Sequence record: PQ417132.1
Origin: Escherichia phage vB_VIPECOTH07
Length of the DNA stretch: 44,205 nucleotides
Reading direction: 5' to 3' (one strand)
Shown: positions 1-44,205 of the stretch, piece after piece
Position numbering within the stretch: position 1 is the first letter of the stretch
How the letters are laid out: the number at the start of each line of letters is the position of its first letter
Notes under the pieces: generated by a model
Databases searched by the model: none
Seen by the model: only the letters and a program-made list of their open reading frames with translations
Told to the model about the DNA's origin: nothing
Program-made: the position numbers and the translations under genes

Positions 1-513
1 TTAACGTTCACCGGACACCACCTTAATTGTTACTTCACTGATTGGCTCGTCGCGTACTTCTTCGGCGACAACTGTTTTATTCAGCCCCAGCTTAGCGGCG
101 GCGAACGTAGCAGAGATACCGGCGGCCCCATTCTCAGTGAAATACGCCTCTTCCAGCGCCTGTGCCGTTTCATAGGCTTCTGCAAATGAGGGAATCTCGC
201 GCAGCCACAGCTTAATAATCGGGATAGTGACACCGATGTGTAAGGCGAAGCGAGCCAGTGATGGCGGTTTATCCGCAATGACTGCTTTGTAGTCTCCGTG
301 CGCACCGGTCGGCATAGCCTCCCACGACGTGCGGTCGAAGAAACGAATCAATTCGTCACAATAGTCCGGGTCCCACAACGCGGCGGAATTACGGGATGAT
401 TGATAAAGGCTCTGTTTACCGCGCGGTCGTTTACGGCGACGGTTTGCGCTAACAGCTTCTTCATGTGCAGCTTGCACCACCTCTGGTGATGGCTGCTTGA
501 GTTTCAGCTTCAT
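1..513 (-). CDS. terminase small subunit (putative)
   Basis: Start moved to ATG at 513 (SD AAGGGG 5 nt upstream). Motif ARFALHIGVTIPIIKLWLREIPSFAEAYETAQALEEAYFTENG resembles small-terminase families. Stop codon is exactly at window positions 1-3, just upstream (in transcription order, across the boundary) of the large terminase. Confidence 0.6.
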   Translation of the reverse strand: MKLKLKQPSPEVVQAAHEEAVSANRRRKRPRGKQSLYQSSRNSAALWDPDYCDELIRFFDRTSWEAMPTGAHGDYKAVIADKPPSLARFALHIGVTIPIIKLWLREIPSFAEAYETAQALEEAYFTENGAAGISATFAAAKLGLNKTVVAEEVRDEPISEVTIKVVSGER

Positions 514-732
514 AGAATCCCCTTGCATATGCGTCTGACCATCAGAGCGCACCAGACGCGCCCTACGCGTCTAAATGGATTATATAAGGGGATTGGGCGG
601 GATGTACAGAAAAGCCCTCGGTAGAGGGCTTGTATCAGTTGTATAGGCCGTGGCGTGGTGCTCTTTTACCGTCGCCGCCGTAATGGTCGTTAGCTACGGG
701 AATGGCCCGGGCGTTAGGGATGATTAGTAGTC

Positions 733-969
733 TCATTCCCCGCTCTCCTCTCGTGCGATACGTTGCTCAGTTTTAGTGATACCCCGGCGCGTGAATAACA
801 CCGGGCTTGTTTTAACGTGCGTCATCAGACGGTTGTTATAAATTACGTGGCGCTCGCAGTTAACGTCTTTGCGGTACTTCGCAATCGTCATTTCGTTGAT
901 GCCGGTTTGTCGACATGTCTCGGCCATCGTGCCAAATTCTTTAATCAGGTTCGGAATGCTGGTAATCAT
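733..969 (-). CDS. small HTH-like DNA-binding protein
   Basis: ATG at 969 overlaps upstream stop (ATGA). Segment FGTMAETCRQTGINEMTIAKYRK looks like a helix-turn-helix. Confidence 0.35.
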   Translation of the reverse strand: MITSIPNLIKEFGTMAETCRQTGINEMTIAKYRKDVNCERHVIYNNRLMTHVKTSPVLFTRRGITKTEQRIAREESGE

Positions 970-1166
970 TCTGGTGCAATCTCCGATACACTAAGAATAA
1001 TCACTTCTGCGCCGTTGGGGAGAGACTTTGCAATGTCCTGTTCAATTTCCCTTAGTGCGTTGTAGGTGAATTTATCACTGTCGATAAGTACTTGTTCAGT
1101 ATTCCCAAACCCCCTACGTCCGGTATTGTCTGCCCAGTTGAAACCAATTAAGAAGTGTTTCGTCAT
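966..1166 (-). CDS. hypothetical protein
   Basis: ORF track 966..1187; ATG at 1166 preceded by GAGGAA. No recognisable motif. Confidence 0.4.
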   Translation of the reverse strand: MTKHFLIGFNWADNTGRRGFGNTEQVLIDSDKFTYNALREIEQDIAKSLPNGAEVIILSVSEIAPE

Positions 1167-1332
1167 AAGAAATTCCTCGTTGTCCACATCGCATTCGGAT
1201 ATTTGTTATCGCGGTCCTGCACCACGGAAATCATGTTCCCGCGTTGCACCAGGCAGAAGTGGCGTTGTTGCTCGCCGTTGTAGCGGCGCCAGATTGCCTC
1301 TTCGATTGCCGCGTTGATGTCACTGAACATTC

Positions 1333-1521
1333 TCACCCCACTATCTCATCACCAAGCCACGCCGTTTCTCGTATATCGTCAACCACACACGCGGCGTGTT
1401 CACGGCTAATTGCAAAAATGTAGAAGCTAAACTTCTTCCCGTCGGCGTCGATATGGTTAACAGAGTATGGTTTCCACAGGACGCCATCGATAACTACTGG
1501 TTCAGGCGCTTTCATACCCAT
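1333..1521 (-). CDS. hypothetical protein
   Basis: ORF track 1333..1524; tandem ATGs at 1521 and 1515. Start uncertain. Confidence 0.35.
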   Translation of the reverse strand: MGMKAPEPVVIDGVLWKPYSVNHIDADGKKFSFYIFAISREHAACVVDDIRETAWLGDEIVG

Positions 1522-1699
1522 CACCCGAGGCTTTGTTAAGGTTGAAGCGGTTAATCAGTTCACGGCGCGTCTCATAAAGAGACTCTACCATTTGCTCGGC
1601 TACAGCGATTTTAGTGTTCAGGATGTGCATCACGTGGCTTACGTCTACGCCGCCGTTAACAGCCTCGACCATCATCTTTTCGTATTCACGGTCAGTCAT
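1502..1699 (-). CDS. hypothetical protein
   Basis: ORF track 1502..1714 (TTG); first ATG at 1699. Start uncertain. Confidence 0.35.
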   Translation of the reverse strand: MTDREYEKMMVEAVNGGVDVSHVMHILNTKIAVAEQMVESLYETRRELINRFNLNKASGDGYESA

Positions 1700-1710
1700 A
1701 TGGTTACGTC

Positions 1711-1908
1711 TCAATTAATCAAATAATAAATATTATCACGGGCTAACTCATCCGCATCATCCTGGCAGTCGATATCGTAGTCGTCGACCCACTCAATCGC
1801 CATTACTCGCGCTAACTGTCGGCGCGTCCGCTTGTTATTCTTTAGGTCTGTAAATATCTTAAGTTCTTTGTCGTACGCACGTACCATCATCTTCATTTTG
1901 CTTTTCAT
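1711..1908 (-). CDS. hypothetical protein
   Basis: ORF track 1711..1923; ATG at 1908 overlaps stop of upstream small ORF (ATGA). Confidence 0.4.
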   Translation of the reverse strand: MKSKMKMMVRAYDKELKIFTDLKNNKRTRRQLARVMAIEWVDDYDIDCQDDADELARDNIYYLIN

Positions 1909-2060
1909 TTCTTCTCTCCCCACATGCGATTTAGATACTTGTTCTTGTCCGGCCCCGGGAAACTGTTACGTTTCATAAGCTCCTCTCGTGTCGGGAACGA
2001 GGTGTGACTGACTTTACGGCCTACTCGTAATGGTTGGCTTACTTGACCTTGTTCGCTCAT
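1905..2060 (-). CDS. hypothetical small protein (~51 aa)
   Basis: Below the 60-aa track cutoff; translated by hand (MSEQGQVSQPLRVGRKVSHTSF...). ATG at 2060 overlaps stop of 2057..2254 and its TGA overlaps the next ATG, a translational-coupling chain. Confidence 0.3.
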   Translation of the reverse strand: MSEQGQVSQPLRVGRKVSHTSFPTREELMKRNSFPGPDKNKYLNRMWGEKK

Positions 2061-2254
2061 TCTACAATCTCCCATTTAACGCCGTGGAAGCCATCACCTT
2101 CATCGTTACCAAAGTCTATGAAAATATAGCAGTCGTCGTCGGAGTCTATATAACCGAAACCAGTAGCTGTCGGGTTGTACACATCGTACACTTTACCCTC
2201 TGTCACATAGTCAAGGGCGGCTAACCAGAGAATTTTAGCGGCTTTAACTTTCAT
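2057..2254 (-). CDS. hypothetical protein
   Basis: ATG at 2254 with SD GGAGAG; ATGA-coupled to neighbours. Confidence 0.45.
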   Translation of the reverse strand: MKVKAAKILWLAALDYVTEGKVYDVYNPTATGFGYIDSDDDCYIFIDFGNDEGDGFHGVKWEIVE

Positions 2255-2460
2255 TTCTTCTCTCCTGCAAACTTAAATTTAGCCTCGAACTCCTTTCTAC
2301 CAACACAATATTCTGAATAGGATTCATTGAATTTCATCAATGGGTAGTCGGCGATAAGTACGTGGTCCAACCCAACCGCAGTTACAATGAAACTAACTTC
2401 ACCTACATCACCCCACGAGTAATTACTCTTATAGATGCCACCAACGATAACGTCGATCAT
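2251..2460 (-). CDS. hypothetical protein
   Basis: ATG at 2460 with SD GGAGAG; overlaps upstream stop. Confidence 0.45.
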   Translation of the reverse strand: MIDVIVGGIYKSNYSWGDVGEVSFIVTAVGLDHVLIADYPLMKFNESYSEYCVGRKEFEAKFKFAGEKK

Positions 2461-2606
2461 TTCTTCTCTCCTGCATAAGCTGCTTTCAGTGTCTGCATCG
2501 CGGCGAACCAGAATGCAGCCGCTGGGATGCTGTTGCTCAGGTTGCTAACGGCGATGCGTGCCATCAGTTGTGCGTCTTTGAATGCTTCGATATCTGTAAT
2601 TTTCAT
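2457..2606 (-). CDS. hypothetical small protein (~49 aa)
   Basis: Hand-translated MKITDIEAFKDAQLMARIAVSNLSNSIPAAAFWFAAMQTLKAAYAGEKK; ATG at 2606 overlaps upstream stop (TAATG), stop overlaps next ATG. Confidence 0.3.
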   Translation of the reverse strand: MKITDIEAFKDAQLMARIAVSNLSNSIPAAAFWFAAMQTLKAAYAGEKK

Positions 2607-2803
2607 TAGTTATTCTCCAGTATTTCTAACGCTTTCACGAGGTAACGTTTACGTAAAACATCAGTCTGCGCGCTATTAGCCCTGCGTATGTAGCCCGCAG
2701 CAGCCCTCATCTGTAGTTTTTCCACCGAACCATTCCCTATAACTGATGCGATACATTTAACTTCGAGTTCTTCGGTTATTTCTATCGTCGATACGTTGCC
2801 CAT
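2606..2803 (-). CDS. hypothetical protein (first gene of operon)
   Basis: ATG at 2803 with SD GGAG; directly downstream of promoter at 2838..2866. Confidence 0.45.
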   Translation of the reverse strand: MGNVSTIEITEELEVKCIASVIGNGSVEKLQMRAAAGYIRRANSAQTDVLRKRYLVKALEILENN

Positions 2804-2837
2804 TTCTCTCTACTCCGTTCTCGTTGTCGATGAAGTA

Positions 2838-2866
2838 AATATAATAGGGTCGAGGATAATAGTCAA
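2838..2866 (-). promoter_or_regulatory. sigma70-like promoter TTGACT-N17-TATATT
   Basis: Minus-strand reading: -35 TTGACT (2866..2861), 17-nt spacer, -10 TATATT (2843..2838); about 35 nt upstream of ATG at 2803. Confidence 0.5.
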
Positions 2867-2888
2867 CTAGTCATTACAGAAAACAGAT

Positions 2889-2920
2889 AAAAAAAATCCC
2901 GGCTGGGTCAGGGCCGGGAT
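2889..2920 (-). terminator. rho-independent terminator
   Basis: Perfect 8-bp inverted repeat ATCCCGGC/GCCGGGAT with 9-nt loop; on minus strand followed by T8 run. Confidence 0.65.
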
Positions 2921-2991
2921 AAAACTGGAGAGCAGAGGGATGGAACAGGAGGTGATTTAAGTATCGTCTGATTAGTCTTAGGTGTCAATTG

Positions 2992-3022
2992 GTAAAATAA
3001 AACCCGGATTCGCGGTCCGGGT
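2992..3022 (-). terminator. rho-independent terminator
   Basis: Hairpin ACCCGGA-ttcgcgg-TCCGGGT followed on minus strand by TTTTATTTT; lies downstream of the endolysin gene. Confidence 0.55.
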
Positions 3023-3150
3023 TTCGGGCATAAGCCCCTGAACCCTACGCAGTCTCCACCGCCTGGGCTGCTGCTTCAGGTTTACCAGGGCTTAGTATGC
3101 AAGCACAAGCAGCGTGATGTAAGTTTACTAAACGCCTTCGTATTCGTCCA

Positions 3151-3636
3151 TCATTTAACAGCCCTCCCGATAGCCTCCGCCTCCTGCCACTGTTTACCGT
3201 CGAACAACGCCAGACGACCCGCAGTACGGCGACGCAGACCAAGTAACGGTTTACCATTCTGGTTGATGAACAGCGCCAGCTTAGTCCGCAGCGTCGTGAT
3301 ATCACCAGAACGCAGCGCCTTACCCGTGCCCGTAGTAGCAGCAATCACGCCAGCGCCCGCGTTATAGACCAGGTCGCAAACAGCATCAAACTGCGCCTGC
3401 GTCAGCGAATGGTGTGCAGCCGCGCCAACCGCAGCTACGGCTTTAGCCATATCACGGTTCAGTAACAGGAGGCCTTGCCCGGGGGTGATAGTCTGCCCCG
3501 CCTTAACATGCGGACCATAGCTTCCGTAGCCAATAGTCAGGTACTTCTCGTTCGGCGTAGCACGATACGCAGTTCCGCGGAATCCCTCAAATGCGGCGGT
3601 AAAATGCAATCCATTATCTGAAATGTTTCGAGACAC
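3151..3636 (-). CDS. endolysin, lysozyme (glycoside hydrolase family 24-like)
   Basis: FEGFRGTAYRATPNEKYLTIGYGSYGPH matches the phage lysozyme catalytic region. Start placed at GTG 3636 preceded by GGAGGA with 7-nt spacer (ORF track 3151..3687). No N-terminal hydrophobic segment. Confidence 0.8.
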   Translation of the reverse strand: MSRNISDNGLHFTAAFEGFRGTAYRATPNEKYLTIGYGSYGPHVKAGQTITPGQGLLLLNRDMAKAVAAVGAAAHHSLTQAQFDAVCDLVYNAGAGVIAATTGTGKALRSGDITTLRTKLALFINQNGKPLLGLRRRTAGRLALFDGKQWQEAEAIGRAVK

Positions 3637-3886
3637 GCTTATGTCCTCCGTATGACAGCCACGCCTGGCGAATCTGGCGCAGCGCAACTAATGTGATTAA
3701 TGTCTCTGGCAACGTGGGTGACATGCTGCCCTGTAACAGGTGGATACATCCAGCGGCGCAGACGATAGCAGTCAGGATATAAAGCACCCGACCAAATAAT
3801 CCGTCGTCCACACTGGGATGGTACACATTAAACAGCGATGTGCCTCCGATTGCCAGCATACCGCCGAACCAGAATAATTCATTCAT
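3614..3886 (-). CDS. small membrane protein in lysis cassette (second holin or antiholin candidate)
   Basis: ATG at 3886 within ATGAATGA overlap with holin stop; hydrophobic segments FWFGGMLAIGGTSLF and VLYILTAIVCAAGCIHLL. 3' end overlaps endolysin start by 23 nt. Confidence 0.5.
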   Translation of the reverse strand: MNELFWFGGMLAIGGTSLFNVYHPSVDDGLFGRVLYILTAIVCAAGCIHLLQGSMSPTLPETLITLVALRQIRQAWLSYGGHKRVSKHFR

Positions 3887-4187
3887 CTGGGCCTCCTCGA
3901 CGTGAGATGTATTCTCCGGCGACGATACCGGAGAGACGGGAATAAATAGGCATCCAGAGAATAGCAATAATGAAGCCCAACCCAGCGATTTCACGGTCGC
4001 CCGTGATACCGAACCATTGAGCTGCGAGAGGTGCGCCAAATACGGCGCAGGCGAAACCAGTAGCGATGAAGCAGAAGCCGTCGATAGGGCCAGAAATAGC
4101 GGACTTATGTTGTCGTAGTCCGATTACCCCTCCGGCTAGTGCGGCAGCGAGAAGCCACCCCGTCACTGTTTCAGTAAATTTATCCAA
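3879..4187 (-). CDS. holin (three predicted transmembrane segments)
   Basis: TTG start at 4187 preceded by GGAGGA 6 nt upstream; hydrophobic stretches TGWLLAAALAGGVIGL, FCFIATGFACAVFGAPLAAQWF, IAGLGFIIAILWMPIY; immediately upstream of endolysin. Confidence 0.65.
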   Translation of the reverse strand: MDKFTETVTGWLLAAALAGGVIGLRQHKSAISGPIDGFCFIATGFACAVFGAPLAAQWFGITGDREIAGLGFIIAILWMPIYSRLSGIVAGEYISRRGGPDE

Positions 4188-4262
4188 GATGAATCCTCCA
4201 GGTGCGTATTAAGTATGCAGTAACTGGAGGATACCACGGGTAGGAATTATCCTAATAACGGT

Positions 4263-4556
4263 TTATTTATGACGCCAGATGTATTGGCGCCTCTGCGGCT
4301 TCGTCGGAATATCATCGTACCCCAGCGATTTCCAGTAATTAAATAACCGATTAGCGATTGCTGCGCGTTCCTGTGTTTTAAACTCACCGAGGTTCACGGC
4401 CTTCCCGTTCTGGAATCCGCAGGCGCGGACCGCTTTGCGTCTGGCCTGAATCTCAGGGTACAGCGCATTACGGCGGCGCTTGTATATTCGTGTGTTTGCT
4501 CTCGGTGACAGCGGCGCAAGGCCGCTTCGTTTCAGGATGTCAGTTGCTAACGACAT
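4263..4556 (-). CDS. small protein with AP2-like segment (putative DNA-binding)
   Basis: ATG at 4556 overlaps upstream stop (ATGA). NGKAVNLGEFKTQERAAIANRLF resembles the AP2 DNA-binding fold; weak call. Confidence 0.35.
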   Translation of the reverse strand: MSLATDILKRSGLAPLSPRANTRIYKRRRNALYPEIQARRKAVRACGFQNGKAVNLGEFKTQERAAIANRLFNYWKSLGYDDIPTKPQRRQYIWRHK

Positions 4557-4819
4557 CACTCCACCCCCTCCACATGTGTAACTGACCCACAGTTCGCGCA
4601 CTCGACGTAATCAGGGAACTGGTCTTTGTATTTCTGTAACTCGGCTTCCGCTTTTTCTGCCCACGCTAAAAAGTCGAAAGCGGCATTGAGCATCTGCGTA
4701 CGCCATGTCCTGAGTTCATTGAACTTACGCTCAAGTTCCGCGTAGTCTTCGTAACCAACCCAGTCACCATCGTCGTGCGGCCCTATTAAACCGCCTTGTA
4801 ATAAATATCTCTGTACCAT
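4556..4819 (-). CDS. hypothetical protein (C-terminal CANCGS Cys pair)
   Basis: ORF track 4556..4825; ATG at 4819 with AGGAG 8 nt upstream. Confidence 0.45.
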   Translation of the reverse strand: MVQRYLLQGGLIGPHDDGDWVGYEDYAELERKFNELRTWRTQMLNAAFDFLAWAEKAEAELQKYKDQFPDYVECANCGSVTHVEGVE

Positions 4820-4821
4820 AA

Positions 4822-5040
4822 TCACTTCTCCTGTTTACCAAGTCGCTTAGGTGAGCAGATAGCGCGTACCTCTGAATCGTTAGGCTTGTCGCCCTGAAAC
4901 AAGAAGTGCGCGTTCTCTGCAGCGCGTGCCGCTGACTGGCACGCCTCCATCGAGTAAAACGTTTCTGATGCCGCTAGTTGCATCTGGCCCGCCGACAATA
5001 CCCAGATAAATAAGATGCTGGTCATTTCTTTAACCCACAT
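4822..5040 (-). CDS. small protein with signal-peptide-like N-terminus
   Basis: ATG at 5040; MTSILFIWVLSAGQMQLAASE resembles a Sec signal peptide; Cys residues in the mature part. Confidence 0.4.
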   Translation of the reverse strand: MWVKEMTSILFIWVLSAGQMQLAASETFYSMEACQSAARAAENAHFLFQGDKPNDSEVRAICSPKRLGKQEK

Positions 5041-5297
5041 TTAATGCACATACATGGAAACCCGACTCCGTAAAATTGCCATTCGTGTTCACGCTGTTTC
5101 TCCTTCCACCGTACCCACATCCGCTGAACCTCTGGTTCAGCGTAGCCATTGTCTTTCCGGGCCGGGGTGAACCCAAACCGGCTCCGGAACCATAATTCAA
5201 ACTGCTGCAAAGTGAGTCTCACTTCCTGGTAACTTGAAGCCGTTGTCGGTCCGCGCCACGTTCCACTCAATCCCACCGTGGTACACAACCATGTCAT
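5022..5297 (-). CDS. hypothetical protein (start uncertain)
   Basis: Track ORF overlaps 5197..5382 by ~100 nt; true start probably internal. Confidence 0.25.
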   Translation of the reverse strand: MTWLCTTVGLSGTWRGPTTASSYQEVRLTLQQFELWFRSRFGFTPARKDNGYAEPEVQRMWVRWKEKQREHEWQFYGVGFPCMCIKCGLKK

Positions 5298-5382
5298 CTA
5301 AATCCAGGTCTATAACGGTTCCTACTTTGAAGATGCCTTTAGTCAGTTCACTGTCTCTTTTTGTAACTTTAACTTCTAACAT
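5197..5382 (-). CDS. hypothetical protein
   Basis: ATG at 5382 with SD GAGGAA 6 nt upstream; directly downstream of promoter 5415..5443. Confidence 0.45.
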   Translation of the reverse strand: MLEVKVTKRDSELTKGIFKVGTVIDLDLDDMVVYHGGIEWNVARTDNGFKLPGSETHFAAV

Positions 5383-5414
5383 TTCGTTTTCCTCTGTCTC
5401 GTCTGTGTAAATGA

Positions 5415-5443
5415 ATAGTAGCCTATTCTATCTTAGTGTGCAA
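5415..5443 (-). promoter_or_regulatory. promoter TTGCAC-N17-TACTAT with dyad AATAG-N4-CTATT
   Basis: Minus-strand reading CTTGCACACTAAGATAGAATAGGCTACTATTCATTTA; dyad overlaps -10. Confidence 0.5.
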
Positions 5444-5450
5444 GTAAATT

Positions 5451-5621
5451 TTATTGGTGTTTTAAAGATAATCGTTCGCCACGAATCCAGTAGTACCTCG
5501 GGCGTCTGGCCCACTGGCACCAGCGCATAACACGGTACTTGTTGCCGTCTGACGCAACAATAAGTCCGAATCGCTTTTCTCCGTTTCTACCGGTCCAGGT
5601 TACGATGTCATTCAGTTTCAT
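5451..5621 (-). CDS. hypothetical small protein (~56 aa)
   Basis: Hand-translated MKLNDIVTWTGRNGEKRFGLIVASDGNKYRVMRW...; ATG at 5621 with AGGAG 8 nt upstream. Confidence 0.3.
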   Translation of the reverse strand: MKLNDIVTWTGRNGEKRFGLIVASDGNKYRVMRWCQWARRPRYYWIRGERLSLKHQ

Positions 5622-5755
5622 TGTTGCGTCTCCTGCAATAGTCGCTTCGATTGTTGCGTTTGGTGAAAGTGTCGCCTTTTGACGACACTAAGTTAAAGTT
5701 GTACGCTGCTGTGTAGCAGCGTAAGTCACTCAGTAAAATCCCAAACTATTGAACA

Positions 5756-5956
5756 TCACACTTCCGGCGGCTCAGGTAACGGCATCCAGTGAGTCACGTA
5801 CTTATCGTAGTGATTCCAGAAAGGCTTTCTCCCGTCATCAGGAACGATGTAATAATCGTGTTGAACTGCGTTATTTAACGTTTCATACACCAGGAATTCT
5901 TTATCTGTACTACCGTTGCCCGGCAGCATCTCACTACACTTAATCCACTCACCCAT
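5756..5956 (-). CDS. DUF551-like phage protein
   Basis: MGEWIKCSEMLPGNG... pattern (W-I-x-C/V-x-E-x-LP) recalls the DUF551 family; ATG at 5956. Confidence 0.4.
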   Translation of the reverse strand: MGEWIKCSEMLPGNGSTDKEFLVYETLNNAVQHDYYIVPDDGRKPFWNHYDKYVTHWMPLPEPPEV

Positions 5957-5962
5957 ATCTCA

Positions 5963-6103
5963 CCTCGTATTCATCGCAGTTTGAACACCAGCTTTCCACG
6001 CCCGCCACGCGAGACGTGTCTTAACGTTCAGGTACTCTTTCTTTGAACCCTTGTTAACCGGCAGACCCTCGACGATGGCCCACCGTTCGAATGCTTCTCT
6101 CAT
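5963..6103 (-). CDS. hypothetical small protein (~46 aa)
   Basis: Hand-translated MREAFERWAIVEGLPVNKGSKKEYLNVKTRLAWRAWKAG...; ATG at 6103 overlaps upstream stop. Confidence 0.25.
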
Positions 6104-6294
6104 AACTCAACCCCGTGGTGCTTAAGAAAACTGTTTAACTTGTACTCACGGTACTGTGCTACCTCCTTAGCATGAGCCAAATGCCACGACTTCAACGGGG
6201 TGTACTTCGCCTTTTCCCAGCATTCAACACCAAACTCGGCGGCGCGCAGACCGCCAATCAGACGCTCAAGGCGGAATTGGTTATACGGACTCAT
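6100..6294 (-). CDS. hypothetical protein
   Basis: ORF track 6100..6309; ATG at 6294 with GAGG upstream. Confidence 0.4.
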   Translation of the reverse strand: MSPYNQFRLERLIGGLRAAEFGVECWEKAKYTPLKSWHLAHAKEVAQYREYKLNSFLKHHGVEL

Positions 6295-6446
6295 ACCAGA
6301 ACCTCGCATTCATCCCGATACACGAACAATAACGACCCTTTGTACTCAATCATAAAACCATAATGGTTGCTGCTGAACGCCAGAAAAACATCACCTACCG
6401 AGATACCGAAATCTATAAGCCTGCGGTCAGTTATACGGATTCTCAT
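6291..6446 (-). CDS. hypothetical small protein (~51 aa)
   Basis: Hand-translated MRIRITDRRLIDFGISVGDVFLAFSSNHYGFMIEYKG...; ATG at 6446 with GGGAGG upstream; ATGA-coupled both sides. Confidence 0.3.
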   Translation of the reverse strand: MRIRITDRRLIDFGISVGDVFLAFSSNHYGFMIEYKGSLLFVYRDECEVLV

Positions 6447-6691
6447 TAACGGCAACCTCCCTCAGAGTCGTCGGCACGAGCATCATGATTCGATGCCGTT
6501 TTGATTATATTTTTCAGGCAACTTTTGCACGGCATAATTCTCCCTCCCTGCTCCATAACTAACAGGGCGTGCTGTGCGTCCTGAAACAACCAATCACTAA
6601 ATTGAGGCTTACAGCCGCACCATGTTTCTATATCATGTTTGGCGAGTTTAACCCCATCGCGATAGTCGTATTTAATTATATGATTAAACAT
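6446..6691 (-). CDS. hypothetical Cys-rich protein
   Basis: ATG at 6691 (SD AAGGGG); Cys pairs WCGCK and PCKSC suggest a small zinc-binding fold. Confidence 0.4.
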   Translation of the reverse strand: MFNHIIKYDYRDGVKLAKHDIETWCGCKPQFSDWLFQDAQHALLVMEQGGRIMPCKSCLKNIIKTASNHDARADDSEGGCR

Positions 6692-6876
6692 CACTTCGCC
6701 CCTTTGAATTTAAAATTGTTGCCGATGAGTGTTAAATTATCTCTGAAAGCGTAACCATGTTTCTTTCGTACAAGACCCCATACGTCTACAGCGGTACTAT
6801 ATTCATCCTCATTCTGGGTAACTATTACGTACTGTCCGCCGCGTTTTGTTTTAACCAACTGACCCTTCTTAAACAT
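6691..6876 (-). CDS. hypothetical protein (first gene of leftward operon)
   Basis: ORF track 6691..6903 (TTG); ATG at 6876 with GAGGAG 8 nt upstream, directly downstream of promoter 6911..6939. Confidence 0.4.
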   Translation of the reverse strand: MFKKGQLVKTKRGGQYVIVTQNEDEYSTAVDVWGLVRKKHGYAFRDNLTLIGNNFKFKGAK

Positions 6877-6910
6877 AACCATCACTCCTCTGTCTAGTTT
6901 CAATAAGTGA

Positions 6911-6939
6911 ATAGTAACCTATTATGTTGGGGTGTGCAA
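6911..6939 (-). promoter_or_regulatory. promoter TTGCAC-N17-TACTAT with dyad AATAG-N4-CTATT
   Basis: Minus-strand reading CTTGCACACCCCAACATAATAGGTTACTATTCACTTA; near-identical to copies at 5415..5443 and 30307..30335. Confidence 0.55.
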
Positions 6940-7322
6940 GAGATTCATTGAAAATGGTTACGTTGCCGTTGTGATTCTTCAGGTAGGGTTGTGCCTTTAT
7001 TCTTATTACTTGGTAACTAAAGGGCAGGCCCTAAGCCTGCCCAATAATCGTTACATTTTTACGGTTGCGAATCTACGGCACTTTAAGAAAATCAGATACT
7101 TAAGATATATTCCGCCGATGGGAATAGAGCTTGCCCAGGGCAACCGGAGATACTTAGGAAGGAAAGTTACGATAATTCGAATGTTCAGTAAACTGCCGCC
7201 TAACACTTCGCGTTGGGCGCTCGTTTTCGGCGGGTTTTACAAGGTGAACAGGAATCAAAGTAACTAAGATATAGAAGCACCTTAAACGAAGATTTTCTTA
7301 ATGTCAATAGGTGCGATTATGT

Positions 7323-7351
7323 TTGATTTCCCATTATTCGCAATGTATACT
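7323..7351 (+). promoter_or_regulatory. sigma70-like promoter TTGATT-N17-TATACT
   Basis: -35 TTGATT 7323..7328, 17-nt spacer, -10 TATACT 7346..7351; ~30 nt upstream of ATG 7384. Confidence 0.5.
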
Positions 7352-7383
7352 TGGTTTCGTTAACTGATAATGGGGGTTTGAGA

Positions 7384-7554
7384 ATGACGCAGAATGAGGT
7401 AGCTGAGCGTATCGGGGTTACTCGTCGCACGCTGAATAACTGGTTAAAGAGTGGGAAGTTCCCGGATTGTTGTATCCGTATTATGGGCCGCCGGCAGCCG
7501 GGTACTTTCGACCCGGAGAAAGTGGAAGCGTGGATTAAGGAGAATGTAAAATGA
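7384..7554 (+). CDS. AlpA/Xis-like HTH transcriptional regulator
   Basis: ATG at 7384 (SD GGGGG); MTQNEVAERIGVTRRTLNNWLKSGKFP is a typical AlpA-type HTH. Confidence 0.55.
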   Translation: MTQNEVAERIGVTRRTLNNWLKSGKFPDCCIRIMGRRQPGTFDPEKVEAWIKENVK

Positions 7555-7784
7555 CCGAGTTCCAGTCCCGCGTATTTACGGCAGTCGTTTCATTAACCTG
7601 TAAAAAAGGGTCGTGCAGCGTTATGGACTTGCGCCGTAGTTATTTTAGGTACTATAGTTCCGCCATTATTGAAGGGTCGTTGAAGGTACTGGTTAAATCT
7701 GGTGTCGTGAAAAATGTTGGCGGGAAATATAGTGCTGTTGCCGAAGTTCGCGGAATGACCGCTACTTTAGAAGACCTGGAATAA
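7551..7784 (+). CDS. hypothetical protein with C-terminal LEDLE tail
   Basis: ATGA-coupled to upstream gene; ends ...TATLEDLE. Confidence 0.45.
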   Translation: MTEFQSRVFTAVVSLTCKKGSCSVMDLRRSYFRYYSSAIIEGSLKVLVKSGVVKNVGGKYSAVAEVRGMTATLEDLE

Positions 7785-7842
7785 AAGAAAGCCCCGACGC
7801 GGTGAACGCCGAGGCTAAATTACTTGCTGAAGGAAATATAAC

Positions 7843-10083
7843 ATGTCCGATGTAATTTTATCCTACTCGTGGTCTCGTCGCAACGCGCGGGCCGAGAAAA
7901 AGGATATAAACGTCAGAACCACACACACGGCAACGCTGGGCGACCTGAAAGATTTAATCCAGCCGCTTGATGCTGTCCGTGACGGAATTAACCCGAAGAC
8001 CGCACCCGGTTATATCACCGCCGCGTGCGACTCCACACACAGCACCGTAAAAGACCCGGAAACCGGTGACTTTAAGCAAGCGCGTAAAGGCTTCTTCTAT
8101 CGCTGTGATGCGTCTGTAAGCAAATCGTCGCTGGCGTATCTTGACTTCGATAGCGCAACACCGGAAGAGTATCGGGAAGCGGTGCGCCTGGTTAAGCGCA
8201 GCCGCCAGGCGATGTGTCTCTACACCACGGCATCACATACCGACGAGTCGCCGCGCTTTCGCGTCGTCATGCCGCTGGCCCGCCCGGTTGAAGGTGGCGG
8301 CATCATCCGTGTTCGCCATGGATTACTGGAGCACTTCTTCAAAGGCATGGGCGCGGACCGCAGCGGGTTCACTCTGTCGCAGCCGATGTACCTGCCGCCA
8401 GTTGGCTCTACTGTTATCTGGTCGCGCCGCAACGACCTGATTGACCCTGATGAGTTACTGGAAGGCGCCCCAGCCGTTGACATCAGCAGCGCATCTGATT
8501 ACCAGATACCGGAAGAACTGCGCACCGCGTTTACAGATGCGTTTGAAGCACTGGCATTCGAGTACGGCGGCATCATGACGCCGCGTGGCCTTAAGATGCC
8601 AGCTACGCCAGAACACGCAGAAAACTACAGCGACCCGACCCCGCGCCCGGACGACTTCCTGCTGTGCTTCCCGCGCGAGGGATATGAAGCGCCGAACGTA
8701 ACGATGATTCACGACACCGACATCACGGCAACCGAAGGCATGTCGCCGAAAGAGGTGTGGAAATACGCGTGTGATGCGACCGGGCTGCCGTTCAGTGAAG
8801 TCGCCGAGGCTATCGGATGGGGTGCGCGTGAATCTGTTTCATGCAGCCTCGACGACCTGGAAGACGATGATGACTCAGAAGAGGACGAGCTACCGGAACC
8901 GGTAAAGGCTGATTTCGTCGTTGAGGGGTACATGCCGTCAGATTGTATCTGGGATATTGTTGGGGAATCCGGCACGTACAAATCGTTCTATACGCTGGGG
9001 ATGATGTACCTGAGCGCCGCCGGGTACAGGTTTGCGGGGGCGGATACCCAGCGTTGCCACCATTTCTATATTGATGGTGAGGGTGGCGCAGCTACACGCA
9101 CCCGTATTGATGCACTAGCGGCTAAATATGGCGGGGAAGGTAAAGATTATGTACACGTCATCGATATGGGCGAAGTCGGCAAACTTAAAAGCCTGATTAA
9201 GTTAATGCGCGAAACTGCTGGCGACGAGCCAATTGGCATGGTTGCGTTCGACACCCTTAACCAGACCCTGGCACTGACGATTGATAAGTTCGACGAGAAC
9301 AGTTCATCAACAGCAATCGGCATGGGTAAAGTTATCGCCATTCTGAAAGAAGTACGCGATGCAACTAAAGCCGCAGTAGGCGTTGTCCACCATACGCCGA
9401 AGGGTGGAAAGAAAGCACGCGGCAGTGGGGCGCTGTATGCGGGTGTTGACGTGGAACTGACAATCGAACGTGCAACCGACCGTCAGATAAACGTATATCA
9501 CTCGAAATTCAAGCACGGGCCTCAGCAGAAGACGGTTGGCATGGTGCTGGAGTCGGTACAGTTCCGTGAAGCGCCGCCGCCTAAAGAATACCGAGCGGTT
9601 GAGTTCCTGGGTAGCACAGAGGAATACGGCACAATCGTAAACCTCGATCTGCCTGAGCCGCACAAGGCGCTTGTGCTGATGCCGTGGGGCTTCGAGCCGT
9701 TCAAAACTGACGAGGAGAAAGAGCGGGAAGAAGGGTTGACGAAAGAAGGTAAGCAAAAAGTAAAGGAAGAAGTTAAACGCGGCAGGGATGAAGTAAGGAA
9801 GGAGTCAATACTTTCGGCACTGGAAGACCTGCAACAGTCAGATGACACAGGTCGCGGTTTTACTCAGCAGCAGATAGTGGCTCGTTCCGGTGACTTCTCT
9901 GTGACTAACACCCATCTTGATAAAATGTTGAAAGATGGAGAACTAATGCTTGGTTGCGATGCTAACGGCGAAGTAGTACCGAGAACATATCGTATACCCG
10001 AAAGAATAGGTGATAGATTAAGGCCGAAGACACTATACGAACCAAATGAGATGCTGGTGGTGACAGAGGAGGATTTGGAATAG
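7843..10083 (+). CDS. primase-helicase (AEP-like primase N-domain fused to RecA/DnaB-like ATPase)
   Basis: N-terminal LAYLDFD and TTASHTDESPRFRVVMPL resemble archaeo-eukaryotic primase motifs; C-terminal Walker A GESGTYKS and VVHHTPKGGKKARGSGALYAGVDVELTIER resemble RepA/DnaB-type helicases. Internal acidic stretch LDDLEDDDDSEEDE; ends ...TEEDLE. Confidence 0.7.
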   Translation: MSDVILSYSWSRRNARAEKKDINVRTTHTATLGDLKDLIQPLDAVRDGINPKTAPGYITAACDSTHSTVKDPETGDFKQARKGFFYRCDASVSKSSLAYLDFDSATPEEYREAVRLVKRSRQAMCLYTTASHTDESPRFRVVMPLARPVEGGGIIRVRHGLLEHFFKGMGADRSGFTLSQPMYLPPVGSTVIWSRRNDLIDPDELLEGAPAVDISSASDYQIPEELRTAFTDAFEALAFEYGGIMTPRGLKMPATPEHAENYSDPTPRPDDFLLCFPREGYEAPNVTMIHDTDITATEGMSPKEVWKYACDATGLPFSEVAEAIGWGARESVSCSLDDLEDDDDSEEDELPEPVKADFVVEGYMPSDCIWDIVGESGTYKSFYTLGMMYLSAAGYRFAGADTQRCHHFYIDGEGGAATRTRIDALAAKYGGEGKDYVHVIDMGEVGKLKSLIKLMRETAGDEPIGMVAFDTLNQTLALTIDKFDENSSSTAIGMGKVIAILKEVRDATKAAVGVVHHTPKGGKKARGSGALYAGVDVELTIERATDRQINVYHSKFKHGPQQKTVGMVLESVQFREAPPPKEYRAVEFLGSTEEYGTIVNLDLPEPHKALVLMPWGFEPFKTDEEKEREEGLTKEGKQKVKEEVKRGRDEVRKESILSALEDLQQSDDTGRGFTQQQIVARSGDFSVTNTHLDKMLKDGELMLGCDANGEVVPRTYRIPERIGDRLRPKTLYEPNEMLVVTEEDLE

Positions 10084-10085
10084 GT

Positions 10086-10110
10086 AAAAAGAAAGGGGCG
10101 TTACGCCCCT
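10086..10110 (-). terminator. rho-independent terminator overlapping XRE stop codon
   Basis: Hairpin GGGGCG-tta-CGCCCC; the XRE stop TAA is the loop; followed on minus strand by TTTCTTTTT. Confidence 0.6.
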
Positions 10111-10316
10111 TCACCTAGCGCCAGCCACTTGGCGTCTACTTCCAGCACTTCCGCCAGTTTAAACAGCGTTGCCGGGCGTACGTCCTGAGTTGCCCCGAGT
10201 GCAAGCTGGTTAATCGCGCCCTGGGAAACGCCGGCCAGAACAGCCAGACGGCGCTGGGAGATACCGAGTTCTTTACGGCGTTGCTCTACACGGATGCCTA
10301 GTTCAGATGGTTGCAT
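10101..10316 (-). CDS. XRE-family HTH transcriptional regulator (Cro/CI-like, 71 aa)
   Basis: ELGISQRRLAVLAGVSQGAINQLALG is a canonical XRE HTH. ATG at 10316 with AAGGAG 8 nt upstream. Monocistronic, antisense inside the replication module. Confidence 0.75.
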   Translation of the reverse strand: MQPSELGIRVEQRRKELGISQRRLAVLAGVSQGAINQLALGATQDVRPATLFKLAEVLEVDAKWLALGEGA

Positions 10317-10326
10317 GTCAGTTACT

Positions 10327-10355
10327 CCTTAGTCAGTTGATATGTGAATAGTACC
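10327..10355 (+). promoter_or_regulatory. operator-like dyad in weak promoter context (TTGATA ... AATAG-TACC-ATATT)
   Basis: Imperfect copy of the dyad, 44 bp upstream of the perfect copy at 10381..10394, between the XRE gene and the 10441 operon. Confidence 0.4.
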
Positions 10356-10370
10356 ATATTAATTATTTTA

Positions 10371-10399
10371 GAAAAGCCCATTGACATGTGAATAGTTCG
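10371..10399 (+). promoter_or_regulatory. strong sigma70-like promoter TTGACA-N17-TATAGT with embedded dyad
   Basis: -35 TTGACA 10371..10376, 17-nt spacer containing AATAGTTCGCTATT, -10 TATAGT 10394..10399; SD GAGAGGAGAG then ATG 10441. Confidence 0.65.
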
Positions 10400-10440
10400 C
10401 TATTATAGTTAGCCCATACCAAACGAGAGGAGAGAAACAA

Positions 10441-10941
10441 ATGTTAGACCAATTCTTAAAATTACTGGAACGTTTCGTAGTTGCTCATGAACTGATTGCT
10501 GCGAATAGCGCGAAACGACCGGTGCCGCAGACCGAGCGTGTAGGTGAAATGCTTGTACACGGGTCAGTCTGCGGAGATGTACTTGAAGTCGACACAGTCA
10601 CTGGTGTCGGGAAAGAAATCCCGGTCGAAGGTCAAGACATCGTCGACACTAAACCGGCAGAAGAAGAGAAGCCAAAACGCAAGCCGCGTAAAGCTAAAGT
10701 AGAGGAGCCGACGCCAGAACCGGAAGAAGAAGTCGATTACCAGTCTCTGCGTGACCAGATTCAGGCTATCGACGATGCGATTAACGAAGGTCCGAGCGAT
10801 GCCGCGTGCGACGACTCCGATGAACTGCTGGAAGAGTTTACCGGCAAGAAGATGAAGATTGCCGCGATTAAAGACGAAGACCTGGCCGAGTACCTGGAAC
10901 GCCTGACGGCGATCAAGAACAAGTATTTCGAAGAAGAATAA
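10441..10941 (+). CDS. highly acidic protein, function unknown
   Basis: Strong promoter and RBS; Glu/Asp-rich (PEPEEEVDYQ, DDSDELLEEF, ends KYFEEE). Confidence 0.6.
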   Translation: MLDQFLKLLERFVVAHELIAANSAKRPVPQTERVGEMLVHGSVCGDVLEVDTVTGVGKEIPVEGQDIVDTKPAEEEKPKRKPRKAKVEEPTPEPEEEVDYQSLRDQIQAIDDAINEGPSDAACDDSDELLEEFTGKKMKIAAIKDEDLAEYLERLTAIKNKYFEEE

Positions 10942-10984
10942 CTATCCGGCGGCCTTCGGGCCGCTTTAACAGAGGGTCGTAATT

Positions 10985-11200
10985 ATGCGTAACGTATATA
11001 AAGTGATAAATGAGCAAATCGTTGTGGAAATAAGCGAGGCAACCACGGGTGAACAACGATTTTTCGTATTAAACGGGTGTTGGTATGGCGTTCTTGATTA
11101 CAATAATAATCTGGTGTGGGCCGAAAATTATCCCGACAGAAAACAGAAGCTTATGTCCGTACGTACTGCTGCTAAAGGTGAATTCGCACCGTACTACTGA
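10985..11200 (+). CDS. hypothetical protein
   Basis: ATG-initiated ORF in operon. Confidence 0.45.
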   Translation: MRNVYKVINEQIVVEISEATTGEQRFFVLNGCWYGVLDYNNNLVWAENYPDRKQKLMSVRTAAKGEFAPYY

Positions 11201-11211
11201 GGGGCGTAATT

Positions 11212-11547
11212 ATGAACTACGAAAATTTAACAGACATAGAAATTAACGCACGCGTCAGCCGCGCGCTATACGGCGATGTTTCGCGAGGGCATCAGATGGA
11301 ATTAGCTTCTGGTGATGTTGATTATTGCAACCGCGTTGAAGACGCATGGCCTGTTATCACCGGTAACAACATCTCGATTGTAGCTACCGATTCAGAATGG
11401 ATTGCTTTACCAGATAATGCGGTTATTGACGGTATTACCGGAGACGCCACCAGTATGATTTACGTTGGTGACGAATGCGTTATCGGCGAAAACCCTCTAC
11501 GCGCCTCTATGATTGTCTTCTTGAGAACGCATGAGGTGGATAAATGA
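11212..11547 (+). CDS. hypothetical protein (DUF2591-like pattern)
   Basis: N-terminus MNYENLTDIEINARVSRALYG recalls a common enterophage protein family of unknown function. Confidence 0.45.
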   Translation: MNYENLTDIEINARVSRALYGDVSRGHQMELASGDVDYCNRVEDAWPVITGNNISIVATDSEWIALPDNAVIDGITGDATSMIYVGDECVIGENPLRASMIVFLRTHEVDK

Positions 11548-11816
11548 TTTACCAACTATACCGCGCCGTAGACAGGCGGGATAACACAGAGGCGTTGTGG
11601 CTGTTGCGTGCGCCGTCCGGAGCGCACCAGATGGAAGAGATGGCTTACTTAGGCAAAGTACCGCGGCCTAAAGATATAGGCCGTCACGTGTCACAGATTA
11701 AGCGCACGACATTCGCCAAGCCAGACTTTTATGTCTTTGAGTCGATGTATGGGTGGGCTATGCACTGCGAACATAAGACGCGACATTTAATCGACCAGTG
11801 GGAGAGCAGGGTATGA
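11544..11816 (+). CDS. hypothetical protein
   Basis: Overlaps upstream stop; no motif recognised. Confidence 0.45.
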   Translation: MIYQLYRAVDRRDNTEALWLLRAPSGAHQMEEMAYLGKVPRPKDIGRHVSQIKRTTFAKPDFYVFESMYGWAMHCEHKTRHLIDQWESRV

Positions 11817-11962
11817 CAAGGTACGCGATAATTGTAGAAATAGACGGTAAAGACCAGGAACACAGCCGCTACGCACGTTTGGACGAAGCCCAGTACATCT
11901 TCTACACATTCGGCTTCGCACGCAGTTTCACTAATGCGCGTATTGTGGAGATTGCAGAATGA
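11813..11962 (+). CDS. hypothetical small protein (~49 aa)
   Basis: Hand-translated MTRYAIIVEIDGKDQEHSRYARLDEAQYIFYTFGFARSF...; ATG overlaps upstream stop. Confidence 0.3.
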   Translation: MTRYAIIVEIDGKDQEHSRYARLDEAQYIFYTFGFARSFTNARIVEIAE

Positions 11963-12117
11963 CGAACCGTAAAGCGCGACTTCTCTTTATTAAATGTCAC
12001 CAGCCTTTTCGAGTAAGCAACTCGACTTGGCTGATTATATTCAACCGTAGCGGTGACACGTGCGCCTACAAGCGCAAAACGCGTAAAGTTAAATGGGGTG
12101 GGAGTTTAAGAGCATGA
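11959..12117 (+). CDS. hypothetical small basic protein (~52 aa)
   Basis: ATGA overlaps at both ends (11959 and 12114); MTNRKARLLFIKCHQPFRVSNSTWLIIFNRSGDTCAYKRKTRKVKW... Confidence 0.3.
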   Translation: MTNRKARLLFIKCHQPFRVSNSTWLIIFNRSGDTCAYKRKTRKVKWGGSLRA

Positions 12118-13355
12118 AACTAAAAGAACGAGGCGGCAATAATGATGTACACGCCTTACTGTCACCGTCAGGCGCTAAAAAGTGGCTGTCATGCGCTGCG
12201 TCGCTGGCGTGTGAAAAAGATATCCCTAACACGTCGGGTAAAGCCGCTGTATCAGGAACCGCCATGCACACCATAGCTGAGGTCCATCTCAACGCCTATA
12301 TACGCGGCACTGCGTTGCCGTTGGAGCGTGAAGTCGGCGCTTACGTGCTGGACGAGGGTAAAGGCCAGATTAAGGCGCTAATTAGCCAGATGAAAGGCGC
12401 GGTACTGATTACGGCTGACATGATTGAGCAGGTGCGCAAGTACACCGACTACTGCAAAGCGATTATCGACGTAGCGACTTACGCCAAGCTGGAAATGCGG
12501 GTAAATCTTACTGAGGTATTGCATCCGGGTTACGAAGGCGTTGAGACGTTCGGAACCGCTGACCTTGTTGCCGTTCAGGAACTGGCGAACACTGACGAGC
12601 ATATGCTCATTATCGGCGACCTGAAAACAGGACGGCATCATGTCGAAGCGAAAGAAAACAAGCAGCTTATGCTCTACGCTCTCGGTGTTTACCGCCGACT
12701 CAAGAGACGTTATAACATATCAGTAGTGCGCCTGGTCATCTTCCAGCCGTACGCCGGGGGCGCGTCGGAGTGGGACATCTCGGTTGAAGGTCTGGAACTG
12801 TTCGCTAAGTTCGCACAGAAACGCGCACTGTTAGCCCTTGATGCGTATTTCCGAGGCAAGAAGAACCTGAAAGCGTCGGACTTTAAGCCGTCTGTCGACG
12901 GTTGTCAGTGGTGTCGGTTCTCTGAACAGTGCGCAGCGCGTACAAAGACGGTTAATTCTGTACTTGCCGAAGAACTGGAGGACGACTTTGCGCTGGAACT
13001 TACGCCGGAGCAACTCGTAGCTGAATATGAGAAGTTGCCGTTGTTGCGCCAGCACATCGATAAGGTCGAAAAAGCTATGGCTGCTGCGTTGCATTCCGGT
13101 AAGAAAGTGCCAGGGTACAAGCTGGTGGAAGGTCGCCCAGGTAATCGTGCGTGGAAAGACGCAGAGAAAGTAGCAGAACTCTACGGCGACAAGCTGACTA
13201 AAGAAGTGCTCCTGACGCCGACCGAAGCGGTTAAAGTAATACCAGAAGAAGAACTGAAAGACTTCATCACACGTAAGCCGGGGACGCCATGCGTCACAAC
13301 AGCGGACGACAAACGTCCTGAGTGGAATAAGGTTAGTGAAGAAGATTTAGAATAA
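12114..13355 (+). CDS. PD-(D/E)XK exonuclease, Cas4/RecB-like with four-Cys cluster
   Basis: ADLVAV...IIGDLKTGRHH nuclease motifs; N-terminal WLSCAASLAC plus C-terminal CQWCRFSEQC match the Cas4-type Fe-S Cys pattern. Start moved to ATG 12114 (track 12093). Ends ...VSEEDLE. Confidence 0.7.
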   Translation: MKLKERGGNNDVHALLSPSGAKKWLSCAASLACEKDIPNTSGKAAVSGTAMHTIAEVHLNAYIRGTALPLEREVGAYVLDEGKGQIKALISQMKGAVLITADMIEQVRKYTDYCKAIIDVATYAKLEMRVNLTEVLHPGYEGVETFGTADLVAVQELANTDEHMLIIGDLKTGRHHVEAKENKQLMLYALGVYRRLKRRYNISVVRLVIFQPYAGGASEWDISVEGLELFAKFAQKRALLALDAYFRGKKNLKASDFKPSVDGCQWCRFSEQCAARTKTVNSVLAEELEDDFALELTPEQLVAEYEKLPLLRQHIDKVEKAMAAALHSGKKVPGYKLVEGRPGNRAWKDAEKVAELYGDKLTKEVLLTPTEAVKVIPEEELKDFITRKPGTPCVTTADDKRPEWNKVSEEDLE

Positions 13356-13359
13356 AGTG

Positions 13360-13388
13360 TTGACATCTGAATAGTTAGCTATTATAGT
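13360..13388 (+). promoter_or_regulatory. strong sigma70-like promoter TTGACA-N17-TATAGT with embedded dyad
   Basis: TTGACATCTGAATAGTTAGCTATTATAGTT; same architecture as 10371..10399; a CCGGG-cagctt-CCCGG hairpin follows in the leader (13401..13416). Confidence 0.65.
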
Positions 13389-13442
13389 TCTAATCACTGG
13401 CCGGGCAGCTTCCCGGAGTAATCTTAAAAGCGAGAAATCAAG

Positions 13443-14069
13443 ATGGGCATTAAACTGAATCTGCGTAAAGTAAACACTGCATGGGTTAACGTATTCGAAC
13501 GCGAAAAAGACCGTGAAAACGACGACGGCTCAATCACTAAAGGCCAGTACAGCGCAACTATCATCCTGCCGACTGACCATGCTCAAATCGATGCGCTGTA
13601 CGACACTGTTTACGCTGTAGTTGAAGAAGCATTAGGTGCAGCTGCTGCCGAGAAGTGGATGAAGTCAAACTACGGCGAAGGCAAGCATATGGATAAATGC
13701 GCTATTAAAGACATTGCTGAGCGCGACAATCCGTTTGAAGACTTCCCGGAAGGCTTCTACTTCAAAGCGAAAGCACAGAAACAGCCGCTGATTGTAACCT
13801 CTAAAAAAGGTGAGACTCAGGTGGAGCAGGACTTCAACGTAGACGGTGAACAGATTGAAGGTGAACAGGTTTACAGCGGCTGCGTCGCTAACGTAAGCGT
13901 CGAAATCTGGTTCAGCCAGAAATATAAAGTACTCGGCGTTAACCTGCTGGCGATTAAATACGTCGGAGAAGGTAAAGCGTTTGGAGGCTCTAAAGTTGCT
14001 GCAAGCGTCGACGACCTGGAAGACGACGAAGAAGATGAAGCACCGCGCCGCGAACGTCGCCGCCGTTAA
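13443..14069 (+). CDS. single-stranded DNA-binding / annealing protein (putative)
   Basis: Own strong promoter, next to the exonuclease; acidic DDLEDDEEDE segment then basic RRERRRR C-terminus. Fold not verified. Confidence 0.45.
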   Translation: MGIKLNLRKVNTAWVNVFEREKDRENDDGSITKGQYSATIILPTDHAQIDALYDTVYAVVEEALGAAAAEKWMKSNYGEGKHMDKCAIKDIAERDNPFEDFPEGFYFKAKAQKQPLIVTSKKGETQVEQDFNVDGEQIEGEQVYSGCVANVSVEIWFSQKYKVLGVNLLAIKYVGEGKAFGGSKVAASVDDLEDDEEDEAPRRERRRR

Positions 14070-14088
14070 TATCTGAATCAATTTAACT

Positions 14089-14112
14089 AAGGCCCTTCAT
14101 TGGGCCTTTTTA
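14089..14112 (+). terminator. rho-independent terminator / attenuator
   Basis: AGGCCC-ttcatt-GGGCCT followed by TTTTT, between SSB-like gene and DNA polymerase. Confidence 0.6.
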
Positions 14113-14128
14113 CTAAGGGTCGAAAATA

Positions 14129-16309
14129 ATGAGTTACCTGTTCTTAGACTTTGAAACATTCTCCGAAGCCGATTTGAAGAAAGTCGGTTCCTACGCTTAC
14201 GCCGAACATCCAACTACCGAAGTGCTAATCTGTACATATGCTTTTAACGACCAGCCTGTACAGGTATGGGATTGCACCGACGGCAGCGATATGCCGGGCG
14301 ATTTGTATCGCGCGTTACGCCGCCTGGTTAAGCCGAACAGCCGCGTTAAGATGGTGTGGCACAACGGCTCAATGTTCGATAGGCTCGTCATGAAACACTG
14401 CTGGGGTTTTGACATTCCGGTAAGCAACACCATTGATACGATGATTTGGGCGTTTCGTCACGCGCTGCCGGGTTCGCTCGATGCGCTGTGCGAAGTGCTG
14501 GGCGTATCTGCTGACAACGCAAAAGACAAACGCGGTAAGGCGCTGATTCAGCGTTTCTCTAAACCGACACCGAAGAACTACAAAATTCGCCGCTATACCG
14601 CCGAAACGCACCCTGACGAGTGGGCGCTGTTCATCAAGTACGCAGTTAGCGACATCACCGCGATGCGTGAAGTGTTCCATAAGCTACCGCGGTGGGGTAA
14701 CTCGGAGTTTGAGGACCGTGTACTGGAACTGGACCAGTTAATCAACGACCGCGGGTTTAAGGTCGACGTTGCGTTGGCGGAAGCCGCGATTGAAGCGGTA
14801 GAGAAACACAAAGCGCAGTTGCAGGAAGAAGCCCAACGTAAATACGGCGGCTCGCTTACTGGTAAAGACTTCCTTCCTATTCTGCGTGAACTTGCGCCAG
14901 CGCACCGAATCCACAACGCGCAGAAGTCGACGCTAAATGACCTGTTGGCGGATGATGATTTACCGGACGACGCCCGCACGATTATCGAAATGCGCCTCGG
15001 GGCGGCATCCACTGCGTCAACGAAATATAACCCGCTGCTGTTAGGCCGCTCGTCTGACGACCGCCGTCGCGGTTGCATCCAGTATGGTGGAGCTAAACGT
15101 ACGTTACGATTTGCGGGTAAAGGCTTCCAGCCGCAGAACCTGGCTCGCGGGTACTATCACGACGACGAACTGGATAAAGGCATTTCTGCGTTACTTAAAG
15201 GCCGTGCGCACCGCCGTTTCGATGTAGCCAAACTAACGGCATCGACGGTGCGCAGCTGCATTATACCTGAAGCCGGGCATAAGTTTGTCGTCGCCGATTA
15301 CTCTAACGTTGAAGGCCGCGGTTTGGCGTGGCTGGCTGGCGAAGAAACCGCGCTTGATACGTTCCGTGCCGGGCTGGATATTTACTGCGTAACCGCAGGC
15401 AAGATGTTTGGCATGGAGTCGGATTACATTAAGAAAGAACGTAAAGACTTACGCCAGATTGGTAAGGCCTGCGAACTGGGACTTGGCTACGCGGGTGGTG
15501 TCGGCGCATTCGTACAGTTCGCCAAAAACCTCGGCCTTGACCTTGTTGATATGGCAAAAACAATGGACGGGACTTTCCCCGACCACATCTGGGCTGCTAC
15601 CGCACGTGGATATGAGTGGGCGCGTATTCAGGAAGCCAAGCGACCGCCACGTCCTGGTGAAAAAGATGACCGACCATCTTATATTCTTGATAAGAAAGTG
15701 TGGCGTACCTGCGACGCTATCAAGCGTATGTGGCGTGAGTCACACCCGGAAACAGTAGCTTTCTGGCGTGATATTGAAGATGCGGCTATGGCGGCTATCC
15801 GCAATCCGGGCAAAGAGTTCACCGCGGGGCCGCGGGGAGTTAAGTTTTCGCGCAACGTAGAGACAGACAACAACAGCAACAAAGTCGCCGGTTGGTGGCT
15901 GCGCATGACGTTGCCGTCGGGCCGCGTTATGTCTTACCCAGGCGTAGGGTTGAGCGTATCGAAAGAGACAGACGAAGATGGGAAGGTGTCTACTAACGTG
16001 CGCATAAAGTACCAGGGAGAAAATCAGTTAACCCGTCAGTGGGGCTTCCAGTACACATATTCCGGTAAACTCGTGGAAAACTGCACACAGGCGCTGTGCC
16101 GTGATTTGCTGGCTAATGCGCTGCTGAACGTCGAAGCAAACGGCTACCCGATTGTGCTTCATGTTCACGATGAGATTATCTGCGAGACACCAGATTTACC
16201 GGAATACAATGTTGCAGAGCTTGAGCGGTTGATGTGCGAATTACCTGAATGGGCGGAGGGGTTCCCTCTTGTAGCAGAAGGTGCGGAGATGAAGCGTTAT
16301 GCCAAGTAA
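14129..16309 (+). CDS. DNA polymerase, family A, with 3'-5' exonuclease domain
   Basis: Exo I DFETFS; motif A VVADYSNVEGRGLAWLAGE; motif B RQIGKACELGLGYAGG; motif C VLHVHDEII. Confidence 0.9.
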   Translation: MSYLFLDFETFSEADLKKVGSYAYAEHPTTEVLICTYAFNDQPVQVWDCTDGSDMPGDLYRALRRLVKPNSRVKMVWHNGSMFDRLVMKHCWGFDIPVSNTIDTMIWAFRHALPGSLDALCEVLGVSADNAKDKRGKALIQRFSKPTPKNYKIRRYTAETHPDEWALFIKYAVSDITAMREVFHKLPRWGNSEFEDRVLELDQLINDRGFKVDVALAEAAIEAVEKHKAQLQEEAQRKYGGSLTGKDFLPILRELAPAHRIHNAQKSTLNDLLADDDLPDDARTIIEMRLGAASTASTKYNPLLLGRSSDDRRRGCIQYGGAKRTLRFAGKGFQPQNLARGYYHDDELDKGISALLKGRAHRRFDVAKLTASTVRSCIIPEAGHKFVVADYSNVEGRGLAWLAGEETALDTFRAGLDIYCVTAGKMFGMESDYIKKERKDLRQIGKACELGLGYAGGVGAFVQFAKNLGLDLVDMAKTMDGTFPDHIWAATARGYEWARIQEAKRPPRPGEKDDRPSYILDKKVWRTCDAIKRMWRESHPETVAFWRDIEDAAMAAIRNPGKEFTAGPRGVKFSRNVETDNNSNKVAGWWLRMTLPSGRVMSYPGVGLSVSKETDEDGKVSTNVRIKYQGENQLTRQWGFQYTYSGKLVENCTQALCRDLLANALLNVEANGYPIVLHVHDEIICETPDLPEYNVAELERLMCELPEWAEGFPLVAEGAEMKRYAK

Positions 16310-16430
16310 ACTGAGTATCGCGGTACTGGCGGGATTCGCCGCCGGTGTCTACTGTCACGAGGGTCAATACGGCATGATGGTTGCCGTGTTAGGTATGTTC
16401 GTCGCAATTTATCTGTGGGTGATGGAATGA
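16299..16430 (+). CDS. small membrane peptide (~43 aa)
   Basis: Hand-translated MPSKLSIAVLAGFAAGVYCHEGQYGMMVAVLGMFVAIYLWVME; ATG overlaps the end of the polymerase gene. Confidence 0.3.
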   Translation: MPSKLSIAVLAGFAAGVYCHEGQYGMMVAVLGMFVAIYLWVME

Positions 16431-16512
16431 AAATTTACTGGTTTTATGAAGAAGACTGCCGAATCTGTCCGCGCTGTGGAATTGAGCATACGAAACGCGA
16501 GGGGTGCATATT

Positions 16513-16665
16513 ATGACAATGTTTGTATTTTGGACGATAGTAACCATGATCGCACTGTTACTCGGTGCGGGAATAGCCGCGATGTTCCGCTATGGCCTGT
16601 TCTTTAAGTTTGTCGGTGTTGCCGTTCTAGGAGGGGCTTTCCTTACTTGGGTTCTGCGCTCATGA
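16513..16665 (+). CDS. small membrane peptide (~50 aa)
   Basis: Hand-translated MTMFVFWTIVTMIALLLGAGIAAMFRYGLFFKFVGVAVLGGAFLTWVLRS; ATGA-coupled to VRR-NUC gene. Confidence 0.3.
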   Translation: MTMFVFWTIVTMIALLLGAGIAAMFRYGLFFKFVGVAVLGGAFLTWVLRS

Positions 16666-16964
16666 CTAAAGAGGGCCGCGTACAGAAATATGCAAAAGAG
16701 AGGTTCGAGGCCATCGGTGGCCTCGTTCGTAAGCTGTCTTATGAGGGTAGAAACGGGGCGCCTGACCTGCTGGTAGTCCTACCGGGAGGGGTGATATGGT
16801 TCGTCGAGGTGAAGAAAGACGAAAACACGGAACCGGAGGCCCATCAGTTGCGGGAACACAAACGGCTTCGTAAACGTGACGCAAATGTTTTTGTAGTAGG
16901 AACAAAAGAAGAGGTTGACGACCTAATAGCGAGCTATTATAGTAGTCATACACCAACAATATAA
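16662..16964 (+). CDS. VRR-NUC domain nuclease
   Basis: GAPDLLVVLPGGVIWFVEVKKD matches the VRR-NUC D...E-x-K pattern. Start moved to ATG 16662 (track 16647). Confidence 0.6.
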   Translation: MTKEGRVQKYAKERFEAIGGLVRKLSYEGRNGAPDLLVVLPGGVIWFVEVKKDENTEPEAHQLREHKRLRKRDANVFVVGTKEEVDDLIASYYSSHTPTI

Positions 16965-16975
16965 GGAATTGAGAA

Positions 16976-17179
16976 ATGAGAAAGTTAGGCCCGCACATCG
17001 TTAAGTACATGTACGAAAAATATGATGGCGACATTGTAACCGCATTGGAGGGATTAGTTGGCGCTGAATCTGTTTTAGATGATCTTGAATTTGACCGACT
17101 GTGCATATGTATAGACGAGGCAAAACGTAACGCACTGAATTATGTACTAGAAAACTACTGCACAGAGGAAGACGAATAA
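16976..17179 (+). CDS. hypothetical protein (acidic C-terminus ...TEEDE)
   Basis: ATG ORF with upstream GGAA; no motif. Confidence 0.45.
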   Translation: MRKLGPHIVKYMYEKYDGDIVTALEGLVGAESVLDDLEFDRLCICIDEAKRNALNYVLENYCTEEDE

Positions 17180-17373
17180 TGAATAAATACGAATATGACC
17201 GCAAACCAGCACGCGACATCGTACCCGGTGACATGATTTTCAACGTTAAGACACGCCAGCCTGTTGCCGTTGATACGGTGTTCGTCGAGTCGAACGGTAA
17301 ACTGGTTATCGAAGACGTAACTGGTAACGTTACAGCGTTTGGGCGTAAAGAGCTTGTTCTGGTGGCAAAATGA
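17179..17373 (+). CDS. hypothetical protein
   Basis: ATG overlaps upstream stop (TAATG). Confidence 0.45.
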   Translation: MNKYEYDRKPARDIVPGDMIFNVKTRQPVAVDTVFVESNGKLVIEDVTGNVTAFGRKELVLVAK

Positions 17374-18794
17374 GTAAGTTTCAAAGGCGCGAATATCAGA
17401 AGCTCATGACTTCGTTCATGCTGCAACACCCGCGCTGTAATATCTGGTGTGGCATGGGAGGGGGTAAAACCTCCTCTACTATGTGGGTGTTAAACCGCTT
17501 GTTCCGCAACGGGCAGCTTACAGAAGAGGACCGCGTGTTAATCCTCGCCCCGTTGCGTGTTGCGTCGGGTACGTGGCCTGCAGAACAAGAGAAATGGAAC
17601 TTCCCTTGTCTGCGTGTCGTCGATGCGACCGGTTCGGAGAAGCGCCGCATCGCGGCGCTGGAGTCAGACGCTAACGTGGTGTGCACTAACTACGAAGTTA
17701 TCGAGTGGCTAATTGACTACTACGGCAAAGACGACTGGCCTTTTACGGTTATCGTTGCCGATGAAAGCACGAAGCTTAAATCGTTCCGCAGCCGTTCGGG
17801 TGGTAGCAAGCGGGCAAAGGCGCTCAGCAAGGTTGCGTTCGGAAAGGTTAAGCGTTTCATCAACCTTACTGGTACACCGTCGCCAAACGGCCTCAAGGAC
17901 TTGTGGGGGCAGAACTGGTTTATCGACGCTGGCGAGCGACTCGGTTCATCGTACACAGCATTCACCGACCGCTGGTTTAACTCGGTACAGAAAGGTAAAT
18001 CGGCTATGGCCCGCGAGTATCATGCACGACCGGGTGCGGATAATGAGATTCATCAGAAGATGAAAGACATCAGCCTGACCATAGACCCTGCCGAGTGGTT
18101 TGGTTGTGAAGCGCCTGTTATCGTACCGGTTGAAATAGACCTACCGAAGAAGGCGCGTCAGGCGTACATAGATATGGAGGAGAAGTTATTCGCAGAACTG
18201 GAGAGCGGGGAAGTTGAAGCGGCTAACGCTGCGGCGAAGACCTCAAAGTGCTTGCAGATTGCATCTGGTGCCGTGTATGTGTCAGGGCCGGATGGCGAAG
18301 CGACCAAAGACTGGGAGAAAGTGCACGACACGAAACTGGATGCGCTCGAGTCGATTGTTGAGGAGTTGCAGGGTGCGCCGTTGCTGGTAGCCTATCAGTT
18401 TAAACACGAACTGGAGCGTATCCTTAAGCGATTCCCTCAGGCGCAGGCTTTTTCTAAGGGTGCGAAGGGTAATAAGCAGATGGAAGCGTGGAACCGTGGC
18501 GAAATCGAAATCTTATGCGTGCATCCCGCGTCAGCCGGTCATGGTTTGAATTTACAGGACGGCGGGCATCATCTGGCATTCATCTCGCAAGGCTGGAACC
18601 TTGAGCACTATTTGCAGGTTGTCGAGCGCATAGGCCCCGTACGCCAGAAACAGGCGGGTCACGAGCGCCCGGTGTTCCTTTATCACATCGTTGCTAAAGA
18701 CACTCTGGACGGGGTTGTCGCCGCGCGTACCGACGAGAAGAAATCGGTACAGGAAGAGTTGCTTAATTACATGAAGAGACGAGGTAAGAAATGA
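17370..18794 (+). CDS. superfamily 2 DNA helicase (SNF2/DEAD-like)
   Basis: Walker A CGMGGGKTSS, motif II VIVADESTKLKS, C-terminal helicase-domain motifs HPASAGHGLNLQDGGHHLAF. Confidence 0.75.
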   Translation: MSKFQRREYQKLMTSFMLQHPRCNIWCGMGGGKTSSTMWVLNRLFRNGQLTEEDRVLILAPLRVASGTWPAEQEKWNFPCLRVVDATGSEKRRIAALESDANVVCTNYEVIEWLIDYYGKDDWPFTVIVADESTKLKSFRSRSGGSKRAKALSKVAFGKVKRFINLTGTPSPNGLKDLWGQNWFIDAGERLGSSYTAFTDRWFNSVQKGKSAMAREYHARPGADNEIHQKMKDISLTIDPAEWFGCEAPVIVPVEIDLPKKARQAYIDMEEKLFAELESGEVEAANAAAKTSKCLQIASGAVYVSGPDGEATKDWEKVHDTKLDALESIVEELQGAPLLVAYQFKHELERILKRFPQAQAFSKGAKGNKQMEAWNRGEIEILCVHPASAGHGLNLQDGGHHLAFISQGWNLEHYLQVVERIGPVRQKQAGHERPVFLYHIVAKDTLDGVVAARTDEKKSVQEELLNYMKRRGKK

Positions 18795-19306
18795 TGGATT
18801 TCGAAGAGTTTCTACTTAAAGCTCATCTGCTGGCGCGTGGGTTTGACGCTGACCGTCTCCAGGTAGTCTTAGCCCCTGGAGTAGCTACGTTTTACCTGTG
18901 GGGGTTTGACGGTAGGCTTCGCGGATACCAGCATTACAAACCACATGCCGAAAAGAACTGTAAAAACCCTAAAGACGCGCGGTACTTTACCAGAACAACA
19001 AGGCCGTGTTTATGGGGGCTTGAGTATTTGCCGGAAAGCGGGGTGGTATTTGTTACCGAAAGCATATTCAAAGCCGTAGCCTTGATGAATTGCGGGTTCA
19101 ATGCTGTAAGCGCACTGGGGTCAAATATATCAACAGACCTACGGCAGCAAATGTCACTTTTGCCGTATGACTGGGTGTGCGCTGGCGACAATGATAAAGC
19201 TGGATTAAAGTTCAGCAAAACATTCACCAGAGGATTTGTATCTAACGACCTTGATGAACTTTGTGAAGAAGAAATAACGTATCTTGCGAGGAAATTTACC
19301 AGATGA
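18791..19306 (+). CDS. Toprim-domain protein (putative DnaG-type primase core)
   Basis: Conserved Glu in VFVTESIFKAVALMNCGF and DxD in VCAGDNDKAG match Toprim catalytic motifs. Confidence 0.5.
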   Translation: MMDFEEFLLKAHLLARGFDADRLQVVLAPGVATFYLWGFDGRLRGYQHYKPHAEKNCKNPKDARYFTRTTRPCLWGLEYLPESGVVFVTESIFKAVALMNCGFNAVSALGSNISTDLRQQMSLLPYDWVCAGDNDKAGLKFSKTFTRGFVSNDLDELCEEEITYLARKFTR

Positions 19307-19440
19307 ACATCATAGCTCCGATTCCAGCATTGCAAAAACGTATCAAGGAACTCGAAGAAGAGGTTCTGCGACTACGGCAGCAAAGAGACGCCGCTAATGC
19401 GCAACTGGCGTTTGTACTGGAGAAGTTATCAGAAGAGTAG
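19303..19440 (+). CDS. hypothetical small protein (~45 aa, coiled-coil-like)
   Basis: Hand-translated MNIIAPIPALQKRIKELEEEVLRLRQQRDAANAQLAFVLEKLSEE; last gene before the bidirectional terminator. Confidence 0.3.
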   Translation: MNIIAPIPALQKRIKELEEEVLRLRQQRDAANAQLAFVLEKLSEE

Positions 19441-19442
19441 AG

Positions 19443-19474
19443 AAAAGGCCCCGTTTGGGGCCTTAGTTTTATTT
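19443..19474. terminator. bidirectional rho-independent terminator between convergent modules
   Basis: AAGGCCCC-gttt-GGGGCCTT flanked by T-runs on both strands; separates the replication operon (+) from the tailspike (-). Confidence 0.7.
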
Positions 19475-22423
19475 CTCTTCTAGCGCTGCCAGCCTCTGCT
19501 CTAACTCACGCATCTTCTTACGCTGATACGCAATCTCTAGGAAGAACATCTGGTCTGCCCTAATCCCCCATCTGCCGCCGGGGGCTGTTATTTGTACGGT
19601 CTGACCATCTTCATCAACGCCATACGTAGCTTCAATTGAGTCGTAGCACAAGAAAGCATATTTACAGTCTGTAGAACCCTCTTCCATAAGCCCATGTTTG
19701 ACCAAGATGTCTCGCACATCTTGAGCTATCACGCCGAAGTGTATCCTTGCAGTGTCACCCTTGATTGCTAGGCTTTCAAGCCACTTAAAAGATATTACAT
19801 GTATATCTTCCCATGCGGTAAGGAGTTGTTGCTCAATTTCCTCTTTGTTCGTCTTAAGTGTACCGTCAGACGTGTTTATCGTACCGGTGGTCGCGTACAC
19901 CGTAGTCCACCTATTACCTGCCGAACCTAAAGACACTTGCGAGTCTAAGTAAGGAAGGAAATTGTCGTATGAGTAGAAGCCTCCTGACGCATACATAATA
20001 GCCCTGTTAGGCGTTGCATGGTTCGACCCGTACAGTTGCAGCAATGCACCGTCGGAACTGGATGCGCCATCACCGCCACTAACAATCAGTCGTTGAGCAG
20101 ATGGGGTTTTAGTCGGGACTGTTTTTGAAATCAGCCCGTAATCACCATCAAACCGTGCCCGCACGGCAGACTGTTGTGTGCCATCGTATTCCAACCCCGT
20201 TACACGCAGGGAGTACACGCTTATTTCATTGTCAAACGTCAAAGGTGCTTCTACATGACGGACACCATCTACACCCATTGCGACAGGTAGTGTACGGTTA
20301 GGAGTTGCTCCGTATTTGAAATCACGGGACACATACGGGTGGTCTTCAATCTTTATCCGGTAGCTATATAAGTCAGCCGGATGCCCATCATGCTTGTACC
20401 ATAACTTCGCACTGTTATCCCCTATGCTCCAGGGAGAGAAGAAGTCTTCCCCTCCAAAGATATAGTACAACCAGCCATCTTTAACACAGACAGAGCCGAC
20501 GCCGACGGCAGAGTTAACGATATGGCCCTGGTATATTTGGTCGGTAATATTAAACCACTGAACATCATCTAAAGATGAAGGCCATGACGACACATTAACT
20601 TTGCACATAAAGGTCCGTGGATACGAACCTTCATAGCGGCTGTCCGGCTCACCCCCTTCCCACTCGCCAAAGGCACGTTCTGTACCAAAGATGTAGAGAT
20701 AGTCACCTACTTTAGCGAACGGAAGATTGGAGTGATGTACATTGTTCGGAAATCGCAAGTAGCTCCAGTTTTGCCCAGAATCGGTGCTCATCGCCAGTGT
20801 AGCGCCAGGGGAAGTAGGTAATGTGCCGCGTGTGGTAAGGTAGAGCACACCTCCATAACTTTTCACGCACGGCTCAGAAGCGTTATCAGCGTATGCCTGA
20901 GCGACAGTGCGACGAACGAATACGCCTGGATTGTCATACACGTTACTAAAATACAAGACGCCAAGACGACGAGGGGACACATCGCCGTTGTGGTAGCCGA
21001 CAGCGATAGTGTAGTTAGTATCATCTATAACCGCAAAACTATGTGTCTCCGTGACACACAAATCAGCGTTAGTGGAGTATGCCACCCCCGGCAATTCGGT
21101 AATTTCCCACGGGCTGTCCCAGAATCGCGTTGCGAAGTTCCAGGTAACACCCGCATTGTTTATGGTGGAACTCGCAGGGCTTGAGAGCGTAACAGTGAAC
21201 GTATTTCGGTTAATTATAGACGCAACCGTCATATTACCCGATACGCCAGTTGCCGATGTATTAGAGAAGTTAACCGCATCTCCTGCTTTTAGGCCATGAT
21301 TTTCTATAACAATGGTAGCAGTAGTGGAGCCAGAACTAATAGTTATTCCGCCGGTTGGGTGTCTAAAATACGGCATTGGGCGTGACCAAAGTTCTGCCTT
21401 CTTCATCCGCATATTAGATAAGTAGCGGGTTTCTATAACCGCATATAATCGGTTGCCGCACGTACCCATGCTCATGCAGTGGTAATTAACTCTGTCCGCA
21501 GAAACACTAGCATTATAGTCAGCATGGATTGGAGTCAACCACTCAGGCATTGACCAAGTCTGCCCGTCGTCGCCAGAGCGAACCCAAGCTACATGTAAGT
21601 TTTGAACGCCATGTCGTTCGCCCGCCATAAACGGGGCGTAAATAACATGGTCGTAGACGAAAGTTTTATCCTGCGTCCATGCGTTGTAGAACGGGGTATC
21701 CGTCACCTTAGTTAGTGAGCTGTTAAAGAAGCCATCAGCTACATAAGTAAGCGGTTGCCCGGCTACGCGCTCGTAAACGAATGCAGCATTCTTAAATTTA
21801 CTAATGTCAGGTAATTGGGAAACTTTATAAGTCAAACCCCTGCCGTCTATAATCCAATTGTTGGGAGAAGCTGCTAATACATTAAAAATAGATTGAGTAT
21901 CATCAGTTACACCGTCGCCCACGGCGCCCCATGCGCGTGGGTCGTATTCGTCCTTCCATCGCGCCATATGTAAATCTGGGTACAGAATTGCACCGTTTAC
22001 ATCAGATATTTGCTGCCGCAGTATGACCGACCCGACGGGCTGCCACGCCCCATCTGCCACGCCACCGGTGGACTGCGGAGAAGACGACGCTGGGATAATT
22101 TTTGGTAGAGCACCCAACCAATAGTACCAATCCCCGTCACCGCCAGAGGACGACGGCCACAAAACTGCGGTGTTTCGGTCGTTAGCGGATAGTGTACCGC
22201 CTGACGTGAAATCAAAATCTGCCAGTTTAAAACCTGCGTCACGCAACACAGCCGGCAGTGTCTTCTGTGTCTGCCCCGTAACTGCGTTGGTCGCGTAATC
22301 AATATCTGCGCCTGCAGCTACACCGCCAGATTTACCGGTAATAACCTCAGCTTCGAAAATCTGGTGTTTCTTGGCGGTCTGTAAGTCCGCCAGGCTTAAA
22401 ACGTCACCGCATCCGCTTGACAT
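19469..22423 (-). CDS. tailspike with sialidase-like Asp-boxes and C-terminal intramolecular chaperone-like domain
   Basis: Two Asp-box motifs (SGDDGQTWS, STDSGQNWS); C-terminus ...INTSDGTLKTNKEEIEQQLL...ARIHFGVIAQDV resembles the self-cleaving chaperone domain of endosialidases and L-shaped fibres; last gene of the tail operon. Confidence 0.8.
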   Translation of the reverse strand: MSSGCGDVLSLADLQTAKKHQIFEAEVITGKSGGVAAGADIDYATNAVTGQTQKTLPAVLRDAGFKLADFDFTSGGTLSANDRNTAVLWPSSSGGDGDWYYWLGALPKIIPASSSPQSTGGVADGAWQPVGSVILRQQISDVNGAILYPDLHMARWKDEYDPRAWGAVGDGVTDDTQSIFNVLAASPNNWIIDGRGLTYKVSQLPDISKFKNAAFVYERVAGQPLTYVADGFFNSSLTKVTDTPFYNAWTQDKTFVYDHVIYAPFMAGERHGVQNLHVAWVRSGDDGQTWSMPEWLTPIHADYNASVSADRVNYHCMSMGTCGNRLYAVIETRYLSNMRMKKAELWSRPMPYFRHPTGGITISSGSTTATIVIENHGLKAGDAVNFSNTSATGVSGNMTVASIINRNTFTVTLSSPASSTINNAGVTWNFATRFWDSPWEITELPGVAYSTNADLCVTETHSFAVIDDTNYTIAVGYHNGDVSPRRLGVLYFSNVYDNPGVFVRRTVAQAYADNASEPCVKSYGGVLYLTTRGTLPTSPGATLAMSTDSGQNWSYLRFPNNVHHSNLPFAKVGDYLYIFGTERAFGEWEGGEPDSRYEGSYPRTFMCKVNVSSWPSSLDDVQWFNITDQIYQGHIVNSAVGVGSVCVKDGWLYYIFGGEDFFSPWSIGDNSAKLWYKHDGHPADLYSYRIKIEDHPYVSRDFKYGATPNRTLPVAMGVDGVRHVEAPLTFDNEISVYSLRVTGLEYDGTQQSAVRARFDGDYGLISKTVPTKTPSAQRLIVSGGDGASSSDGALLQLYGSNHATPNRAIMYASGGFYSYDNFLPYLDSQVSLGSAGNRWTTVYATTGTINTSDGTLKTNKEEIEQQLLTAWEDIHVISFKWLESLAIKGDTARIHFGVIAQDVRDILVKHGLMEEGSTDCKYAFLCYDSIEATYGVDEDGQTVQITAPGGRWGIRADQMFFLEIAYQRKKMRELEQRLAALEEK

Positions 22424-22435
22424 ATAGAGTCCTCT

Positions 22436-24991
22436 TTAATTAAAACCATTGCTGAATCCGTCGGAGAAACCGCTGCCGTATGGCGCTACGCCGTCGTATT
22501 TATAGAATCCGTCGTCATAGTTGTAGCCAGTAATCTTGACCGTGCGGTCGTCGCCCGGGTCGATTGAAGAAACAACTATCTTCTGAGCATTATGCCTTGC
22601 TTCGTTGCCGAATGAAAACTCAGTTTTTAGTGCGCTATTCCCCGTGTAGATTGCTTCTTCCGGCGCGGAGAGCATAATCACTTCGCGGTCGTGGCTTCCT
22701 TTGATAACGGAGATACTCTGTACAGAGCCGTCTCGCTTCTTGAGGATGATGGAGTGGTCATCGCCGGGGGTAAACGTAACCGGCTGCGACAGCGTCAGCG
22801 TAAGCCCATTAACGGCAACAACATAGCCGTCTTGTGGCGCAATACGCGAGCCTTTAACCACGCTGATTACGCCGCCGGGTGTAGCGAGCGCACCTTCTTC
22901 AGTAGCTTCGAACTCTACGACAACTTTACTTAACGCATTGCGCTGATATCGACGCCACGCAAGCCAGTACGCTTGCTGGTAGTTGCGCACGCCCTTCGAT
23001 TCGTATTCCTCAGTGTTTGCACCCAGTTCTTCCGGGATATAAATCGTTTCCTGTACGTTTGTATCCGGGTCGATGTACGAGAACGACAGGCTATCGTAGG
23101 TTGTCGAATCGTTGAACGTGCGGGTCCATTTCTCTGTACCGGTAGTTTTGCTGCGGTGGGTGAACACCATTTCAGGCCCAGCAACCGGACGGTCGAATCG
23201 CAGCATAATATCCGCACCTTTACGGTACGCGGTACAGAACACGGCTTCCGCTATAGTCTGAACAATGTCCTGCATCGTGGTGTCGTAGTCATCGAACGTG
23301 TAGCAGAACTGCCCCGCTAATTCACTGCCAAAATAGGACTCAATTTCTTCCTGCACGGCAAGCAACTTATCCATGTTTGCCGTTGTCAGTTCCAGATTGC
23401 CCACCGCCGGGTCGCGAGCCAGTCTGATTAGCGACTGCACGGCCTGAGTGTTTGGCGACATTACGGTATCGAATACCCCATTGCCGAGGTATTTGTAGCA
23501 CATCTCGGTCGCAATCATGCGCAGTTCAGGGTTGTCGATACTGGCGGCGCGTGGCGTCTGTTTACGGGAGCAATGTACGGTAGTTCGGTTGCCGTAGTGT
23601 GGGGTGGTGTCCAGTGACTGACCGTACAGGTTGATGAACGTTATCTCGTCGCTTACGGTACCGTCGTAGTCCTTGTCGAAATTCGTTATACGGCGCATAC
23701 GGGCACGGAAACGAGATGCGGTTGGCAACTGCCCGTAGATAGACGTACCGACGTAATCCGTGCTATTACCAGTAATCGTAGCCTGTACCGTGTAGATATC
23801 ACTCAACGGGTTACGCTGAGAGTCAATCATCTGGTACTGGAGTTCTACGGTTACGCTGGTGCGGTTATAGCCGCCGTCGTATTTGTAGAGGCCATTCTGC
23901 CCTGCGACGTTCGCGAGCACCCGGTCGACCTCTCCGCGAACCATGTAATACCAGTCCGTAAGAGATACGTCATATGTGTTGCTAGGACCAATAAACGTAT
24001 CTGAACGCTCTGTTAGTGTGTACGTCTGTCCGCTGGTCAACGCGGCCCAGTTAGACGCACCGTTTACGGCTAATCTTACTTCGAAGTCGTCGACGTATAA
24101 AACTTCAAACGAGCCGTTCAGGTTAGTGACGTCCTTAACGTCGAAATTGCTCAACACTGCGACATCACCGACACTAAGAAACTCAGAAAAAGCAGAGTCA
24201 CCCGACGGGTCATATAGGTAGCCGGTGGTCGAAATACGTTTGGCGGTTCCACCGGAGCTTGGGTTAGCCCCGATGTCGTTTGGCGCTTTCAGTACAATAC
24301 CGTCAACGTCGTCGTTGGAGTATGTCACATAGAGTTTCTGGTCGATGACGTCGCCGATTTGTAGTCGCGGCGATGCGGTGTTGTTCGGTGACGTATACGG
24401 CGCGTACACGGCAACAGAGGAACCTGTGATGTCGCTTATCAGGGTGTCGCCTTCCGTGACGCCATCGGCCTCAATATACAGATGTCCGCGCCCGGCGTCG
24501 TAGTACGAATACTCCAGCAAAGCACCAGTGGAGTTGAACGCTTTATACGTCTGCATAAGGTCGTTAGGGATTGTCTGCACAGTCCCGCAGATGTCATAAG
24601 AGCGCTCGTAAGGGCGTGGTTTGTTTGAGCGGTCCGTGAGGCTGTTATTTGGCGATGTTGTCTGGTTGTTAGTCGCCGTATAGTTGGCGTTTGCGGACAT
24701 GTTCAGGCCAAACAACTTAGCGATTGGCTTAAGGATAAAACCAAATACCTTACTAACTGCACCAAGCGCCCCGCTACCCGCACCCTCAATAATATGGTAC
24801 ACGGCGTCTTCGTCTTTAAGCGCTTCGAAGTCGTCTGTAACATCAGTATCATCGCCAATCTCGCCGAGGTAGACGCGCACAGGCACACCGTCCGGAATAC
24901 GGCTAACAACAAACTCCATCGGCATCCCGACGTGTTTTGTACGGTCGAAAGCGCCATCAGCGTTTCGCGAGTAGTGCAGGATTATCGCCAA
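22436..24991 (-). CDS. tail tip / host-specificity protein (lambda J-like)
   Basis: 851-aa protein directly after the K-like gene in a lambda-type tail order; size and position only. Confidence 0.55.
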   Translation of the reverse strand: MAIILHYSRNADGAFDRTKHVGMPMEFVVSRIPDGVPVRVYLGEIGDDTDVTDDFEALKDEDAVYHIIEGAGSGALGAVSKVFGFILKPIAKLFGLNMSANANYTATNNQTTSPNNSLTDRSNKPRPYERSYDICGTVQTIPNDLMQTYKAFNSTGALLEYSYYDAGRGHLYIEADGVTEGDTLISDITGSSVAVYAPYTSPNNTASPRLQIGDVIDQKLYVTYSNDDVDGIVLKAPNDIGANPSSGGTAKRISTTGYLYDPSGDSAFSEFLSVGDVAVLSNFDVKDVTNLNGSFEVLYVDDFEVRLAVNGASNWAALTSGQTYTLTERSDTFIGPSNTYDVSLTDWYYMVRGEVDRVLANVAGQNGLYKYDGGYNRTSVTVELQYQMIDSQRNPLSDIYTVQATITGNSTDYVGTSIYGQLPTASRFRARMRRITNFDKDYDGTVSDEITFINLYGQSLDTTPHYGNRTTVHCSRKQTPRAASIDNPELRMIATEMCYKYLGNGVFDTVMSPNTQAVQSLIRLARDPAVGNLELTTANMDKLLAVQEEIESYFGSELAGQFCYTFDDYDTTMQDIVQTIAEAVFCTAYRKGADIMLRFDRPVAGPEMVFTHRSKTTGTEKWTRTFNDSTTYDSLSFSYIDPDTNVQETIYIPEELGANTEEYESKGVRNYQQAYWLAWRRYQRNALSKVVVEFEATEEGALATPGGVISVVKGSRIAPQDGYVVAVNGLTLTLSQPVTFTPGDDHSIILKKRDGSVQSISVIKGSHDREVIMLSAPEEAIYTGNSALKTEFSFGNEARHNAQKIVVSSIDPGDDRTVKITGYNYDDGFYKYDGVAPYGSGFSDGFSNGFN

Positions 24992-25347
24992 AATTCAATC
25001 TCCGTGTACGTGTCTCTGAGGTCCGCCAGCCTGTCAAGCCGTACCTGGCGGGATGCAAGCTCGCAATGACTCACCATCCCGTCGAAGTAAACTCCCGCAT
25101 GCCACACGATACGACCCCCGCGGCGATAACCCATAAGCACCGCGCAGAAGTTTTCAGGCTTATCAATTTTTGTAAGCCCCTTCGTGTCACGGCGGCCTTC
25201 GTCAAACGCTTCGTTAATTGCCGTTGGGCTTGTAACGTCGAACGCAGGGGTTTCTAACCCGGCATCCGCGCGGACAATGCGCACGTGATGCCAGCAATTG
25301 CGTTTGCGAAAGTCGTAAGGTATGCCCGTGTAGTCGTTAATATTCAT
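24982..25347 (-). CDS. tail assembly protein, NlpC/P60-like (lambda K-like)
   Basis: Cys-His pattern NCWHHVRIV...H and position between L-like and J-like genes. Confidence 0.5.
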   Translation of the reverse strand: MNINDYTGIPYDFRKRNCWHHVRIVRADAGLETPAFDVTSPTAINEAFDEGRRDTKGLTKIDKPENFCAVLMGYRRGGRIVWHAGVYFDGMVSHCELASRQVRLDRLADLRDTYTEIEFWR

Positions 25348-25874
25348 GTGGTCAACAGGCCGCGTAATAACGGTATCTCTTTAGGTGTCATCAGTATACC
25401 AGTGCTTCGTTGGTTCAGCATAGGTGTACCGACATCTGCGGAAAACTCGCCTTTCTCCTGATTGATGGCCTGTAACTCGTACACGACAGGGCCGTCCGCA
25501 GGATAAGACAGGTCGGTGCCGACGTAACGGCGGAATACAAACTTCGGCAACTCGGTGTTACTCATCGGGATTTTATCCATCTCATCATCAAGTTGATTGA
25601 GAATATCCGGTAGTGTAAACGTCGTCGTCTGGTCCATATCGCTGTTGTTAGCGGCCCCGGACGCCTCCATCGGGGTGGGTTCGAATGTGATAGTTTCGCC
25701 GGTTTCCAGTGTCGCCGTAAGTTCCTGTAGCCCACGAACAAGATAGTACGTCTTTGACAACAACGGGTGGCTGATTTGCAACGTGATGTAGTCTATCTCG
25801 CCGTCGGGATTTGATGCCAACTTACGGCGATAGGCAGCTTCTACTGATTCCTGACTCATTGCATCGGGTCCCAA
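25344..25874 (-). CDS. minor tail protein (L-like, by position)
   Basis: Synteny in tail tip module; no motif verified. Confidence 0.4.
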   Translation of the reverse strand: MGPDAMSQESVEAAYRRKLASNPDGEIDYITLQISHPLLSKTYYLVRGLQELTATLETGETITFEPTPMEASGAANNSDMDQTTTFTLPDILNQLDDEMDKIPMSNTELPKFVFRRYVGTDLSYPADGPVVYELQAINQEKGEFSADVGTPMLNQRSTGILMTPKEIPLLRGLLTT

Positions 25875-26356
25875 ATTCGTGGAAACGTTGATTGTGCGGT
25901 TCCGTAGGCTTTAAGGAAACTACCCAGACAATCCCCGTAACAGCCGTACAAATCTGGCAGATTGTTAATCAGGCACTGGTTCTCAAGGTCCTGGAACGGC
26001 GATTTCTCGGCGGTTGCCGTGAAGGTAATTGTCCAGTTAATCCCGTCTTCGGTGGACTCAGCGATAGTGGACGTAATGGTTACCTGATAATCTTCGATGC
26101 CCATGCCGAAGTCGTGCGCCATCCAGAAACTTGACGCACCGCCATCGACTTTCTCAAGGAACGACAGGAACGCCTGCCGCCCTAGTGCTGAGGTAATCAG
26201 GGTTACGCTTATTGGGAACACGTCGTAATACGTGTCGCGCCCCTGGCGCACTCCGCCGCCAGCTAAATCAACGCTCCAGACGTTGTTACGTCGGGTCATT
26301 GAGTAGCCTTTCGACACCACCGGCTTTAAACTTGCTGGAAATTTCAAAGAAGACAT
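25856..26356 (-). CDS. minor / distal tail protein (M-like, by position)
   Basis: ATG at 26356 with AGGAG upstream; follows tape measure gene apart from the inserted plus-strand gene. Confidence 0.4.
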   Translation of the reverse strand: MSSLKFPASLKPVVSKGYSMTRRNNVWSVDLAGGGVRQGRDTYYDVFPISVTLITSALGRQAFLSFLEKVDGGASSFWMAHDFGMGIEDYQVTITSTIAESTEDGINWTITFTATAEKSPFQDLENQCLINNLPDLYGCYGDCLGSFLKAYGTAQSTFPRIWDPMQ

Positions 26357-26391
26357 GGCAGGATACTCCTATTAGTTTAGGAGATACTAAC

Positions 26392-27042
26392 ATGATGCCA
26401 ACCGAAAAAGTAGCCAAGAGCATGTGGCTGCGTGCGAATTATCCTGCGAACAAAAGCAGCAAAACTAAGCGTGCAACTATATGCGATTTTGGCATAAATG
26501 ACGCCGATTATGTGGTTAGCCCCGAGATAAACGGCAACCGTGAGACGTGTCTGGCGTACGCTACATGGCGAGGGATGATCCAACGTTGCGTGGACGCCGA
26601 GTATAAAAACAAAAGGCCTGCGTACAGGGATGTAACTGTGTGGCATGGGTGGCAAAGGTTTATGTCCTTCCGTAGATGGTGGCTTTGTAATTATGTGGAG
26701 GGATGGGAGCTAGATAAGGATATATTCTCTGGTATTAATAAGGTATACAGCCCTACCACTTGCATCTTCATCCCTAAATGGCTGAATGTTTTCCTAAAGG
26801 AAAAGAAAAATAGGGGAACACCTACGGGTGTTTTTTATGAAGAATCTAGAGGTAAATTTAAAGCCTCAGTGAGCTATGATAAAAAAACTATTAATCTAGG
26901 ACGTTTTGAAACTCAGGAAGAAGCGCTAGATGCTTACATTGCTGAAAAGATAAGGGTGGCGGAATCAAGAAGATGTGAGATAGAGGCGATAAGGGAAGGT
27001 ATGTTCGACCGCGTTATCGCCTTGATAAAAGAGGGTCGTTAG
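26392..27042 (+). mobile_element. AP2-domain protein, probable free-standing homing-endonuclease-like gene
   Basis: C-terminal TGVFYEESRGKFKASVSYDKKTINLGRFETQEEALDAYIAEKIR is an AP2 domain. ATG at 26392 with AGGAG upstream (track 26212). Opposite strand inside the tail operon. No HNH or GIY-YIG catalytic motif confirmed. Confidence 0.5.
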
Positions 27043-27058
27043 CCCAGAGGCTGGAGAA

Positions 27059-27088
27059 ATAAGGCCCTTTCGGGCCTTTATGTTATTA
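27059..27088. terminator. bidirectional hairpin terminator
   Basis: AAGGCCC-tttc-GGGCCTT between convergent gene 26392..27042 (+) and tape measure (-). Confidence 0.55.
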
Positions 27089-29425
27089 CTTAAAGCCAGG
27101 TGCGTTTCTTGTAGCCTTCCTCGCTTTCGATATTTTGCTGTTGCTGTTCTGTAGCGAAGCAGCCACCTGCTCTTCTATGATGATGCGCAAACGGCCTTCG
27201 TCATCCTGCTCGGTAGATACGTTGCCAATCTGACTCGATGTGTTATTTACAATGGTAACATTAGATGGGCCAGAAGAAGACCCATTTTGCCCCATAATTT
27301 CTTTCATCTGCTGCGCAGTTCGTACGCGCGATGCACCAGCAGGCATGATAACTTCTGGTTTACCGCGTTCGGCGATGGTGGAAGCCTGCCCTGCGGATAA
27401 CTGTCCGCCCTGCTCACGAGCGGACCTGATAGCGGAAATCTGCGCCATACCCGCCCCGACGGCAGCGGCAGCGGCTACAGGGGCCAGGAACGGGCCGACT
27501 ACAGGGATAGCCGCCGTTGATTTATACGCCTCAATAGCTGCGGTGTACGTGGCAATAGTGGCCTGTACGATAGCGAATGCCTTATACGCGCCAGAAGCCT
27601 CACCCAACGCAGACCCGATGTTTGAGGCCATGTTGCCAAAGGCCGTTGCCGTTGCGTCGGCGCGCTTCGTAGCATACTGCTCATTGATAGCGTTAAGCGC
27701 CGCCTGATACTGTTTCTCGCTAATCAAACCCTGCTCGCGGTACTTATCCGCTACCGCCAGTTTCTGCTGTTCCTGGATGTCGAGAAGCTCAAGCTCGGTG
27801 GCATTCTGACCCATAATCTGGGCCATGAAGTCTTCACCTTTCTGGTTCTTTTCCTGCCGTTCTTTCTCTCGCTTGGCGAGTTCTTCCTGTCGTGCGGTGT
27901 CAGCTTCCAGCATAATTTGAGTTTTGGCGTTCTCGTATTGCTGGTCGCTAAGAAGCTGGTTGCCGTAAAACTCTTGTAGCTTGGTTAACTGTTGCTCCTG
28001 ATTAGCTTCTATTTTCTGGAATACATCATCATTGAGATGAATAGACTGGTAGTAGAAATCCTCAGCGGCTTTCTTCTGGCGCTCGAACGCATCCGCGGCT
28101 TTCTTAGCGGCTTTTGCCCCCGCGCTATCATCCTCGGACCCGCCACCAGTACCGGTTACCTTAAATTTACTAAGCCCTTCTGCCTTAGCGGCTTCTTTGT
28201 CGATGTCATATGCCGCGCGTTTAAGCGCGACGATATTTTGCTGAGCCTCCACCTGTTCGCGGAAACTTTTACGGGTCAGGTCCGCAACATCACGCTGAGT
28301 ATCCAGTGCCATACCCAGCTGGAAGTTAATGTTTTTTGCTACGTCTACCGATTCACCTGGTGTGAAGGCTGCTTTCACCAACCGGCCAGCATCCTGCGCC
28401 CCTTTAACCATATCTTCAAAGAAACGCTCCATCGCGGTAAATTCTTCCGCGATGAAATCTAGCGCATCGGCGGCTGATTCTGCGATGGTTGTCGCCGTTT
28501 GTTCACCGCTATCGGTGATACTTTTACTGCTAAAATCCCAGAGTTCATTCAGCCCGTTTATCGCGTCGCCTACGAAACCAAATGCCGCGTCGAACGACAT
28601 CTCTATCGCGCTTCCTACTTCCGACGCGATGTCACCCCACATACGCATCTCTGCGGCAAGTTCACCGGATGCAACCTGTGCGTTAAGTTCCTGGATTAAA
28701 TCATCGATGTACCGGATAGGTTCCGCAAGAGCACCAACATCAAGGCTGGTAGCCAGTGTCATTTTTAACTGCGACCAGGAATCGCTGGCACTGGCGATAG
28801 CCCCATTAAGCGTGTTAGCCTGGTCCGCCATAGCCCCAGCGAAGTTTACGTTACCAATGTTGAGCAGGTATTGCTCGATATCGGCAGCGCTCTTCTTAAC
28901 CACCGTAGTAGTGCCCTGGAATGTAAATTCAACATCGTCTTTGTTCTGCTTAGCCTTGATGCCGAATTCTTTAAGGCGCTCAAATTCAAACGTACTGGCG
29001 TCCGCAACGGCCTCAATCATCTGATTTAGGTCTTTACCCATAGCAGCGGCGGTGTTGCCATAGGAGCGCAACGCTTCTTCTGATGGTGTAAGACCAAGCG
29101 CCACAAGTTTACGGAATCCCTCTACTGCCTGTTCAAGACCATACGGAGTGTCGCGCGCGAAGTCTTGCAGGATGCTTAATGCCTGTCTTGCCCCCTGCGT
29201 GCTTCCGGTTAGTGTTTTCAGGCTGGCGGACATCTTATCCAGTTGCCGTTGGGAGTCTACTAGTTCCTGTGCGGCCTTGTACGCGGTAGCAGCGACGATG
29301 GAAGCGAGGCCCGCTACCGCGGCCCCGGCTACCTTTGCGGACTTGGAAAGGTTATCAAGACGGTCTGAGGTAGCTTTCGCGCCTTGCTCTGATACTTTTA
29401 CAACTAAACTAGCTACATCAGCCAT
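27086..29425 (-). CDS. tail tape measure protein
   Basis: 779 aa, Ala/Gln-rich coiled-coil composition, follows tail chaperone genes. Confidence 0.85.
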   Translation of the reverse strand: MADVASLVVKVSEQGAKATSDRLDNLSKSAKVAGAAVAGLASIVAATAYKAAQELVDSQRQLDKMSASLKTLTGSTQGARQALSILQDFARDTPYGLEQAVEGFRKLVALGLTPSEEALRSYGNTAAAMGKDLNQMIEAVADASTFEFERLKEFGIKAKQNKDDVEFTFQGTTTVVKKSAADIEQYLLNIGNVNFAGAMADQANTLNGAIASASDSWSQLKMTLATSLDVGALAEPIRYIDDLIQELNAQVASGELAAEMRMWGDIASEVGSAIEMSFDAAFGFVGDAINGLNELWDFSSKSITDSGEQTATTIAESAADALDFIAEEFTAMERFFEDMVKGAQDAGRLVKAAFTPGESVDVAKNINFQLGMALDTQRDVADLTRKSFREQVEAQQNIVALKRAAYDIDKEAAKAEGLSKFKVTGTGGGSEDDSAGAKAAKKAADAFERQKKAAEDFYYQSIHLNDDVFQKIEANQEQQLTKLQEFYGNQLLSDQQYENAKTQIMLEADTARQEELAKREKERQEKNQKGEDFMAQIMGQNATELELLDIQEQQKLAVADKYREQGLISEKQYQAALNAINEQYATKRADATATAFGNMASNIGSALGEASGAYKAFAIVQATIATYTAAIEAYKSTAAIPVVGPFLAPVAAAAAVGAGMAQISAIRSAREQGGQLSAGQASTIAERGKPEVIMPAGASRVRTAQQMKEIMGQNGSSSGPSNVTIVNNTSSQIGNVSTEQDDEGRLRIIIEEQVAASLQNSNSKISKARKATRNAPGFK

Positions 29426-29777
29426 CGTTTCTGCCCTCGAAAATAGCGTCTAAGCTCATGATGATGTCAGATTCAAACATGTCTATATTCTGGCCCGAAA
29501 CGGTGCTGTATGCCACTAAATCCGACCATCTTAACTGTTCGCGCGGGTACATCTTGATGCCGTCGTCATCCACTCGGCGGGTAAATTTGATTTCCCGGTA
29601 CTTCTCGAAGGTGGTTAATAGCTCAGGGGGGCATTCTGGCCCGGTATCCTGCGTTGCTTCCGGCGCGTCTTGCATAACCCCCATAGCAATTAGCGCGGCT
29701 TTATGTCCGTCGGCAATGCTGTCAAACTCCCGCCGTTTGTGGCGGGTTATGAAGTTCCAACGGGCAAACTGGAGCAA
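29418..29777 (-). CDS. tail assembly chaperone, frameshift-extension ORF (T-like)
   Basis: Open in the -1 frame relative to the upstream G-like gene across its stop; candidate slippery GGAAAAG at 29786..29792. Confidence 0.45.
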   Translation of the reverse strand: MLQFARWNFITRHKRREFDSIADGHKAALIAMGVMQDAPEATQDTGPECPPELLTTFEKYREIKFTRRVDDDGIKMYPREQLRWSDLVAYSTVSGQNIDMFESDIIMSLDAIFEGRNDG

Positions 29778-29782
29778 CGCGT

Positions 29783-30199
29783 CTACTTTTCCTGCAATTG
29801 GTGAAGCTGTTCGTTGTGGAAAACAACAACGTGTTCAGCGAGGCGTTTATATTGTGAGAAAAGAGTGTTCAGGTTCTCTTTATTAAATTCATCGTCGAGA
29901 CTCCAACCGTTAACCAGTTCAAGTGCTAACTGGCGGTTAAGGTCCGTCGCGGCGTCTTCCATCTTAATATTGTATTCCGAGAAATCTTTCAGTTCCTCAC
30001 ATTTATCACGAAGCGGTTTCAATTTACCTAATGCCGCGCGGTACGCAAGTGTAAACGCCCTCATAGCTTTAACGGCAACGTCTGCCTCCGGTGAAACAAC
30101 GTTCAGCCACTCCCCTGAATCGGTGCCGTCTTTCAGTGGTATTGGCATACGGGCGCCTTTTTCTGCCTCAGCTTCGTAATAAAAATCAGAAAGTTTCAT
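29783..30199 (-). CDS. tail assembly chaperone (G-like)
   Basis: 138-aa acidic protein immediately upstream of tape measure; ATG at 30199. Confidence 0.5.
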   Translation of the reverse strand: MKLSDFYYEAEAEKGARMPIPLKDGTDSGEWLNVVSPEADVAVKAMRAFTLAYRAALGKLKPLRDKCEELKDFSEYNIKMEDAATDLNRQLALELVNGWSLDDEFNKENLNTLFSQYKRLAEHVVVFHNEQLHQLQEK

Positions 30200-30306
30200 T
30201 CTTTAATCCTTTGGTTAAGAGGTTACTGGTTAAGGTTAATGCGCCAGACGGGAACCACCCGCTTTTCGTGTGCGACACTAGGCGCAAAATAATTCTAACA
30301 CATTAC

Positions 30307-30335
30307 TTGCACACCCCAACATAATAGGATACTAT
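30307..30335 (+). promoter_or_regulatory. promoter TTGCAC-N17-TACTAT with dyad AATAG-N4-CTATT
   Basis: ACTTGCACACCCCAACATAATAGGATACTATTCACTTA; near-identical to the minus-strand copies at 5415 and 6911; SD AGGAG then ATG 30377. Confidence 0.6.
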
Positions 30336-30348
30336 TCACTTACACCAA
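30321..30348 (-). promoter_or_regulatory. candidate divergent promoter for tail chaperone operon (TTGGTG-N16-TATTAT)
   Basis: Reverse strand of the same element reads GTGTAAGTGAATAGTATCCTATTATGTT, resembling the 10371 and 13360 promoters; lies upstream of gene 30199 on minus strand. Confidence 0.35.
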
Positions 30349-30376
30349 CAATGTTAACTCAAACAGGAGCTACCCC

Positions 30377-30568
30377 ATGACAGGTATTACTATGTTCTTC
30401 TTAATCATTATCGTTTTAGTTTATTTTATCCCATTTCTCGTGGCGCATATGCGCAACCATAAAGCTAAATTAGCGATATTCATGGCTAATCTGTTTCTCG
30501 GTTGGGTTCTGCTGCCGTGGGTATTTATTTTAATCTGGGCGTGCAACTCGAATGTCAAAGAGAAGTGA
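30377..30568 (+). CDS. small two-TM membrane protein, superinfection-immunity (Imm)-like
   Basis: IPFLVAHMRNHKAKLAIFMANLFLGWVLLPWVFILIWAC matches the Imm-like consensus pattern from memory; two hydrophobic helices. Confidence 0.45.
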   Translation: MTGITMFFLIIIVLVYFIPFLVAHMRNHKAKLAIFMANLFLGWVLLPWVFILIWACNSNVKEK

Positions 30569-30606
30569 GCTAGTATAGGACAAATCCTAAACACGAGGAA
30601 GTAAGC

Positions 30607-31737
30607 ATGGCCCAGAAGAAAATAACCGACGAACAGTTACAGGAAGAATTGAACGCCGGGATGAAGAATGTAGACATCGCCCGTAAATACGGCATCTCAG
30701 ACCGAGTTATTCGTATCCGTAAAGCGAAGCTGGCTAAGAAAGGTGTAGGCCACGGGCGTGACGTTAGCCACCTTGTACCAGATGGCTACAAGATTAAAGG
30801 CACATCGTCGCTGGTTGATGAGTTCGGCAACACTAAGTTGCAATGGGTTAAGACCGACACCGATGCCGAACGTCAGGTCGAGTTGATGAAAGCCATAATC
30901 GAGGGCATGAAGTCGGAGATTACCCCCGTTGCTCCTGTTAAAGCCGTTCGCGCCAAACGGGACGACAAGCTACTCAACCTTTACACTGTGTCTGATTTCC
31001 ATCTCGGTATGCTGGCCTGGGCCGACGAGAGTGGCGACGACTGGGATATGAAGATTGCAGAAGACCTGTTCTCCCGTTGGTTCGATGCGGCATTCCAGAA
31101 AGCACCGGATGCGGGGACTGGGGTTATTAACCTGCTGGGCGACTTCGCGCACTTCGATAGTCTGGTTGCCGTTACACCTGCAAGCGGTCACGCCCTTGAC
31201 GCCGACACCCGTTACCAGAAACTTGTCCGCTACATGATTCGCATGGTCCGCCGTGTTGTCGATATGGCGCTGGTTAAGCATAAAAATGTTCGCTTGCTTA
31301 TCGTGCAAGGGAATCACGACGAAAGTGGCATGATTTGGTTGGCTGAGATGTTCAGTACGCTGTATGACAATGAGCCGCGTGTGTTCGTCGATACGTCACC
31401 GGATGTTTACAAGATGGTGCAACACGGCAAAACGACGCTGTTCTTCCATCACGGGCATAAAGCACGATTCGACGCTATTGAACCTGTTATGATTGCCAAG
31501 TTCCGTAAAGCGTTCGGCGAGAGTGTTTACAGCTACGCCCACGTAGGCCATCTGCACCACCAGAAGATTGTAGAAAGCCGTAACATGATTGTTGAGCAAC
31601 ACCGCACCTTAGCGGCTAAAGACGCCTACGCCTCCCGCGGAGGTTGGATGTCGGGCCGTAGTGCAAATGTAATTACTTATAGCGCCGAATTTGGCGAGGT
31701 CGCACGTTTAACTATTTCACCGGAGATGCTGGGATGA
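30607..31737 (+). CDS. HTH-fused calcineurin-like metallophosphoesterase (SbcD/Mre11-like motifs)
   Basis: N-terminal HTH KNVDIARKYGISDRVIRIRK; phosphoesterase motifs VSDFHLG, LGDFAHFD, QGNHDE, FFHHGH, VGHLHH. Confidence 0.75.
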   Translation: MAQKKITDEQLQEELNAGMKNVDIARKYGISDRVIRIRKAKLAKKGVGHGRDVSHLVPDGYKIKGTSSLVDEFGNTKLQWVKTDTDAERQVELMKAIIEGMKSEITPVAPVKAVRAKRDDKLLNLYTVSDFHLGMLAWADESGDDWDMKIAEDLFSRWFDAAFQKAPDAGTGVINLLGDFAHFDSLVAVTPASGHALDADTRYQKLVRYMIRMVRRVVDMALVKHKNVRLLIVQGNHDESGMIWLAEMFSTLYDNEPRVFVDTSPDVYKMVQHGKTTLFFHHGHKARFDAIEPVMIAKFRKAFGESVYSYAHVGHLHHQKIVESRNMIVEQHRTLAAKDAYASRGGWMSGRSANVITYSAEFGEVARLTISPEMLG

Positions 31738-32219
31738 AAGATATTGTAATTTTCGATTTAGACGGGACATTGGCGGATGGGACACATCGTTTGCACCTGC
31801 TGCCGAAAGATAACTACAACGAAACATGGGCGTGGAAGCCCTTTAACATGGCGTGCAAAGATGATGAACCAATTAGAGATAACATAGAACTGTGTAACGC
31901 CCTCAATCGTCGCTATGCCGTTATCATTTTAACGGGCCGTAGTGATGATGCAGAAAAAGAAACCAGAATGTGGTTGCAGCGCCACCGCGTCGAATTTTAT
32001 CAGCTAATCATGCGCAGCAAACACGACAACAGAAAAGACATCGTAATTAAAGAAGAGGTGTTGCGTGCTATTGGGCTGGAAAGAATCTTGTGTGCATTCG
32101 ACGACTCGCCAGCGGTAATAAAGCATTTCCGCGAACTCGGCATAACCACTCACGCGGTTACTGAATACGACTGTAACGGGAACTCTACACACTTAAAACC
32201 ACATGGGAGCGATAAATAA
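31734..32219 (+). CDS. HAD-superfamily phosphatase (polynucleotide 3'-phosphatase-like)
   Basis: Motif I IVIFDLDGTLADG; remaining pattern (ILTGRSDDAEKE...NRKDIVIKEEV...AFDDSPAVI) resembles the phosphatase domain of phage polynucleotide kinase-phosphatase as recalled. Confidence 0.65.
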   Translation: MKDIVIFDLDGTLADGTHRLHLLPKDNYNETWAWKPFNMACKDDEPIRDNIELCNALNRRYAVIILTGRSDDAEKETRMWLQRHRVEFYQLIMRSKHDNRKDIVIKEEVLRAIGLERILCAFDDSPAVIKHFRELGITTHAVTEYDCNGNSTHLKPHGSDK

Positions 32220-32773
32220 TGGCTAAGGTAATTATTCTTAATGGCCCTGCGGGTTGCGGGAAAGACACGCTTGCTATGGCACTGGTAGAAATGGGCTTTG
32301 CGAAAGGAACTACCAGTTTCAAGAATCCGATGTTCAATATCGCTATGGCTGCGTTAGGCCCGGATGCTTACCACGAGTTTCTCGACGGCTACGACGACCG
32401 GGCCAGGAAAGAAAAGCCAGAAGGTTTCCTTAATGGGTTGTCGCGCCGTCGGTTCATGATTGCTATCTCTGAACAATTCATTAAACCGGCCCTCGGCAGC
32501 GATTATTTCGGTAAATATCTCGCTGAAAACTTGCCTGACGGCGACGAAGTTTTTGTAGTGTCCGACGGTGGATTCGCCAGTGAAGTGGTCCCTATCGTCG
32601 CCGCTGGGCATGACGTAAGAATTGTTCGCTTGCACAGAGACGGCTATACGTTTGAAGGGGACAGCCGTGGCTATCTGTATGGCGTTGATGGTGTAAAAGA
32701 TTACGACACCTACATCATACCAGGTGACGTTAAATCGAACGTTATAGACATTGCTTTAAAATTAGGTTTGTAG
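32219..32773 (+). CDS. P-loop kinase (dNMP kinase-like or polynucleotide kinase-like)
   Basis: Walker A GPAGCGKDT; GKD variant and downstream pattern recall phage dNMP kinases. Confidence 0.6.
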   Translation: MAKVIILNGPAGCGKDTLAMALVEMGFAKGTTSFKNPMFNIAMAALGPDAYHEFLDGYDDRARKEKPEGFLNGLSRRRFMIAISEQFIKPALGSDYFGKYLAENLPDGDEVFVVSDGGFASEVVPIVAAGHDVRIVRLHRDGYTFEGDSRGYLYGVDGVKDYDTYIIPGDVKSNVIDIALKLGL

Positions 32774-32775
32774 GG

Positions 32776-32804
32776 AAAAGGCCCCTTTCGGGGCCTTAGT
32801 TTTA
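32776..32804. terminator. bidirectional rho-independent terminator
   Basis: AAGGCCCC-tttc-GGGGCCTT then TTTTA; terminates the plus-strand cassette and, on minus strand, the major tail gene whose stop overlaps the T-run. Confidence 0.7.
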
Positions 32805-33974
32805 CGCGTAACTAATACGTTGAATTACGATAGACGACTGGTACTGATTGCCTGTGGACTGTCCTTCTATGCGCTGAGTGATTGACTCAGGGCCACCAAT
32901 CTCAGGTGTGACCGCCGTAAGCTCTGCGCGTTTAAAACTGAAAGACATAGCCCCGTTTACCCCCGCCAGAATGGAGTTAATCTCTACCTGCTGCTCGTTG
33001 ATAAACTTCTGAATCATCGCCATGTCATACAGCTTACCGGAGATGGAGAAGGTGTTAGCTGCACGGCTACGCTCCACAAACGCTACGTTAGTGTTACCAA
33101 GTTCGAACTGCGCGGACGCGCTGTTATCGTTGGTGATAGTCAGACTGTCGCAACGCAACGGCGTAGAGCCGTCGAACACGGAAACGTCAACCGAAGAGAA
33201 CGGCTCATCACCAAAAGTAACAGATGAGAAGTTGGAACCGGTCGGCGGCGTAGTGAGAATCTCCTGACTGCGACCGATGAATGGGAAGCTGCCAGTTACC
33301 ATCGCGTTAACAGCCTGTTCGATGGTAAAACCAGAAACTTCCACGCCTTTGGTTAACGTGTACGCGTCAGTACCGCCGCACTGGCCTTTGTACCAGGTAA
33401 GGATAGAGAACGTCTTACACGCGTTACCGGTTTCCAACGTGTCGCCAGTTTTAGCCTTACTAGTTTTTGTCTCGGTGGTCAGGGTGTGTTGGATGCCCGC
33501 ACCAGTAACAACCGTAGCCGTTACTGCAGTAACAATAAATGGTTTTGCGTTATCGCCTGTTAAATCGGTAAACGCAATCAGGTCGCCTACCCCAACTCCG
33601 TCAGTGATAAAACTGCCGGTAGCGCGTGTGAACGTCTTGCCCGCGGGTGCGACGGTAATCGATAGTCCTGACAGGGAAACGCCGGATTGCCACGTAGAGC
33701 CTAAAGCGCCCGCTAACCAGTCGTCCTGGCTTTTCGAGCTAAGCTCGATGGCGTATTCTCCACTAACCTGTTTGTTACCGGTGCGGATGGATGTAGTTTC
33801 ACGGCTGCCGTCCAGTTCGTTGGATGTCAGCGTGTCACGGGTAATCGCGGGAACGCCACCCGTGTTACGCAACGGCGACCATACCGGGTTAGTCGGTGTT
33901 ACGCCGGGGGTAGTTTCCGCCACATAGAATTGCGCGGTATTCGCGCCCTTAAAAGGAGTTGTAGCCATATTCAC
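32802..33974 (-). CDS. major tail protein (putative)
   Basis: 390-aa Thr/Ser/Gly-rich protein downstream of head-tail joining genes and followed by a terminator. Confidence 0.55.
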   Translation of the reverse strand: MNMATTPFKGANTAQFYVAETTPGVTPTNPVWSPLRNTGGVPAITRDTLTSNELDGSRETTSIRTGNKQVSGEYAIELSSKSQDDWLAGALGSTWQSGVSLSGLSITVAPAGKTFTRATGSFITDGVGVGDLIAFTDLTGDNAKPFIVTAVTATVVTGAGIQHTLTTETKTSKAKTGDTLETGNACKTFSILTWYKGQCGGTDAYTLTKGVEVSGFTIEQAVNAMVTGSFPFIGRSQEILTTPPTGSNFSSVTFGDEPFSSVDVSVFDGSTPLRCDSLTITNDNSASAQFELGNTNVAFVERSRAANTFSISGKLYDMAMIQKFINEQQVEINSILAGVNGAMSFSFKRAELTAVTPEIGGPESITQRIEGQSTGNQYQSSIVIQRISYA

Positions 33975-34387
33975 AGCCTCTTGGTGAATGCAATAAAGTT
34001 AATTGACAATGGTCTTTTGGCCCATCCGTTTTCTACAATCAGCGGCCCCAGGCTAACCGATTGAACCTCGGCGCAGATGTCGTTACGTGAAAATGACTTA
34101 CCTGCTTTAAACGCCGTGTTAAGTAAGTCTGCCATTTTATTGATTGGCGCGCTACCTTTCACCGATGCGTAGTTAATGTCAACCTGATAAATACCAGAGC
34201 GTTGTTCCGTGAAGAACAAATCCGCCTGTTCCGTATCTGCCAGCAACATGTAACTTGCCAGATACGGCGTATCGGTTGACGTCGGTGCGTCGATATTTTC
34301 AAGCGCGACTTTGATGCCGTTGGCGGTTCCGAAGGCTACCAGCGGCACATCAAACGCTTTTGTTAAGTCCTCAAAGTAGCCCATCAT
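33971..34387 (-). CDS. tail terminator / tail completion protein (by position)
   Basis: Synteny only. Confidence 0.3.
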   Translation of the reverse strand: MMGYFEDLTKAFDVPLVAFGTANGIKVALENIDAPTSTDTPYLASYMLLADTEQADLFFTEQRSGIYQVDINYASVKGSAPINKMADLLNTAFKAGKSFSRNDICAEVQSVSLGPLIVENGWAKRPLSINFIAFTKRL

Positions 34388-34779
34388 TTCACCTTGTTGG
34401 CTTCTTCGTTAATGAGTTGCTGGAAGCGGGACACGTTAGTCCTGACCACCCCGGCGGGTGCCTGTTGCGACCAGCCATACTCCAGCCGTTGTGCATACGG
34501 CAGGTTATTTGTCAGCGTGAACTCGTGCCAGTCTGCGGCTTTCAGTACGAAACTCGTAGCGTTTCCGGTTGCCGTGTTTCCTGATTTATCCGTAGCGTCT
34601 GTAATACCGGAAGCAGGAGTACCGCCAGATGCCATCCAGTTCATACGAAAGCGACCCGTATCTACCGGACTCGCCTTTATAATAGCGGAAAACAGCTTGA
34701 TAGACACCTGGCGCATCACCGTCTCAGGGTTCTTCTTCGCCTTTTCCACGAACTTAGAGACATCGAGCGCGAAACTCAT
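34384..34779 (-). CDS. HK97 gp10-like head-tail joining protein
   Basis: PVDTGRFRMNW resembles the gp10-family signature. Confidence 0.45.
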   Translation of the reverse strand: MSFALDVSKFVEKAKKNPETVMRQVSIKLFSAIIKASPVDTGRFRMNWMASGGTPASGITDATDKSGNTATGNATSFVLKAADWHEFTLTNNLPYAQRLEYGWSQQAPAGVVRTNVSRFQQLINEEANKVK

Positions 34780-35135
34780 TTTCTCACCTGAATAAAGTAG
34801 GCCACGACATCATCATTAACCATCTTCTTCTCAATGGTTACTACGGACCATTGCTCTCCGCCGAATTGAACCTTGTCTTCCATCTTCGGTACGACACTGT
34901 AATCGGCTTTAACAATCATGTCGCCGGCCTGAATCGTCGTACCATTTACCAGTCCCGCGTTTACCGGAACCGGAACGGCCTTCAACGGCAACACTTCATC
35001 GTCAGACCATACGTACTCGCCGAGGGCTTCATCCCACACTTTCGAGCCAGCGCGAATCAGCGACACCGTGCTGCCGAATTTGGTTAGCAGGCGCGTACCC
35101 ACGCCTTGCATACGCTTACTGAAAGCGGTGCTCAT
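34776..35135 (-). CDS. head-tail joining protein (by position)
   Basis: ORF track 34776..35189; ATG at 35135 overlaps upstream stop (TGATG). Confidence 0.35.
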   Translation of the reverse strand: MSTAFSKRMQGVGTRLLTKFGSTVSLIRAGSKVWDEALGEYVWSDDEVLPLKAVPVPVNAGLVNGTTIQAGDMIVKADYSVVPKMEDKVQFGGEQWSVVTIEKKMVNDDVVAYFIQVRK

Positions 35136-35749
35136 CAGGCGGCCTCCAGTCTTGAGATAACCAGTAGCGCGGATGGTGCTGTGCCCCATGCGGTCACGGT
35201 AGCCGCTTGCGGGTATACGCCGCCGTAGTTGCTTCCGGAGCTATCTCGCATAATCTGAACGGCAAACGTCTGGCCTGCGGTCGGGTTAATAACGACGCGA
35301 GATTCAATCGGGATTGTTACGTCGGCGCTTACCAGTTTCGTGGCGGCTGGAGAGCCATACTGCGCACCGTTTACTAAAATACGTGATAGCAGGATTGACG
35401 TACCACTTGCCCCTGTTCGCCCCGCCTGCAACTTGATGCGAACGGCATAGTTTCCGGGGGTGTTGAACGTAACCAGCCCTGCGGCATTAATCATTACCGG
35501 GTCTGACGCGCTACCCTGCGCGGAGCCGAAAGTTAACTGCAACGCCGTATTTACCGCGGTTGGCGCTTGTATTACAGTAGACGCGGCGCGGAGAACTTCA
35601 ACCTCTTTAACACCAGGAGTGGCGTAAATAGGCGAGTCAGCCATCTGCGTCATCACCTCGCGCAACGCTGCGGGGGTAATAAGTCCAGTGGTGTTATCGG
35701 GTAGATTTGCACCGATAAGGGTAAACATCTCTGTTTTAGTCTTCGCCAT
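35135..35749 (-). CDS. structural protein, unknown role
   Basis: 204 aa, Ala/Thr/Gly-rich, within the structural operon. Confidence 0.35.
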   Translation of the reverse strand: MAKTKTEMFTLIGANLPDNTTGLITPAALREVMTQMADSPIYATPGVKEVEVLRAASTVIQAPTAVNTALQLTFGSAQGSASDPVMINAAGLVTFNTPGNYAVRIKLQAGRTGASGTSILLSRILVNGAQYGSPAATKLVSADVTIPIESRVVINPTAGQTFAVQIMRDSSGSNYGGVYPQAATVTAWGTAPSALLVISRLEAA

Positions 35750-35751
35750 TT

Positions 35752-36264
35752 TTAGCCCCGGTACACGTTAAACGAGAAGCCATTGTTAAGACCGCCACAC
35801 AGTAACGGGCGTAAGGCGTCGTCCGCAGCGGTAATAGAAGTTGTAGCGCCACTGTTGCCGTTGTTGAAGTAGGTCACTGTCACTGCGCCTTCTACGCGCT
35901 CAGTCTGCACGGAGCGCCCATCAGAGTTAGCCCGCACCTCAGTACCGGAGCCATACGTAACGGCGGCGATTACCTGCGCAAGAATCACCTGCTTCGGGAT
36001 GGCATTGTTCGATACAGGGAACCCGTTTAACGTTACACCAGCGCGAGGATACGCCAGGGACTGTTCAGCAGATACACGACGACCGCACATCTGCGGTTCT
36101 GCAAGCCCGACATAAGTAGCACCGTTGCGCAGAGCCACCTCTGCGGCGGTATCGTCTGCGGGTAGCTCCAGACCATAATTAGCCGCTAACGCGCGGGCGT
36201 CAGCCAGACTAATGTAACTGTCGGCATTCGGGACGATTGCCCCCGTTTCCACGATTAGCGGCAT
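35752..36264 (-). CDS. head-tail connector / adaptor (gp6-like, tentative)
   Basis: N-terminal SYISLADARALAANYGLEL pattern recalls gp6-type connectors; ATG 36264 with GAGGAA upstream. Confidence 0.35.
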   Translation of the reverse strand: MPLIVETGAIVPNADSYISLADARALAANYGLELPADDTAAEVALRNGATYVGLAEPQMCGRRVSAEQSLAYPRAGVTLNGFPVSNNAIPKQVILAQVIAAVTYGSGTEVRANSDGRSVQTERVEGAVTVTYFNNGNSGATTSITAADDALRPLLCGGLNNGFSFNVYRG

Positions 36265-36268
36265 AAAT

Positions 36269-36447
36269 TATTCCTCTGACTTACGGCGGCGACGCTTAGT
36301 GCCACCGCCGTTGTTGTGCGCTTCTTCGTTGTCTGGTTGAGTAGCGACCAGTTCATCCGCTTCTACCACACCGCGAACAGGCATCACCTGACCGTCAACA
36401 ACATCAACGTGGGTGTACTTTTCGCGGATTACATAATTATCTGCCAT
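36269..36447 (-). CDS. hypothetical small protein (~59 aa)
   Basis: Hand-translated MADNYVIREKYTHVDVVDGQVMPVRGVVEADELVATQPDNEEAHNNGGGTKRRRRKSEE. Confidence 0.3.
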
Positions 36448-36483
36448 GACCTTTCCTTATTACGGCCCCGAAGGGCCGTTGTA

Positions 36484-36828
36484 TTAAGACACAGTTGCTA
36501 CGGTGCTGCTAGAAATAATATTACCATAGGCATCGTGAACAACCACTTTATACGTGCCAGAATCGACAGACGCGACAGTGGTGGCTTTGGTGTATGTGGC
36601 TGCAGTAGCGCCCGCAATAGCGTTGTTGTTCTTGTACCACTGGTAGGAGTAAGGTGTCATCCCGCCGGTTGCCTCAACGGTAAGAGTCAATGCGGCGGGA
36701 GCACTAACAGCGGTAGTCGCCCCGAGTGGTGTGGAAAAAGATGCAGGGGCAATATTTGCCATATCGATTTTAGCGCCTACGGTATCGGCAGAGACACCAG
36801 TAATGCGACGTTTGATTACATCAACCAT
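36484..36828 (-). CDS. Ig-like domain structural protein (decoration candidate)
   Basis: TPYSYQWYKNNNAIAGATAATYTKATTVASVDSGTYKVVVHDAYGN has the Y-x-W-Y-K...D-S-G-x-Y pattern of phage Ig-like domains. Confidence 0.5.
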   Translation of the reverse strand: MVDVIKRRITGVSADTVGAKIDMANIAPASFSTPLGATTAVSAPAALTLTVEATGGMTPYSYQWYKNNNAIAGATAATYTKATTVASVDSGTYKVVVHDAYGNIISSSTVATVS

Positions 36829-36840
36829 TTTTAAGCTACT

Positions 36841-37140
36841 TTAGCTTACAGTTCCTGCGTTTTTAAGCGCAGTCAACAGATTTGCTACGGTAGTGCGCAG
36901 CGCGGTAACATCAGTTCGGAGTTTGTTGTACTCCGCTACAAGGGCATCGAACTCGACTTTAGTCGGTTCAGCAGCGGACTGCACCCCGGCTGCGGCGGTA
37001 ATGGTCGCAGGTGCAGCTACGGTAGCTGACTTTTTAACCCCACCAACTACGCTGGTAGTAGCAGGCGTGACGGGGATATCCAGGTCGCTAAAGTCAACGT
37101 TCTTAAGGCTGCGAGGCAAGCCTTTTCCGTTCTTAGCCAT
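36841..37140 (-). CDS. hypothetical structural protein (99 aa)
   Basis: ATG 37140 with AGAGGT upstream; between capsid and Ig-like genes. Confidence 0.4.
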   Translation of the reverse strand: MAKNGKGLPRSLKNVDFSDLDIPVTPATTSVVGGVKKSATVAAPATITAAAGVQSAAEPTKVEFDALVAEYNKLRTDVTALRTTVANLLTALKNAGTVS

Positions 37141-37199
37141 AATTTACCTCTTAGTAAATGAAAAGAGGGACCGAAGTCCCTCTCGATTATATATTAACC

Positions 37200-38249
37200 T
37201 TAAGCCCCGACACCAGTTACCAGGAAGGCAATCGGTACATGCTTACGCTCAACCACACGGTTCCAGTTGGAGGCGTTCGCCAGGTCCTGCCAGGAAGCAG
37301 AGCGGGCGATAGTCTCAGTACCATTGCCGGTGATTACCGCGCTGGTGAAGCTGTAGCCCAGTGGGTGCAGCAACCAGGTCTTACGGGTCCACAGGGTTTC
37401 GACGCCACCACCGTTACCGCGAGACGCTTCGCGCTCGTATTCCAGCGGGTTGGACGGAGAACCTTCACCGTAACCGATAGCGCCGTTGCCGAAGATGATG
37501 GAGATGAACTTACGGCTGCCGCCAGTACCAACTACGGTCATGCTGTCGTCAACAATCACGCGGTATCCCTGGTAGGTGGCGAACAAGGTGTCGTTGTCGG
37601 CGTCTTTGATGAAGTCGATAAGCTGCTGCTTACGTGCCTGCGCATAAACGAAGCTGTGCATCGCGATAGCACCCAACACTTCACCGCCGTTACCCATCAG
37701 CGCATCACCCATAGTCTGGGTAGCGTCGATGAACGCACCTGCGTCGAAGCCCAGAGTAGCGGACACGTCGATAACCATGTCATTCTGCGTATGGTAGGCA
37801 TCGGTAGCGGCTACGTTGTCGTTGTACAGACCAAGCGCAGTAGCAATCAGACGGCGTTGTGCCTGACGCTGCCAGAAGTTATCCAGGCGAGAAGCTACGG
37901 ATTGCAGCGGGTTCTGGCTGGTAAGTTCTACAGTCAGGTCCGCCTGACCGAAACCCTCGTTCAGGTACGCCACGCGCGCCATCATCTCACCGGTCTGCAC
38001 ATTACGCGGAGTAGCGATGTCCTGGTATACGTCGTTCGAGTGGTTAGGCTCGATAGAAGTATCAATCGCTTTCCAGAAAGGAATATTAGCGATGTTGGAC
38101 GGGCCGCGGGCAATCTCGGCAGCGTATGGGGTCGGGGTCAGAATACCAGACTGGAAGAACGCGGTTTTTTCTACCGGGTCCTCGGTCATATAAGACGCCA
38201 GGACCGGGATGTTGCCAGTTACGATATCGCCGATAGTGGTAATTGCCAT
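37200..38249 (-). CDS. major capsid protein (putative)
   Basis: 349 aa, directly after scaffold gene, strong RBS GAGGAA 6 nt before ATG 38249. Confidence 0.7.
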   Translation of the reverse strand: MAITTIGDIVTGNIPVLASYMTEDPVEKTAFFQSGILTPTPYAAEIARGPSNIANIPFWKAIDTSIEPNHSNDVYQDIATPRNVQTGEMMARVAYLNEGFGQADLTVELTSQNPLQSVASRLDNFWQRQAQRRLIATALGLYNDNVAATDAYHTQNDMVIDVSATLGFDAGAFIDATQTMGDALMGNGGEVLGAIAMHSFVYAQARKQQLIDFIKDADNDTLFATYQGYRVIVDDSMTVVGTGGSRKFISIIFGNGAIGYGEGSPSNPLEYEREASRGNGGGVETLWTRKTWLLHPLGYSFTSAVITGNGTETIARSASWQDLANASNWNRVVERKHVPIAFLVTGVGA

Positions 38250-38251
38250 TA

Positions 38252-38956
38252 TTATTTCCTCAGGGCTTTAAGTTGCCGTTCAAATTCGGCAGGGTTCGAT
38301 TTATACAGAGCTAAACGCTCCGCTTCGCTCATGTCTTTAAACGCTGGTGCGGCCCCGCCGCCTTTGCTACCGGAAGCCCCGCCGCCGGAAGCTGCATTTG
38401 CTTTGATCAAATGCGAAAACGCTTTGTGTTCGCGCAGGTATTTGCGGAACTGTTCCGGGTCAGTCGTGATTACGTTGCCATCTGCACCGACAAACTTAGT
38501 AACCACGTCATCGCCTTCAAACTCAGTCTTAACGAACGGTGCGAGAATGTCTACTGCTTCCGGAGTAATAAAGTCACCCGCGAAAGAGCCTAACACCGCC
38601 TTGCGTTCGCTACCGAGGATGCGCTCAGCCATTTTGGTGATGCGACCATCTTTCTCAGCTAACACCGGGTCATACTGGCTACGAATCGTTTTTTCAAACT
38701 CGTCCATCTTACCGGCGGCTTTTAACGCCTCCTGGTGTGCGCGCTGCCGTTCTTCTTCGGCCTCTTTCGCTTTACGGGCGGCTTCTTTCTTCTCCGCAAG
38801 CAATGCTTCCTGATTGGCCTTAAGCCCGGCAACTTCTTTCTCAATCAGCGCCTGAACTTCTTCGGCTGTGAACATTTTCGGCGCGTCACCGCCACCTGCT
38901 GGTTTAAGGTCATCTGGTGCTTCGTCTTGAAGCGGATAACGTAAAAAACGATTCAT
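38252..38956 (-). CDS. scaffolding protein (putative)
   Basis: Charged coiled-coil composition (LAEKKEAARKAKEAEEERQRAHQEALKAAGK), immediately upstream of capsid gene. ATG at 38956 (track 39010, TTG). Confidence 0.55.
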   Translation of the reverse strand: MNRFLRYPLQDEAPDDLKPAGGGDAPKMFTAEEVQALIEKEVAGLKANQEALLAEKKEAARKAKEAEEERQRAHQEALKAAGKMDEFEKTIRSQYDPVLAEKDGRITKMAERILGSERKAVLGSFAGDFITPEAVDILAPFVKTEFEGDDVVTKFVGADGNVITTDPEQFRKYLREHKAFSHLIKANAASGGGASGSKGGGAAPAFKDMSEAERLALYKSNPAEFERQLKALRK

Positions 38957-39038
38957 AGTCAGTATGTCCCCTGGACGTTGGAACCCGGGCCACCCGGATT
39001 TACATGTCAAGAATAAATTATTCCAACATGCAAGGCAA

Positions 39039-39302
39039 CTATTCCAGAATATTCCTCACGTAATCCTGCAACATGAACACTTTCAGCCTCAGTTGCCGTA
39101 CGCATTCGGCGTTCTGAACGTCGATAGCCAAATCCTCGTCAGCGTCTCTACTTGGCGGTGCCAGTTTGCACGGCGGCTGCATCATCGTCGTATCCGGGGA
39201 TGGAATTGGCGTTTGCGACGGCGCGGGACTTGAGCTGCACGCGCTCAGGGTCAAAAGTGCACACGCTGCGACCAGGCGTTTTAATGTACTTAACGACTTC
39301 AC
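39039..39302 (-). CDS. o-spanin (Rz1-like outer-membrane lipoprotein)
   Basis: Signal peptide with lipobox LLTLSAC, Pro-rich mature part; GTG start with SD GAGGTGA; begins inside the Rz frame (+1) and extends past its stop. Confidence 0.7.
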   Translation of the reverse strand: MKSLSTLKRLVAACALLTLSACSSSPAPSQTPIPSPDTTMMQPPCKLAPPSRDADEDLAIDVQNAECVRQLRLKVFMLQDYVRNILE

Positions 39303-39534
39303 GGGTAATCACCTCTGATTTCGTCTTGCCTTCGTTGTCAGCGGCTGCGGCCTTCGATTCGTCCTGCTGCTGCCGTTGTGTTTTCTTCGCCAACTCAGCC
39401 TGTGCTTTCTGCTGTTGCTGCGAAACGATATTCGCCCGGCCTTCGTTCCAGCCGCTGCGGTACTGGTAGATGCCGTGTGCGTAAGCCAGGATGACGAAAC
39501 ATGCTCCTGCTACGACAGTTGCTTTAAGATTCAT
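39148..39534 (-). CDS. i-spanin (Rz-like)
   Basis: N-terminal TM KATVVAGACFVILAYAHGIY followed by charged coiled-coil region QQQKAQAELAKKTQRQQQDE; ATG 39534 with AAGGAG upstream. Confidence 0.7.
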   Translation of the reverse strand: MNLKATVVAGACFVILAYAHGIYQYRSGWNEGRANIVSQQQQKAQAELAKKTQRQQQDESKAAAADNEGKTKSEVITREVVKYIKTPGRSVCTFDPERVQLKSRAVANANSIPGYDDDAAAVQTGTAK

Positions 39535-39785
39535 GTTTCTCCTTTCTCGATAAGTAAAGCCCCGCTTTAAGGCGGGGCGCTAGTCCTTATCATTTAAACA
39601 TAGAAACGGCGTAATCTCAGTAAACCCGTTACTTTTTACACGAGCAATAGAGTATGGCCCTTCCGAACGCGTCAGCGTAACTACACTCATGACTTACGTC
39701 CCGCTCCGTTACCTGCCCGCGCCGCGGTCGCTTGTTCATACTTCACAAGCTCAGGTGGAGCTTAGCACATTTTTAGTGAAAAGTC

Positions 39786-39801
39786 AACTATTCGAATAGT
39801 T
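39786..39801. repeat. perfect 16-bp palindrome AACTATTCGAATAGTT
   Basis: Read directly; carries the same GAATAG / CTATTC half-sites as the promoter dyads but everted and with a 2-bp centre. Confidence 0.8.
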
Positions 39802-39851
39802 TATTCCTACATTTACAATTTGGTGGAATAACTGGAATAATCACAGGCATT

Positions 39852-39876
39852 AAAAAGCCCCTTTCGGGGCCTAAGT
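39852..39876 (-). terminator. rho-independent terminator
   Basis: GCCCC-tttc-GGGGC hairpin followed on minus strand by TTTTTAAT, directly after stop of gene 39877..40338. Confidence 0.65.
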
Positions 39877-40338
39877 TTATTCTGGCTTAGTGACCTTCGC
39901 CGCTTTGCTGACAGCCTCTACACCATCGGCATCAGTAACTTTAACGAAGTATTCCCCAACAGAATTAACCGTCAGAGACAAAGCCTCTTCCGGGGCGTTA
40001 ACCACTTCCTTCCCGTCTTTGTACCAGGTCAGCGCATATGGTGCTTTGCCCGCCTTAACTTCGACAGCGATATTTGCGCTGCCGTCTGCCAGTTCAGCGT
40101 CCTGCGGTTGTACGGAGAAATACACATCACCAGCATCCGCCAGGTACTGAATCTCATAAAGCATGCCCGCCGCCGGTAGCGCAATACCGGTTTTATCTGC
40201 AAACGGCATATCGTCTACGGGCGCGCCCAGTACACTTTCATCTTCAATAAATACCACGTTCTCGCCGGAGCCAGGCACACGGGCGTACTGGACTACGCGA
40301 CGCGACGGTACATCAGTTACTTTGAAAAAGCCCATCAT
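39877..40338 (-). CDS. structural protein with C-terminal Ig-like domain
   Basis: C-terminus YALTWYKDGKEVVNAPEEALSLTVNSVGEYFVKVTDADG has the Ig-like pattern; ATG overlaps stop of head morphogenesis gene. Confidence 0.45.
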   Translation of the reverse strand: MMGFFKVTDVPSRRVVQYARVPGSGENVVFIEDESVLGAPVDDMPFADKTGIALPAAGMLYEIQYLADAGDVYFSVQPQDAELADGSANIAVEVKAGKAPYALTWYKDGKEVVNAPEEALSLTVNSVGEYFVKVTDADGVEAVSKAAKVTKPE

Positions 40339-41414
40339 TATTCCCCTTTCAGATAATCAGCAACACGTTTATCGAGTTCCGCCATCTGCTTAAGCGTGAG
40401 CGGATTCCCGAAACCATCTACAGATATTACGCGAAACTCTTCCGGCGATATACCGCTGTTACGGAAAATCTTACCCCGCACCGGGCCTAGAGCCTGGTCC
40501 TGAAACCATGCCGGTTGTTGTTTCAGGAACTCGTAGTAAGTGGTGTCTGCGCTTACCTGAGTACCTCCGTCCGCACCCTTAGCCGCGCGTTTTGCGCCTT
40601 TATCCAGGAAGTCGAACTCCGAACTGATTACCGGAGCCGTGCACGACCGGCAGTTCGGATGGGCGGGGGGCATCGGCCCTTTACCGATTTCCCACGTCAT
40701 CCCATCTCTGGCCTTGCAAACGGCTGAGGTCCTAGAATCAAGAGTAGACACCCACTCATATTTCTCGATAATGTCGTCGTTCTGGCGGTACGTCTCATTA
40801 CGGGCTTCGTTGGACACGTGGGACAGCGCGGTGCGGATTACTGTAGCAGCGTGTTTCTCTGATACGTCAGCCAGGCCGCCTTTACCAACTACTTCTTTAA
40901 CAATCTGCCGTGTGGTTTGGCCTTGCACAAAGCCCATCTTAACGCCAGTTACAAGGCGCGCGACCTCCGCTTCACCCCAGCCTGACATCAGCTTGGTGAA
41001 GTCAACGGGCTTGTCGCTCAACGATAAGGGTTGAAACTCAGCAGCAGCCCATACCTGCTCAGCGGTAGGTGTAACAAATTCCGCGTCTACATTGGCGGTC
41101 AGTGTCTTTGCGTTCCACTCAGCCTCATACGCCGCCAGTTCCTTAAGGTCTTCTGTCAGCTTTGTTTGCCAGTCACCCGTAATACCCGCCAGTGCGTCTT
41201 CGAGGTCGCGTAACAATTTATTCAGTCGCGCGGTGCTTCGCCCGTCGTCACCAAATAACAGCACCTGCCGTTTGATTTCGTCACGCATTTCCTTGATGAA
41301 CGGTGCGAGGTCTTTCACTTCACCGGCTGCGGCGCGTTGCAGCCATATCTGATGGCTGATTAGAGATGTAAGTAAGCTCATAGATAAACCCTGTGGCGCT
41401 AAAGTTAATAGCAT
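40338..41414 (-). CDS. head morphogenesis protein (SPP1 gp7 / Mu F-like)
   Basis: PAHPNCRSC resembles the conserved HPNCRC signature of the Mu F family; sits right after portal. Alternative ATG at 41381. Confidence 0.6.
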   Translation of the reverse strand: MLLTLAPQGLSMSLLTSLISHQIWLQRAAAGEVKDLAPFIKEMRDEIKRQVLLFGDDGRSTARLNKLLRDLEDALAGITGDWQTKLTEDLKELAAYEAEWNAKTLTANVDAEFVTPTAEQVWAAAEFQPLSLSDKPVDFTKLMSGWGEAEVARLVTGVKMGFVQGQTTRQIVKEVVGKGGLADVSEKHAATVIRTALSHVSNEARNETYRQNDDIIEKYEWVSTLDSRTSAVCKARDGMTWEIGKGPMPPAHPNCRSCTAPVISSEFDFLDKGAKRAAKGADGGTQVSADTTYYEFLKQQPAWFQDQALGPVRGKIFRNSGISPEEFRVISVDGFGNPLTLKQMAELDKRVADYLKGE

Positions 41415-41420
41415 ACTATA

Positions 41421-41448
41421 AGAAAGCCCCTTTCGGGGCTATAGATGA
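41421..41448 (-). terminator. hairpin terminator / attenuator
   Basis: AGCCCC-tttc-GGGGCT followed on minus strand by TTCTTAT; between portal and head morphogenesis genes. Confidence 0.4.
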
Positions 41449-41450
41449 AC

Positions 41451-42932
41451 TTACTGCTGAATGGCGTCTTGTTGCTGCGCGGACTGCGGAATTTCTCCTG
41501 CTACCTGAGCAACCGCACCCAACGGCAGCGGTGCGTCCTCAATAGCGTTCTGAATGTCCTCATCGGTCCAGTCGGTTACGCCAGCCTTACGCAACGCTGC
41601 GTAGTAAGCAGTAGCTGGTAGCAGGCCTGCGTTAATGTCCGCCATCCACTGAGCGCGGTCCTGAGCTGTCATCGGTTGTAGGAAGAACTCCATGTTCAGC
41701 TTGAATTCAATCTCTGTGTCTTCGCGCAACCCTAGCATCGCCGCTACCCAGCGCAATGCATCGGTATACGCCATACTTACGTTACGTGCGATTGTCGCCA
41801 TAACAGACGTATCCGCGCCACGTTGCAGGCGAGCGGATTCGGCGGTGATTTGCTGCGTCGGGGTGATAAGCTGCGCGCCAATCTGAATGGCCTGATTCTC
41901 TTTATCCAGCATATTCTGTTTGGCGAGGTTGTTCTCTCCTGCCTGAACAAGAAATGCATTGCCGCCGTAACCTATGTTATGACCCGAACGCGACCCCATG
42001 CGCACGCCGTGAGGGTTGGCTTCTTTCCACTGTTCCATGCTCATGTTCTCGCCAGGGGCGATGAACAGAGTAGGCTGGCCTACAACGAAGCTGGATTCCT
42101 CGTTGTCCGCGCTGTTGCGGAAATGCCCGATATTAAGCTCAGCTAACGGCAGCAAAGGGGCGTCGTCGATGGTCGCATCGTTGTTGCTTGCCCCGATGAA
42201 CGTGAACGGGATTTTGCCGCGTAACTGTTCGCCGAGTTCCGGGAAGATTTCGATTACGTCGCCCTGAGCGCCACCTTCGGAATCGAAGCGGTAAATGCGC
42301 TGGCGGTAGCGCCCGTCAATCAAATCGAGAACACGGTACTGCTCACCGAACTTTGTTTCGAACTCTGCTCCCGGTTCAGAGTATTCCCATACCTCACGCA
42401 GCACGACCATCGTTACGCGGTTCACTGAACCGACGCGAGTCAATCGCCAGTTGATGATGTTCTCTGCGGTGTAGAATGCGATGACCGGGTTTAATAATCC
42501 TGCGTTCTGCTCTGCTGCCGTTGCCGCAGCTGTCTCCGGGGCGTCCACCAGCAACCCGCCACGGCCCACTGAGTCAATCTCCATCAAAGTGTCCTGCGCG
42601 TGCTGCCACAGCCCGACACCGGAGCCGTCGGCATTACGTAACAGGTACTCAAGCTCAGGCGGAATAATTTGTTCGGGGTCTTTGCGCATGACGCTACCAA
42701 CCATCCCCGCCAGGGTACGTTTAGTGAAGTTGTAGCAGATAGCGCCATTCTCGTATTCTTCCTGGCGCTGTGCTGCGTAGGTCGGGTCAGGCTCGTTCTT
42801 CCCGACGTTGCGCAGGTAGCGAATAAGGTCGCCTTCCAGCGCGTGGCGTACCTTCTGCCATTTATTGAAGTGATGCAGCCATTCCCGGTGTTTAGTCTTA
42901 ACACCCTGATTCTGACCGTTCATAGTTAACAT
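41451..42932 (-). CDS. portal protein (putative)
   Basis: 493 aa, directly downstream of large terminase, Gln/Ala-rich C-terminus; assignment by synteny and size. Confidence 0.65.
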   Translation of the reverse strand: MLTMNGQNQGVKTKHREWLHHFNKWQKVRHALEGDLIRYLRNVGKNEPDPTYAAQRQEEYENGAICYNFTKRTLAGMVGSVMRKDPEQIIPPELEYLLRNADGSGVGLWQHAQDTLMEIDSVGRGGLLVDAPETAAATAAEQNAGLLNPVIAFYTAENIINWRLTRVGSVNRVTMVVLREVWEYSEPGAEFETKFGEQYRVLDLIDGRYRQRIYRFDSEGGAQGDVIEIFPELGEQLRGKIPFTFIGASNNDATIDDAPLLPLAELNIGHFRNSADNEESSFVVGQPTLFIAPGENMSMEQWKEANPHGVRMGSRSGHNIGYGGNAFLVQAGENNLAKQNMLDKENQAIQIGAQLITPTQQITAESARLQRGADTSVMATIARNVSMAYTDALRWVAAMLGLREDTEIEFKLNMEFFLQPMTAQDRAQWMADINAGLLPATAYYAALRKAGVTDWTDEDIQNAIEDAPLPLGAVAQVAGEIPQSAQQQDAIQQ

Positions 42933-42944
42933 TGAATAATCCTC

Positions 42945-44168
42945 TTAAAGTGCGAAAGTCACCGGGACGTTAATAACTGGTTTGCGAATCGGCATTTCAT
43001 ACGCGATAGGGTATGTGGTTCCATCATTCTGGTGGTCAACACCACCTGATTTATCCGGTTCGCCGTTCTTGTCGTAGGCTTGCTGCTCCAGGCATCGAGC
43101 AGTAACCGGGCAAGCCTGTTCGTTAATCATGACCATACCAGATTCAAGCGCCTTATTCATCGCAGATACGCGGTCTTTAACCGGTGGGTTTGTCGATTTA
43201 GCGCGTACTTCGAAACCGGCCTGCTGTAGCTGGGCGATGTCGGAGGTGCTGGCGTTGTTGCTTTTACGGTTCTTGCCGCTGGCGTCCGGGTACATAACGA
43301 TATAATGGCCCTTACTTTTCCAGCGCTCCGTTATGGCTCGCACTACATCCGGCGTATCGAACATATCAACCAACTCGGCGACAGCGTGCCACACCTTTCC
43401 GCGTTGCACGTAGACTGTGCTCGCCATATGGCCTACGTTAAAATCCTGCCCAATATACAGAGTCTCACCAGGCTTGATTGTTTCGCGACTGCTGTTTTTC
43501 CTGCGGTCGTAAGCGTAGTAGACCGTCCCAGCCGTGAGGTTTACGAACTCGCCGTTGATGTAGGCATCAATCAACTGCCCGGGGTAGGTATCTCGTAAGG
43601 ACTGCACATAATCTTCTGGCAGGAACGGGTTAGACAGGGTGGACGCCTGAATCATCTCGTAACCAGGATTCTTTTTAACAACCCAGCGGTCATGCACGAA
43701 ACGGAATCCTTCCGGCGTAGTGAACACGGAAACGGTATTAGCAGGTTTTGGCGTAATAGGTTTATACGTCCTCGGCAACTGACGGTTACGGGCGATGACT
43801 TTGTTCCATGCGTGCTCCGCGTGTTCCATGTTCAGGGTATCCAACTCGTCGATTTTTGCACGAAATGACTCGTAACCAACGATTCGTGCTGGATTATCTA
43901 ATGTACGCAGGACAAAATCCCCAAATTGACCGGATGACGTATAGATTATGTTGTCGGACTTATTGTATTTGTACCGGATACCCCAGTCCGTCAGCTTCTC
44001 TTCCATACGGGGCGCAAGGATAAGGCGTACCAGGTCATAAGTAGGCTCATACATGGCGATGATAGAATCGCTGCCACCCTCCATGCTGTCCAGTAGCGCG
44101 GAGTTACACATAACCTCTGATTTCCCGGTGCCGAAGCCAGCCACGAACGCAGGGAACTTGCAATGCAT
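42945..44168 (-). CDS. terminase large subunit (N-terminus may extend past window end)
   Basis: Walker A FVAGFGTGKS near N-terminus; nuclease-domain acidic motifs (YIGQDFN, VMYPDASG). Reading frame stays open upstream of ATG 44168 to the window edge. Confidence 0.85.
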   Translation of the reverse strand: MHCKFPAFVAGFGTGKSEVMCNSALLDSMEGGSDSIIAMYEPTYDLVRLILAPRMEEKLTDWGIRYKYNKSDNIIYTSSGQFGDFVLRTLDNPARIVGYESFRAKIDELDTLNMEHAEHAWNKVIARNRQLPRTYKPITPKPANTVSVFTTPEGFRFVHDRWVVKKNPGYEMIQASTLSNPFLPEDYVQSLRDTYPGQLIDAYINGEFVNLTAGTVYYAYDRRKNSSRETIKPGETLYIGQDFNVGHMASTVYVQRGKVWHAVAELVDMFDTPDVVRAITERWKSKGHYIVMYPDASGKNRKSNNASTSDIAQLQQAGFEVRAKSTNPPVKDRVSAMNKALESGMVMINEQACPVTARCLEQQAYDKNGEPDKSGGVDHQNDGTTYPIAYEMPIRKPVINVPVTFAL

Positions 44169-44205
44169 CCCAAGAAATGCGCCTTGAGGTTCCGTTGCCG
44201 TGATA

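Follow-up and report, generated by a model that had tools for sequence, protein, structure and literature searches.

On either side of its holin-holin-endolysin cassette, Escherichia phage vB_VIPECOTH07 carries an array of small minus-strand genes; together the two arrays comprise 23 solid genes of 33–97 aa plus a single doubtful ORF. Very probably, both are accessory small-gene operons of a virulent K1G-like siphovirus (Kagunavirus, Guernseyvirinae). The analyzed DNA (PQ417132.1, 44,205 nucleotides, hereafter the window) represents an entire Kagunavirus genome in permuted form; its small-gene region shares ~96% identity with phages BUCT825 and XY1. Such arrays are ordinary, already known and previously annotated in relatives. 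What is new is the placement of one protein, A8, in the Gp54 family and the finding that, in both arrays, slots for single-ORF cassettes interrupt a conserved backbone. Over 1001..7000 the GC skew is negative, with a change of sign at ~7000.

6876..4263, minus strand: array A, 11 solid genes and 1 doubtful ORF
3151..4187, minus strand: lysis cassette (holin 3879..4187, holin 3614..3886, endolysin 3151..3636)
2803..635, minus strand: array B, 12 genes
1..513, minus strand: small terminase subunit gene, terS (phrog_3064 terminase, E 1e-71)
42945..44168, minus strand: terL, beyond terS across the window ends

Coding evidence and gene junctions

Of 4263..6876, 92% is covered by minus-strand ORFs of 45 aa or longer, as is 95% of 635..2803; plus-strand ORFs reach 39% and 56% in the array A and array B regions, and shuffled sequences a mean of 48% (maximum 79%). 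The two arrays are thus confirmed where they had been predicted, with ORF coverage far above chance; only the lower bound of 733 given for array B has to be moved, as it omits the 33-aa gene B12. Most genes had been described as joined by overlaps, and 15 of the 22 internal junctions are indeed 1- or 4-nt stop/start overlaps (TGATG, TAATG, ATGA, GTGA). The other seven comprise three gaps of 2–11 nt, two longer overlaps (14 and 20 nt) and two real intergenic spacers of 134 and 68 nt. This geometry suggests that translational coupling is possible within the units. A Shine-Dalgarno (SD) core of at least 4 nt lies 6–11 nt upstream of the start in 18 of 23 genes; since A5, A10, B7, B8 and B9 have none, the claim that each gene carries one was slightly overstated.

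At least seven ORFs below 60 aa had been predicted, and seven were found (51, 47, 56, 49, 51, 55–57 and 33 aa). All match PHROG families (E 3e-14 to 4e-40), show dN/dS of 0.05–0.28 and are both annotated and retained in relatives. Overall, 19 of the 24 ORFs could be assigned to a PHROG or Pfam family, and 20 of the 24 array proteins are without an informative one. Eighteen ORFs gave dN/dS values of 0.04–0.55, similar to those of the holins (0.10–0.12) and the endolysin (0.15), while A8, A9 and B1 offered no informative substitutions. The array ORFs fall below the resolution of the sole Kagunavirus transcriptome (K1B4, 57 genes annotated; PMC12645636).

Backbone genes and cassette slots

The census covered 22 distinct B arrays, with 44 families (4 universal, 18 singletons), and 10 A arrays, with 36 families. 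On comparison of these sequences, A1, A5, A6, A10, A11 and A12 and B2, B5, B7 and B11 form a backbone of conserved order across the genus, part of it common to Jerseyvirus as well. Between backbone genes lie slots in which single ORFs come, go or are exchanged, with the change falling exactly at the stop/start junction. Precise insertions of a single gene account for B6 and B10, and the same slots are filled again elsewhere (in L026 for B6, in L036 for B10).

Array A

6911..6939, minus strand: P_A1, promoter-like TTGCAC-N17-TACTAT heading array A (exact motif copy)
6691..6876, minus strand: A1, 61 aa, backbone gene (SD AGGAG at 8 nt; phrog_12538, E 1e-28)
6446..6691, minus strand: A2, 81 aa, Cys-rich (phrog_4090, E 9e-39; TGATG overlap with A1)
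6291..6446, minus strand: A3, 51 aa, variable cassette (TAATG overlap; SD GGAGG; phrog_30395, E 4e-40)
6100..6294, minus strand: A4, 64 aa (ATGA overlap; dN/dS 0.28)
5960..6103, minus strand: A5, 47 aa, backbone gene (ATGA overlap; phrog_15836, E 1e-34; dN/dS 0.19)
5756..5956, minus strand: A6, 66 aa, DUF551 protein (Pfam PF04448, E 4.9e-12)
5451..5621, minus strand: A7, 56 aa (SD AGGAG; phrog_9384, E 3e-15; dN/dS 0.12)
5415..5443, minus strand: P_A8, promoter-like TTGCAC-N17-TACTAT internal to array A (exact motif copy)
5197..5382, minus strand: A8, 61 aa, Gp54-family protein (Pfam PF25180, E 4.6e-26)
5022..5210, minus strand: A9, doubtful ORF (62 aa from TTG 5210, or 32 aa from ATG 5120)
4822..5025, minus strand: A10, 67 aa, backbone gene (phrog_3766, E 5e-36; dN/dS 0.12)
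4556..4819, minus strand: A11, 87 aa, acidic, C-terminal CxxC (SD AGGAG; dN/dS 0.43)
4263..4556, minus strand: A12, 97 aa, very basic (phrog_9632, E 4e-56; dN/dS 0.12)

The motif TTGCAC-N17-TACTAT has three exact copies in the window against 0.23 expected; a generic promoter scan showed no enrichment (11 found, 10.5 expected from shuffles). The position of P_A1 is conserved in 8 of 9 distinct Kagunavirus relatives, which have both copies; SZH-1 has one copy only. Every Kagunavirus relative has P_A8, even where A8 is missing, and the P_A8 region is 81% identical over 93 columns to the sequence upstream of A1. Both sites presumably act as promoters. Array A had been proposed as a single operon; it does run leftward as one array, and the conserved internal P_A8 (5443..5415) divides it into two units.

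A1 (dN/dS 0.26) is found in 8 of 10 distinct arrays and A5 in 9 of 9 distinct Kagunavirus relatives (91–100% identity), the latter being absent from phage Jersey. A3 is carried patchily (dN/dS 0.28, from few substitutions). A4 matched neither PHROG nor Pfam and is nonetheless annotated in XY1 and BUCT825. The anticipated DUF551-like protein is A6 (47 bits, cut-off 22; dN/dS 0.04), and a 134-nt gap with two hairpins precedes A7.

Two Cys-rich proteins had been proposed. A2 is one (5 Cys, including CxC and CxxC; dN/dS 0.55); the other, A9, is probably a recombination remnant rather than a functional gene. It matched no family in Pfam or PHROG, shows 0 synonymous and 4 non-synonymous changes, and overlaps a competing ORF that covers 5030..5200 in a different frame. 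It contains a recombination breakpoint, and its C-terminus matches the final Cys motif of longer variable genes (108–212 aa) at the same position in relatives.

The secreted-type protein predicted at 4822..5040 corresponds to A10. Its hydrophobic N-terminus and both Cys are kept even in Jersey (63% identity), suggesting a possible exported or membrane protein. Its start is ATG 5025 and not 5040, because all homologues begin MTSILFIWV and the phrog_3766 alignment begins at residue 6 of the 72-aa reading. A11 matches phrog_29624 (E 2e-25) over its C-terminal third only; a Lar-like assignment was not significant (Pfam E 0.12).

A12 (K+R 22, D+E 6) is the most widespread array A family (9 of 10 arrays), with 94–99% identity across Kagunavirus; in Jersey, 45% of its length aligns at 50% identity. 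An AP2-like protein had been suggested here, which is not supported: Pfam gave no AP2 match even at E<=5, the family profile had no match among PDB sequences, and Foldseek of the AF2 model (pLDDT 68; beta-hairpin and long helix) gave a best E of 0.3, with AP2 domains only among the insignificant matches.

A8 and the anti-defense hypothesis

A8 is a member of PF25180 (90.8 bits, cut-off 27) and is ~50% identical to Gp54 of phage Bas11 (PDB 9AXB, E 1.2e-10), the known trigger of the bacterial immune system CapRelSJ46. The family is shared, but A8 lacks the residues needed for CapRel triggering. Of 214 phage records, just 4, all from Kagunavirus, reach at least 95% identity with A8, and 207 fall below 60%; among the matches listed, the latter come from ~46–53-kb phages, including phage Tls, which we read as T1-like. 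As the Gp54 family occurs elsewhere mainly in such ~50-kb phages, horizontal acquisition of A8 is suggested.

Taken as a whole, the earlier interpretation is partly supported; its view of the arrays as a store of host-takeover or anti-defense factors stays a generic expectation. A8 speaks for it, since the discoverers of Gp54 speculate that it may inhibit another defense system. However, no known anti-defense family was detected among the array proteins searched, and Kagunavirus isolates are reported to be highly sensitive to restriction-modification systems (PMC11990801). Moreover, about half of the genes belong to the order-conserved backbone, hence regulatory or housekeeping roles fit better than arms-race cargo.

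Array B

2838..2866, minus strand: P2, promoter TTGACT-17-TATATT heading array B (10 of 12 matches in the scan)
2606..2803, minus strand: B1, 65 aa, variable first cassette after an invariant leader (SD GGAG)
2457..2606, minus strand: B2, 49 aa, universal backbone gene (phrog_2180, E 2e-25; dN/dS 0.12)
2251..2460, minus strand: B3, 69 aa, variable cassette (phrog_20019, E 5e-37; 3 of 22 arrays)
2057..2254, minus strand: B4, 65 aa, acidic (8 of 22 arrays; dN/dS 0.28)
1905..2060, minus strand: B5, 51 aa, DUF2737/NinZ-like, universal backbone (Pfam PF10930, E 7.5e-9; dN/dS 0.18)
1711..1908, minus strand: B6, 65 aa, single-gene insertion (phrog_8758, E 6e-19)
1502..1699, minus strand: B7, 65 aa, universal backbone gene (phrog_1402, E 5e-23; dN/dS 0.21)
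1333..1521, minus strand: B8, 62 aa (phrog_10509, E 4e-35; dN/dS 0.06; 20-nt overlap with B7)
1163..1336, minus strand: B9, 55–57 aa (phrog_5407, E 9e-26; GTGA overlap; dN/dS 0.05)
966..1166, minus strand: B10, 66 aa, single-gene insertion (precise, ATGA to ATGA)
733..969, minus strand: B11, 78 aa, NinH-like helix-turn-helix, universal backbone (phrog_268, E 2e-30; dN/dS 0.15)
635..736, minus strand: B12, 33 aa (SD AGGAG; ATGA overlap; phrog_32259, E 3e-14)
579..631, minus strand: hairpin (631..612, then TTTCTGT) and promoter-like site between array B and terS

The promoter proposed after the endolysin terminators is well supported: P2 is almost invariant across 34 Kagunavirus and Jerseyvirus sequences, and its homologue is labeled promoter in the GenBank record of Salmonella phage Jersey (NC_021777). 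The invariant leader precedes at least nine different first genes in other genomes; B1, 100% identical in BUCT825, XY1 and SZH-1, matched no family, nor did B4. B2 and B7 are present in 22 of 22 arrays, B12 in 11 of 22 (dN/dS 0.27). The dN/dS of ~1.0 for B3 comes from just 6 synonymous and 25 non-synonymous changes and so does not demonstrate selection. B6, without a tblastn match in 10 relatives, is inserted exactly at the stop/start junction with its own copy of GGAGAGAAGAAATGA. B10 is likewise missing from 10 relatives, and its homologues are 81–95% identical, several on ~44-kb contigs.

Several backbone proteins have nin-type links, to which the NinH paper (PMC7166090) adds support. B5 scores 35.8 bits with PF10930 (cut-off 25); its family counts 507 phage records, is labeled NinZ-like in SETP3 and SS5, and is matched weakly by lambdoid phages. 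B7 is annotated as Nin protein in XY1 and BUCT825. B11 remains under the Pfam NinH cut-off (E 2e-4, 21.6 bits, cut-off 29.8), and its orthologues in the Golestan and Jersey RefSeq records are named NinH family protein.

Array B had been said to run into the terminase genes. This overlooks the 121 nt separating it from terS, which contain the hairpin and a promoter-like TGTACA-18-TATAAT (608..579).

Lysis cassette and proposed organization

4193..4232, minus strand: hairpin over the holin SD (perfect 9-bp inverted repeat)
2992..3024, minus strand: intrinsic terminator 1 (stem 3024..3000, AAACCCGGA / TCCGGGTTT, then TATTTTA)

Both holins belong to holin families (phrog_2359 and phrog_2508), and the endolysin matches Phage_lysozyme (Pfam, E 2.5e-25). 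The SD of the TTG-start holin sits within the hairpin 3' arm CTGGAGGAT; this hairpin (MFE -23.8 kcal/mol, z -3.0), unchanged in 7 Kagunavirus sequences, is predicted to sequester it. Terminator 1 is limited to a subset (the window, XY1, BUCT825, Golestan and K1G). Terminator 2 has a stem at 2920..2896 followed by T8. An automatic scan missed both, which are visible in the sequence.

We propose that P(6939..6911) would drive A1–A7 and P(5443..5415) A8–A12, followed by both holins and the endolysin, up to the two intrinsic terminators. P2 (2866..2838) would drive B1–B12 as far as the hairpin 631..612, the terminase genes being preceded by their separate promoter-like site. Most start codons overlap the upstream stop, the SD usually lying inside the upstream gene, which would allow translational coupling. 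The array proteins would be non-structural. The backbone would include nin-region-type small DNA-binding or uncharacterized proteins, such as the NinH-like HTH, the NinZ-like DUF2737, the very basic 97-aa protein and the small protein with a signal-like N-terminus; the variable cassettes may represent host-interaction cargo, including the Gp54-family small beta protein.

A conserved module with a candidate C/U-rich RNA

2960..2988, minus strand: P1, promoter-like TTGACA-17-GATACT (10 of 12 matches)
2888..2953, minus strand: candidate ~65-nt short transcript (C/U-rich 5' part CACCUCCUG...CAUCCCUCUGCUCUCC and terminator 2)

The most interesting side observation is a conserved module of promoter, C/U-rich RNA and terminator after the endolysin, the promoter and terminator functions, here as in the arrays, being read from consensus and conservation. 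An Rfam search with the candidate transcript gave no family at gathering score. The P1 hexamers and 17-nt spacing are kept in 34 distinct Kagunavirus and Jerseyvirus sequences, one of which has an unrelated spacer with the hexamers still kept. The sequence cores and hairpin of the candidate transcript are kept across the two genera, with one covarying pair (CG to UA), one GU and a fold z of -2.8.

Small-gene arrays on both sides of the lysis cassette

The window corresponds to a complete, circularly permuted Kagunavirus genome (Guernseyvirinae; K1G-like virulent siphovirus of E. coli). It begins at the stop codon of terS (1..3), and terL (42945..44168, minus strand) starts 37 nt past terS when read across the window ends, which indicates that the full genome was linearised within the packaging operon. 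An almost gapless chain of small ORFs occupies the minus strand from 6876 to 635 and is interrupted only by the lysis cassette (holin, holin, endolysin), as follows:

6876..4263, minus strand, array A (genes A1 to A12)
4187, minus strand, TTG start of the first gene of the lysis cassette (holin)
3151, minus strand, end of the lysis cassette (endolysin stop)
2803..635, minus strand, array B (genes B1 to B12)

The two arrays, which the original prediction had read from the sequence alone, are real: array A contains 11 solid genes and one doubtful ORF (A9), and array B contains 12 genes. Coverage by ORFs of 45 aa or longer reaches 92% in array A and 95% in array B on the minus strand, against 39% and 56% on the plus strand, and did not exceed 79% in shuffled sequence. 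GC skew is negative up to about position 7000 and its sign flips beyond. As predicted, most genes overlap their neighbours, 15 of the 22 internal junctions being 1- or 4-nt stop/start overlaps; the other junctions are three gaps of 2–11 nt, two longer overlaps and two true intergenic gaps, both in array A (134 and 68 nt). A Shine-Dalgarno (SD) sequence had been claimed for each gene. This holds for 18 of 23 genes, whose SD core measures 4 nt or more and lies at a distance of 6–11 nt, but not for A5 (5960..6103), A10 (4822..5025), B7 (1502..1699), B8 and B9, most of which overlap their upstream gene.

A PHROG or Pfam family was matched by 19 of the 24 ORFs, and dN/dS values of 18 ORFs (0.04–0.55) were comparable to those of the holins (0.10–0.12) and the endolysin (0.15). 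The seven genes shorter than 60 aa all match PHROGs (E 3e-14 to 4e-40), are annotated in at least one close relative and have dN/dS values of 0.05–0.28 when compared with relatives. All seven are conserved and under purifying selection, and the finding mainly confirms that hand-read phage micro-ORFs are trustworthy. It is highly improbable that the region is largely non-coding or regulatory and that chance or annotation error accounts for many of the micro-ORFs: A9 would fit such a view, as would the missing family matches of A4 (6100..6294), B1, B4 and B10 (966..1166) and the dN/dS of about 1 of B3 (2251..2460), an intact, PHROG-matched ORF for which this value comes from few substitutions, but the one-strand ORF coverage, the family matches and the dN/dS well below 1 in 18 ORFs speak against it, as do indels that keep exactly to ORF boundaries and the intactness in relatives of the ORFs without a family match.

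Relatives lacking the small genes had been named as an outcome that would count against the prediction, and no such lack was found for the arrays taken whole. The array region matches 413 phage records, mostly Escherichia Kagunavirus and Salmonella Jerseyvirus, and the remaining genome gives a similar picture. Escherichia phages BUCT825 and vB_EcoS_XY1 match the array region with 95.9% identity over 91–93% of its length.

A9 (5022..5210) has no family match, a poor start context, a competing ORF in another frame and 0 synonymous versus 4 non-synonymous differences. At its C-terminus, EHEW...CMCIKCG corresponds to the final Cys motif of a variable gene of larger size (108–212 aa) in other Kagunaviruses, and a recombination breakpoint lies inside A9. 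A9 is doubtful as a gene and looks like a remnant. The gene found at this position (window 5022..5297) in other Kagunaviruses varies in length, with a conserved N-terminus KNEVFEYLIDQLRQQ followed by at least one repeat of a zinc-ribbon-like motif (CEHDW...CxxCG); the window, XY1 and BUCT825 retain only its C-terminal remnant. It was located in the following loci of relatives:

L003, 5048..5500, length-variable gene
L004, 4440..4985, length-variable gene
L005, 4096..4509, length-variable gene
L006, 5456..6094, length-variable gene
L009, 2098..2424, length-variable gene

Predicted promoters, terminators and transcription units

The terminators expected behind the endolysin are there, as two good intrinsic terminators, and so is the promoter (P2) placed after them. 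Here and throughout, we infer promoter and terminator functions from consensus and conservation.

3024..3000, minus strand, terminator 1, 9-bp stem followed by TATTTTA
2920..2896, minus strand, terminator 2, 8-bp stem followed by T8
2866..2838, minus strand, promoter P2, TTGACT-17-TATATT

Terminator 2 is kept across genera, with one compensatory pair. P2 was recovered by a promoter scan, which overall gave no enrichment over shuffles; it is near-invariant in 34 distinct Kagunavirus and Jerseyvirus sequences, and the GenBank entry of Salmonella phage Jersey lists its homologue as a promoter. The leader between P2 and the first array-B gene is invariant in Kagunavirus and phage Jersey (its invariance in the wider set of viral contigs is by construction, because the leader was the search pattern there), and at least nine different first genes are found downstream of it.

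Another motif, TTGCAC-N17-TACTAT, occurs in three exact copies in the window where 0.23 are expected:

6939..6911, minus strand, copy 1, heads array A
5443..5415, minus strand, copy 2, directly upstream of A8
30307..30335, plus strand, copy 3, upstream of a 63-aa hydrophobic protein (30377..30568) and an exonuclease operon

From their sequence, these copies look like one promoter class of the phage. Both array-A copies are present in eight of nine distinct Kagunavirus relatives (SZH-1 has only one) and are kept even in relatives without A8. With a conserved internal copy at 5443..5415, array A would consist of two units, the second of which reaches the lysis genes; the transcription units and the translational coupling of the arrays are predictions of this kind. 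The three copies also share extended flanking similarity, and the exonuclease operon behind copy 3 is embedded among structural genes.

The statement that array B runs into the terminase genes proved too simple. Between B12 (635..736) and terS lie 121 nt that contain a hairpin and a promoter-like site:

631..612, minus strand, hairpin followed by TTTCTGT
608..579, minus strand, promoter-like TGTACA-18-TATAAT

A published transcriptome of phage K1B4 was built on 57 gene models, and the array ORFs are below its resolution (PMC12645636).

Upstream of array A, a divergent region of about 450 nt (6904..7350) separates the array from the rightward HTH/replication genes. It contains a strong minus-strand hairpin with a T-tail (7042..7022), several weak promoter-like sites and a plus-strand ORF of 111 aa (6932..7267) whose coding quality is doubtful. 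Small plus-strand ORFs are annotated in the same region of Bas72 and Bas73.

Conserved backbone and single-gene cassettes

A census of array B from the conserved leader to terS gave 22 distinct arrays with 6–13 ORFs each and 44 families, four of them universal (B2, 2457..2606; B5, 1905..2060; B7; and B11, 733..969) and 18 found only once. For array A, ten distinct arrays with 36 families were compared. Their backbone reads A1...A5-A6...promoter...A10-A11-A12, and the most widespread family is that of A12 (4263..4556), present in nine of the ten arrays. B6 (1711..1908) and B10 are absent from all ten relatives compared, and in alignments both prove to be insertions of exactly one gene, the breakpoints coinciding with the stop/start overlap. 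Each recurs in the identical slot in one other genome; homologues of B10 have 81–95% identity and several are carried by contigs of about 44 kb.

A 15-nt junction, GGAGAGAAGAAATGA, which combines SD, stop and start, has three exact copies in array B (0.04 expected) and gives three proteins the same C-terminus, GEKK:

2471..2457, minus strand, exact copy of the junction
2265..2251, minus strand, exact copy of the junction
1919..1905, minus strand, exact copy of the junction

The inserted B6 has one copy at its upstream edge, a place where the sequence of relatives is different. Cassette exchange may have a hot spot at the repeated junction or may have left it as a footprint.

These data establish the anatomy and the evolutionary pattern of the arrays. 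The arrays are best explained as ordinary accessory-gene operons of a Guernseyvirinae phage, headed by promoters, coupled and non-structural, in which an order-conserved backbone alternates with slots for single-ORF cassettes. The practical value of this backbone/cassette map is modest: it concerns a genus used as a chassis in synthetic biology and therapy (CM001, BASEL phages Bas70-76) and shows where payloads or deletions made by engineers would most likely be tolerated. The CM001 engineering paper contains no essentiality data for the array genes.

The window does not carry the HNH-endonuclease and "HslV-like" insertions of BUCT825, Bas73 and SZH-1. In BUCT825 an "endonuclease" ORF lies between holin and lysozyme, and in all three phages an ORF of 146 aa, whose label varies (protease, HslV-family peptidase or ATP-dependent protease), lies between the A12 orthologue and the holin. 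The endonuclease and protease labels look like over-annotation. The endonuclease and 146-aa ORFs were located in these loci of relatives:

L001, 4083..4430 and 5227..5667, insertions
L004, 3302..3742, insertion
L008, 4028..4465, insertion

Comparison with known gene clusters

The arrays, most of their ORFs and the promoter behind the endolysin are already in public annotations of close and distant relatives. XY1 (NC_073325), BUCT825 (PV040721) and Jersey (NC_021777) share the same order, namely regulators, divergent region, small genes, holin, holin, endolysin, promoter, small genes (DUF2737, NinH-like) and terminase, and most of their array ORFs are annotated as hypothetical proteins. The window differs from XY1 and BUCT825 by its two extra single-gene cassettes (1711..1908 and 966..1166). 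What is added here is incremental: the backbone/cassette map, these two cassettes, the assignment of a Gp54-family gene with the prediction that it is non-triggering, and the internal promoter class.

Array B resembles the lambdoid nin region (ninA-ninH of lambda, ninX/Y/Z of P22) in its small genes with overlapping stops and starts, in its mosaicism between relatives, and in encoding a NinH-like HTH protein (sub-threshold) and a DUF2737 "NinZ-like" protein. These two genes give it family links to the nin region, but not its position. In lambda, the nin region belongs to the early rightward operon and is flanked by the replication genes and the Q antiterminator; array B, by contrast, follows a promoter of its own and stands between endolysin and terminase, in a phage that is virulent. 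Neither Q nor NinB, NinG or another of the larger nin genes was seen. Clusters of very small, fast-turnover, non-structural genes between conserved modules are also found in the hyperplastic regions of T4 and among the class I early genes of T7. The arrays of the window differ from these in that about half of their genes form an order-conserved backbone and that exchange proceeds ORF by ORF at stop/start overlaps.

A8 belongs to the Gp54 family

A8 (5197..5382), in the first slot after the internal promoter (5443..5415), matches Pfam PF25180 ("phage antiviral trigger protein Gp54") with 90.8 bits (cut-off 27; E 4.6e-26). Residues 2–61 align to profile positions 5–65 of 65, which places A8 within the family. 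A phmmer comparison with Gp54 of Bas11 (PDB 9AXB) gave E 1.2e-10 and about 50% identity. [quoted passage not shown] Both proteins are small (61 aa for A8), and gene 54 of Bas11 likewise has a promoter directly upstream.

Gp54 of Bas11 is a dispensable protein of 66 aa without known native function, which binds and activates the toxin-antitoxin defence protein CapRelSJ46; as a speculation, the authors of that work suggest an inhibition of another defence system by Gp54 (PMC11578894). The substitutions A7V and I25V each abolish activation, and homologues closer to Gp54 (Bas10, Bas5, Bas8 and SECphi27) do not trigger CapRelSJ46 (PMC11578894). We checked the activation residues A7, G24, I25, S39 and L41 in the alignment of A8 to 9AXB. 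Only G24 is kept, the others being changed (A7 to V, I25 to T, S39 to G and L41 to I). Because these residues differ and closer homologues fail to trigger, A8 is probably not a CapRelSJ46 trigger.

The Gp54 family has 214 records in the phage database, 207 of them with less than 60% identity to A8. Those listed below 60% come from phages of about 46–53 kb, phage Tls among them, which we read as T1-like. While the family is mainly found in T1-like phages of about 50 kb, A8 stands in a Kagunavirus, and its version is present in only four records: BUCT825, XY1 (twice) and JSSK01. This distribution suggests that A8 was acquired horizontally by one Kagunavirus sublineage. A Gp54-family gene in a Kagunavirus extends the range of phages potentially sensed by CapRel-type immunity.

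Other array proteins and possible functions of the arrays

Pfam assignments above threshold were obtained for three array proteins (A6, A8 and B5), and NCBIfam gave no match for the ten array proteins searched. The DUF551 protein noticed originally is A6 (5756..5956), a full-length match to PF04448 (47 bits, cut-off 22, E 4.9e-12). B5 belongs to PF10930 (DUF2737; 35.8 bits, cut-off 25, E 7.5e-9), and its orthologues are labelled DUF2737 or NinZ-like in RefSeq, NinZ-like being the label in SETP3 and SS5; the DUF2737 gene occurs in 507 phage records, with weak matches in lambdoid phages. B11 is NinH-like but falls short of membership in Pfam NinH (PF06322, Fis-like HTH; 21.6 bits, below the cut-off of 29.8, E 2e-4); it had no NCBIfam match at E≤0.1, and its orthologues are named "NinH family protein" in RefSeq. 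A Lar-like restriction-alleviation function considered for A11 (4556..4819) was not retained (Pfam E 0.12, not significant).

An AP2-like nature of A12 was not supported. There was no Pfam match even at E≤5, and the family profile found no AP2 among PDB sequences. The AF2 model (pLDDT 68) consists of two strands (a beta-hairpin) and a long helix, where an AP2 domain would have a sheet of three strands with its helix; its best Foldseek match had E 0.3, and AP2 domains appeared only among insignificant matches (AtERF1, E 1.0 and 31% identity over 49 columns; TEM1; PfSIP2). The protein is very basic (22 K+R versus 6 D+E) and 94–99% conserved across Kagunavirus. The "secreted-type" gene, A10, does have a signal-like N-terminus, but it starts at ATG 5025 and not at 5040, since all homologues begin with MTSILFIWV and the PHROG alignment opens at residue 6 of the longer reading.

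The holin SD, CTGGAGGAT, forms the 3' arm of a perfect 9-bp hairpin (4232..4193, minus strand; MFE -23.8 kcal/mol, z -3.0) upstream of the TTG start at 4187. Seven Kagunavirus sequences share the whole 80-nt holin leader without any change, also where they differ in the gene before it. The sequestered SD and the TTG start suggest that holin expression is regulated, and that lysis timing may be controlled at the level of translation. An ORF at 3045..3344, which resembles a spanin gene and overlaps the 3' end of the endolysin gene, was discarded: it has no signal sequence and the Rz-like spanins of Jersey lie elsewhere. The pair is annotated in the head-gene region of that phage (L011, 7501..7996), far from the holin/endolysin cassette, which explains the absence of a spanin beside the lysis genes of the window.

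The original prediction called such arrays the usual place of host-takeover and anti-defence factors. Read as dedicated islands of this kind, the arrays would have most of their members inhibit host functions or immunity. This is plausible for the variable cassettes and doubtful for the arrays in general. The adjoining divergent early control region, the small size of the genes and the high turnover of many members are in its favour, and so is the Gp54-family member, given that Gp54 triggers CapRelSJ46 and perhaps inhibits another defence system. However, searches limited to the general libraries Pfam, PHROGs and NCBIfam found no known anti-defence family among the array proteins, and about half of the genes form the order-conserved backbone, which is under purifying selection, genus-wide and partly cross-genus. 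Moreover, Kagunavirus isolates are reported to be highly sensitive to RM systems and variably to Old (PMC11990801), and the nin-type genes of array B (NinH-like, NinZ-like) have DNA-binding or unknown, not anti-defence, roles in lambda.

Another tentative explanation assigns the backbone genes to late functions (lysis timing, late transcription, DNA packaging), as regulators or accessory factors and not as factors directed at the host; this would link the arrays functionally to the neighbouring lysis and terminase genes. The holins are always immediately preceded by A10, A11 and A12, and terS by B11 and B12, in Jerseyvirus too. The basic character of A12, the signal-like N-terminus of A10 and the suggested regulation of the holin would agree with such roles, and lambda NinH is described as a Fis-like DNA-binding, DNA-bending protein (PMC7166090). 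On the other side, no homology to known antiholins, spanins, Q-type antiterminators or terminase accessory proteins was found, spanins are annotated elsewhere in Jersey, and synteny by itself is no proof of function. Overall, the backbone looks more like a set of nin-type functions, regulatory or DNA-binding, that synteny links to lysis and packaging.

A candidate small RNA between the endolysin and array B

The two endolysin terminators enclose the start of a conserved unit that may be a phage small RNA (sRNA):

2988..2960, minus strand, promoter-like P1, TTGACA-17-GATACT
2953..2888, minus strand, candidate sRNA with C/U-rich stretch, hairpin and T8 terminator
2988..2888, minus strand, whole unit

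The unstructured C/U-rich stretch of about 35 nt, UCACCUCCUGUUCCAUCCCUCUGCUCUCC, contains the anti-SD-like CACCUCCU. The P1 hexamers, their spacing, the C/U cores and the hairpin, which shows one compensatory pair, are kept in the 34 distinct Kagunavirus and Jerseyvirus sequences. In a joint reading, which we regard as speculative and rather unlikely, the unit would be an sRNA gene that gates operons and the arrays a platform for cassette exchange. A C/U-rich RNA of about 65 nt would start from P1, carry CACCUCCU and end at the strong terminator; it could pair with ribosome-binding sites rich in purines, either on host mRNAs or on array and late mRNAs of the phage itself, and so gate a switch between the lysis-proximal operon and the operon of array B and packaging. 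The repeated SD-stop-start junction GGAGAGAAGAAATGA would aid the swapping of single ORFs in the arrays.

Rfam gave no family at gathering score anywhere in the window. In a search of 381 nt, RF02278 (Betaproteobacteria toxic sRNA) reached 25 bits at 2953..2888, below the gathering score of 50 (E 0.005), the resemblance being confined to the C/U-rich stretch and the terminator. Among phage-encoded targets, the best non-self duplex (-33.6 kcal/mol) was within the range of shuffled seeds (-29 to -37). An interpretation of the unit after lambda PR'-6S-tR' and Q antitermination was set aside as at most a weak alternative: searches gave no Q-like protein, the first transcribed stretch is not conserved between genera, and a second promoter follows the terminator. 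The conserved candidate regulatory RNA and the masked holin ribosome-binding site are both flagged as worth testing. In one of the 34 sequences, the P1 hexamers are kept despite an unrelated promoter spacer.

Follow-up and report, generated by a model that had tools for sequence, protein, structure and literature searches.

The lysis cassette of a Kagunavirus coliphage: conserved non-ATG starts, a two-gene holin-like module and a hairpin at the first Shine-Dalgarno site

INTRODUCTION

Phage SPP1 of a Gram-positive host has a two-holin lysis cassette in which gp24.1 and gp26, adjacent small transmembrane proteins, are encoded beside the endolysin gene. For F1-cluster mycobacteriophages, PMC13056207 describes LysF1a and LysF1b as adjacent small transmembrane proteins by the endolysin gene that jointly influence lysis timing. 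Closer to the locus considered here, a genome announcement (Schulenberg) lists a 'holin/antiholin pair and endolysin' apart from the spanins. In Jerseyvirus S10, expression of the homologue of the second membrane gene (H2 below) cut viable counts 100-fold while that of the first (H1) had no effect, both proteins being produced as 52-kDa trigger-factor fusions at 16 C. The endolysins are better characterised: EC340 of coliphage PBEC131 (PDB 8hp8) is active by zymogram, and Lys68 of Salmonella phage phi68 is enzymatically active and depends on Glu18, the equivalent of E17 in the enzyme described below. According to the Lys68 paper, Lys68 lacks an Asp between its Glu and Thr, belongs to a Glu-only subgroup and is >90% identical to the endolysin of Jerseyvirus Ent1.

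Here we describe region 3151..4187 of a 44,205-nt stretch of phage DNA (the window). On the minus strand of this region H1, H2 and an endolysin gene are packed tightly, between an upstream hairpin and a downstream terminator. With a probability of about 0.8 we take them, including their gene starts and three-step logic, to be the holin/endolysin half of the three-step lysis system of a Kagunavirus (Guernseyvirinae) coliphage. A sequence-only reading of the window had already proposed a lysis cassette at this place, and the proposal is supported by the PF00959 domain of the endolysin, by conservation of the holin-like pair and by public records that annotate the same three genes.

RESULTS

Organisation and distribution of the cassette

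The features of the region are listed below from the upstream end; every coordinate of the earlier reading was correct, and all features lie on the minus strand.

4193..4232, minus strand: H1-leader hairpin, arms AUCCUCCAG (4232..4224) and CUGGAGGAU (4201..4193), loop of 22 nt
4194..4199, minus strand: Shine-Dalgarno (SD) site of H1, GGAGGA, 6-nt spacer to TTG, invariant in 44/44 loci
3879..4187, minus strand: H1, 102 aa, TTG start, membrane protein with three predicted helices; PHROG 2359 'holin' (label by annotation)
3892..3897, minus strand: SD site of H2, AGGAGG, 5-nt spacer to ATG
3614..3886, minus strand: H2, 90 aa, ATG start, membrane protein; PHROG 2508 'holin' (label by annotation)
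3644..3649, minus strand: SD site of the endolysin gene, GGAGGA, 7-nt spacer to GTG, inside the H2 coding sequence
3151..3636, minus strand: endolysin, 161 aa, GTG start, soluble GH24 muramidase of the Glu-only subgroup
2992..3025, minus strand: intrinsic terminator closing the cassette, 10-bp stem GAAACCCGGA / UCCGGGUUUU, then AUUUU

A search with the cassette matched 130 phage records, 111 of them over at least 80% of the query, and at a minimum of 80% identity H1 was found in about 117 records of the phage database and H2 in about 118. The two genes stand side by side, H1 before H2, in at least six lineages: Kagunavirus, Jerseyvirus, phages of the SenTO17 type, Dhillonvirus, Eiauvirus and an Ounavirinae-like Pectobacterium phage. 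CDS lengths in the records of K1ind2, Bas76 and XY1 are 309, 273 and 486 nt, with overlaps of 8 and 23 nt as in the window, and the Snoke and Ent1 records mark a terminator at the site equivalent to the one that closes the cassette. The cassette is thus real but ordinary: GenBank already has its genes, non-ATG starts and overlaps for over 100 Kagunavirus genomes. Labels do not agree among the public entries, class I and class II being exchanged from one record to another and many records giving just 'hypothetical protein'; it is the comparison that brings out this inconsistency of the 'class I/class II' labels for H1 and H2.

Start codons

Starts were compared in the window and 43 related loci (44 in total). 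The TTG, ATG and GTG starts proposed earlier are backed by these 43 loci, by homologues from other genera, by variants carrying an HNH insertion and by PDB 8hp8. GGAGGA occurs just twice on the minus strand of the window, and since both copies are cassette SD sites, those of H1 and the endolysin gene, this is more than chance.

TTG 4187 of H1, the proposed holin start with its GGAGGA, is kept in 44/44 loci. An in-frame stop lies 24 nt upstream in 43/44 of them and 147 nt upstream in the remaining one (L043), with no other start codon in between. Outside Kagunavirus the TTG aligns with ATG or GTG starts of homologues: GTG is used in Jerseyvirus, and ATG without a good SD in Dhillonvirus. An internal GTG (codon 8) was rejected as the H1 start for want of an SD. 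A dual-start motif of the lambda S107 or phage 21 S71 type is absent from H1, which begins MDKFTE close behind the upstream stop and has no second SD-backed start. Nor was a dual-start form of H2 found, its next Met being residue 10, inside helix 1.

Upstream starts for H2, such as TTG 4039, are not conserved and are cut off by intervening stops in relatives; 6/44 loci have no alternative upstream start. A second ATG inside the H1/H2 overlap, which would open a 36-aa ORF (3882..3772), is lost in relatives that carry ATGACTGA. For the endolysin, GTG 3636 with its SD, placed by the sequence-only reading 23 nt inside H2, is GTG in 40/40 insertion-free loci; the rival TTG 3687 has no SD, and 11/40 of these loci have no upstream in-frame start whatever. 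In the HNH-insertion variants the endolysin gene restarts at the equivalent of codon 2. An Arg-rich 99-aa ORF (3344..3045) overlapping the 3' end of the endolysin gene was considered as an embedded lysis gene and dismissed as a chance ORF, since in relatives the stretch free of stops is anywhere between 4 and 123 codons long. The comparative proof of the three start codons is of modest practical value, being useful for cloning.

Gene overlaps

H1 and H2 share the 8 nt ATGAATGA (3886..3879), which hold the H2 ATG and whose last three bases are the H1 stop. This overlap of stop and start, noted before, is kept in 44/44 loci. H2 and the endolysin gene overlap by 23 nt. It had been suggested that such coupling fixes the ratio of holin, partner and endolysin, a claim for which we find no support: each gene has its own strong SD, the overlaps are generic and an HNH gene is tolerated within the cassette. 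Bas76 has overlaps of 4-23 nt at about 13 of the 22 same-strand junctions in its homologous 6 kb, so that such overlaps are commonplace here. Across genera the H1/H2 junction varies from the 8-nt overlap to a 2-nt gap, and the H2/endolysin overlap measures 23, 20 or 14 nt, and 8 nt in one locus (L039). In DUEC01 and BUCT825, which are isolated, plaque-forming phages, an HNH endonuclease gene lies between H2 and the endolysin gene. We infer that the overlaps favour co-expression and probably do not set a ratio.

The endolysin and the spanins

The endolysin matches PF00959 with 89.6 bits (cut-off 22.3). PDB 8hp8 is ~92% identical to it (E = 2.7e-95) and also begins VSRNIS, and the match to the Jerseyvirus Ent1 endolysin has E = 3.9e-84. 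Its catalytic Glu is E17 in an FEG motif, aligned with the Glu of PDB lysozymes. A T4-type Glu-Asp-Thr triad, for which an Asp nine residues past the catalytic Glu was sought, is absent, as the 'YDD' of PDB 9kbs and 9kbq aligns with 'YRA' in the endolysin. The hydropathy profile of all 161 aa contains no N-terminal hydrophobic or signal-anchor segment. A soluble enzyme of this kind needs a large-hole holin and not a pinholin.

Spanin genes were not found downstream of the endolysin gene; they lie at 39534..39039, about 9 kb from the cassette around the circular map, in the head-gene module, the same position as in Bas76:

39148..39534, minus strand: i-spanin (Rz-like), 128 aa, N-terminal transmembrane domain; PHROG 2536, E = 6e-57
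39039..39302, minus strand: o-spanin (Rz1-like lipoprotein), 87 aa, GTG start, lipobox LSAC; PHROG 1267 and PHROG 5672

The o-spanin gene begins inside the i-spanin gene and extends past its end (overlapped architecture). With a transmembrane i-spanin, a lipobox Cys in the o-spanin and overlapping genes, the pair has the features of a two-component spanin.

The two membrane proteins

H1 has three clearly hydrophobic helices, which AF2 places at residues 4-26, 34-59 and 64-89 with low confidence (pLDDT 63). Its loop 1 is basic and its N-terminus and loop 2 are acidic, a charge pattern that suggests an N-out/C-in topology. Annotators disagree in their topology predictions, and the orientation in the Snoke record is the reverse of this one. 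In H2 two helices are clearly hydrophobic and a third is amphipathic, and the C-terminal tail is strongly basic (+4/-0 charges); AF2 helices are at 2-22, 29-51 and 58-79, again at low confidence (pLDDT 61). The tail carries +4 to +8 charges in 6/7 homologues, and a good SD precedes H2 in every lineage compared. The second ORF of the earlier reading is therefore a real, conserved membrane protein, and specialist annotators call the pair 'holin/antiholin'.

Both proteins resemble holins in size and context: H1 has its three helices, H2 has two or three and a charged tail, and both are encoded beside the endolysin gene. Pfam searches with H1, H2 and six homologues of each returned no holin family and, at E = 1 or better, just scattered chance matches. 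Among 1.84 billion proteins, an exhaustive search with H2 turned up just 20 representative clusters, and word-index protein searches returned close relatives only. H1 and H2 were also compared as possible paralogues, which an hhalign probability of 2.5% speaks against.

A hairpin at the H1 start

The 5' arm of the H1-leader hairpin, AUCCUCCAG, is a mimic of the anti-SD, and the 3' arm, CUGGAGGAU, contains the H1 SD. Folding of the leader (98-nt region) gave an MFE of -24.5 kcal/mol (z = -2.6). The mean probability of being unpaired in the SD zone was 0.15 for H1 versus 0.53 for H2 and 0.62 for the endolysin gene, and the H1 zone was the least accessible of the three in 4/4 siphovirus lineages tested. 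Among the 44 loci the arms vary at 1/9 and 0/9 columns, the sole change giving a G-U pair, while the loop varies at 8/22; for comparison, 22/30 third codon positions of H1 are variable in the same loci. The anti-SD arm is no less conserved than the H1 SD. With arms that are essentially unvarying in Kagunavirus, covariation within the genus cannot be shown. Jerseyvirus, Dhillonvirus and two other lineages have hairpins of like structure and different sequence in front of H1. In all five lineages, Kagunavirus included, the SD-like G-run of H1 forms the 3' arm and a CCUCC-like anti-SD the 5' arm. An Rfam scan of 2700-4700 gave two matches alone, both far under their gathering scores. A sigma-70 promoter scan of the conserved block upstream of H1 found none; a GATAAT hexamer resembling a -10 element is visible by eye. 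No public record notes an SD-sequestering hairpin.

From the TTG start and the pairing of the SD with the upstream anti-SD arm we infer that H1 translation is probably kept low on purpose.

DISCUSSION

Roles of H1, H2 and the hairpin

As first described, the cassette matters little, and its endolysin family already has a crystal structure and published biochemistry. Of the sequence-only interpretation, the cassette, the starts and the second membrane ORF stand, while a ratio fixed by overlap and H1 as 'the holin' are not supported. What could explain lysis timing in these therapeutic-candidate phages is the two-gene holin-like module together with the SD-occluding hairpin. In the route that we propose, H1 and H2, small inner-membrane proteins with three predicted helices each, would act as a joint two-protein holin module that builds up in the membrane and then abruptly opens holes big enough for the folded cytoplasmic endolysin. 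The enzyme would pass these holes to reach the cell wall, and the spanins would afterwards fuse or disrupt the outer membrane. H2 and the endolysin would be translated from accessible strong SDs, with possible termination-reinitiation by ribosomes across the overlaps.

Within such a module we lean, at a little less than even odds, to H2 as the main hole-former and H1 as a low-abundance partner or antiholin, because of the basic C-terminal tail of H2, its good SD in every lineage and the S10 toxicity result. The opposite assignment, H1 as 'the holin' and H2 as 'the partner', was arbitrary, and the weak evidence at hand points the other way. We consider it rather unlikely that H1 is the holin and H2 either an antiholin or a further, dispensable holin, with the ATGAATGA overlap coupling the amount of H2 to that of H1. 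H1 is the first gene of the cassette, its three clearly hydrophobic helices and charge pattern fit a class I holin with N-out/C-in topology, its weak start fits the normally low expression of holins, and specialist annotators, who label both proteins 'holin/antiholin', leave either option open. However, the strongly basic tail typical of holins is on H2 and not on H1; the toxic protein in S10 is the H2 homologue (weak evidence, as it was a trigger-factor fusion); antiholins are usually scarcer than the holin, yet H2 has the better translation signals; and with an SD of its own the level of H2 is not tied to that of H1. Somewhat less unlikely is an obligate heteromeric (two-component) holin in which neither protein forms holes alone. 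H1 and H2 are strictly conserved together, side by side and in unchanged order, across lineages diverged to 19-48% identity, the pair is kept even in a 92-kb myovirus-type genome without an adjacent endolysin gene, no natural loss of H1 or H2 was seen in the phage database records, and their non-paralogy (hhalign 2.5%) implies that the two probably have distinct roles. On the other hand, the S10 report suggests that the H2 homologue is toxic alone, and holin/antiholin pairs encoded by separate genes are likewise co-conserved within lineages, so that this pattern does not tell the models apart. It is improbable that one of the two is not lytic at all and rides in the cassette with a role in superinfection exclusion or another membrane function. 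Position and shape are indeed the only grounds for the putative lysis function, no Pfam family matches, and in Wc4-1 the pair has no endolysin gene beside it, but five lineages keep the site directly upstream of, and overlapping, an endolysin or spanin gene, and size, helix count and charged tails of H1 and H2 fit holins. Most improbable of all is a pinholin/SAR-endolysin system in which H2 would merely depolarise the membrane and the endolysin be exported by Sec. Helix 1 of H2 (LFWFGGMLAIGGTSLFNVY) is glycine-rich and weakly hydrophobic (Kyte-Doolittle '+' at 3-5 only), loosely recalling the releasable first transmembrane domain of the phage 21 pinholin; however, the endolysin has no signal anchor, with its N-terminus fixed at GTG 3636 by relatives and PDB 8hp8, and a pinholin is unable to release a soluble cytoplasmic enzyme. 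The SAR-endolysin part is already refuted by the sequence.

The hairpin might instead be merely the intrinsic terminator of the preceding transcription unit, with no role in H1 translation, a reading that we regard as possible but the less probable one. The equivalent hairpin of Jerseyvirus and Dhillonvirus leads into a run of at least 6 T, and the Ent1 record labels it a rho-independent terminator, whereas the hairpins of Kagunavirus, the SenTO17 type and the L062 type have no proper U-tract. Moreover, the 3' arm being SD-like, any mRNA with the H1 start must carry the SD-occluding stem, and a terminator role and a translational role are not mutually exclusive. Returning to H1 and H2 as a joint module, a bolder and on balance unlikely version is that they are an obligate two-protein holin without a Pfam model, mobile as a fixed module between unrelated phage types, and gated by a terminator/anti-SD hairpin that is conserved in structure and not in sequence in at least five lineages; the hairpin would keep the first subunit scarce and thereby set the lysis clock.

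Comparison with known systems

The SPP1 and LysF1a/LysF1b pairs belong to phages of other hosts, are not homologous to H1/H2 and have other numbers of transmembrane domains, and the function of the H1/H2 pair is putative. The 'antiholin' of phage CSP1 was considered as a relative and judged probably unrelated, since the paper on it deals with lysis-suppression genes beside a tail-fibre gene. P1 LydA/LydB, P2 Y/LysA and T4 T/RI resemble the present pair in having two distinct membrane-associated proteins in or near the cassette, one of them a presumed modulator, but show no detectable homology to it; H1 and H2 are both ~90-100 aa with three helices, always adjacent and translationally juxtaposed, and interaction between them, or inhibition of one by the other, is putative.

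Likeness to lambda S-R-Rz/Rz1 lies in the small three-helix membrane protein(s), the soluble muralytic enzyme, the i-/o-spanin pair and a cassette upstream of packaging and head genes on the same strand. The H1-leader hairpin also recalls the 'sdi' stem-loop over the holin translation start region of lambda. In contrast to lambda, H1 and H2 do not resemble S in sequence (neither matches a Pfam holin), a pair of separate genes stands where lambda has the S105/S107 dual start, the enzyme is a GH24 hydrolase instead of a transglycosylase, and the spanin genes are unlinked and overlapped where those of lambda are embedded.

The endolysin has the length, N-terminus and catalytic Glu of Lys68 and EC340, also without an Asp between the Glu and the conserved Thr, and differs from them by ordinary sequence variation only. 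Closest of all are the annotated cassettes of Kagunavirus and other Guernseyvirinae (K1ind2 ORF38-40, Snoke gp071-073, XY1 gp43-41 and Bas76_0071-0073), which share with the window the genes, their order, the TTG and GTG starts, the separate spanins and the whole architecture, at a nucleotide identity of 86-92%.

Cassette layout and start codons

The phage is a Kagunavirus (Guernseyvirinae), one of the K1G-like siphophages infecting E. coli. Its lysis genes, together with the hairpin that closes the unit, are arranged as follows (SD, Shine-Dalgarno site):

4187..3879, minus strand: H1, membrane protein of 102 aa; TTG start, SD GGAGGA, 6-nt spacer
3886..3614, minus strand: H2, membrane protein of 90 aa; ATG start, SD AGGAGG, 5-nt spacer
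3636..3151, minus strand: endolysin (lysin), 161 aa; GTG start, SD GGAGGA, 7-nt spacer
3025..2992, minus strand: closing hairpin, 10-bp stem and U-run

The H2 ATG lies within ATGAATGA, the final three bases of which are the H1 stop, and the lysin GTG is located 23 nt ahead of the H2 stop. On the minus strand GGAGGA has two copies in the whole 44,205 nt, and these are the SDs of H1 and the lysin. Two sigma-70-like promoters are seen just past the cassette terminator (TTGACA-17-GATACT at 2960-2988 and TTGACT-17-TATATT at 2838-2866, minus strand); since they stand directly 3' of it, the lysis genes appear to be a separate transcription unit with hairpins at both ends.

This three-gene cassette is already known and annotated in public genomes. 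Its 1.35-kb region matches 130 phage records with a top identity of ∼91%, and K1ind2, Bas76 and XY1 carry annotated CDSs of 309, 273 and 486 nt with identical overlaps, so at the annotation level the finding is already public. The fBC-Eco01 paper, on a Kagunavirus, agrees with the published cassette annotation.

Start codons were compared between the window and 43 related loci (3 from GenBank records, 40 from IMG/VR contigs). The H1 TTG is kept in all 44, has an in-frame stop 24 nt upstream in 43 of them and 147 nt upstream in the remaining one (L043) with no intervening start, and lines up with the ATG/GTG initiators of homologues from other genera (MDKLNEW, MDDKHFW and similar). The 8-nt H1/H2 overlap is equally constant (44/44, as ATGAATGA or ATGACTGA), while in-frame H2 starts further upstream are unconserved and in six loci do not exist at all. 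The lysin GTG is kept in 40/40 loci with the overlap arrangement, and endolysin mtEC340M (PDB 8hp8, 161 aa, ∼92% identical to the window lysin) has the N-terminus VSRNIS. An upstream lysin start at TTG 3687 was rejected: it has no SD, and 11 loci have zero in-frame starts upstream.

The lysin start is best supported by a natural experiment: four metagenomic loci have an HNH homing-endonuclease gene, or its remnant, inserted ∼10 codons into the lysin gene; isolate DUEC01 carries the same insertion, and BUCT825 has an annotated endonuclease between holin and lysozyme. The insertions and remnants in the related loci are:

L033:2751-3266, HNH insertion
L042:2751-3284, HNH insertion
L048:1751-2266, HNH insertion
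L017:2751-2867, HNH remnant, 38 aa
L025:2751-2912, HNH remnant, 53 aa

The HNH frame captures the former lysin SD, GTG and first 10 codons ('VSRNISDNGL'), and the lysin is rebuilt 3' of it from an ATG of its own, its N-terminus being duplicated (MRNISNNG or MRSMSDNG); an in-frame stop stands 18–21 nt upstream of the position aligned with the GTG. The truncated remnants indicate that the insertion is decaying.

The sequence-only reading had proposed exactly these starts, TTG for H1, ATG within the overlap for H2 and GTG 3636 for the lysin, and the 44-locus comparison, the SDs and 8hp8 bear it out. Its interpretation is largely right too; its claim that the overlaps fix the ratio of the three proteins, however, goes beyond what they show. 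A strong SD is present separately for each gene, and in the homologous 6 kb of Bas76 overlaps of 4–23 nt are found at ∼13 of the 22 junctions between same-strand genes. Across genera H1 and H2 overlap by up to 8 nt or stand up to 2 nt apart, and the H2/lysin overlap measures 23, 20 or 14 nt (8 nt in locus L039); viable phages tolerate an entire HNH gene between H2 and lysin. Compared in this way, the overlap is probably not mechanistically special; coupling through termination-reinitiation is possible.

A hairpin over the H1 Shine-Dalgarno site

Upstream of H1, AUCCUCCAG (4232..4224) pairs with CUGGAGGAU (4201..4193) on the minus strand in a perfect 9-bp stem, whose 3' arm holds the H1 SD and whose 5' arm is anti-SD-like. 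Folding of the 98-nt hairpin region gives an MFE of –24.5 kcal/mol (z = –2.6). By computed folding the H1 SD is sequestered, with a probability of being unpaired of 0.15; the values for the H2 and lysin SDs are 0.53 and 0.62. Variation among the 44 loci touches 1/9 columns of the non-coding anti-SD arm, where the change gives a G-U pair, and 0/9 of the SD arm, compared with 8/22 in the hairpin loop and 22/30 at H1 third codon positions.

The ∼75-nt intergenic block (4188-4262) is well conserved in the 44 loci, also in those with another upstream gene. That gene varies among Kagunavirus: in the window (4263-4601, minus strand) it matches PHROG 9632, of unassigned function, and was compared with L045:1004-1441 of phage Snoke; in Snoke and others it encodes an HslV-like protease, with the same leader block conserved. 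The block opens with the palindrome AGGATAATTCCT (4253..4242), which holds a GATAAT –10-like hexamer. A sigma-70 scan of the conserved block upstream of H1 identified no promoter.

Other lineages have unlike stems built to one plan: the 5' arm resembles CCUCC, and the 3' arm, which adjoins the H1 start, resembles an SD.

Stems upstream of H1 in other lineages (5' arm / 3' arm)
Jerseyvirus: AAUCUCCGAA / UUCGGAGAUU, then U6; annotated terminator in the Ent1 record
Dhillonvirus: GUCCCAGU / ACUGGGAC, then U6
SenTO17 type: CUCCGUAAU / AUUACGGAG
Further lineage (loci L062-L064): CCCCUG / CAGGGG

The hairpin could also serve to terminate transcription. H1 initiators are weak: Kagunavirus uses TTG, Jerseyvirus GTG, and Dhillonvirus an ATG that lacks a good SD. 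From these and the sequestered SD we infer that H1 would be held scarcer than H2.

The H1-H2 pair and the identity of the holin

In the sequences searched, H1 and H2 are a fixed pair. At a threshold of at least 80% identity H1 occurs in ∼117 records of the phage database and H2 in ∼118, and homologous adjacent pairs in the same order are found in Jerseyvirus (Ent1 gp50/gp51), the SenTO17 type and Dhillonvirus (EP23 p52/p53). In the Eiauvirus Edwardsiella phage eiAU-183 (L049:1181-2263) the pair is followed not by a lysin but by an Rz-like gene, annotated 'lysis accessory protein', whose product has a transmembrane domain and a predicted coiled coil, and Pectobacterium phage Wc4-1 (L050:1417-2003; 92 kb, Ounavirinae-like) has the pair without an adjoining endolysin gene. 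An exhaustive search of 1.84 billion proteins with H2 returned no more than 20 representative clusters, which makes this a narrow family.

H1 and H2 match PHROG 2359 and PHROG 2508, respectively, and no others, both being 'holin' through annotation. No Pfam family matched either, even via six homologues of each, and paralogy was undetectable by comparison of the two. AF2 gives three helices in each at low confidence. Proteins of the H1 family have a basic loop 1, an acidic N-terminus and an acidic loop 2, which fits an N-out/C-in topology; the TMHMM topology note of Snoke contradicts the positive-inside expectation. The H2 family has a strongly basic C-terminal tail (+4 to +8 in 6/7 homologues). 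The third helix of Kagunavirus H2 is amphipathic (R70, R73), which explains why annotators count either two or three transmembrane domains and why class labels are swapped: among the records L003 (XY1), L045 (Snoke) and L001 (K1ind2), XY1 has H1 as 'class II' and H2 as 'class I', the labels are the other way round in Snoke, and numerous records give 'hypothetical protein' alone.

We lean towards H2 as the hole-former, with a probability of roughly 0.45: its tail is basic, a good SD precedes it in every lineage, its gene is next to that of the lysin, and its homologue in phage S10 gave a toxicity result, though a weak one. An obligate heteromeric holin of H1 and H2, with which their fixed pairing would sit well, seems somewhat less likely to us, and the roles given by the sequence-only reading, H1 as the holin and H2 as an antiholin or second holin, are slightly less likely still. 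Only the H1-H2 module and the hairpin upstream of it might merit a small experiment.

Spanins, endolysin and the lysis pathway

The spanin pair (Rz/Rz1-type) lies within the head-morphogenesis gene module, distant from the holin and endolysin genes:

39534..39148, minus strand: i-spanin, N-terminal transmembrane domain, PHROG 2536
39302..39039, minus strand: o-spanin, 87 aa, GTG start at 39302, lipobox LSAC, overlapping the i-spanin

The o-spanin annotation of Bas76 is a 47-aa C-terminal fragment without signal sequence or lipobox, and the length of PHROG 5672 is likewise 47 aa.

The lysin matches PF00959, and its sequence has no hydrophobic N-terminal segment, which argues for a soluble cytoplasmic enzyme dependent on a large-hole holin. 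A two-protein inner-membrane holin module would free this soluble, Glu-only GH24 muramidase, and the unlinked spanins would then finish lysis; cassette and spanins are most likely a canonical three-step lysis system. Two close relatives of the lysin are active, EC340 by zymogram and Lys68, which requires Glu18, can do without Thr35 and has no Asp between these two residues. Compared with the Glu-Asp-Thr triad of the T4 type, the window lysin too is missing the Asp (residues 17–34; 'YRA' aligns to 'YDD' of other GH24 structures), the same as published for its homologue Lys68 of the Glu-only subgroup.

Follow-up and report, generated by a model that had tools for sequence, protein, structure and literature searches.

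The 14-bp dyad AATAG-N4-CTATT is present in nearly every host-type promoter of the phage analyzed here, a K1-specific Kagunavirus (Guernseyvirinae) infecting E. coli K1, and is probably the operator of a phage-encoded dimeric HTH repressor, most likely the 71-aa XRE protein encoded at 10101..10316.

A dyad embedded in sigma70-like promoters

The window (the entire 44,205-nt stretch of DNA that was analyzed) contains six exact copies of the dyad, starting at positions 5414, 6910, 10391, 13370, 16925 and 30323, compared with 0.02 expected from dinucleotide shuffles; with up to one mismatch allowed, there are 11 matches to 1.28 expected. All six exact dyads fall within sigma70-like core promoters with good hexamers and a 17-bp spacer, occupying positions -25 to -6, and a start codon lies 38-67 nt downstream of each. 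The sharing of this dyad among sigma70-like promoters, pointed out in an earlier note on this DNA, is thus real. An Rfam scan of the window returned no family.

Three of the promoters (type 1, TTGCAC-N17-TACTAT) carry the dyad over the -10 and are located exactly where the earlier note placed them. The first (5415..5443, minus strand; dyad 5414..5427) is internal to the leftward small-gene operon, upstream of the ATG at 5382; the second (6911..6939, minus strand; dyad 6910..6923) is the first of the leftward small-gene operon (ATG at 6876) and is conserved in Kagunavirus loci; and the third (30307..30335, plus strand; dyad 30323..30336), nearly identical to the second over ~40 nt, is predicted to drive the superinfection-immunity gene (30377..30568) and the exonuclease module.

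The three type 2 promoters, in which the dyad lies in the spacer, match the sigma70 consensus at 11, 11 and 10 of 12 positions, and every other match in the region 2500..19600 reaches at most 10/12. The promoter at 10381..10409 (plus strand; TTGACA-N17-TATAGT, 11/12) contains the dyad denoted O1 (10391..10404), heads the rightward replication operon (ATG at 10441) and points away from the XRE gene. The same hexamers recur at 13360..13388 (plus strand; dyad 13370..13383, examined in an ortholog alignment), upstream of a gp2.5-like SSB/annealing gene (13443..14069), and TTGACG-N17-TATAGT is found at 16915..16943 (plus strand; dyad 16925..16938), upstream of the gene 16976..17179 and the SNF2-type helicase operon. 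The earlier list of type 2 promoters had two real sites, one at the correct position (13360..13388) and the other given as 10371..10399 instead of 10381..10409, and missed the third.

The five one-mismatch sites start at 10347, 2858, 39779, 41407 and 23332. The last is inside a tail gene, lacks an orthologous copy in phage Bas73 and is probably a chance match; the other four have orthologous copies in Bas73 and follow the same promoter-core rule or occur in a similar context. The dyad at 10347..10360 (AATAGTACCATATT; AATAT-GGTA-CTATT in the minus-strand reading), denoted O2, belongs to the leftward promoter of the XRE gene itself, where it overlaps the -10 TACTAT (10349..10354), preceded by TGg as in an extended -10; the centers of O1 and O2 are 44 bp apart. 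This is the site previously listed as a degenerate copy at 10327..10355. Two elements in the earlier note were placed 10 nt too far left. The promoter TTGACT-N17-TATATT (2866..2838, minus strand), with an imperfect dyad (AATAG-TCAA-CTAGT, 2858..2871) overlapping the -35, lies at the head of the leftward small-gene/terminase operon and is kept in both Bas73 and Ent1. A promoter-like element, TTGACT-N17-TAAGCT (39787..39759, minus strand), likewise has an imperfect dyad (39779..39792) overlapping the -35 and is kept in Bas73. The dyads are not limited to the operons previously listed, imperfect copies being present also at 2838..2866 and 39759..39787. The weak dyad AATAG-CATA-CTATA exists as well, at 41407..41420 rather than 41406..41419; it has no -35, is kept in Bas73 and is located directly downstream (on the minus strand) of the terminator that follows the portal gene. 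The one clear promoter that appears to be outside the dyad regulon is TTGATT-N17-TATACT (7323..7351, plus strand), which lacks a dyad and precedes the AlpA-like gene and the primase-helicase operon.

The dyad is centered at about -18.5 when in the spacer and about -12.5 when over the -10, and occurs in three registers relative to the hexamers and in both orientations; it therefore behaves as a separate module rather than as a part of polymerase recognition. The extended motif, TGAATAGT-N3-CTATTAT, is asymmetric and longer than the 14-bp dyad, which is why type 1 promoters, when reversed, look like type 2. The idea that each element might be bidirectional did not hold, and a symmetric bidirectional sigma70 promoter was rejected: only at 30323 are both a -10 (TAGTAT) and a -35 (TTAACA) found on the opposite strand, forming a possible promoter TTAACA-N17-TAGTAT (30357..30329, minus strand) that uses the same -10 positions as the 30307 promoter. 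This arrangement is not kept in Bas73, where the ortholog gives TAGTAC, and the opposite strand reads TAGTAG at 5414 and TAGTAA at 6910, both without a -35. Several other assignments were dropped. The dyad is short and AT-rich and, in type 2 promoters, is upstream of the transcription start and hence plays no role as an RNA hairpin; iterons and packaging sites were rejected because every copy is in a promoter core; and a likeness to the ARG box and the Fur box was set aside, given what we take to be the wrong spacing.

Conservation and clade-specific variants

Kagunaviruses belong to a virulent subfamily. The motif scan of the genome and its relatives that had been proposed as a check ranked AATAG-N4-CTATT first among 5-N-5 dyads both in Kagunavirus Bas73 (7 copies) and in Jerseyvirus Ent1 (4 copies). 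Exact copies number 175 in 39 Kagunavirus loci, where 26 different N4 sequences occur and the half-sites stay constant, and 38 in 12 Jerseyvirus loci. Promoters in the relatives were listed by a promoter-anchored search, which replaced the 18-mer comparison; comparing every 18-mer with every other in the style of PHIRE, with 4 mismatches allowed, yielded only noise in the two loci used (L052 and L064).

In an alignment of three orthologous promoters, 2 of the 30 half-site columns were variable, compared with 8 of the 12 N4 columns (Fisher p = 1.5e-4), and the linker between the dyad and the -35 varied, even in length. In the type 2 spacer, the left half-site TGAATAG is invariant while the neighboring positions vary. 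Because sigma70 does not read the spacer, this invariance calls for another reader.

The half-sites differ between clades. Pantoea phage AH01 has five AATAC-N4-GTATT dyads and none of the AATAG type (expectation ~0.03), whereas the window contains no AATAC-type dyads, and St162 has three TATTA-N6-TAATA dyads (expectation ~0.03). The variants AATAG, AATAC and TATTA are each clade-exclusive and symmetric, a pattern that suggests a dimeric binder, encoded by the phage and co-evolving. Ent1 and St162 have different dyads on the same host genus, Salmonella, which argues that the binder is encoded by the phage rather than by the host. Thus, the proposal that one regulator coordinates these sites gains strong comparative support from the invariant half-sites flanking a free N4, from the three registers and both orientations, and from the symmetric switches, whereas the activator included in that proposal does not (see below). 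In VLCpiS11a and TS33, the XRE ortholog is kept and no genome-wide enriched dyad was detected. A recognition code relating XRE to the half-site was sought, but the independent clades were too few to derive one.

The XRE protein and its promoter

The XRE/HTH_3 gene (10101..10316, minus strand) is monocistronic and ends at a terminator (10092..10112). Its 71-aa, 434-Cro-like product contains an HTH_3 domain (PF01381, E = 2.4e-12, 47 bits against a cutoff of 23) and matches PHROG families that carry a transcriptional repressor or regulator annotation. Among solved structures, the best match is 434 Cro (1zug/2cro/3cro; phmmer E = 7.8e-6, residues 6-68), which is matched along its full length. An AF2 model, built on a shallow alignment of close relatives only, has five helices (pLDDT 78) and resembles 2cro in a Foldseek comparison (TM 0.71-0.77, 40% identity); it also matches the 434 and P22 repressors, SinR, HipB and C.AhdI, and C.BclI is among the closest folds.

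In five of the six clades, an imperfect dyad of the clade type (at most one symmetry mismatch) is present 44-67 nt upstream of the XRE start; these five include VLCpiS11a, despite the lack of an enriched dyad elsewhere in its genome. Jerseyvirus Ent1 has a weaker, two-mismatch dyad at about -45 of the XRE start. The placement of the dyad over the -10 of the XRE promoter is an arrangement conserved across clades, and we infer that O2 is an autoregulatory site. The features of a 434-Cro-type repressor are found together here: the HTH_3 domain, the ~70-aa five-helix fold, a dyad of ~14 bp overlapping the core promoter, and a copy of that dyad in the promoter of the repressor gene itself. Counting against XRE as the binder, its recognition helix is SQGAINQL in Kagunavirus and SQSLITHL in Jerseyvirus, at ~50% overall identity, yet both genera use AATAG half-sites. 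In a close relative, vB_Eco_K1B4, the 216-bp gene corresponding to XRE peaks in the middle class, as defined by the authors' early/middle/late scheme, which is used here; that RNA-seq series is coarse, extends until 120 min and is likely to cover several cycles of infection (PMC12645636).

Alternative readings

Bound at the dyads, XRE might work as an activator or a dual regulator, comparable to lambda cI at OR2 or to restriction-modification controller (C) proteins, a reading that we consider unlikely. For example, XRE at O1 could repress the promoter at 10381 while stimulating the XRE promoter or redirecting polymerase to late promoters. Indeed, the O1 center is located about -38.5 from the predicted start of an alternative XRE promoter (TTCACA-N16-TAAAAT, 10392..10365), the folds closest to XRE include C.AhdI and C.BclI, and the late-operon promoters have imperfect dyads only. 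However, exact dyads at -25 to -6 around a 17-bp spacer are in an occlusive position, and the conserved dyad over the -10 of the XRE promoter is a repressive arrangement. The activator that the earlier note had allowed for is likewise unlikely, with dyads inside 17-bp-spacer cores, near-consensus hexamers, and dyad centers at about -12 to -19. A MerR-type spacer-binding activator site was rejected, since it needs a 19-20 bp spacer, and that of all six promoters is 17 bp.

It is similarly improbable that another phage protein, or a host factor, binds the dyad, with XRE controlling only its own promoter. Most of the small early proteins have no detectable family, and VLCpiS11a and TS33 possess XRE without a genome-wide dyad, both of which speak for this reading. 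Nevertheless, the dyad in the XRE promoter is of the same clade type as those in the other promoters, and the difference between the dyads of the two Salmonella phages counts against a host factor; no E. coli regulator consensus is known to match AATAG-N4-CTATT.

The 56-aa AlpA-like protein (7384..7554, plus strand), encoded at the head of the primase-helicase operon and consisting of an HTH_17 domain only, had been named alongside XRE as a candidate regulator; of the two, XRE is favored. That this early product binds the dyad and represses or modulates the dyad promoters seems quite unlikely, even though it is present exactly in the two genera with AATAG-N4-CTATT and, being 85-89% identical between Kagunavirus and Jerseyvirus, fits the shared dyad better than XRE does. 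Its gene is classed as early in the K1B4 RNA-seq (PMC12645636), and its own promoter has no dyad. The AlpA-like protein is disfavored by its absence from clades in which the dyad system persists: it was not found (HMM E > 0.1) in St162 and AH01, which retain promoter-embedded dyads with altered half-sites. It is also absent from VLCpiS11a and TS33. Moreover, its recognition helix varies within Kagunavirus (TRRT, TRQT, STMT) while the dyad is constant, and its model has only weak fold matches (E >= 0.03), the nearest being the MerR-like winged helices Pukovnik Xis, BldC, RdfS and RacA. Minimal MerR-like winged helices mostly bind direct repeats, head to tail. An AlpA/Q-type antiterminator loading element, which is short, single and located between the -35 and -10 and is loaded by one molecule bearing an HTH and a segment for the RNA exit channel, was rejected as well, the protein here being a 56-aa HTH_17-only one and the element a dyad. 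The AlpA of Pseudomonas is much larger, recognizes one 6-bp element as a monomer and contacts DNA via residues 128-142 (PMC9371919).

Highly unlikely is the possibility that there is no regulator and the dyad is a by-product of promoter duplication and of symmetric or bidirectional sigma70 promoters with a near-palindromic -10 (TATTAT, TACTAT or TATAGT). The near-identity of the promoters at 6911 and 30307, the overlap of the right half-site with -10-like hexamers and the valid -10 on both strands at 30323 are compatible with such an origin. It is contradicted by the invariant TGAATAG in a spacer that the polymerase does not read, by the invalid opposite-strand hexamers at 5414 and 6910 and by the symmetric G-to-C/C-to-G switch at five AH01 sites, which cannot come from ancestry alone.

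The sequence of the motif has already been published: a PHIRE consensus of Kagunavirus fBC-Eco01, tgAATAGTa-ccTATTat-T, with seven copies per genome, was described as a phage RNAP promoter (PMC9825357). Recurrence upstream of genes fits this description, but recognition by an RNA polymerase that the phage encodes or modifies is extremely unlikely, as no RNA polymerase gene was found among the six largest ORFs of the window (endosialidase tailspike, tail protein, tape measure, primase-helicase, DNA polymerase A and SNF2 helicase), none is annotated in Bas73, Ent1 or AH01, canonical sigma70 hexamers flank the motif, and its orientation and register are not fixed. The published assignment is not supported by the present comparison, and an operator built into sigma70 promoters accounts better for the motif. 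Broad literature searches on regulation in Guernseyvirinae found nothing further.

Comparison with known systems

434 Cro is, like XRE, a 71-aa single-domain HTH_3 protein. The operators of 434 are 14-bp dyads with a non-contacted center; these operators (ACAA-N6-TTGT) and the phage dyad have in common the 14-bp length, conserved outer bases and a sequence-free center, and both overlap core promoter elements. 434 Cro turns down early promoters in lytic growth, the role that we propose for XRE. The differences are also clear. The half-site is AATAG here and ACAA in 434; the phage has no partner CI repressor, tripartite OR or integrase; and its operators are distributed genome-wide among at least 7-10 promoters, whereas those of 434 are clustered at OR and OL. 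434 Cro binds its operators, whereas for XRE, binding is putative. Neither a CI-length repressor nor an integrase is annotated in Bas73, Ent1 or AH01. A lambdoid CI-Cro bistable switch was rejected, there being one XRE gene, divergent from the replication operon, and two sites 44 bp apart.

In the turn-down of PL and PR by the Cro proteins of lambda and P22, a small early repressor, after accumulating, likewise reduces early transcription as well as its own production. The fold of lambda Cro differs from that of XRE, and compared with lambda and P22, the regulon here appears to take in replication, accessory and possibly late-operon promoters. The C proteins C.AhdI and C.BclI, which are close in fold, are small XRE dimers that time expression via dyad boxes at their own promoter. 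They use two adjacent boxes upstream of one operon, first activating and then repressing it, in contrast to the single dyads inside many promoter cores found here, with O1 and O2 separated by 44 bp.

Proposed mechanism and implications

The operator would sit in the sigma70 promoter core, in the spacer or over the -10, so that a bound dimer should exclude RNA polymerase. Binding and repression by an XRE dimer at the dyads are putative, the symmetric co-variation of half-sites across clades providing indirect support. In the scheme that we infer for dyad binding, dimerization, repression and timing, host polymerase would fire the dyad promoters after infection, and XRE would build up from its own weak extended -10 promoter. 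It would then turn down the small-gene, replication and accessory operons with perfect dyads, whereas the imperfect O2 would let XRE limit its own synthesis, and the imperfect-dyad promoters at 2838..2866 and 39759..39787 would be affected less or later. The overall outcome would be promoter occlusion, with turn-down of early and middle transcription, plus autoregulation. Simply shutting everything off would not be the whole story, given the imperfect dyads at the terminase/structural-operon promoter and the possible tail-gene promoter that shares the 30323 dyad.

Few phages are isolated for therapy and food biocontrol as often as Kagunaviruses and Jerseyviruses, and a 'repressor' gene is regularly flagged in their genomes. 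Should XRE be shown to be a Cro-like lytic regulator with operators across the genome, a recurrent safety ambiguity would be removed, the mistaken published assignment of the motif to a phage polymerase would be corrected, and the first regulatory map for the subfamily would become available, along with compact repressor/operator pairs whose specificities have diverged in nature, for use in phage engineering and synthetic circuits. An operator-repressor switch is of an ordinary kind, and with so familiar a mechanism, the payoff would be practical, unless specificity switching reflects competition between virulent phages. Speculatively, one Cro-like governor, with its operator in nearly every promoter, might run almost the whole transcription program of a strictly virulent lineage, the specificity of operator and repressor being switched repeatedly between sister clades, with cross-repression among relatives that co-infect a cell ('lytic heteroimmunity') as a possible driver in a phage without lysogeny. 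If so, these phages would hold a natural set of orthogonal small repressor/operator pairs.

Promoters sharing an inverted repeat

By its sequence, the phage is a Kagunavirus (subfamily Guernseyvirinae, described as a virulent group) that is specific for the K1 capsule. Positions 5000..17500 of the window match 471 Kagunavirus and Jerseyvirus records, with 96% identity to Escherichia phages vB_EcoS_XY1 and BUCT825, and the tailspike (19469..22423, minus strand) is a complete endosialidase comprising N-terminal extension, beta-propeller, beta-barrel, tail-spike catalytic domains and S74 chaperone, hence the predicted K1 specificity.

The 14-bp inverted repeat AATAG-N4-CTATT (the dyad) occurs exactly six times in the window (5414, 6910, 10391, 13370, 16925 and 30323; 0.02 expected); allowing one mismatch raises the count to 11, where 1.28 would be expected. 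All exact copies fall at about -25 to -6 in promoters whose hexamers are good and whose 17-bp spacers are optimal; regular expressions separated these promoters into type 1 (TTGCAC-N17-TACTAT; 5415..5443 and 6911..6939, minus strand, and 30307..30335, plus strand) and type 2 (TTGAC[AG]-N17-TATAGT; 10381..10409, 13360..13388 and 16915..16943, all plus strand). In a consensus scan of 2500..19600, the type 2 promoters scored 11, 11 and 10 out of 12, and nothing else exceeded 10. The element shared by both types extends beyond the dyad and is asymmetric, TGAATAGT-N3-CTATTAT: in type 2 promoters, it is co-oriented with transcription and fills the spacer (centre at about -18.5), and in type 1 promoters, it is inverted and spans the -10 hexamer (centre at about -12.5). 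The earlier note placed four of the elements correctly and two 10 nt off, and overlooked the promoter at 16915. The sole clear sigma70-like promoter without the motif, TTGATT-N17-TATACT at 7323..7351, heads the AlpA-like/primase-helicase operon.

The suggestion that such elements are bidirectional fails at 5414 and 6910; the element at 30323 alone has valid hexamers on both strands, an arrangement not conserved in the Kagunavirus Bas73. A possible leftward tail-gene promoter (TTAACA-N17-TAGTAT, 30357..30329) shares the 30323 dyad. A bidirectional-terminator-like hairpin, AAGGCCCCtttcGGGGCCTT (32778..32798), separates the rightward accessory module from the leftward major-tail gene. Its AGGCC-N8-GGCCT form recurs at 14090 and 19446; if the hairpin terminates transcription, the downstream tail genes (30199 leftwards) would need read-through or their own promoter.

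Four of the five one-mismatch dyads are kept in Bas73: O2 (10347..10360), overlapping the -10 (TGgTACTAT) of the promoter of the gene for the XRE protein; 2858..2871 and 39779..39792, each overlapping the -35 (TTGACT) of a leftward promoter; and 41407..41420, after the portal-gene terminator. The fifth, at 23332, is intragenic and not conserved, and is probably a chance match. At 39787..39759 (minus strand), a promoter-like TTGACT-N17-TAAGCT is followed about 180 nt on by a GC-rich terminator (39578..39559, minus strand) upstream of the spanin gene, so that 39559..39792 may yield a short leftward transcript; at the equivalent position, Bas73 has an annotated 36-aa ORF and, close by, an extra exact dyad (Bas73 5160).

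Two further regions stood out. One is the apparently gene-poor 400 bp that separate the AlpA-like gene from the leftward small-gene operon (6932..7350). Here a strong leftward terminator (7042..7022) and a leftward promoter-like TTGACA-N17-TAAGGT (about 7307..7279), kept in the Jerseyvirus Ent1, suggest that about 250 nt are transcribed or form a small ORF; in Ent1, the corresponding gap is about 1 kb long and carries no annotation. The other is a short hairpin, CCGGGcagcttCCCGG (13401..13416), in the leader upstream of the gp2.5-like SSB gene (13389..13442). Compensatory changes keep it across clades (CCCGGcggtttCCGGG in VLCpiS11a-like loci, CTCGGcgggttCCGAG in L064-like loci), and it is no more stable than shuffled sequence (z = 0.25). 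It might serve as a signal for translation or for processing.

The dyad as a candidate protein-binding site

Of all 5-N-5 dyads, AATAG-N4-CTATT is the commonest in both Bas73, with 7 copies, and Ent1, whose 4 copies extend to TAATAG-N4-CTATTA. Ent1 also has it in a third register, TTGCAT-N17-TATTAT, with the dyad centred at about -15.5. Among 70 IMG/VR loci retrieved using the XRE protein as query, 39 Kagunavirus loci together have 175 exact dyads, in which N4 takes 26 forms, and 12 Jerseyvirus loci have 38. When three orthologous promoters were aligned without reference to the motif, variation was seen in only 2 of the 30 half-site columns, each time as a singleton, but in 8 of the 12 N4 columns (Fisher p = 1.5e-4). 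The stretch linking the -35 to the dyad is 17 or 18 bp long and differs in sequence as well. Because sigma70 does not read the spacer, the half-site constraint calls for another reader.

Other clades use other dyads. Pantoea phage AH01 has five copies of AATAC-N4-GTATT (0.03 expected) and lacks the AATAG type, the AATAC type is absent from the window, and Salmonella phage St162 has three copies of TATTA-N6-TAATA (0.03 expected). As judged from these genomes, the variants are symmetric and mutually exclusive between sister clades; mirrored half-site changes of this kind, at many sites per genome, mark a dimeric binder that co-evolves with its sites; it would be phage-encoded because Ent1 and St162 both infect Salmonella yet use different dyads. 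As a cis element, the dyad has good support, and its enrichment, half-site invariance and clade-specific symmetric variants agree with the earlier proposal of one shared operator for a phage regulator.

In the clade of Klebsiella phage VLCpiS11a (L004), the AATAG dyad is absent, and GTTGGTTGCAA / TTGCAACCAAC is repeated at or beside the -35 (TTGCAA) of several promoters (e.g. 4976, 20787, 34990 and 37852); the type 1 promoters of the window carry a similar TTGCAC-ACC-CCAACAT.

Candidate binders

The XRE protein (71 aa; 10101..10316, minus strand) contains an HTH_3 domain (E = 2.4e-12), and its best solved-structure match is 434 Cro, also of 71 aa (E = 8e-6, residues 6-68). Its AF2 model has five helices (pLDDT 78) and resembles 434 Cro, the DNA-binding domains of the 434 and P22 repressors, SinR, HipB, and the controller proteins C.AhdI and C.BclI, each of which binds its operator as a dimer. 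The 434 operators, too, are dyads of 14 bp whose centre is not contacted. The gene is monocistronic (terminator 10092..10112) and divergent from the type 2 promoter bearing the exact dyad O1 (10391..10404). Among six clades compared, five have an imperfect clade-type dyad, no more than one mismatch away from symmetry, 44-67 nt ahead of the XRE start codon: AATAT-GGTA-CTATT in the window, AATAC-TACG-GTATA in AH01, GATAC-TATA-GTATT (over the -10) in VLCpiS11a, ATTAC-TTGC-GTATT in TS33, and overlapping one-mismatch dyads at -50 and -49 in St162. Upstream of the Ent1 gene, no dyad was found at one mismatch or fewer, and a two-mismatch ATTAC-TGTA-CTATT lies at about -45. Since VLCpiS11a has no enriched dyad elsewhere, no other site is as widely shared as the XRE promoter. 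Taken together, these comparisons moderately support XRE as the dyad binder. Kagunavirus and Jerseyvirus both use AATAG, yet their XRE recognition helices are not the same (SQGAINQL and SQSLITHL, respectively), and XRE is kept in VLCpiS11a and TS33, which lack a genome-wide dyad.

The XRE ORF is unannotated in several deposited genomes (Bas73 34027..34242, plus strand; also the K1ind1 and K1ind2 records); in Bas73, an opposite-strand 31-aa ORF is annotated instead, making the regulator invisible in such records. Comparison of 7323..10316 with L003, L004, L075 and L076 indicates an inverted primase module in Kagunavirus and Jerseyvirus, with the AlpA-like gene and its dyad-less promoter at the head and XRE left as a convergent monocistronic unit.

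The 56-aa AlpA-like HTH_17 protein is the rival candidate: in contrast to the XRE recognition helix, it is 85-89% identical between Kagunavirus and Jerseyvirus, but it is confined to these two groups (HMM E > 0.1 in St162, AH01, VLCpiS11a and TS33), and its model has only a weak resemblance to minimal MerR-like winged helices (Xis, BldC, RdfS, RacA). None of the features that make Pseudomonas AlpA an antiterminator is present in it (PMC9371919).

The motif itself is already published: in Kagunavirus fBC-Eco01, PHIRE identified seven sites with the consensus tgAATAGTa-ccTATTat-T, credited to a phage-encoded RNA polymerase (PMC9825357), and seven PHIRE promoters also appear in another paper on a Kagunavirus (PMC7203180). 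No polymerase gene was found among the large ORFs of the window and none is annotated in Bas73, Ent1 or AH01, which does not support reading the motif as a phage polymerase promoter.

Regulatory model

Judging from the dyad position, occupancy should exclude RNA polymerase. The simplest model for XRE follows lambdoid Cro, with XRE acting like 434 or lambda Cro on early-promoter operators; unlike in a lambdoid immunity region, the CI partner, tripartite operator and integrase are all absent. On entry, the host polymerase would fire the dyad promoters; XRE would then build up, turn down the small-gene, replication and accessory operons, and cap its own synthesis via O2. In the coarse time course of the only close-relative transcriptome, that of vB_Eco_K1B4, the 216-bp gene that occupies the XRE position belongs to the 'middle' class and the AlpA-like gene to the 'early' class (PMC12645636), which is compatible with this Cro-like model. 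The promoter leading into the terminase and structural genes also bears an imperfect dyad. Together with the recognition-helix difference, the retention of XRE where the dyad is lacking, and the dyad shared with the possible tail promoter, this makes graded affinities, or some action beyond plain shut-off, likely.

Follow-up and report, generated by a model that had tools for sequence, protein, structure and literature searches.

A recurrent D-L motif on replication and recombination proteins of a Kagunavirus and its relatives, a candidate docking peptide

Several unrelated proteins of the replication module of a Kagunavirus (Guernseyvirinae) carry the same short acidic motif, [ST]-x-[DE]-D-L. 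We observe a motif that is strictly conserved, selected as a peptide, confined to these proteins and co-varying between them across lineages; from this we infer that it binds, what its partner is and what follows functionally. The motif is probably a short docking peptide which imitates the tail of SSB and fits into a shared receptor encoded by the phage, i.e., the SSB groove and/or the polymerase. In our analysis, it is best read as a new and broader variant of the tail principle of T7 gp4 and gp2.5. No earlier description of the shared tail was found in the literature searched, subscription-journal papers being mostly outside its scope.

Results

Five copies of one motif in four proteins

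The window, i.e., the whole stretch analyzed (44,205 nucleotides of Escherichia phage vB_VIPECOTH07, PQ417132.1), encodes approximately 78 proteins, among which the pattern [ST]-x-[DE]-D-L-[DE] has exactly five matches, all within four proteins. Three are the C-termini of a 77-aa protein (p77), the primase-helicase and the Cas4-like DUF2800 nuclease, while the others lie in the inter-domain linker of the primase-helicase and behind the OB-fold of the SSB. The three proteins end, directly before the stop codon, in TATLEDLE (7551..7784), VTEEDLE (7843..10083) and VSEEDLE (12093/12114..13355).

The initial annotation had described near-identical tails on three replication-module proteins (7767..7784, 10066..10083 and 13338..13355, each interval spanning five codons plus the stop). 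The likeness was confirmed and was well beyond chance: approximately 3e-5 three-protein sets with identical last four residues are expected among 78 genes. Further, only p77, the primase-helicase and the nuclease (3 of 286 ORFs of at least 40 aa) have an ending of the form [ED][ED][LIVMF][ED]. The tails are indeed written in different codons (GAA GAC CTG GAA; GAG GAT TTG GAA; GAA GAT TTA GAA), with CTG, TTG and TTA for Leu and GAC or GAT for Asp. Two other stretches that had been singled out, DDLEDDEEDE with its RRERRRR tail in the SSB and LDDLEDDDDSEEDE within the helicase, were likewise present, and both are conserved instances of the motif. The 67-aa protein encoded at 16976..17179, whose TEEDE end had been grouped with them, was rejected as a member, as it is devoid of D-L and none of the other 85 related loci has an orthologue of its ORF.

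Properties of the carrier proteins

The first carrier, p77 (7551..7784, + strand), is predicted to be a winged helix-turn-helix protein with a disordered tail. In its AF2 model (pLDDT 84), the winged helix-turn-helix comprises residues 1-63, and residues 65-77 fall below pLDDT 50; the motif T-L-E-D-L-E was read from the codons at 7764..7781 (+), followed by the stop at 7782..7784. Foldseek returned generic winged-helix matches only, and the family of p77, phrog_5169, is confined to Kaguna- and Jerseyviruses. Descent of the tail from the C-terminal region of the helicase, with p77 as its paralogue, was ruled out (E=1.5).

The primase-helicase (7843..10083, +; 746 aa; Pfam AAA_25, phrog_3228 'replicative helicase-primase') bears two copies: SLDDLEDDDD (aa 335-344; 8845..8874, +), within the acidic linker between the primase and helicase domains, and T-E-E-D-L-E at the C-terminus (10063..10080, +).

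The Cas4-like PD-(D/E)XK nuclease (12114..13355, +; Pfam DUF2800 at 8e-69 plus PDDEXK_1) has four invariant Cys residues and ends in S-E-E-D-L-E (13335..13352, +). Its start is most likely at 12114, giving 413 aa, judging by all of its homologues. The AF2 model has a mean pLDDT of 88, which drops to 66 in the short tail past the invariant W404; at this moderate model confidence, the tail may partly pack on its own domain.

The fourth carrier is a T7 gp2.5/Enc34-type SSB and annealing protein (13443..14069, +; Pfam PF10991, Enc34_ssDNA-bd, 9e-16). Its copy, S-V-D-D-L-E-D-D (14004..14027, +), is placed immediately past the OB-fold and precedes an acidic run and the basic RRERRRR end. A phmmer search matched PDB 4JG2 at 1e-4, the tail of which (DDFTTIEDD) aligns with the SSB motif, while the Chi-like orthologue matches Enc34 ORF6 (5ODJ) at 1e-117. 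In this clade, the SSB motif is internal and continued by a long zwitterionic extension, in contrast with the terminal copies of its putative clients.

Downstream of it, a family A DNA polymerase is encoded (14129..16309, +; Pfam DNA_pol_A and exonuclease domains), which the T7 precedent makes a candidate receptor. The tail is always absent from this protein, whose C-termini read KRYAK or YRYRK in 76 loci. The genes for the DUF2800 nuclease, the DUF2815 SSB and the polymerase are adjacent and co-oriented.

Conservation among related phages

Matches to close homologues were mostly 83-99% identical (nuclease at least 94%, p77 73-97%), too near for a conservation test. A wider sample was obtained instead by tblastn of a phage collection, two locus scans (one of them seeded from a 9-sequence subset, the 36-sequence alignment being too diverse) and an exhaustive representative search. 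The resulting conservation set comprised 86 related genomes, including the Kagunavirus window.

D-L was invariant in the primase-helicase (81/81 orthologues, with six Leu codons) and in p77 (25/25), and was found within the last seven residues of 82 of the 84 nuclease orthologues (81 of 84 with the stricter pattern DL.{0,3}$). Since these 81, 82 and 25 orthologues draw on all six Leu codons and on both codons for Asp while D-L itself is unchanged, selection acts on the peptide and not on the DNA, as had been proposed. The copies in the SSB and the helicase linker persisted to 28-36% identity: the post-OB-fold motif was kept in all lineages, and the linker copy read TLEDLEDD, TDADLDNE or QDEDLMDE in relatives down to 28% identity.

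The alignment of orthologues also redefined the motif. The D-L core held, whereas the literal terminal EEDLE did not: orthologues end in DLE, DLKD or DLNDE, and the SSB and linker copies are internal. From these sequences, the conserved unit is taken to be [ST]-x-[DE]-D-L plus 0-3 residues, and a free carboxylate would therefore not be needed. The hallmarks of a SLiM were present, i.e., shortness, flexible or disordered sites (for the helicase linker, as judged by composition only), a fixed D-L core with variable flanks and recurrence across proteins with unrelated folds, according to Pfam domains, the p77-helicase comparison and AF2 models.

Acidic C-termini are frequent in replication proteins, which could favor chance or compositional bias as the source of the likeness, alongside recent DNA duplication. 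This reading, to which we attach next to no probability, is already refuted. D-L followed by 0-3 residues ends only 13 of approximately 2,980 other ORFs of the 86 genomes (0.4%), against approximately 100% in the three families, and the low expectation given above likewise contradicts it, as does the permutation test of nuclease and SSB tails reported below; duplication is at odds with the differing codons and the non-homologous carriers.

Tails vary between lineages and match within genomes

Distant phages with the same nuclease-SSB-polymerase module carried a different tail, which was common to the proteins within each genome (DDFxDL, W-D..DEV, ..DDEL or NPF). The tail reads FE[EN]LE in Scapp, AEDDFD[KE]L in Staphylococcus phages and ..DDDEL in Aeromonas phages, and Xanthomonas FoX4 has ..D[DE]EL on six proteins. 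In Chi-like phages, W-D..DEV was found on the primase, nuclease (where the copy reads GAWD), SSB, SNF2 and small terminase, whereas the Ralstonia tail, NPF, is non-acidic. The small terminase and a methyltransferase bear the tail in some lineages, and in some Gram-positive lineages the primase or helicase is without a visibly matching tail. Bipartite tails were also matched between proteins of one genome (SADAFDTLEEGTDLV, SADDFEDLAVGADEDSLV).

A permutation test supported the co-variation of nuclease and SSB tails, both over 18 independent clusters (z=4.2, p~1.5e-4) and over 45 representatives (z=7.4). An unbiased within-locus scan gave 19 vs. 3 matches at a score of at least 20. Tails that vary between lineages and match within genomes are what a common, co-evolving docking site predicts.

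The initial annotation had left the choice between a common replisome hub and a shared host target. The former gained support from the lineage-specific tails common to each genome, while the latter is disfavored because Salmonella Jerseyviruses and Salmonella Chi-like phages share a host but not a tail (D-L vs. W..DEV). A host protein such as a replisome component, a chaperone or a protease that times turnover would fit with short C-terminal peptides being typical handles for host hubs and degrons, and with the spread of the F-type tail DDFxDL over phages of several bacterial phyla. However, the tail matches that of the phage's own SSB in each lineage, and the internal SSB and linker copies and the 0-3 trailing residues are unlike a C-terminal degron, so we regard a host target as improbable.

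An equally improbable explanation dispenses with a common partner: each tail would be an intramolecular DNA mimic that auto-regulates the DNA-binding site of its own protein, and the likeness would reflect convergence on acidic residues plus one hydrophobic residue. In its favor, every carrier binds DNA, the binding surface of T7 gp2.5 is contested between ssDNA and the tail of the protein itself, and dsDNA binding of Enc34 is unmasked when its tail is deleted. Such mimicry, however, would not yield residue-level matches among unrelated proteins of one genome in lineage after lineage, the bipartite tails included, and the non-acidic NPF tail does not conform to it either.

SSB and polymerase as candidate receptors

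In the Enc34 SSB crystal, the segment equivalent to the motif occupies the groove of the adjacent SSB, and such a segment is bound to SSB in four crystal structures, although the contact is a crystal-packing interface whose biological relevance was left open by the authors. The tail of Enc34-type SSB is unstructured in the crystal, and its deletion in Enc34 left the affinity for ssDNA unchanged, which counts against the docking reading. The notion that the tail groove is the ssDNA-binding face was dropped, given that tail-mediated oligomers and bound ssDNA coexist in the model of the authors.

In the mechanism we favor, [ST]-x-[DE]-D-L would be a docking motif on the flexible ends or linkers of proteins which generate single-stranded DNA or act on it, namely the primase-helicase (twice), the Cas4-like recombination nuclease and the small winged-helix DNA-binding protein. 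These client peptides would be copies of the motif found just past the OB-fold of the phage's own T7-type SSB, and all copies would plug into one phage-encoded receptor surface co-evolving with them. The likeliest receptor would be the concave beta-sheet groove of SSB, where the neighbor's segment sits in the Enc34 crystal, with the family A polymerase as a possible second or alternative receptor, as in T7. As a result, the helicase, the nuclease and p77 may be tethered to SSB-coated DNA, or may seed the SSB filament on the strand that they expose.

A strict T7 arrangement, in which the polymerase alone is the receptor, basic patches on it bind the helicase, SSB and nuclease tails and the SSB-SSB crystal contact is irrelevant, seems rather unlikely to us. 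It accords with T7, where two basic patches on gp5 are the binding sites of the acidic gp4 tails, processivity falls from 17 kb to approximately 5 kb once the tail is lost, and the tail of gp2.5 contacts both polymerase and helicase. Within the module, the polymerase is the one core member that never has a tail. A polymerase-free lineage, sought in order to separate SSB from polymerase as the receptor, was not found among the lineages examined, the gene trio being kept everywhere; in L125 and L139, a divergent protein of approximately 590 aa, weakly similar to exonucleases, occupies the position of the polymerase, and the polymerase gene of Ralstonia PQ43W lies elsewhere. We know of no precedent for direct nuclease-polymerase contact. 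The tails of the small terminase and methyltransferase, together with the four structures in which the segment is bound to SSB, argue against polymerase as sole receptor. Exonuclease-annealase pairs, moreover, are the rule (PMC6393309).

Discussion

The docking-peptide reading with SSB and/or polymerase as the receptor develops the proposal, made in the initial annotation, that these are docking tails like those of T7 gp2.5 and gp4. Sequence comparison supports this proposal, as the SSB is of the T7 gp2.5/Enc34 type and tails co-vary between the proteins of a genome; as a refinement, SSB has to be counted among the carriers as well as among the candidate receptors.

The replisome of T7 likewise combines a T7-type OB-fold SSB, a family A polymerase and a bifunctional primase-helicase, and in both systems helicase and SSB carry an acidic tail with one hydrophobic anchor (here, terminal VTEEDLE and SVDDLEDD). 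The tail-bearing segment of SSB contacts a neighboring SSB in crystals, while T7 gp4 tails tether the polymerase. Nevertheless, the anchor here is a Leu within a fixed [ST]-x-[DE]-D-L, 0-3 residues from the end, whereas that of T7 is a terminal aromatic residue, Phe. Here, the SSB copy is internal with a zwitterionic extension, a second copy lies in the helicase linker, and the tail extends to a Cas4-like nuclease, to a winged-helix protein and, outside this lineage, to an SNF2 helicase, the small terminase and a methyltransferase. Being of the RepA/AAA_25 type, the primase-helicase is no gp4 homologue (only AAA_25 was detected; best PHROG phrog_3228).

The bacterial SSB-Ct (ending in DDDIPF) is similarly a short acidic-hydrophobic peptide on a disordered SSB tail that serves as a general replication and recombination handle. 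In bacteria, however, SSB alone has the peptide and more than a dozen partners have the pocket, whereas here the partners bear peptide copies; the logic would therefore be inverted or competitive. The motif differs as well, and the SSB is T7-type rather than an E. coli-type homotetramer.

As in the exonuclease-annealase pairs lambda Exo-Red-beta, RecE-RecT and herpesvirus UL12-ICP8, the nuclease gene adjoins that of the ssDNA-annealing protein, and duf2800-gp2.5-polA is a known phage replication/recombination module (PMC8093625). Loading of the annealase onto the resected strand is attributed to a specific contact with the nuclease (PMC6393309), and ICP8 makes neighbor-to-neighbor contacts through a flexible C-terminal element (PMC12409425). 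In lambda, the folded C-terminal domain of Red-beta binds Exo, whereas the handle proposed here would be a 6-residue nuclease peptide mimicking the SSB tail, one common to replication proteins too.

We also put forward, tentatively, a more far-reaching possibility, namely that a lineage-specific 'tail code' runs the whole duf2800-gp2.5-polA module. The inter-subunit tail motif of SSB would have been copied onto every enzyme working on SSB-coated DNA, each entering the filament where the next SSB would otherwise sit. Its carriers would be the primase-helicase, the Cas4-like nuclease and the origin-/DNA-binding winged-helix protein, joined in some lineages by the SNF2 helicase, small terminase and methyltransferase. 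Phages with this module number in the thousands, and their hosts span Proteobacteria, Firmicutes and Bacteroidota.

The six-residue peptide offers a simple pull-down handle toward the hub. The gp2.5-type annealases and DUF2800 nucleases are recombineering candidates, and matched tails may decide the compatibility of nuclease-annealase pairs or chimeric replisomes. If true, the docking reading would provide a testable docking map for phages common in therapy collections (Kaguna-, Jersey-, Dhillon- and Chi-like viruses, Staphylococcus Triaviruses and Bacteroides phages). It would extend the one-tail principle of T7, in which helicase and SSB share a tail, to a far larger, unrelated group of phage replication modules, reaching recombination and possibly packaging enzymes. 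Were the tail code also true, its divergence would make the replisome of each phage private, insulated from those of co-infecting phages and of the host.

A Peptide Motif Shared by Proteins of the Replication Module

The window was assigned to Kagunavirus (a Guernseyvirinae siphovirus) on the basis of a 97% match of positions 7351..14100 to Escherichia phage vB_EcoS_XY1 and of matches to about 450 Kagunavirus and Jerseyvirus records. The motif-bearing genes are located in its early/replication module, which on the + strand encodes an HTH protein (7351..7554), the 77-aa winged-helix protein p77 (7551..7784), a primase-helicase (7843..10083; Pfam AAA_25, phrog_3228), a divergent repressor-like gene, the 166-aa acidic protein p166 (10441..10941; phrog_3127, no Pfam match), small ORFs and a 111-aa ORF (11212..11547; Pfam Phage_P22_NinX, 2e-7), a DUF2800/PD-(D/E)XK nuclease (12114..13355), an Enc34/T7 gp2.5-type SSB (13443..14069; PF10991), a family A polymerase (14129..16309), a VRR-NUC-like nuclease and an SNF2 helicase (17370..18794). 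The nuclease is termed Cas4-like because of its four invariant Cys residues. Its longest ORF begins at 12093 (420 aa); since the 120 closest homologues are, with few exceptions (412–415 aa), 413 aa long, the ATG at 12114 is the probable true start. The nuclease–SSB–polymerase trio is a recognised module (PMC8093625), and our full-text literature search turned up accounts of the module but none of the shared tail.

In line with the initial annotation, p77, the primase-helicase and the nuclease were found to end in TATLEDLE, VTEEDLE and VSEEDLE, respectively, encoded by different codons. These were the only 3 of 286 window ORFs with [ED][ED][LIVMF][ED] ends, and, given the amino-acid frequencies at the window's C-termini, about 3e-5 three-protein sets with any identical last four residues are expected. 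The motif [ST]-x-[DE]-D-L-[DE] occurs five times among the approximately 78 window proteins: at these three C-termini, in the primase-helicase linker (SLDDLEDDDD, aa 335–344) and in the SSB directly after the OB-fold (SVDDLEDD, aa 188–195). The TEEDE end of a 67-aa ORF, previously listed with the tails, was removed from the set, as it contains no D-L and the ORF is without an orthologue in the 85 other related loci.

The carriers are unrelated, and the peptide therefore arose independently on different scaffolds. The AF2 model of p77 is a compact winged helix-turn-helix (residues 1–63, pLDDT >90) with a disordered tail (residues 65–77, pLDDT <50), and Foldseek returned generic winged-helix matches only. 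Considered as a relative of the helicase C-terminal region, p77 showed no homology to it. In the nuclease model (pLDDT 88), the tail is a nine-residue extension past the invariant W404, where confidence drops to 66.

Other features of the module were also recorded. Downstream of the SNF2 helicase, a 171-aa Toprim/DnaG-like primase fragment (18791..19306, +; Pfam Toprim_2, phrog_849 'DNA primase') adds a second, accessory primase-like gene alongside that of the primase-helicase; it is present in only 11 of 86 related loci. The SNF2 helicase has a basic, conserved C-terminus (YMKRRGKK), while the polymerase ends in KRYAK and the SSB in RRERRRR. Polymerase genes of relatives have been invaded by mobile elements absent from the window: that of Jerseyvirus BPS11Q3 (L002 21507..24605) encodes a 1,032-aa protein with an intein, and that of Kagunavirus VIPECOMC04 is flanked by HNH endonuclease genes (L001 13866..14339, 16527..17042).

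Conservation of the Motif in Related Genomes

To assess conservation, 86 related genomes or loci (Kagunavirus, Jerseyvirus, two unclassified Guernseyvirinae and Dhillonvirus; nuclease identity 45–100%) were compared. A terminal D-L followed by 0–3 residues was present in all 81 primase-helicases, 81 of 84 nucleases and all 25 p77 proteins, compared with just 13 among the roughly 2,980 remaining ORFs (0.4%). Within the tail consensus [VA]-[TS]-[ED]-[ED]-D-L-[E/K/N/S], both Asp codons and all six Leu codons were used at the invariant D and L with zero replacements, which bears out the earlier proposal that selection acts on the peptide. The expectation of a conserved terminal pentapeptide held only in part: D-L is conserved, but the residues C-terminal to the Leu differ among orthologues (DLE, DLG, DLKD, DLNDE), and the free carboxylate is therefore not the recognised feature.

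The internal copies are also maintained. In every lineage the SSB copy is kept after the OB-fold, as AS[VT][DN]DLEDDE, ATD[DNS]DLDDDD, TDDDLGDDDD or SDEDLGDDDE, followed by a variable zwitterionic extension, and the linker copy is still present (TDADLDNE, QDEDLMDE) in primase-helicases just 28–34% identical to that of the window. In SSBs of the enterobacterial clade, the extension consists of alternating acidic and basic blocks (e.g., DDEDDKPRKSKKSKRR) with an RRRR end; it lies at 14028..14066 (+) in the window, recurs in the SSB genes of comparison loci L003, L005, L057-L085 and L086, and is absent from lineages outside this clade. The window has one block, Dhillonvirus and Scapp three or four.

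A Guernseyvirinae-like lineage without a p77 homologue (L057; nuclease identity ~56%) encodes a 62-aa ORF (12411..12599, +), unrelated to p77, that ends in AVTATDEDLE, the same tail as in the nuclease and primase-helicase of that genome. This ORF may be a functional analogue of p77.

Tail Types Across the Wider Family

An exhaustive search retrieved 11,829 DUF2800 relatives. Among the best 150 cluster representatives, essentially all full-length ones with at least 43% identity had a D-L ending, and the more distant ones mostly had acidic-hydrophobic ends after a conserved DKRPA box (e.g., DDFEDL, DEFEDV, DFEVL). Distant phages were retrieved with their genome context, and the tail type proved lineage-specific yet common to proteins within each genome. 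Thus, Scapp has EEFEELE in the primase and SDFENLE in the nuclease; Staphylococcus JS02, AEDDFDKL in the nuclease and AEDDFDEL in the SSB; and Streptococcus Javan57, EDDFLD in the primase-helicase and DDDFLN in the SSB. Shared tails were likewise present in Caulobacter RLK (SEAFANL, NEFAGL), Paenibacillus (SLEQEFAN, SLEDEFAD) and Bacteroides BT12 (SSDFDIES, EDDFDDES). More proteins carry the tail in Chi-like SeWh-1 (primase FDDEDEV, nuclease AWDDEDDDEV, SSB DAWDEDEDWEDEV, SNF2 helicase VWDDEE, small terminase DEVDDDEV) and in Aeromonas phiWae15 (DDDDEL in primase, nuclease, SSB and small terminase); the small terminase genes lie at L088 10581..11150 and L090 10901..11479, respectively. In Xanthomonas FoX4 (L174 1282..12981), six proteins, namely the primase, nuclease, SSB, DNA methyltransferase, SNF2 helicase and small terminase, end in D[DE]EL. 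For some lineages, this common ending suggests a link of enzymes for DNA modification and packaging with the same hub.

In Ralstonia PQ43W (L176), the SSB-like protein and the primase share a non-acidic NPF. The putative SSB (14681..15433), assigned by position, ends in GNPFAQPATAGNPFAR after a Gln/Pro/Ala-rich tail, and the primase (17393..19876) in NTVNPFTEATS; the nuclease lacks the element. NPF may represent an independent replacement of the tail code.

Located between the genes for primase-helicase and nuclease, p166 shows a conserved C-terminus of its own, aromatic-acidic in character (KYFEEE, KYYEEE, KYYDIEE or TYFELED), and its family was detected in Serratia phage Scapp (1.8e-26) and a Paenibacillus phage (1.3e-18). 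Small proteins at a p166-like position in Chi-like phages, the Aeromonas phage and FoX4 end in the tail type of their lineage (EEDDV, EEEEDL, GEEM); homology between these proteins and p166 was not detected. p166 may belong to the module core as a fourth member.

Co-Variation was analyzed with a permutation test, with 80 further metagenomic loci added, in which each nuclease tail was compared with the SSB tail of its own genome and with those of other genomes. Similarity was higher to the SSB tail of the same genome, with z=4.2 and p~1.5e-4 for 18 independent nuclease clusters and z=7.4 for 45 representatives. When all other ORFs were scored in an unbiased scan against the nuclease tail of their own genome, 19 within-genome matches reached a score of at least 20 compared with 3 between genomes, primase(-helicases) being the majority type.

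Candidate Receptors

The initial annotation had left a common replisome hub and a shared host target side by side. Salmonella Jerseyviruses and Salmonella Chi-like phages have a common host and different tails. Since same-host phages differ in this way and the tail tracks the SSB of its own genome in every lineage, a phage-encoded receptor is more likely than one encoded by the host.

One candidate receptor surface is the SSB itself. In the published Enc34 SSB crystal, a segment of one molecule inserts into the groove of its neighbour, burying 842 Å2, and similar contacts are reported in 4JG2, 4KLK and T7 gp2.5. As deduced from the deposited 5ODJ sequence and its eleven invisible residues, the inserted segment is TSDAYD190, the post-OB motif, in a position equivalent to SVDDLE of the window SSB; DDFTTIEDD of 4JG2 aligns at the same place. 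This motif is DAWD in Chi-like SSBs and appears as GAWD in the Chi-like nuclease tail. In the Enc34 authors' filament model, ssDNA is bound simultaneously with the tail contact; the groove thus cannot simply be equated with the DNA site, and SSB already on DNA could accept a client peptide. We infer that the groove would also accept the tails.

By analogy with T7, where two basic patches of gp5 bind the gp4 tails, the polymerase may bind the tails. It is the sole core component on which the tail never occurs. A polymerase-free lineage that would separate SSB from polymerase as the receptor was sought, and none was found among the lineages examined.

Taken together, we are highly confident that the tail is a real, selected and shared docking motif, and consider it reasonably probable that this motif has a phage-encoded receptor in the SSB and/or the polymerase.

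Discussion

The closest known system is T7, with which the module shares the SSB class, a family A polymerase and a tail common to helicase-primase and SSB. Unlike in T7, the anchor here is a Leu in a fixed context without need of a terminal position, the SSB copy is internal, a second copy is present in the linker of a non-gp4 helicase, and the carriers include a Cas4-like nuclease and a winged-helix protein, with more proteins in other lineages. Compared with the bacterial SSB-Ct hub, the arrangement is reversed: the peptide here is borne by the partners.

We propose that the SSB motif would mediate head-to-tail SSB contacts, and that enzymes making or acting on ssDNA (the helicase, the resecting nuclease and the DNA-binding p77 and, in other lineages, the SNF2 helicase and terminase) bear the same peptide on a flexible end, which would let them take a place in the groove of a neighbouring SSB, and possibly at a polymerase patch. 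Such docking would bring them to DNA coated with SSB, or start SSB loading on the strand that they expose; a comparable idea concerns Red-beta loading by lambda Exo (PMC6393309). The phenomenon extends over a very large phage module and lends itself to direct testing.

Follow-up and report, generated by a model that had tools for sequence, protein, structure and literature searches.

Down-regulation by Cro is a late job in lambdoid lytic growth, and the candidate regulator considered here occurs without CI, integrase or lysogeny. It belongs to a Kagunavirus of E. coli; therapy and biocontrol work has led to many isolates of this genus and of Jerseyvirus, and these phages also serve as small chassis for engineering. 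Kagunavirus is described as a strictly lytic genus (PMC9825357, PMC12919940). The operators of phage 434 are 14 bp long (ACAAT-NNNN-ATTGT), with the outer 5 + 5 bases contacted and the inner four not contacted (PMC1636474), and the central four base pairs are likewise left uncontacted by P22 repressor (PMC4267663). For the controller (C) proteins of restriction-modification systems, timing by operator affinity has been described (PMC2647307). In fBC-Eco01, a motif found with PHIRE, of consensus tgAATAGTa-ccTATTat-T, was reported as seven "phage promoters" (PMC9825357). The literature found on the XRE gene studied here consisted of genome reports only, in which it is labelled "repressor", "DicA" or "Cro"; binding or genetic work on its members was not found.

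The window, that is, the whole stretch of 44,205 nucleotides that was analysed, is a complete Kagunavirus genome. An earlier note on this DNA had described a 71-aa XRE HTH gene alone on the minus strand amid a plus-strand module, convergent with the primase-helicase gene, in a genome without integrase, and all three statements held. The open reading frame list gives the XRE gene as the sole minus-strand gene between plus-strand 7351-10083 and the plus-strand replication genes of 10441-19306, and the primase-helicase stop at 10083 lies 17 nt from the XRE stop codon. Among the relatives compared, this lone antisense layout is specific to its lineage: in St162 and VLCpiS11a, the XRE gene opens an operon to which the primase-helicase gene also belongs. 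Neither an integrase nor an RNA polymerase gene was found in a Pfam scan of mid-sized ORFs or among the annotated genes of Bas76, a close relative, and scanning the window with Rfam and for tRNAs gave no RNA genes. No co-directional gene stands on either side of the XRE gene as the toxin neighbour expected of a type II antitoxin (HigA/HipB-like).

Judged by its sequence and its predicted structure, the XRE gene product is a Cro/434-type HTH protein. It belongs to HTH_3 (Pfam; score 47.1 bits, cut-off 23, E 2.4e-12) and matches PHROG transcriptional regulator and repressor families (~1e-10); among solved structures, 434 Cro and the N-terminal domain of 434 repressor come closest to it (E ~1e-5, residues 6-68), with 434 Cro matched at E 7.8e-6 in a PDB sequence search. 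The AF2 model, built on an 11-sequence alignment (a single-sequence prediction was too poor and was set aside), has a pLDDT of 78.5 and a pTM of 0.65 and is predicted to form a compact fold of five helices (5-17, 21-28, 32-39, 48-57 and 62-66), with helices 2-3 as the helix-turn-helix and residues 32-39 as the recognition helix. Foldseek with this model gave 1pra, 2cro, 2r1j and 3qq6 (TM 0.73-0.8), the matches including 434 repressor, 434 Cro, SinR and P22 c2; 2cro (434 Cro) aligned with 40% identity and an rmsd of 2.1 over 63 columns. A search for the recognition helix in unrelated protein contexts gave only 20 close phage relatives.

The same comparisons bear on whether the gene could be the leftover Cro of a temperate ancestor, whose main targets would be other phages or the host, for instance co-infecting relatives or the operators of resident prophages. 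Its relatives at 34-42% identity include temperate-phage CI, Cro and DicA proteins, in St162 and VLCpiS11a it stands where cro stands in lambdoid phages, at the head of an operon with replication genes, and the identity of the dyad described below in two genera makes cross-repression conceivable. Against this, the gene is retained universally in ~480 lytic genomes and is under strong purifying selection (419 synonymous versus 94 non-synonymous codon differences among 34 alleles, with the recognition helix varying by G33S in one allele only), and the dyads lie in the phage's own strongest promoters, so that this explanation appears quite unlikely. Note that an apparent natural knockout, the XRE frameshift of GE_vB_HIL, was rejected as a one-base difference in an UNVERIFIED record, probably a sequencing error, and that a genome-reduction study of phage seszw, considered as a source on essentiality, proved irrelevant, as that phage is a Skatevirus.

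Table 1 Features of the XRE locus and of the dyad set in the window
Feature	Position	Strand	Basis or remark
One-mismatch dyad AATAGTCAACTAGT	2858..2871	.	Overlaps -35 of leftward TTGACT-17-TATATT promoter
Perfect dyad	5414..5427	.	Overlaps leftward TTGCAC-17-TACTAT promoter
Perfect dyad	6910..6923	.	Overlaps leftward TTGCAC-17-TACTAT promoter of small-gene operon
HTH_17 (excisionase/MerR-like) gene, rival candidate for dyad binding	7384..7554	+	Pfam; longest ORF from 7351, homologues match from M12
Primase-helicase gene	7843..10083	+	Convergent with XRE gene
Intrinsic terminator of XRE gene	10083..10112	-	Stem GGGGCG/CGCCCC with AA/TT extension, stop-codon loop, U-tract
XRE/434-Cro-like HTH gene, 71 aa	10101..10316	-	HTH_3 profile, 434 Cro match, AF2 model
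Shine-Dalgarno AAGGAG, 8 nt before XRE ATG	10325..10330	-	Read from sequence; conserved in relatives
XRE-proximal dyad AATAGTACCATATT, proposed autoregulatory operator	10347..10360	.	One mismatch
Extended -10 TGgTACTAT, favoured XRE promoter	10348..10356	-	Entirely within XRE-proximal dyad; conserved
Leftward promoter of the earlier note, TTCACA-16-TAAAAT	10365..10392	-	10/12 consensus match; less conserved
Rightward promoter TTGACA-17-TATAGT of replication operon	10381..10409	+	11/12 match; TTGACA (10381), TATAGT (10409)
Perfect dyad AATAGTTCGCTATT, proposed operator	10391..10404	.	Fills spacer of rightward promoter
First gene of rightward operon, acidic 166-aa protein	10441..10941	+	phrog_3127, function unknown
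Perfect dyad	13370..13383	.	Spacer of TTGACA-17-TATAGT, ahead of the genes for ssDNA-binding protein and polymerase
Perfect dyad	16925..16938	.	Spacer of TTGACG-17-TATAGT, ahead of the helicase operon (from 16976)
Perfect dyad	30323..30336	.	Common to back-to-back TTGCAC-17-TACTAT (rightward) and TTAACA-17-TAGTAT (leftward) promoters

The XRE stop codon TAA had been read as the loop of a GC hairpin before a T-run, leaving the gene monocistronic, and sequence and folding both agree with this. The stem pairs GGGGCG (10095-10100) with CGCCCC (10104-10109) around the loop UAA (TTA on the plus strand, 10101-10103), and TTTCTTTTT follows the hairpin on the minus strand; in total, the structure has nine pairs, six of them G-C, a 3-nt loop and a CUUUUU tail, and folds with -18.9 kcal/mol (z = -2.5). 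The plus strand continues after the hairpin with UUCACC, in which the U-tract is reduced to TT, and the hairpin is thus a good terminator in one direction only. Because it stands directly after the XRE gene, no downstream gene belongs to the XRE transcription unit. In the relative Ent1, bidirectional terminators are annotated at the corresponding place.

The XRE gene and the rightward operon are separated by 124 bp (10317-10440), within which divergent promoters are each overlapped by a dyad. The near-consensus sigma-70 promoter proposed for the rightward direction stands as described; in 36 relatives, its -35 hexamer is invariant and its -10 differs in one (L034). The leftward promoter of the earlier note, TTCACA-16-TAAAAT, is present and is not the best-conserved candidate, since its -10 is altered in one relative (L014), it is lost in another (L043), and Jerseyvirus has no counterpart. 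The extended -10 TGnTACTAT is kept at all Kagunavirus loci compared, Jerseyvirus has TTGCGT-17-TACTAT at the same position, and its TACTAT is also the -10 of the TTGCAC-17-TACTAT promoters at 5414, 6910 and 30323; on these sequence grounds, TGgTACTAT inside the dyad is more probably the promoter of the XRE gene than TTCACA-16-TAAAAT.

The two dyads of this region lie 44 bp apart from centre to centre, as had been stated (45 bp in some relatives and 55 bp in Jerseyvirus), although the XRE-proximal copy is imperfect. In the relatives, the half-sites of the perfect copy are invariant and its central bases variable, and the XRE-proximal copy is invariant in 36 relatives except at a central spacer position. 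Since these putative operators overlap both candidate XRE promoters, autoregulation could be expected whichever promoter is used.

The proposal that the switch is self-contained was not upheld, because the dyad also lies on at least five further promoters (5414, 6910, 13370, 16925 and 30323). AATAG-N4-CTATT occurs in six perfect copies and one imperfect copy in the window, all intergenic and all overlapping promoter cores, and is the commonest 5-N4-5 palindrome of the genome; 1000 dinucleotide shuffles gave a mean of 0.029 perfect copies and a maximum of one. The copy at 2858-2871, which has a counterpart in Ent1, is a probable further member of the set by its sequence. In this way, a dyad overlaps the promoter of the XRE gene itself and no fewer than six further strong promoters. 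Two promoter classes can be distinguished: in the strongest consensus promoters (10381, 13360 and 16915), the dyad fills the spacer between -35 and -10, and in the TTGCAC-17-TACTAT promoters (5414, 6910 and 30323), it covers the -10. The two different offsets from the -10 mark the dyad as an element in its own right rather than part of a promoter template. Across 36 distinct Kagunavirus sequences, the half-sites are invariant and the central bases and those adjoining the -35 vary; none of the consensus sequences of CRP, ArgR and Fur, compared by eye, fitted the dyad flanks.

It might be supposed that the element is simply a duplicated promoter cassette for host RNA polymerase, with no dedicated repressor and with XRE unrelated to it, as PHIRE reported it as promoters (PMC9825357), the copies have some sequence in common on either side of the dyad (GTG..., ...ATAGT), and the two XRE-proximal ones resemble a tandem duplication (84% identity over 25 nt). 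The ten palindromic positions are nevertheless invariant while the centre varies, the element occurs in both orientations as well as at the two offsets, and the phage encodes no RNA polymerase. Moreover, sigma-70 does not read the sequence of the promoter spacer. This account seems very unlikely.

Expression data are available for an orthologue, K1B4_004, a 216-nt lone opposite-strand gene adjoining the primase-helicase gene, which was transcribed during infection in a published RNA-seq study as a middle-class gene, with a peak later than that of the neighbouring HTH_17 gene, in a coarse time course that classed nearly all genes as "middle" (PMC12645636). Silence of the gene in infection had been named as grounds for abandoning the proposed switch, and the orthologue is not silent. 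Together with the missing integrase and the strictly lytic genus, this transcription, peaking after that of the HTH_17 gene, makes the suggested lytic-cycle role, as opposed to a lysogeny switch, a reasonable one.

The HTH_17 gene itself deserves attention, because the dyads could be bound by another phage protein, most plausibly this early one, which would time or repress the promoters, with the XRE target lying elsewhere, locally or in the host. Its K1B4 orthologue (008) is one of only four early genes (PMC12645636); HTH_17 was found in 442 phage records, essentially the dyad-carrying Kagunavirus and Jerseyvirus set, shares 79% identity across these genera, and is absent from the dyad-less St162 and VLCpiS11a, thereby tracking the dyad distribution exactly. 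XRE is far more diverged between these genera (49% identical, with recognition helices QGAINQ and QSLITH), and the genome-wide dyad is identical in both despite the changed helix, which favours HTH_17. Extending the comparison of recognition helix and motif to Kagunavirus, L043, Jerseyvirus, St162-type phages and VLCpiS11a gave the same dyad with different helices and, if anything, spoke mildly against XRE; in its helix, Jerseyvirus is nearer to St162, though the St162 motif differs, and the XRE-proximal sites of Jerseyvirus are its most degenerate copies (AATCG..CTATT and ATTAC..CTATT).

Other observations speak against HTH_17. A perfect palindrome of 5+4+5 is a fitting target for a dimer of the Cro type, whereas HTH_17 (56-67 aa) has no recognisable dimerisation module; dyads stand on both sides of the divergent region beside the XRE gene, two in all, and none is found at the promoter-like site of the HTH_17 operon itself (7323-7351); and promoters of the TTGACA-17-TATAGT class are near consensus with 17-bp spacers and therefore need no MerR-type activator. 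A multi-copy promoter-embedded motif also persists in St162-type phages, which lack HTH_17: their variant, ATTAG-N3-AGTAT, is not a true palindrome and has four copies against 0.04 expected, including both promoters beside the XRE gene, and a scan of 20 small St162 proteins recognised no DNA-binding protein other than XRE. We regard binding of the dyads by HTH_17 as unlikely, though a serious contender.

The reading preferred here, that XRE is an autoregulated, delayed repressor of the 434-Cro type acting on dyad-bearing early and middle promoters genome-wide, is held as probable with modest confidence. It builds on the gene and the class of fold it encodes, on the terminator and the promoter-like sites, on how many dyads there are, where they lie and how well they are conserved, and on the transcription of the orthologue; from these we infer binding of the dyad by XRE, repression on binding and the order of events. 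An XRE dimer would probably bind the 14-bp dyad AATAG-N4-CTATT, and its presence in the spacer or over the -10 would block RNA polymerase. The monocistronic XRE gene would most likely be driven by the weak extended -10 TGgTACTAT within the imperfect dyad. The layout of promoters and dyads suggests an order of repression, in which a slow build-up of XRE would first turn down the strong perfect-dyad promoters of the replication and other non-structural operons, and higher levels would then limit its own synthesis.

A bolder version, offered tentatively and as rather improbable, makes XRE the master feedback repressor of an obligately lytic phage subfamily, running a minimal "Cro-only" temporal programme. 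Nearly all strong non-structural promoters would then have a single operator set within their core, and the rise of XRE would be delayed by the weak extended -10 overlapping its operator. Early on, this rise might also be restrained by antisense read-through from the primase-helicase operon across the one-direction terminator, and the paired sites keep a near-integral helical phasing (44/45 bp in Kagunavirus, 55 bp in Jerseyvirus), which might point to cooperative binding from one divergent promoter to the other.

If XRE does control the dyad promoters, a small gene and a 14-bp site would explain the restraint of early and middle expression, and the two would form a portable repressor-operator pair, with the consequence that payloads placed under dyad promoters would be shut down. 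The published reading of the motif as promoters of a phage polymerase is corrected by the present results. A "repressor" gene in these genomes does not indicate lysogeny, which settles a recurrent worry of annotation.

Among the known systems, the PHIRE "phage promoters" of fBC-Eco01 are the same DNA motif as the dyad; the motif was ascribed there to an RNA polymerase of the phage itself, an enzyme missing from these phages, and neither the palindrome nor the link to XRE was remarked upon (PMC9825357). The R-M controller proteins C.AhdI, C.BclI and C.PvuII, which are among the Foldseek matches, are small XRE-fold dimers with delayed, autoregulated expression, the behaviour proposed here for XRE; their paired C-box, however, lies immediately upstream of their own gene and the nuclease is co-transcribed, whereas XRE is encoded by a lone gene followed at once by a terminator, with sites 44 bp apart and dispersed over the genome.

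The best sequence and fold match is 434 Cro, which resembles XRE in length (71 aa) and in its five-helix HTH_3 fold and likewise has sites over promoter cores, its own promoter included. The putative operator shares with the 434 operators the length of 14 bp, the 5+4+5 arrangement, the conserved outer bases and the free centre (PMC1636474). The half-site is AATAG here and ACAA(T/G) in 434, the residue aligned with 434 Gln29 in the PDB sequence search is Gly or Ser in XRE, and the XRE gene forms a monocistronic unit that converges on the primase-helicase gene rather than standing at the head of the replication operon, the lambdoid cro position seen in St162 and VLCpiS11a and not in the window. 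The XRE system also has no CI partner, no OR1-3 triplet and no lysogeny, and its putative sites lie over at least seven promoters. The designation "Cro/CI-like" is accordingly apt for the Cro-type HTH and the divergent dyad-bearing promoters and not for the rest: instead of three adjacent graded operators in tandem, only two dyads, 44 bp apart, are present, and the divergent gene at 10441-10941, with no HTH, no Pfam match and only phrog_3127, is by its sequence not a CI-like repressor. With the Cro proteins of lambda and P22 type, XRE would share its job, that of a small early/middle repressor feeding back on strong early promoters and on itself, performed here through dispersed single operators and without a bistable switch in an obligately lytic phage.

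The XRE gene, described in the earlier note as a lone antisense gene within the replication module, encodes a 71-aa protein with a Pfam HTH_3 match of 47 bits. It is the sole minus-strand gene between two plus-strand groups: a block encoding the excisionase/MerR-like HTH_17 protein, a 77-aa protein and the primase-helicase, and the replication genes that start at 10441. A nucleotide search with the 2-kb stretch around the locus matched 445 phage records at 80-96% identity, nearly all of them Escherichia and Salmonella phages of the subfamily Guernseyvirinae, with Kagunavirus nearest, and the window has the length of a complete Kagunavirus genome. The absence of an integrase, also claimed earlier, was borne out by the annotation of Bas76, a well-annotated close relative with the same gene order and a 98.6% identical XRE, and when ten mid-sized ORFs of the window were compared with Pfam, no recombinase appeared, the matches being to nucleases, ssDNA-binding protein, lysozyme, tail tube and terminase. 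Published descriptions present Kagunavirus as strictly lytic (PMC9825357, PMC12919940).

By sequence profile and predicted fold, XRE belongs to the 434-Cro family. The nearest solved proteins by sequence were 434 Cro, which has the same length of 71 aa, and the DNA-binding domain of 434 repressor (E about 1e-5, residues 6-68). Single-sequence structure prediction was poor; the model used, built from an 11-sequence alignment (pLDDT 78.5), has the expected five helices, and its best fold matches were 434 repressor, SinR, 434 Cro (40% identity, rmsd 2.1 Å), P22 c2, controller proteins and HipB/HigA antitoxins. Judged from its alleles, the gene is under purifying selection: 34 Kagunavirus alleles showed 419 synonymous and 94 non-synonymous codon differences from the window, and the recognition helix VSQGAINQLALG had a single change, G33S, in a phage with the same dyads. 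Several alleles (P0009, P0010, P0012-P0016 and that of locus L043) are mosaics in which N-terminal QQSPIGARM and C-terminal RRTT...KPEW variants occur in differing combinations around a constant recognition helix, which suggests recombination inside the 216-nt gene. Salmonella phage GE_vB_HIL (MG969408.1, 6001-6230), whose XRE gene is frameshifted by one base around the recognition helix, was considered as a natural knockout and was rejected; the record is flagged UNVERIFIED, and the frameshift is probably a sequencing error.

At the 3' end of the gene, the proposed terminator was found: a GGGGCG/CGCCCC hairpin (-18.9 kcal/mol, z = -2.5) with the XRE stop codon TAA as its 3-nt loop, followed on the minus strand by the T-run UUUCUUUUU. 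On the plus strand only UUCACC follows the stem, so the hairpin should be an efficient terminator for XRE transcripts and a poor one for those of the primase-helicase gene. The divergent promoters and the two dyads (AATAG-N4-CTATT) 44 bp apart were likewise present in the 124-bp intergenic region, one dyad with a mismatch. Two 25-nt direct repeats of 84% identity and 44-bp period, each opening with a -35-like TTGA(T/C)A, look like a tandem duplication of a single promoter-operator unit; the left one doubles as a weak rightward promoter-like site, TTGATA-18-AATTAT.

Coordinates of the XRE locus, the dyads and neighbouring features in the window
Feature	Position	Strand	Sequence	Remark
XRE gene	10101-10316	-		
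HTH_17/77-aa/primase-helicase block	7351-10083	+		Compared with St162 9779-12685 and VLCpiS11a 19971-22573
One-mismatch dyad	10347-10360		AATAGTACCATATT	Centre 44 bp from perfect local copy
Perfect dyad	10391-10404		AATAGTTCGCTATT	Centre 44 bp from other local copy
Direct repeats	10337-10361, 10381-10405			
Rightward promoter	124-bp intergenic region	+	TTGACA-17-TATAGT	11/12 consensus
Leftward candidate	124-bp intergenic region	-	TTCACA-16-TAAAAT	10/12 consensus
Extended -10	10356..10348	-	TGnTACTAT	
Perfect dyads	5414, 6910, 10391, 13370, 16925, 30323		AATAG-N4-CTATT	
Promoters with dyad in spacer	10381, 13360, 16915	+	TTGACA/TTGACG-17-TATAGT	
Second class, -10 inside dyad	5414, 6910 (leftward); 30323 (rightward)		TTGCAC-17-TACTAT	Dyad 30323 also in spacer of back-to-back leftward promoter-like site facing tail genes
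One-mismatch dyad	2858			Overlaps -35 of another promoter-like site; Jerseyvirus counterpart
Shared-dyad region	30303-30362			
Region with perfect 16-bp everted palindrome	39779-39801		AACTATTCGAATAGTT	CTATT-CG-AATAG; overlaps one-mismatch dyad AAAAGTCAACTATT
Leader hairpin	13389-13425		CCGGGCAGCTTCCCGG	Shortly 3' of 13360 promoter
Non-coding gap	6904-7350			
Terminator-like hairpins in gap	7022-7042	-		
	7197-7219	+		

The dyad is not confined to this locus. Six perfect copies occur in the window, against a mean of 0.029 and a maximum of 1 in 1000 dinucleotide shuffles, and it is the most frequent 5-N4-5 palindrome in the genome. All copies are intergenic and each lies on a promoter core; the three promoters with the dyad in the spacer match the sigma-70 consensus better than any other site in the first 20 kb. 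With dyads at promoters genome-wide, the XRE locus is one node among at least seven sites, and the description of the switch as self-contained has to be abandoned. The motif itself is already published under a different interpretation: in the fBC-Eco01 paper, seven copies detected by PHIRE, with the consensus tgAATAGTa-ccTATTat-T, are given as "phage RNA-polymerase promoters", and the palindrome is not remarked on (PMC9825357). Phages of this group encode no RNA polymerase.

Some of these sites have features of their own. A single dyad in 30303-30362 is common to two back-to-back promoter-like sites, one directed at the 30377-32773 operon (exonuclease and phosphatase-like genes) and the other at the tail chaperone and tape-measure genes, an arrangement also seen in Jerseyvirus Ent1 (near 1230-1290). 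The leader hairpin at 13389-13425 precedes the ssDNA-binding protein gene, and its sequence also lies beside the orthologous dyad of Ent1 (near 17640-17674). The everted palindrome, between late genes, has the half-sites of the dyad in reversed order and overlaps a leftward TTGACT promoter-like site. Between the leftward small-gene operon and the HTH_17/primase-helicase block lies an unusually long non-coding gap (about 450 bp), with two strong terminator-like hairpins and several weak promoter-like sites.

The dyad shares the 5+4+5 plan of the 14-bp 434 operators, in which protein contacts are made to the outer 5+5 bases and not to the inner four (reference ACAAT-NNNN-ATTGT; PMC1636474); the central four base pairs are uncontacted by P22 repressor too (PMC4267663). 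Across 36 distinct Kagunavirus intergenic regions, all ten positions of the half-sites are invariant. Variation is seen in the centre of the promoter-proximal dyad, at three positions of the four, and in the short stretch from dyad to -35, including a 1-bp indel. The dyad is used in either orientation, and its offset from the -10 takes two values; this speaks against a copied promoter template and for a distinct element to which a protein binds. On these sequence grounds we lean slightly towards XRE as the protein that binds it.

The leftward promoter named in the earlier note, good as its consensus match is, fared less well in relatives: its -10 is altered in the Kagunavirus relative L014 and destroyed in L043 (XRE 77% identical), and Jerseyvirus has no equivalent. 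TGnTACTAT, on the other hand, is kept in every Kagunavirus sequence compared, Jerseyvirus has TTGCGT-17-TACTAT in the corresponding place, and promoters of the second class share the -10 TACTAT. An extended -10 within the imperfect dyad is therefore the favoured candidate for the XRE promoter, and the leader would then be about 24 nt long, AAGGAG lying 8 nt 5' of the ATG; both leftward promoters may be used. Since dyads overlap either candidate, a dyad-bound protein would block XRE transcription, and autoregulation would not depend on the promoter choice.

The main weakness of the XRE-operator reading is that the recognition helix and the motif show no clean co-change across lineages. Jerseyvirus XRE is 49% identical to that of the window, with QSLITH in the helix instead of QGAINQ, and yet the top dyad in Jerseyvirus genomes is also AATAG-N4-CTATT. 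The HTH_17 protein is thus a genuine rival as the dyad-binding protein: it is 79% identical between Kagunavirus and Jerseyvirus, and it occurs in 442 records, essentially the Kagunavirus and Jerseyvirus set, being absent from Salmonella phage St162 and Klebsiella phage VLCpiS11a, so that it tracks the dyad exactly, no AATAG dyad being found in St162-type genomes. However, a perfect palindrome is a more fitting site for a Cro-type dimer than for an excisionase-like protein of 56-67 aa, no activator is required at the dyad-bearing promoters, and HTH_17's own promoter-like site lacks the dyad, of which the XRE gene has two. Moreover, St162-type phages, without HTH_17, still have a promoter-embedded motif: the related, non-palindromic ATTAG-N3-AGTAT occurs four times in St162 (0.04 expected), with copies in both promoters flanking XRE, one of them homologous in position to the spacer of the window's rightward promoter, and a scan of 20 small St162 proteins recognised no DNA-binding regulator besides XRE.

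Expression data bear on both proteins. Among the four early genes in RNA-seq of the Kagunavirus K1B4 is gene 008 (183 nt), which is the HTH_17 orthologue, and gene 004 peaks in the middle period (PMC12645636); 216 nt long, alone on the opposite strand and 17 nt from the primase-helicase gene, the latter is identified as the XRE orthologue. The earlier timing speaks for HTH_17, while an XRE orthologue that is expressed, though not among the earliest genes in this coarse time course, fits XRE as a delayed repressor. Expressed from a weak promoter overlapping its operator, XRE would accumulate late; its dimer, on perfect dyads in the spacer or -10, would turn down the strong non-structural promoters and, at higher concentration, occupy its own weaker site. 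The net effect would be Cro-like negative feedback in a phage without CI, integrase or lysogeny. It is possible but unsupported that plus-strand read-through over the one-way terminator dampens early XRE expression, or that binding to the two local dyads is cooperative; they lie 44-45 bp apart in Kagunavirus and 55 bp apart in Jerseyvirus, in each case about 0.2 of a turn beyond an integral number of helical turns.

In genome reports the gene is called "repressor", "DicA" or "Cro" with no accompanying analysis, and our literature search found no functional study of it. In St162 and VLCpiS11a, XRE (about 40% identity) lies directly 5' of the co-directional primase-helicase gene and divergent from the replication genes, the position of lambdoid cro. 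The primase-helicase block of Kagunavirus and Jerseyvirus has the opposite orientation and opens with two extra genes, for HTH_17 and the 77-aa protein (phrog_5169), which St162 lacks; the lone antisense XRE gene with its own terminator is hence specific to that lineage and, unlike lambdoid cro, does not head the replication operon. Thus, the observations of the earlier note were confirmed and its interpretation was partly supported: of the "Cro/CI-like" architecture, the 434-Cro fold and the divergent promoters with dyads stood, while the divergent repressor gene, operator triplet and lysogeny module of the lambdoid Cro/CI switch are all missing. Controller-protein and antitoxin arrangements do not match the locus either, and XRE probably works like Cro in lytic growth.
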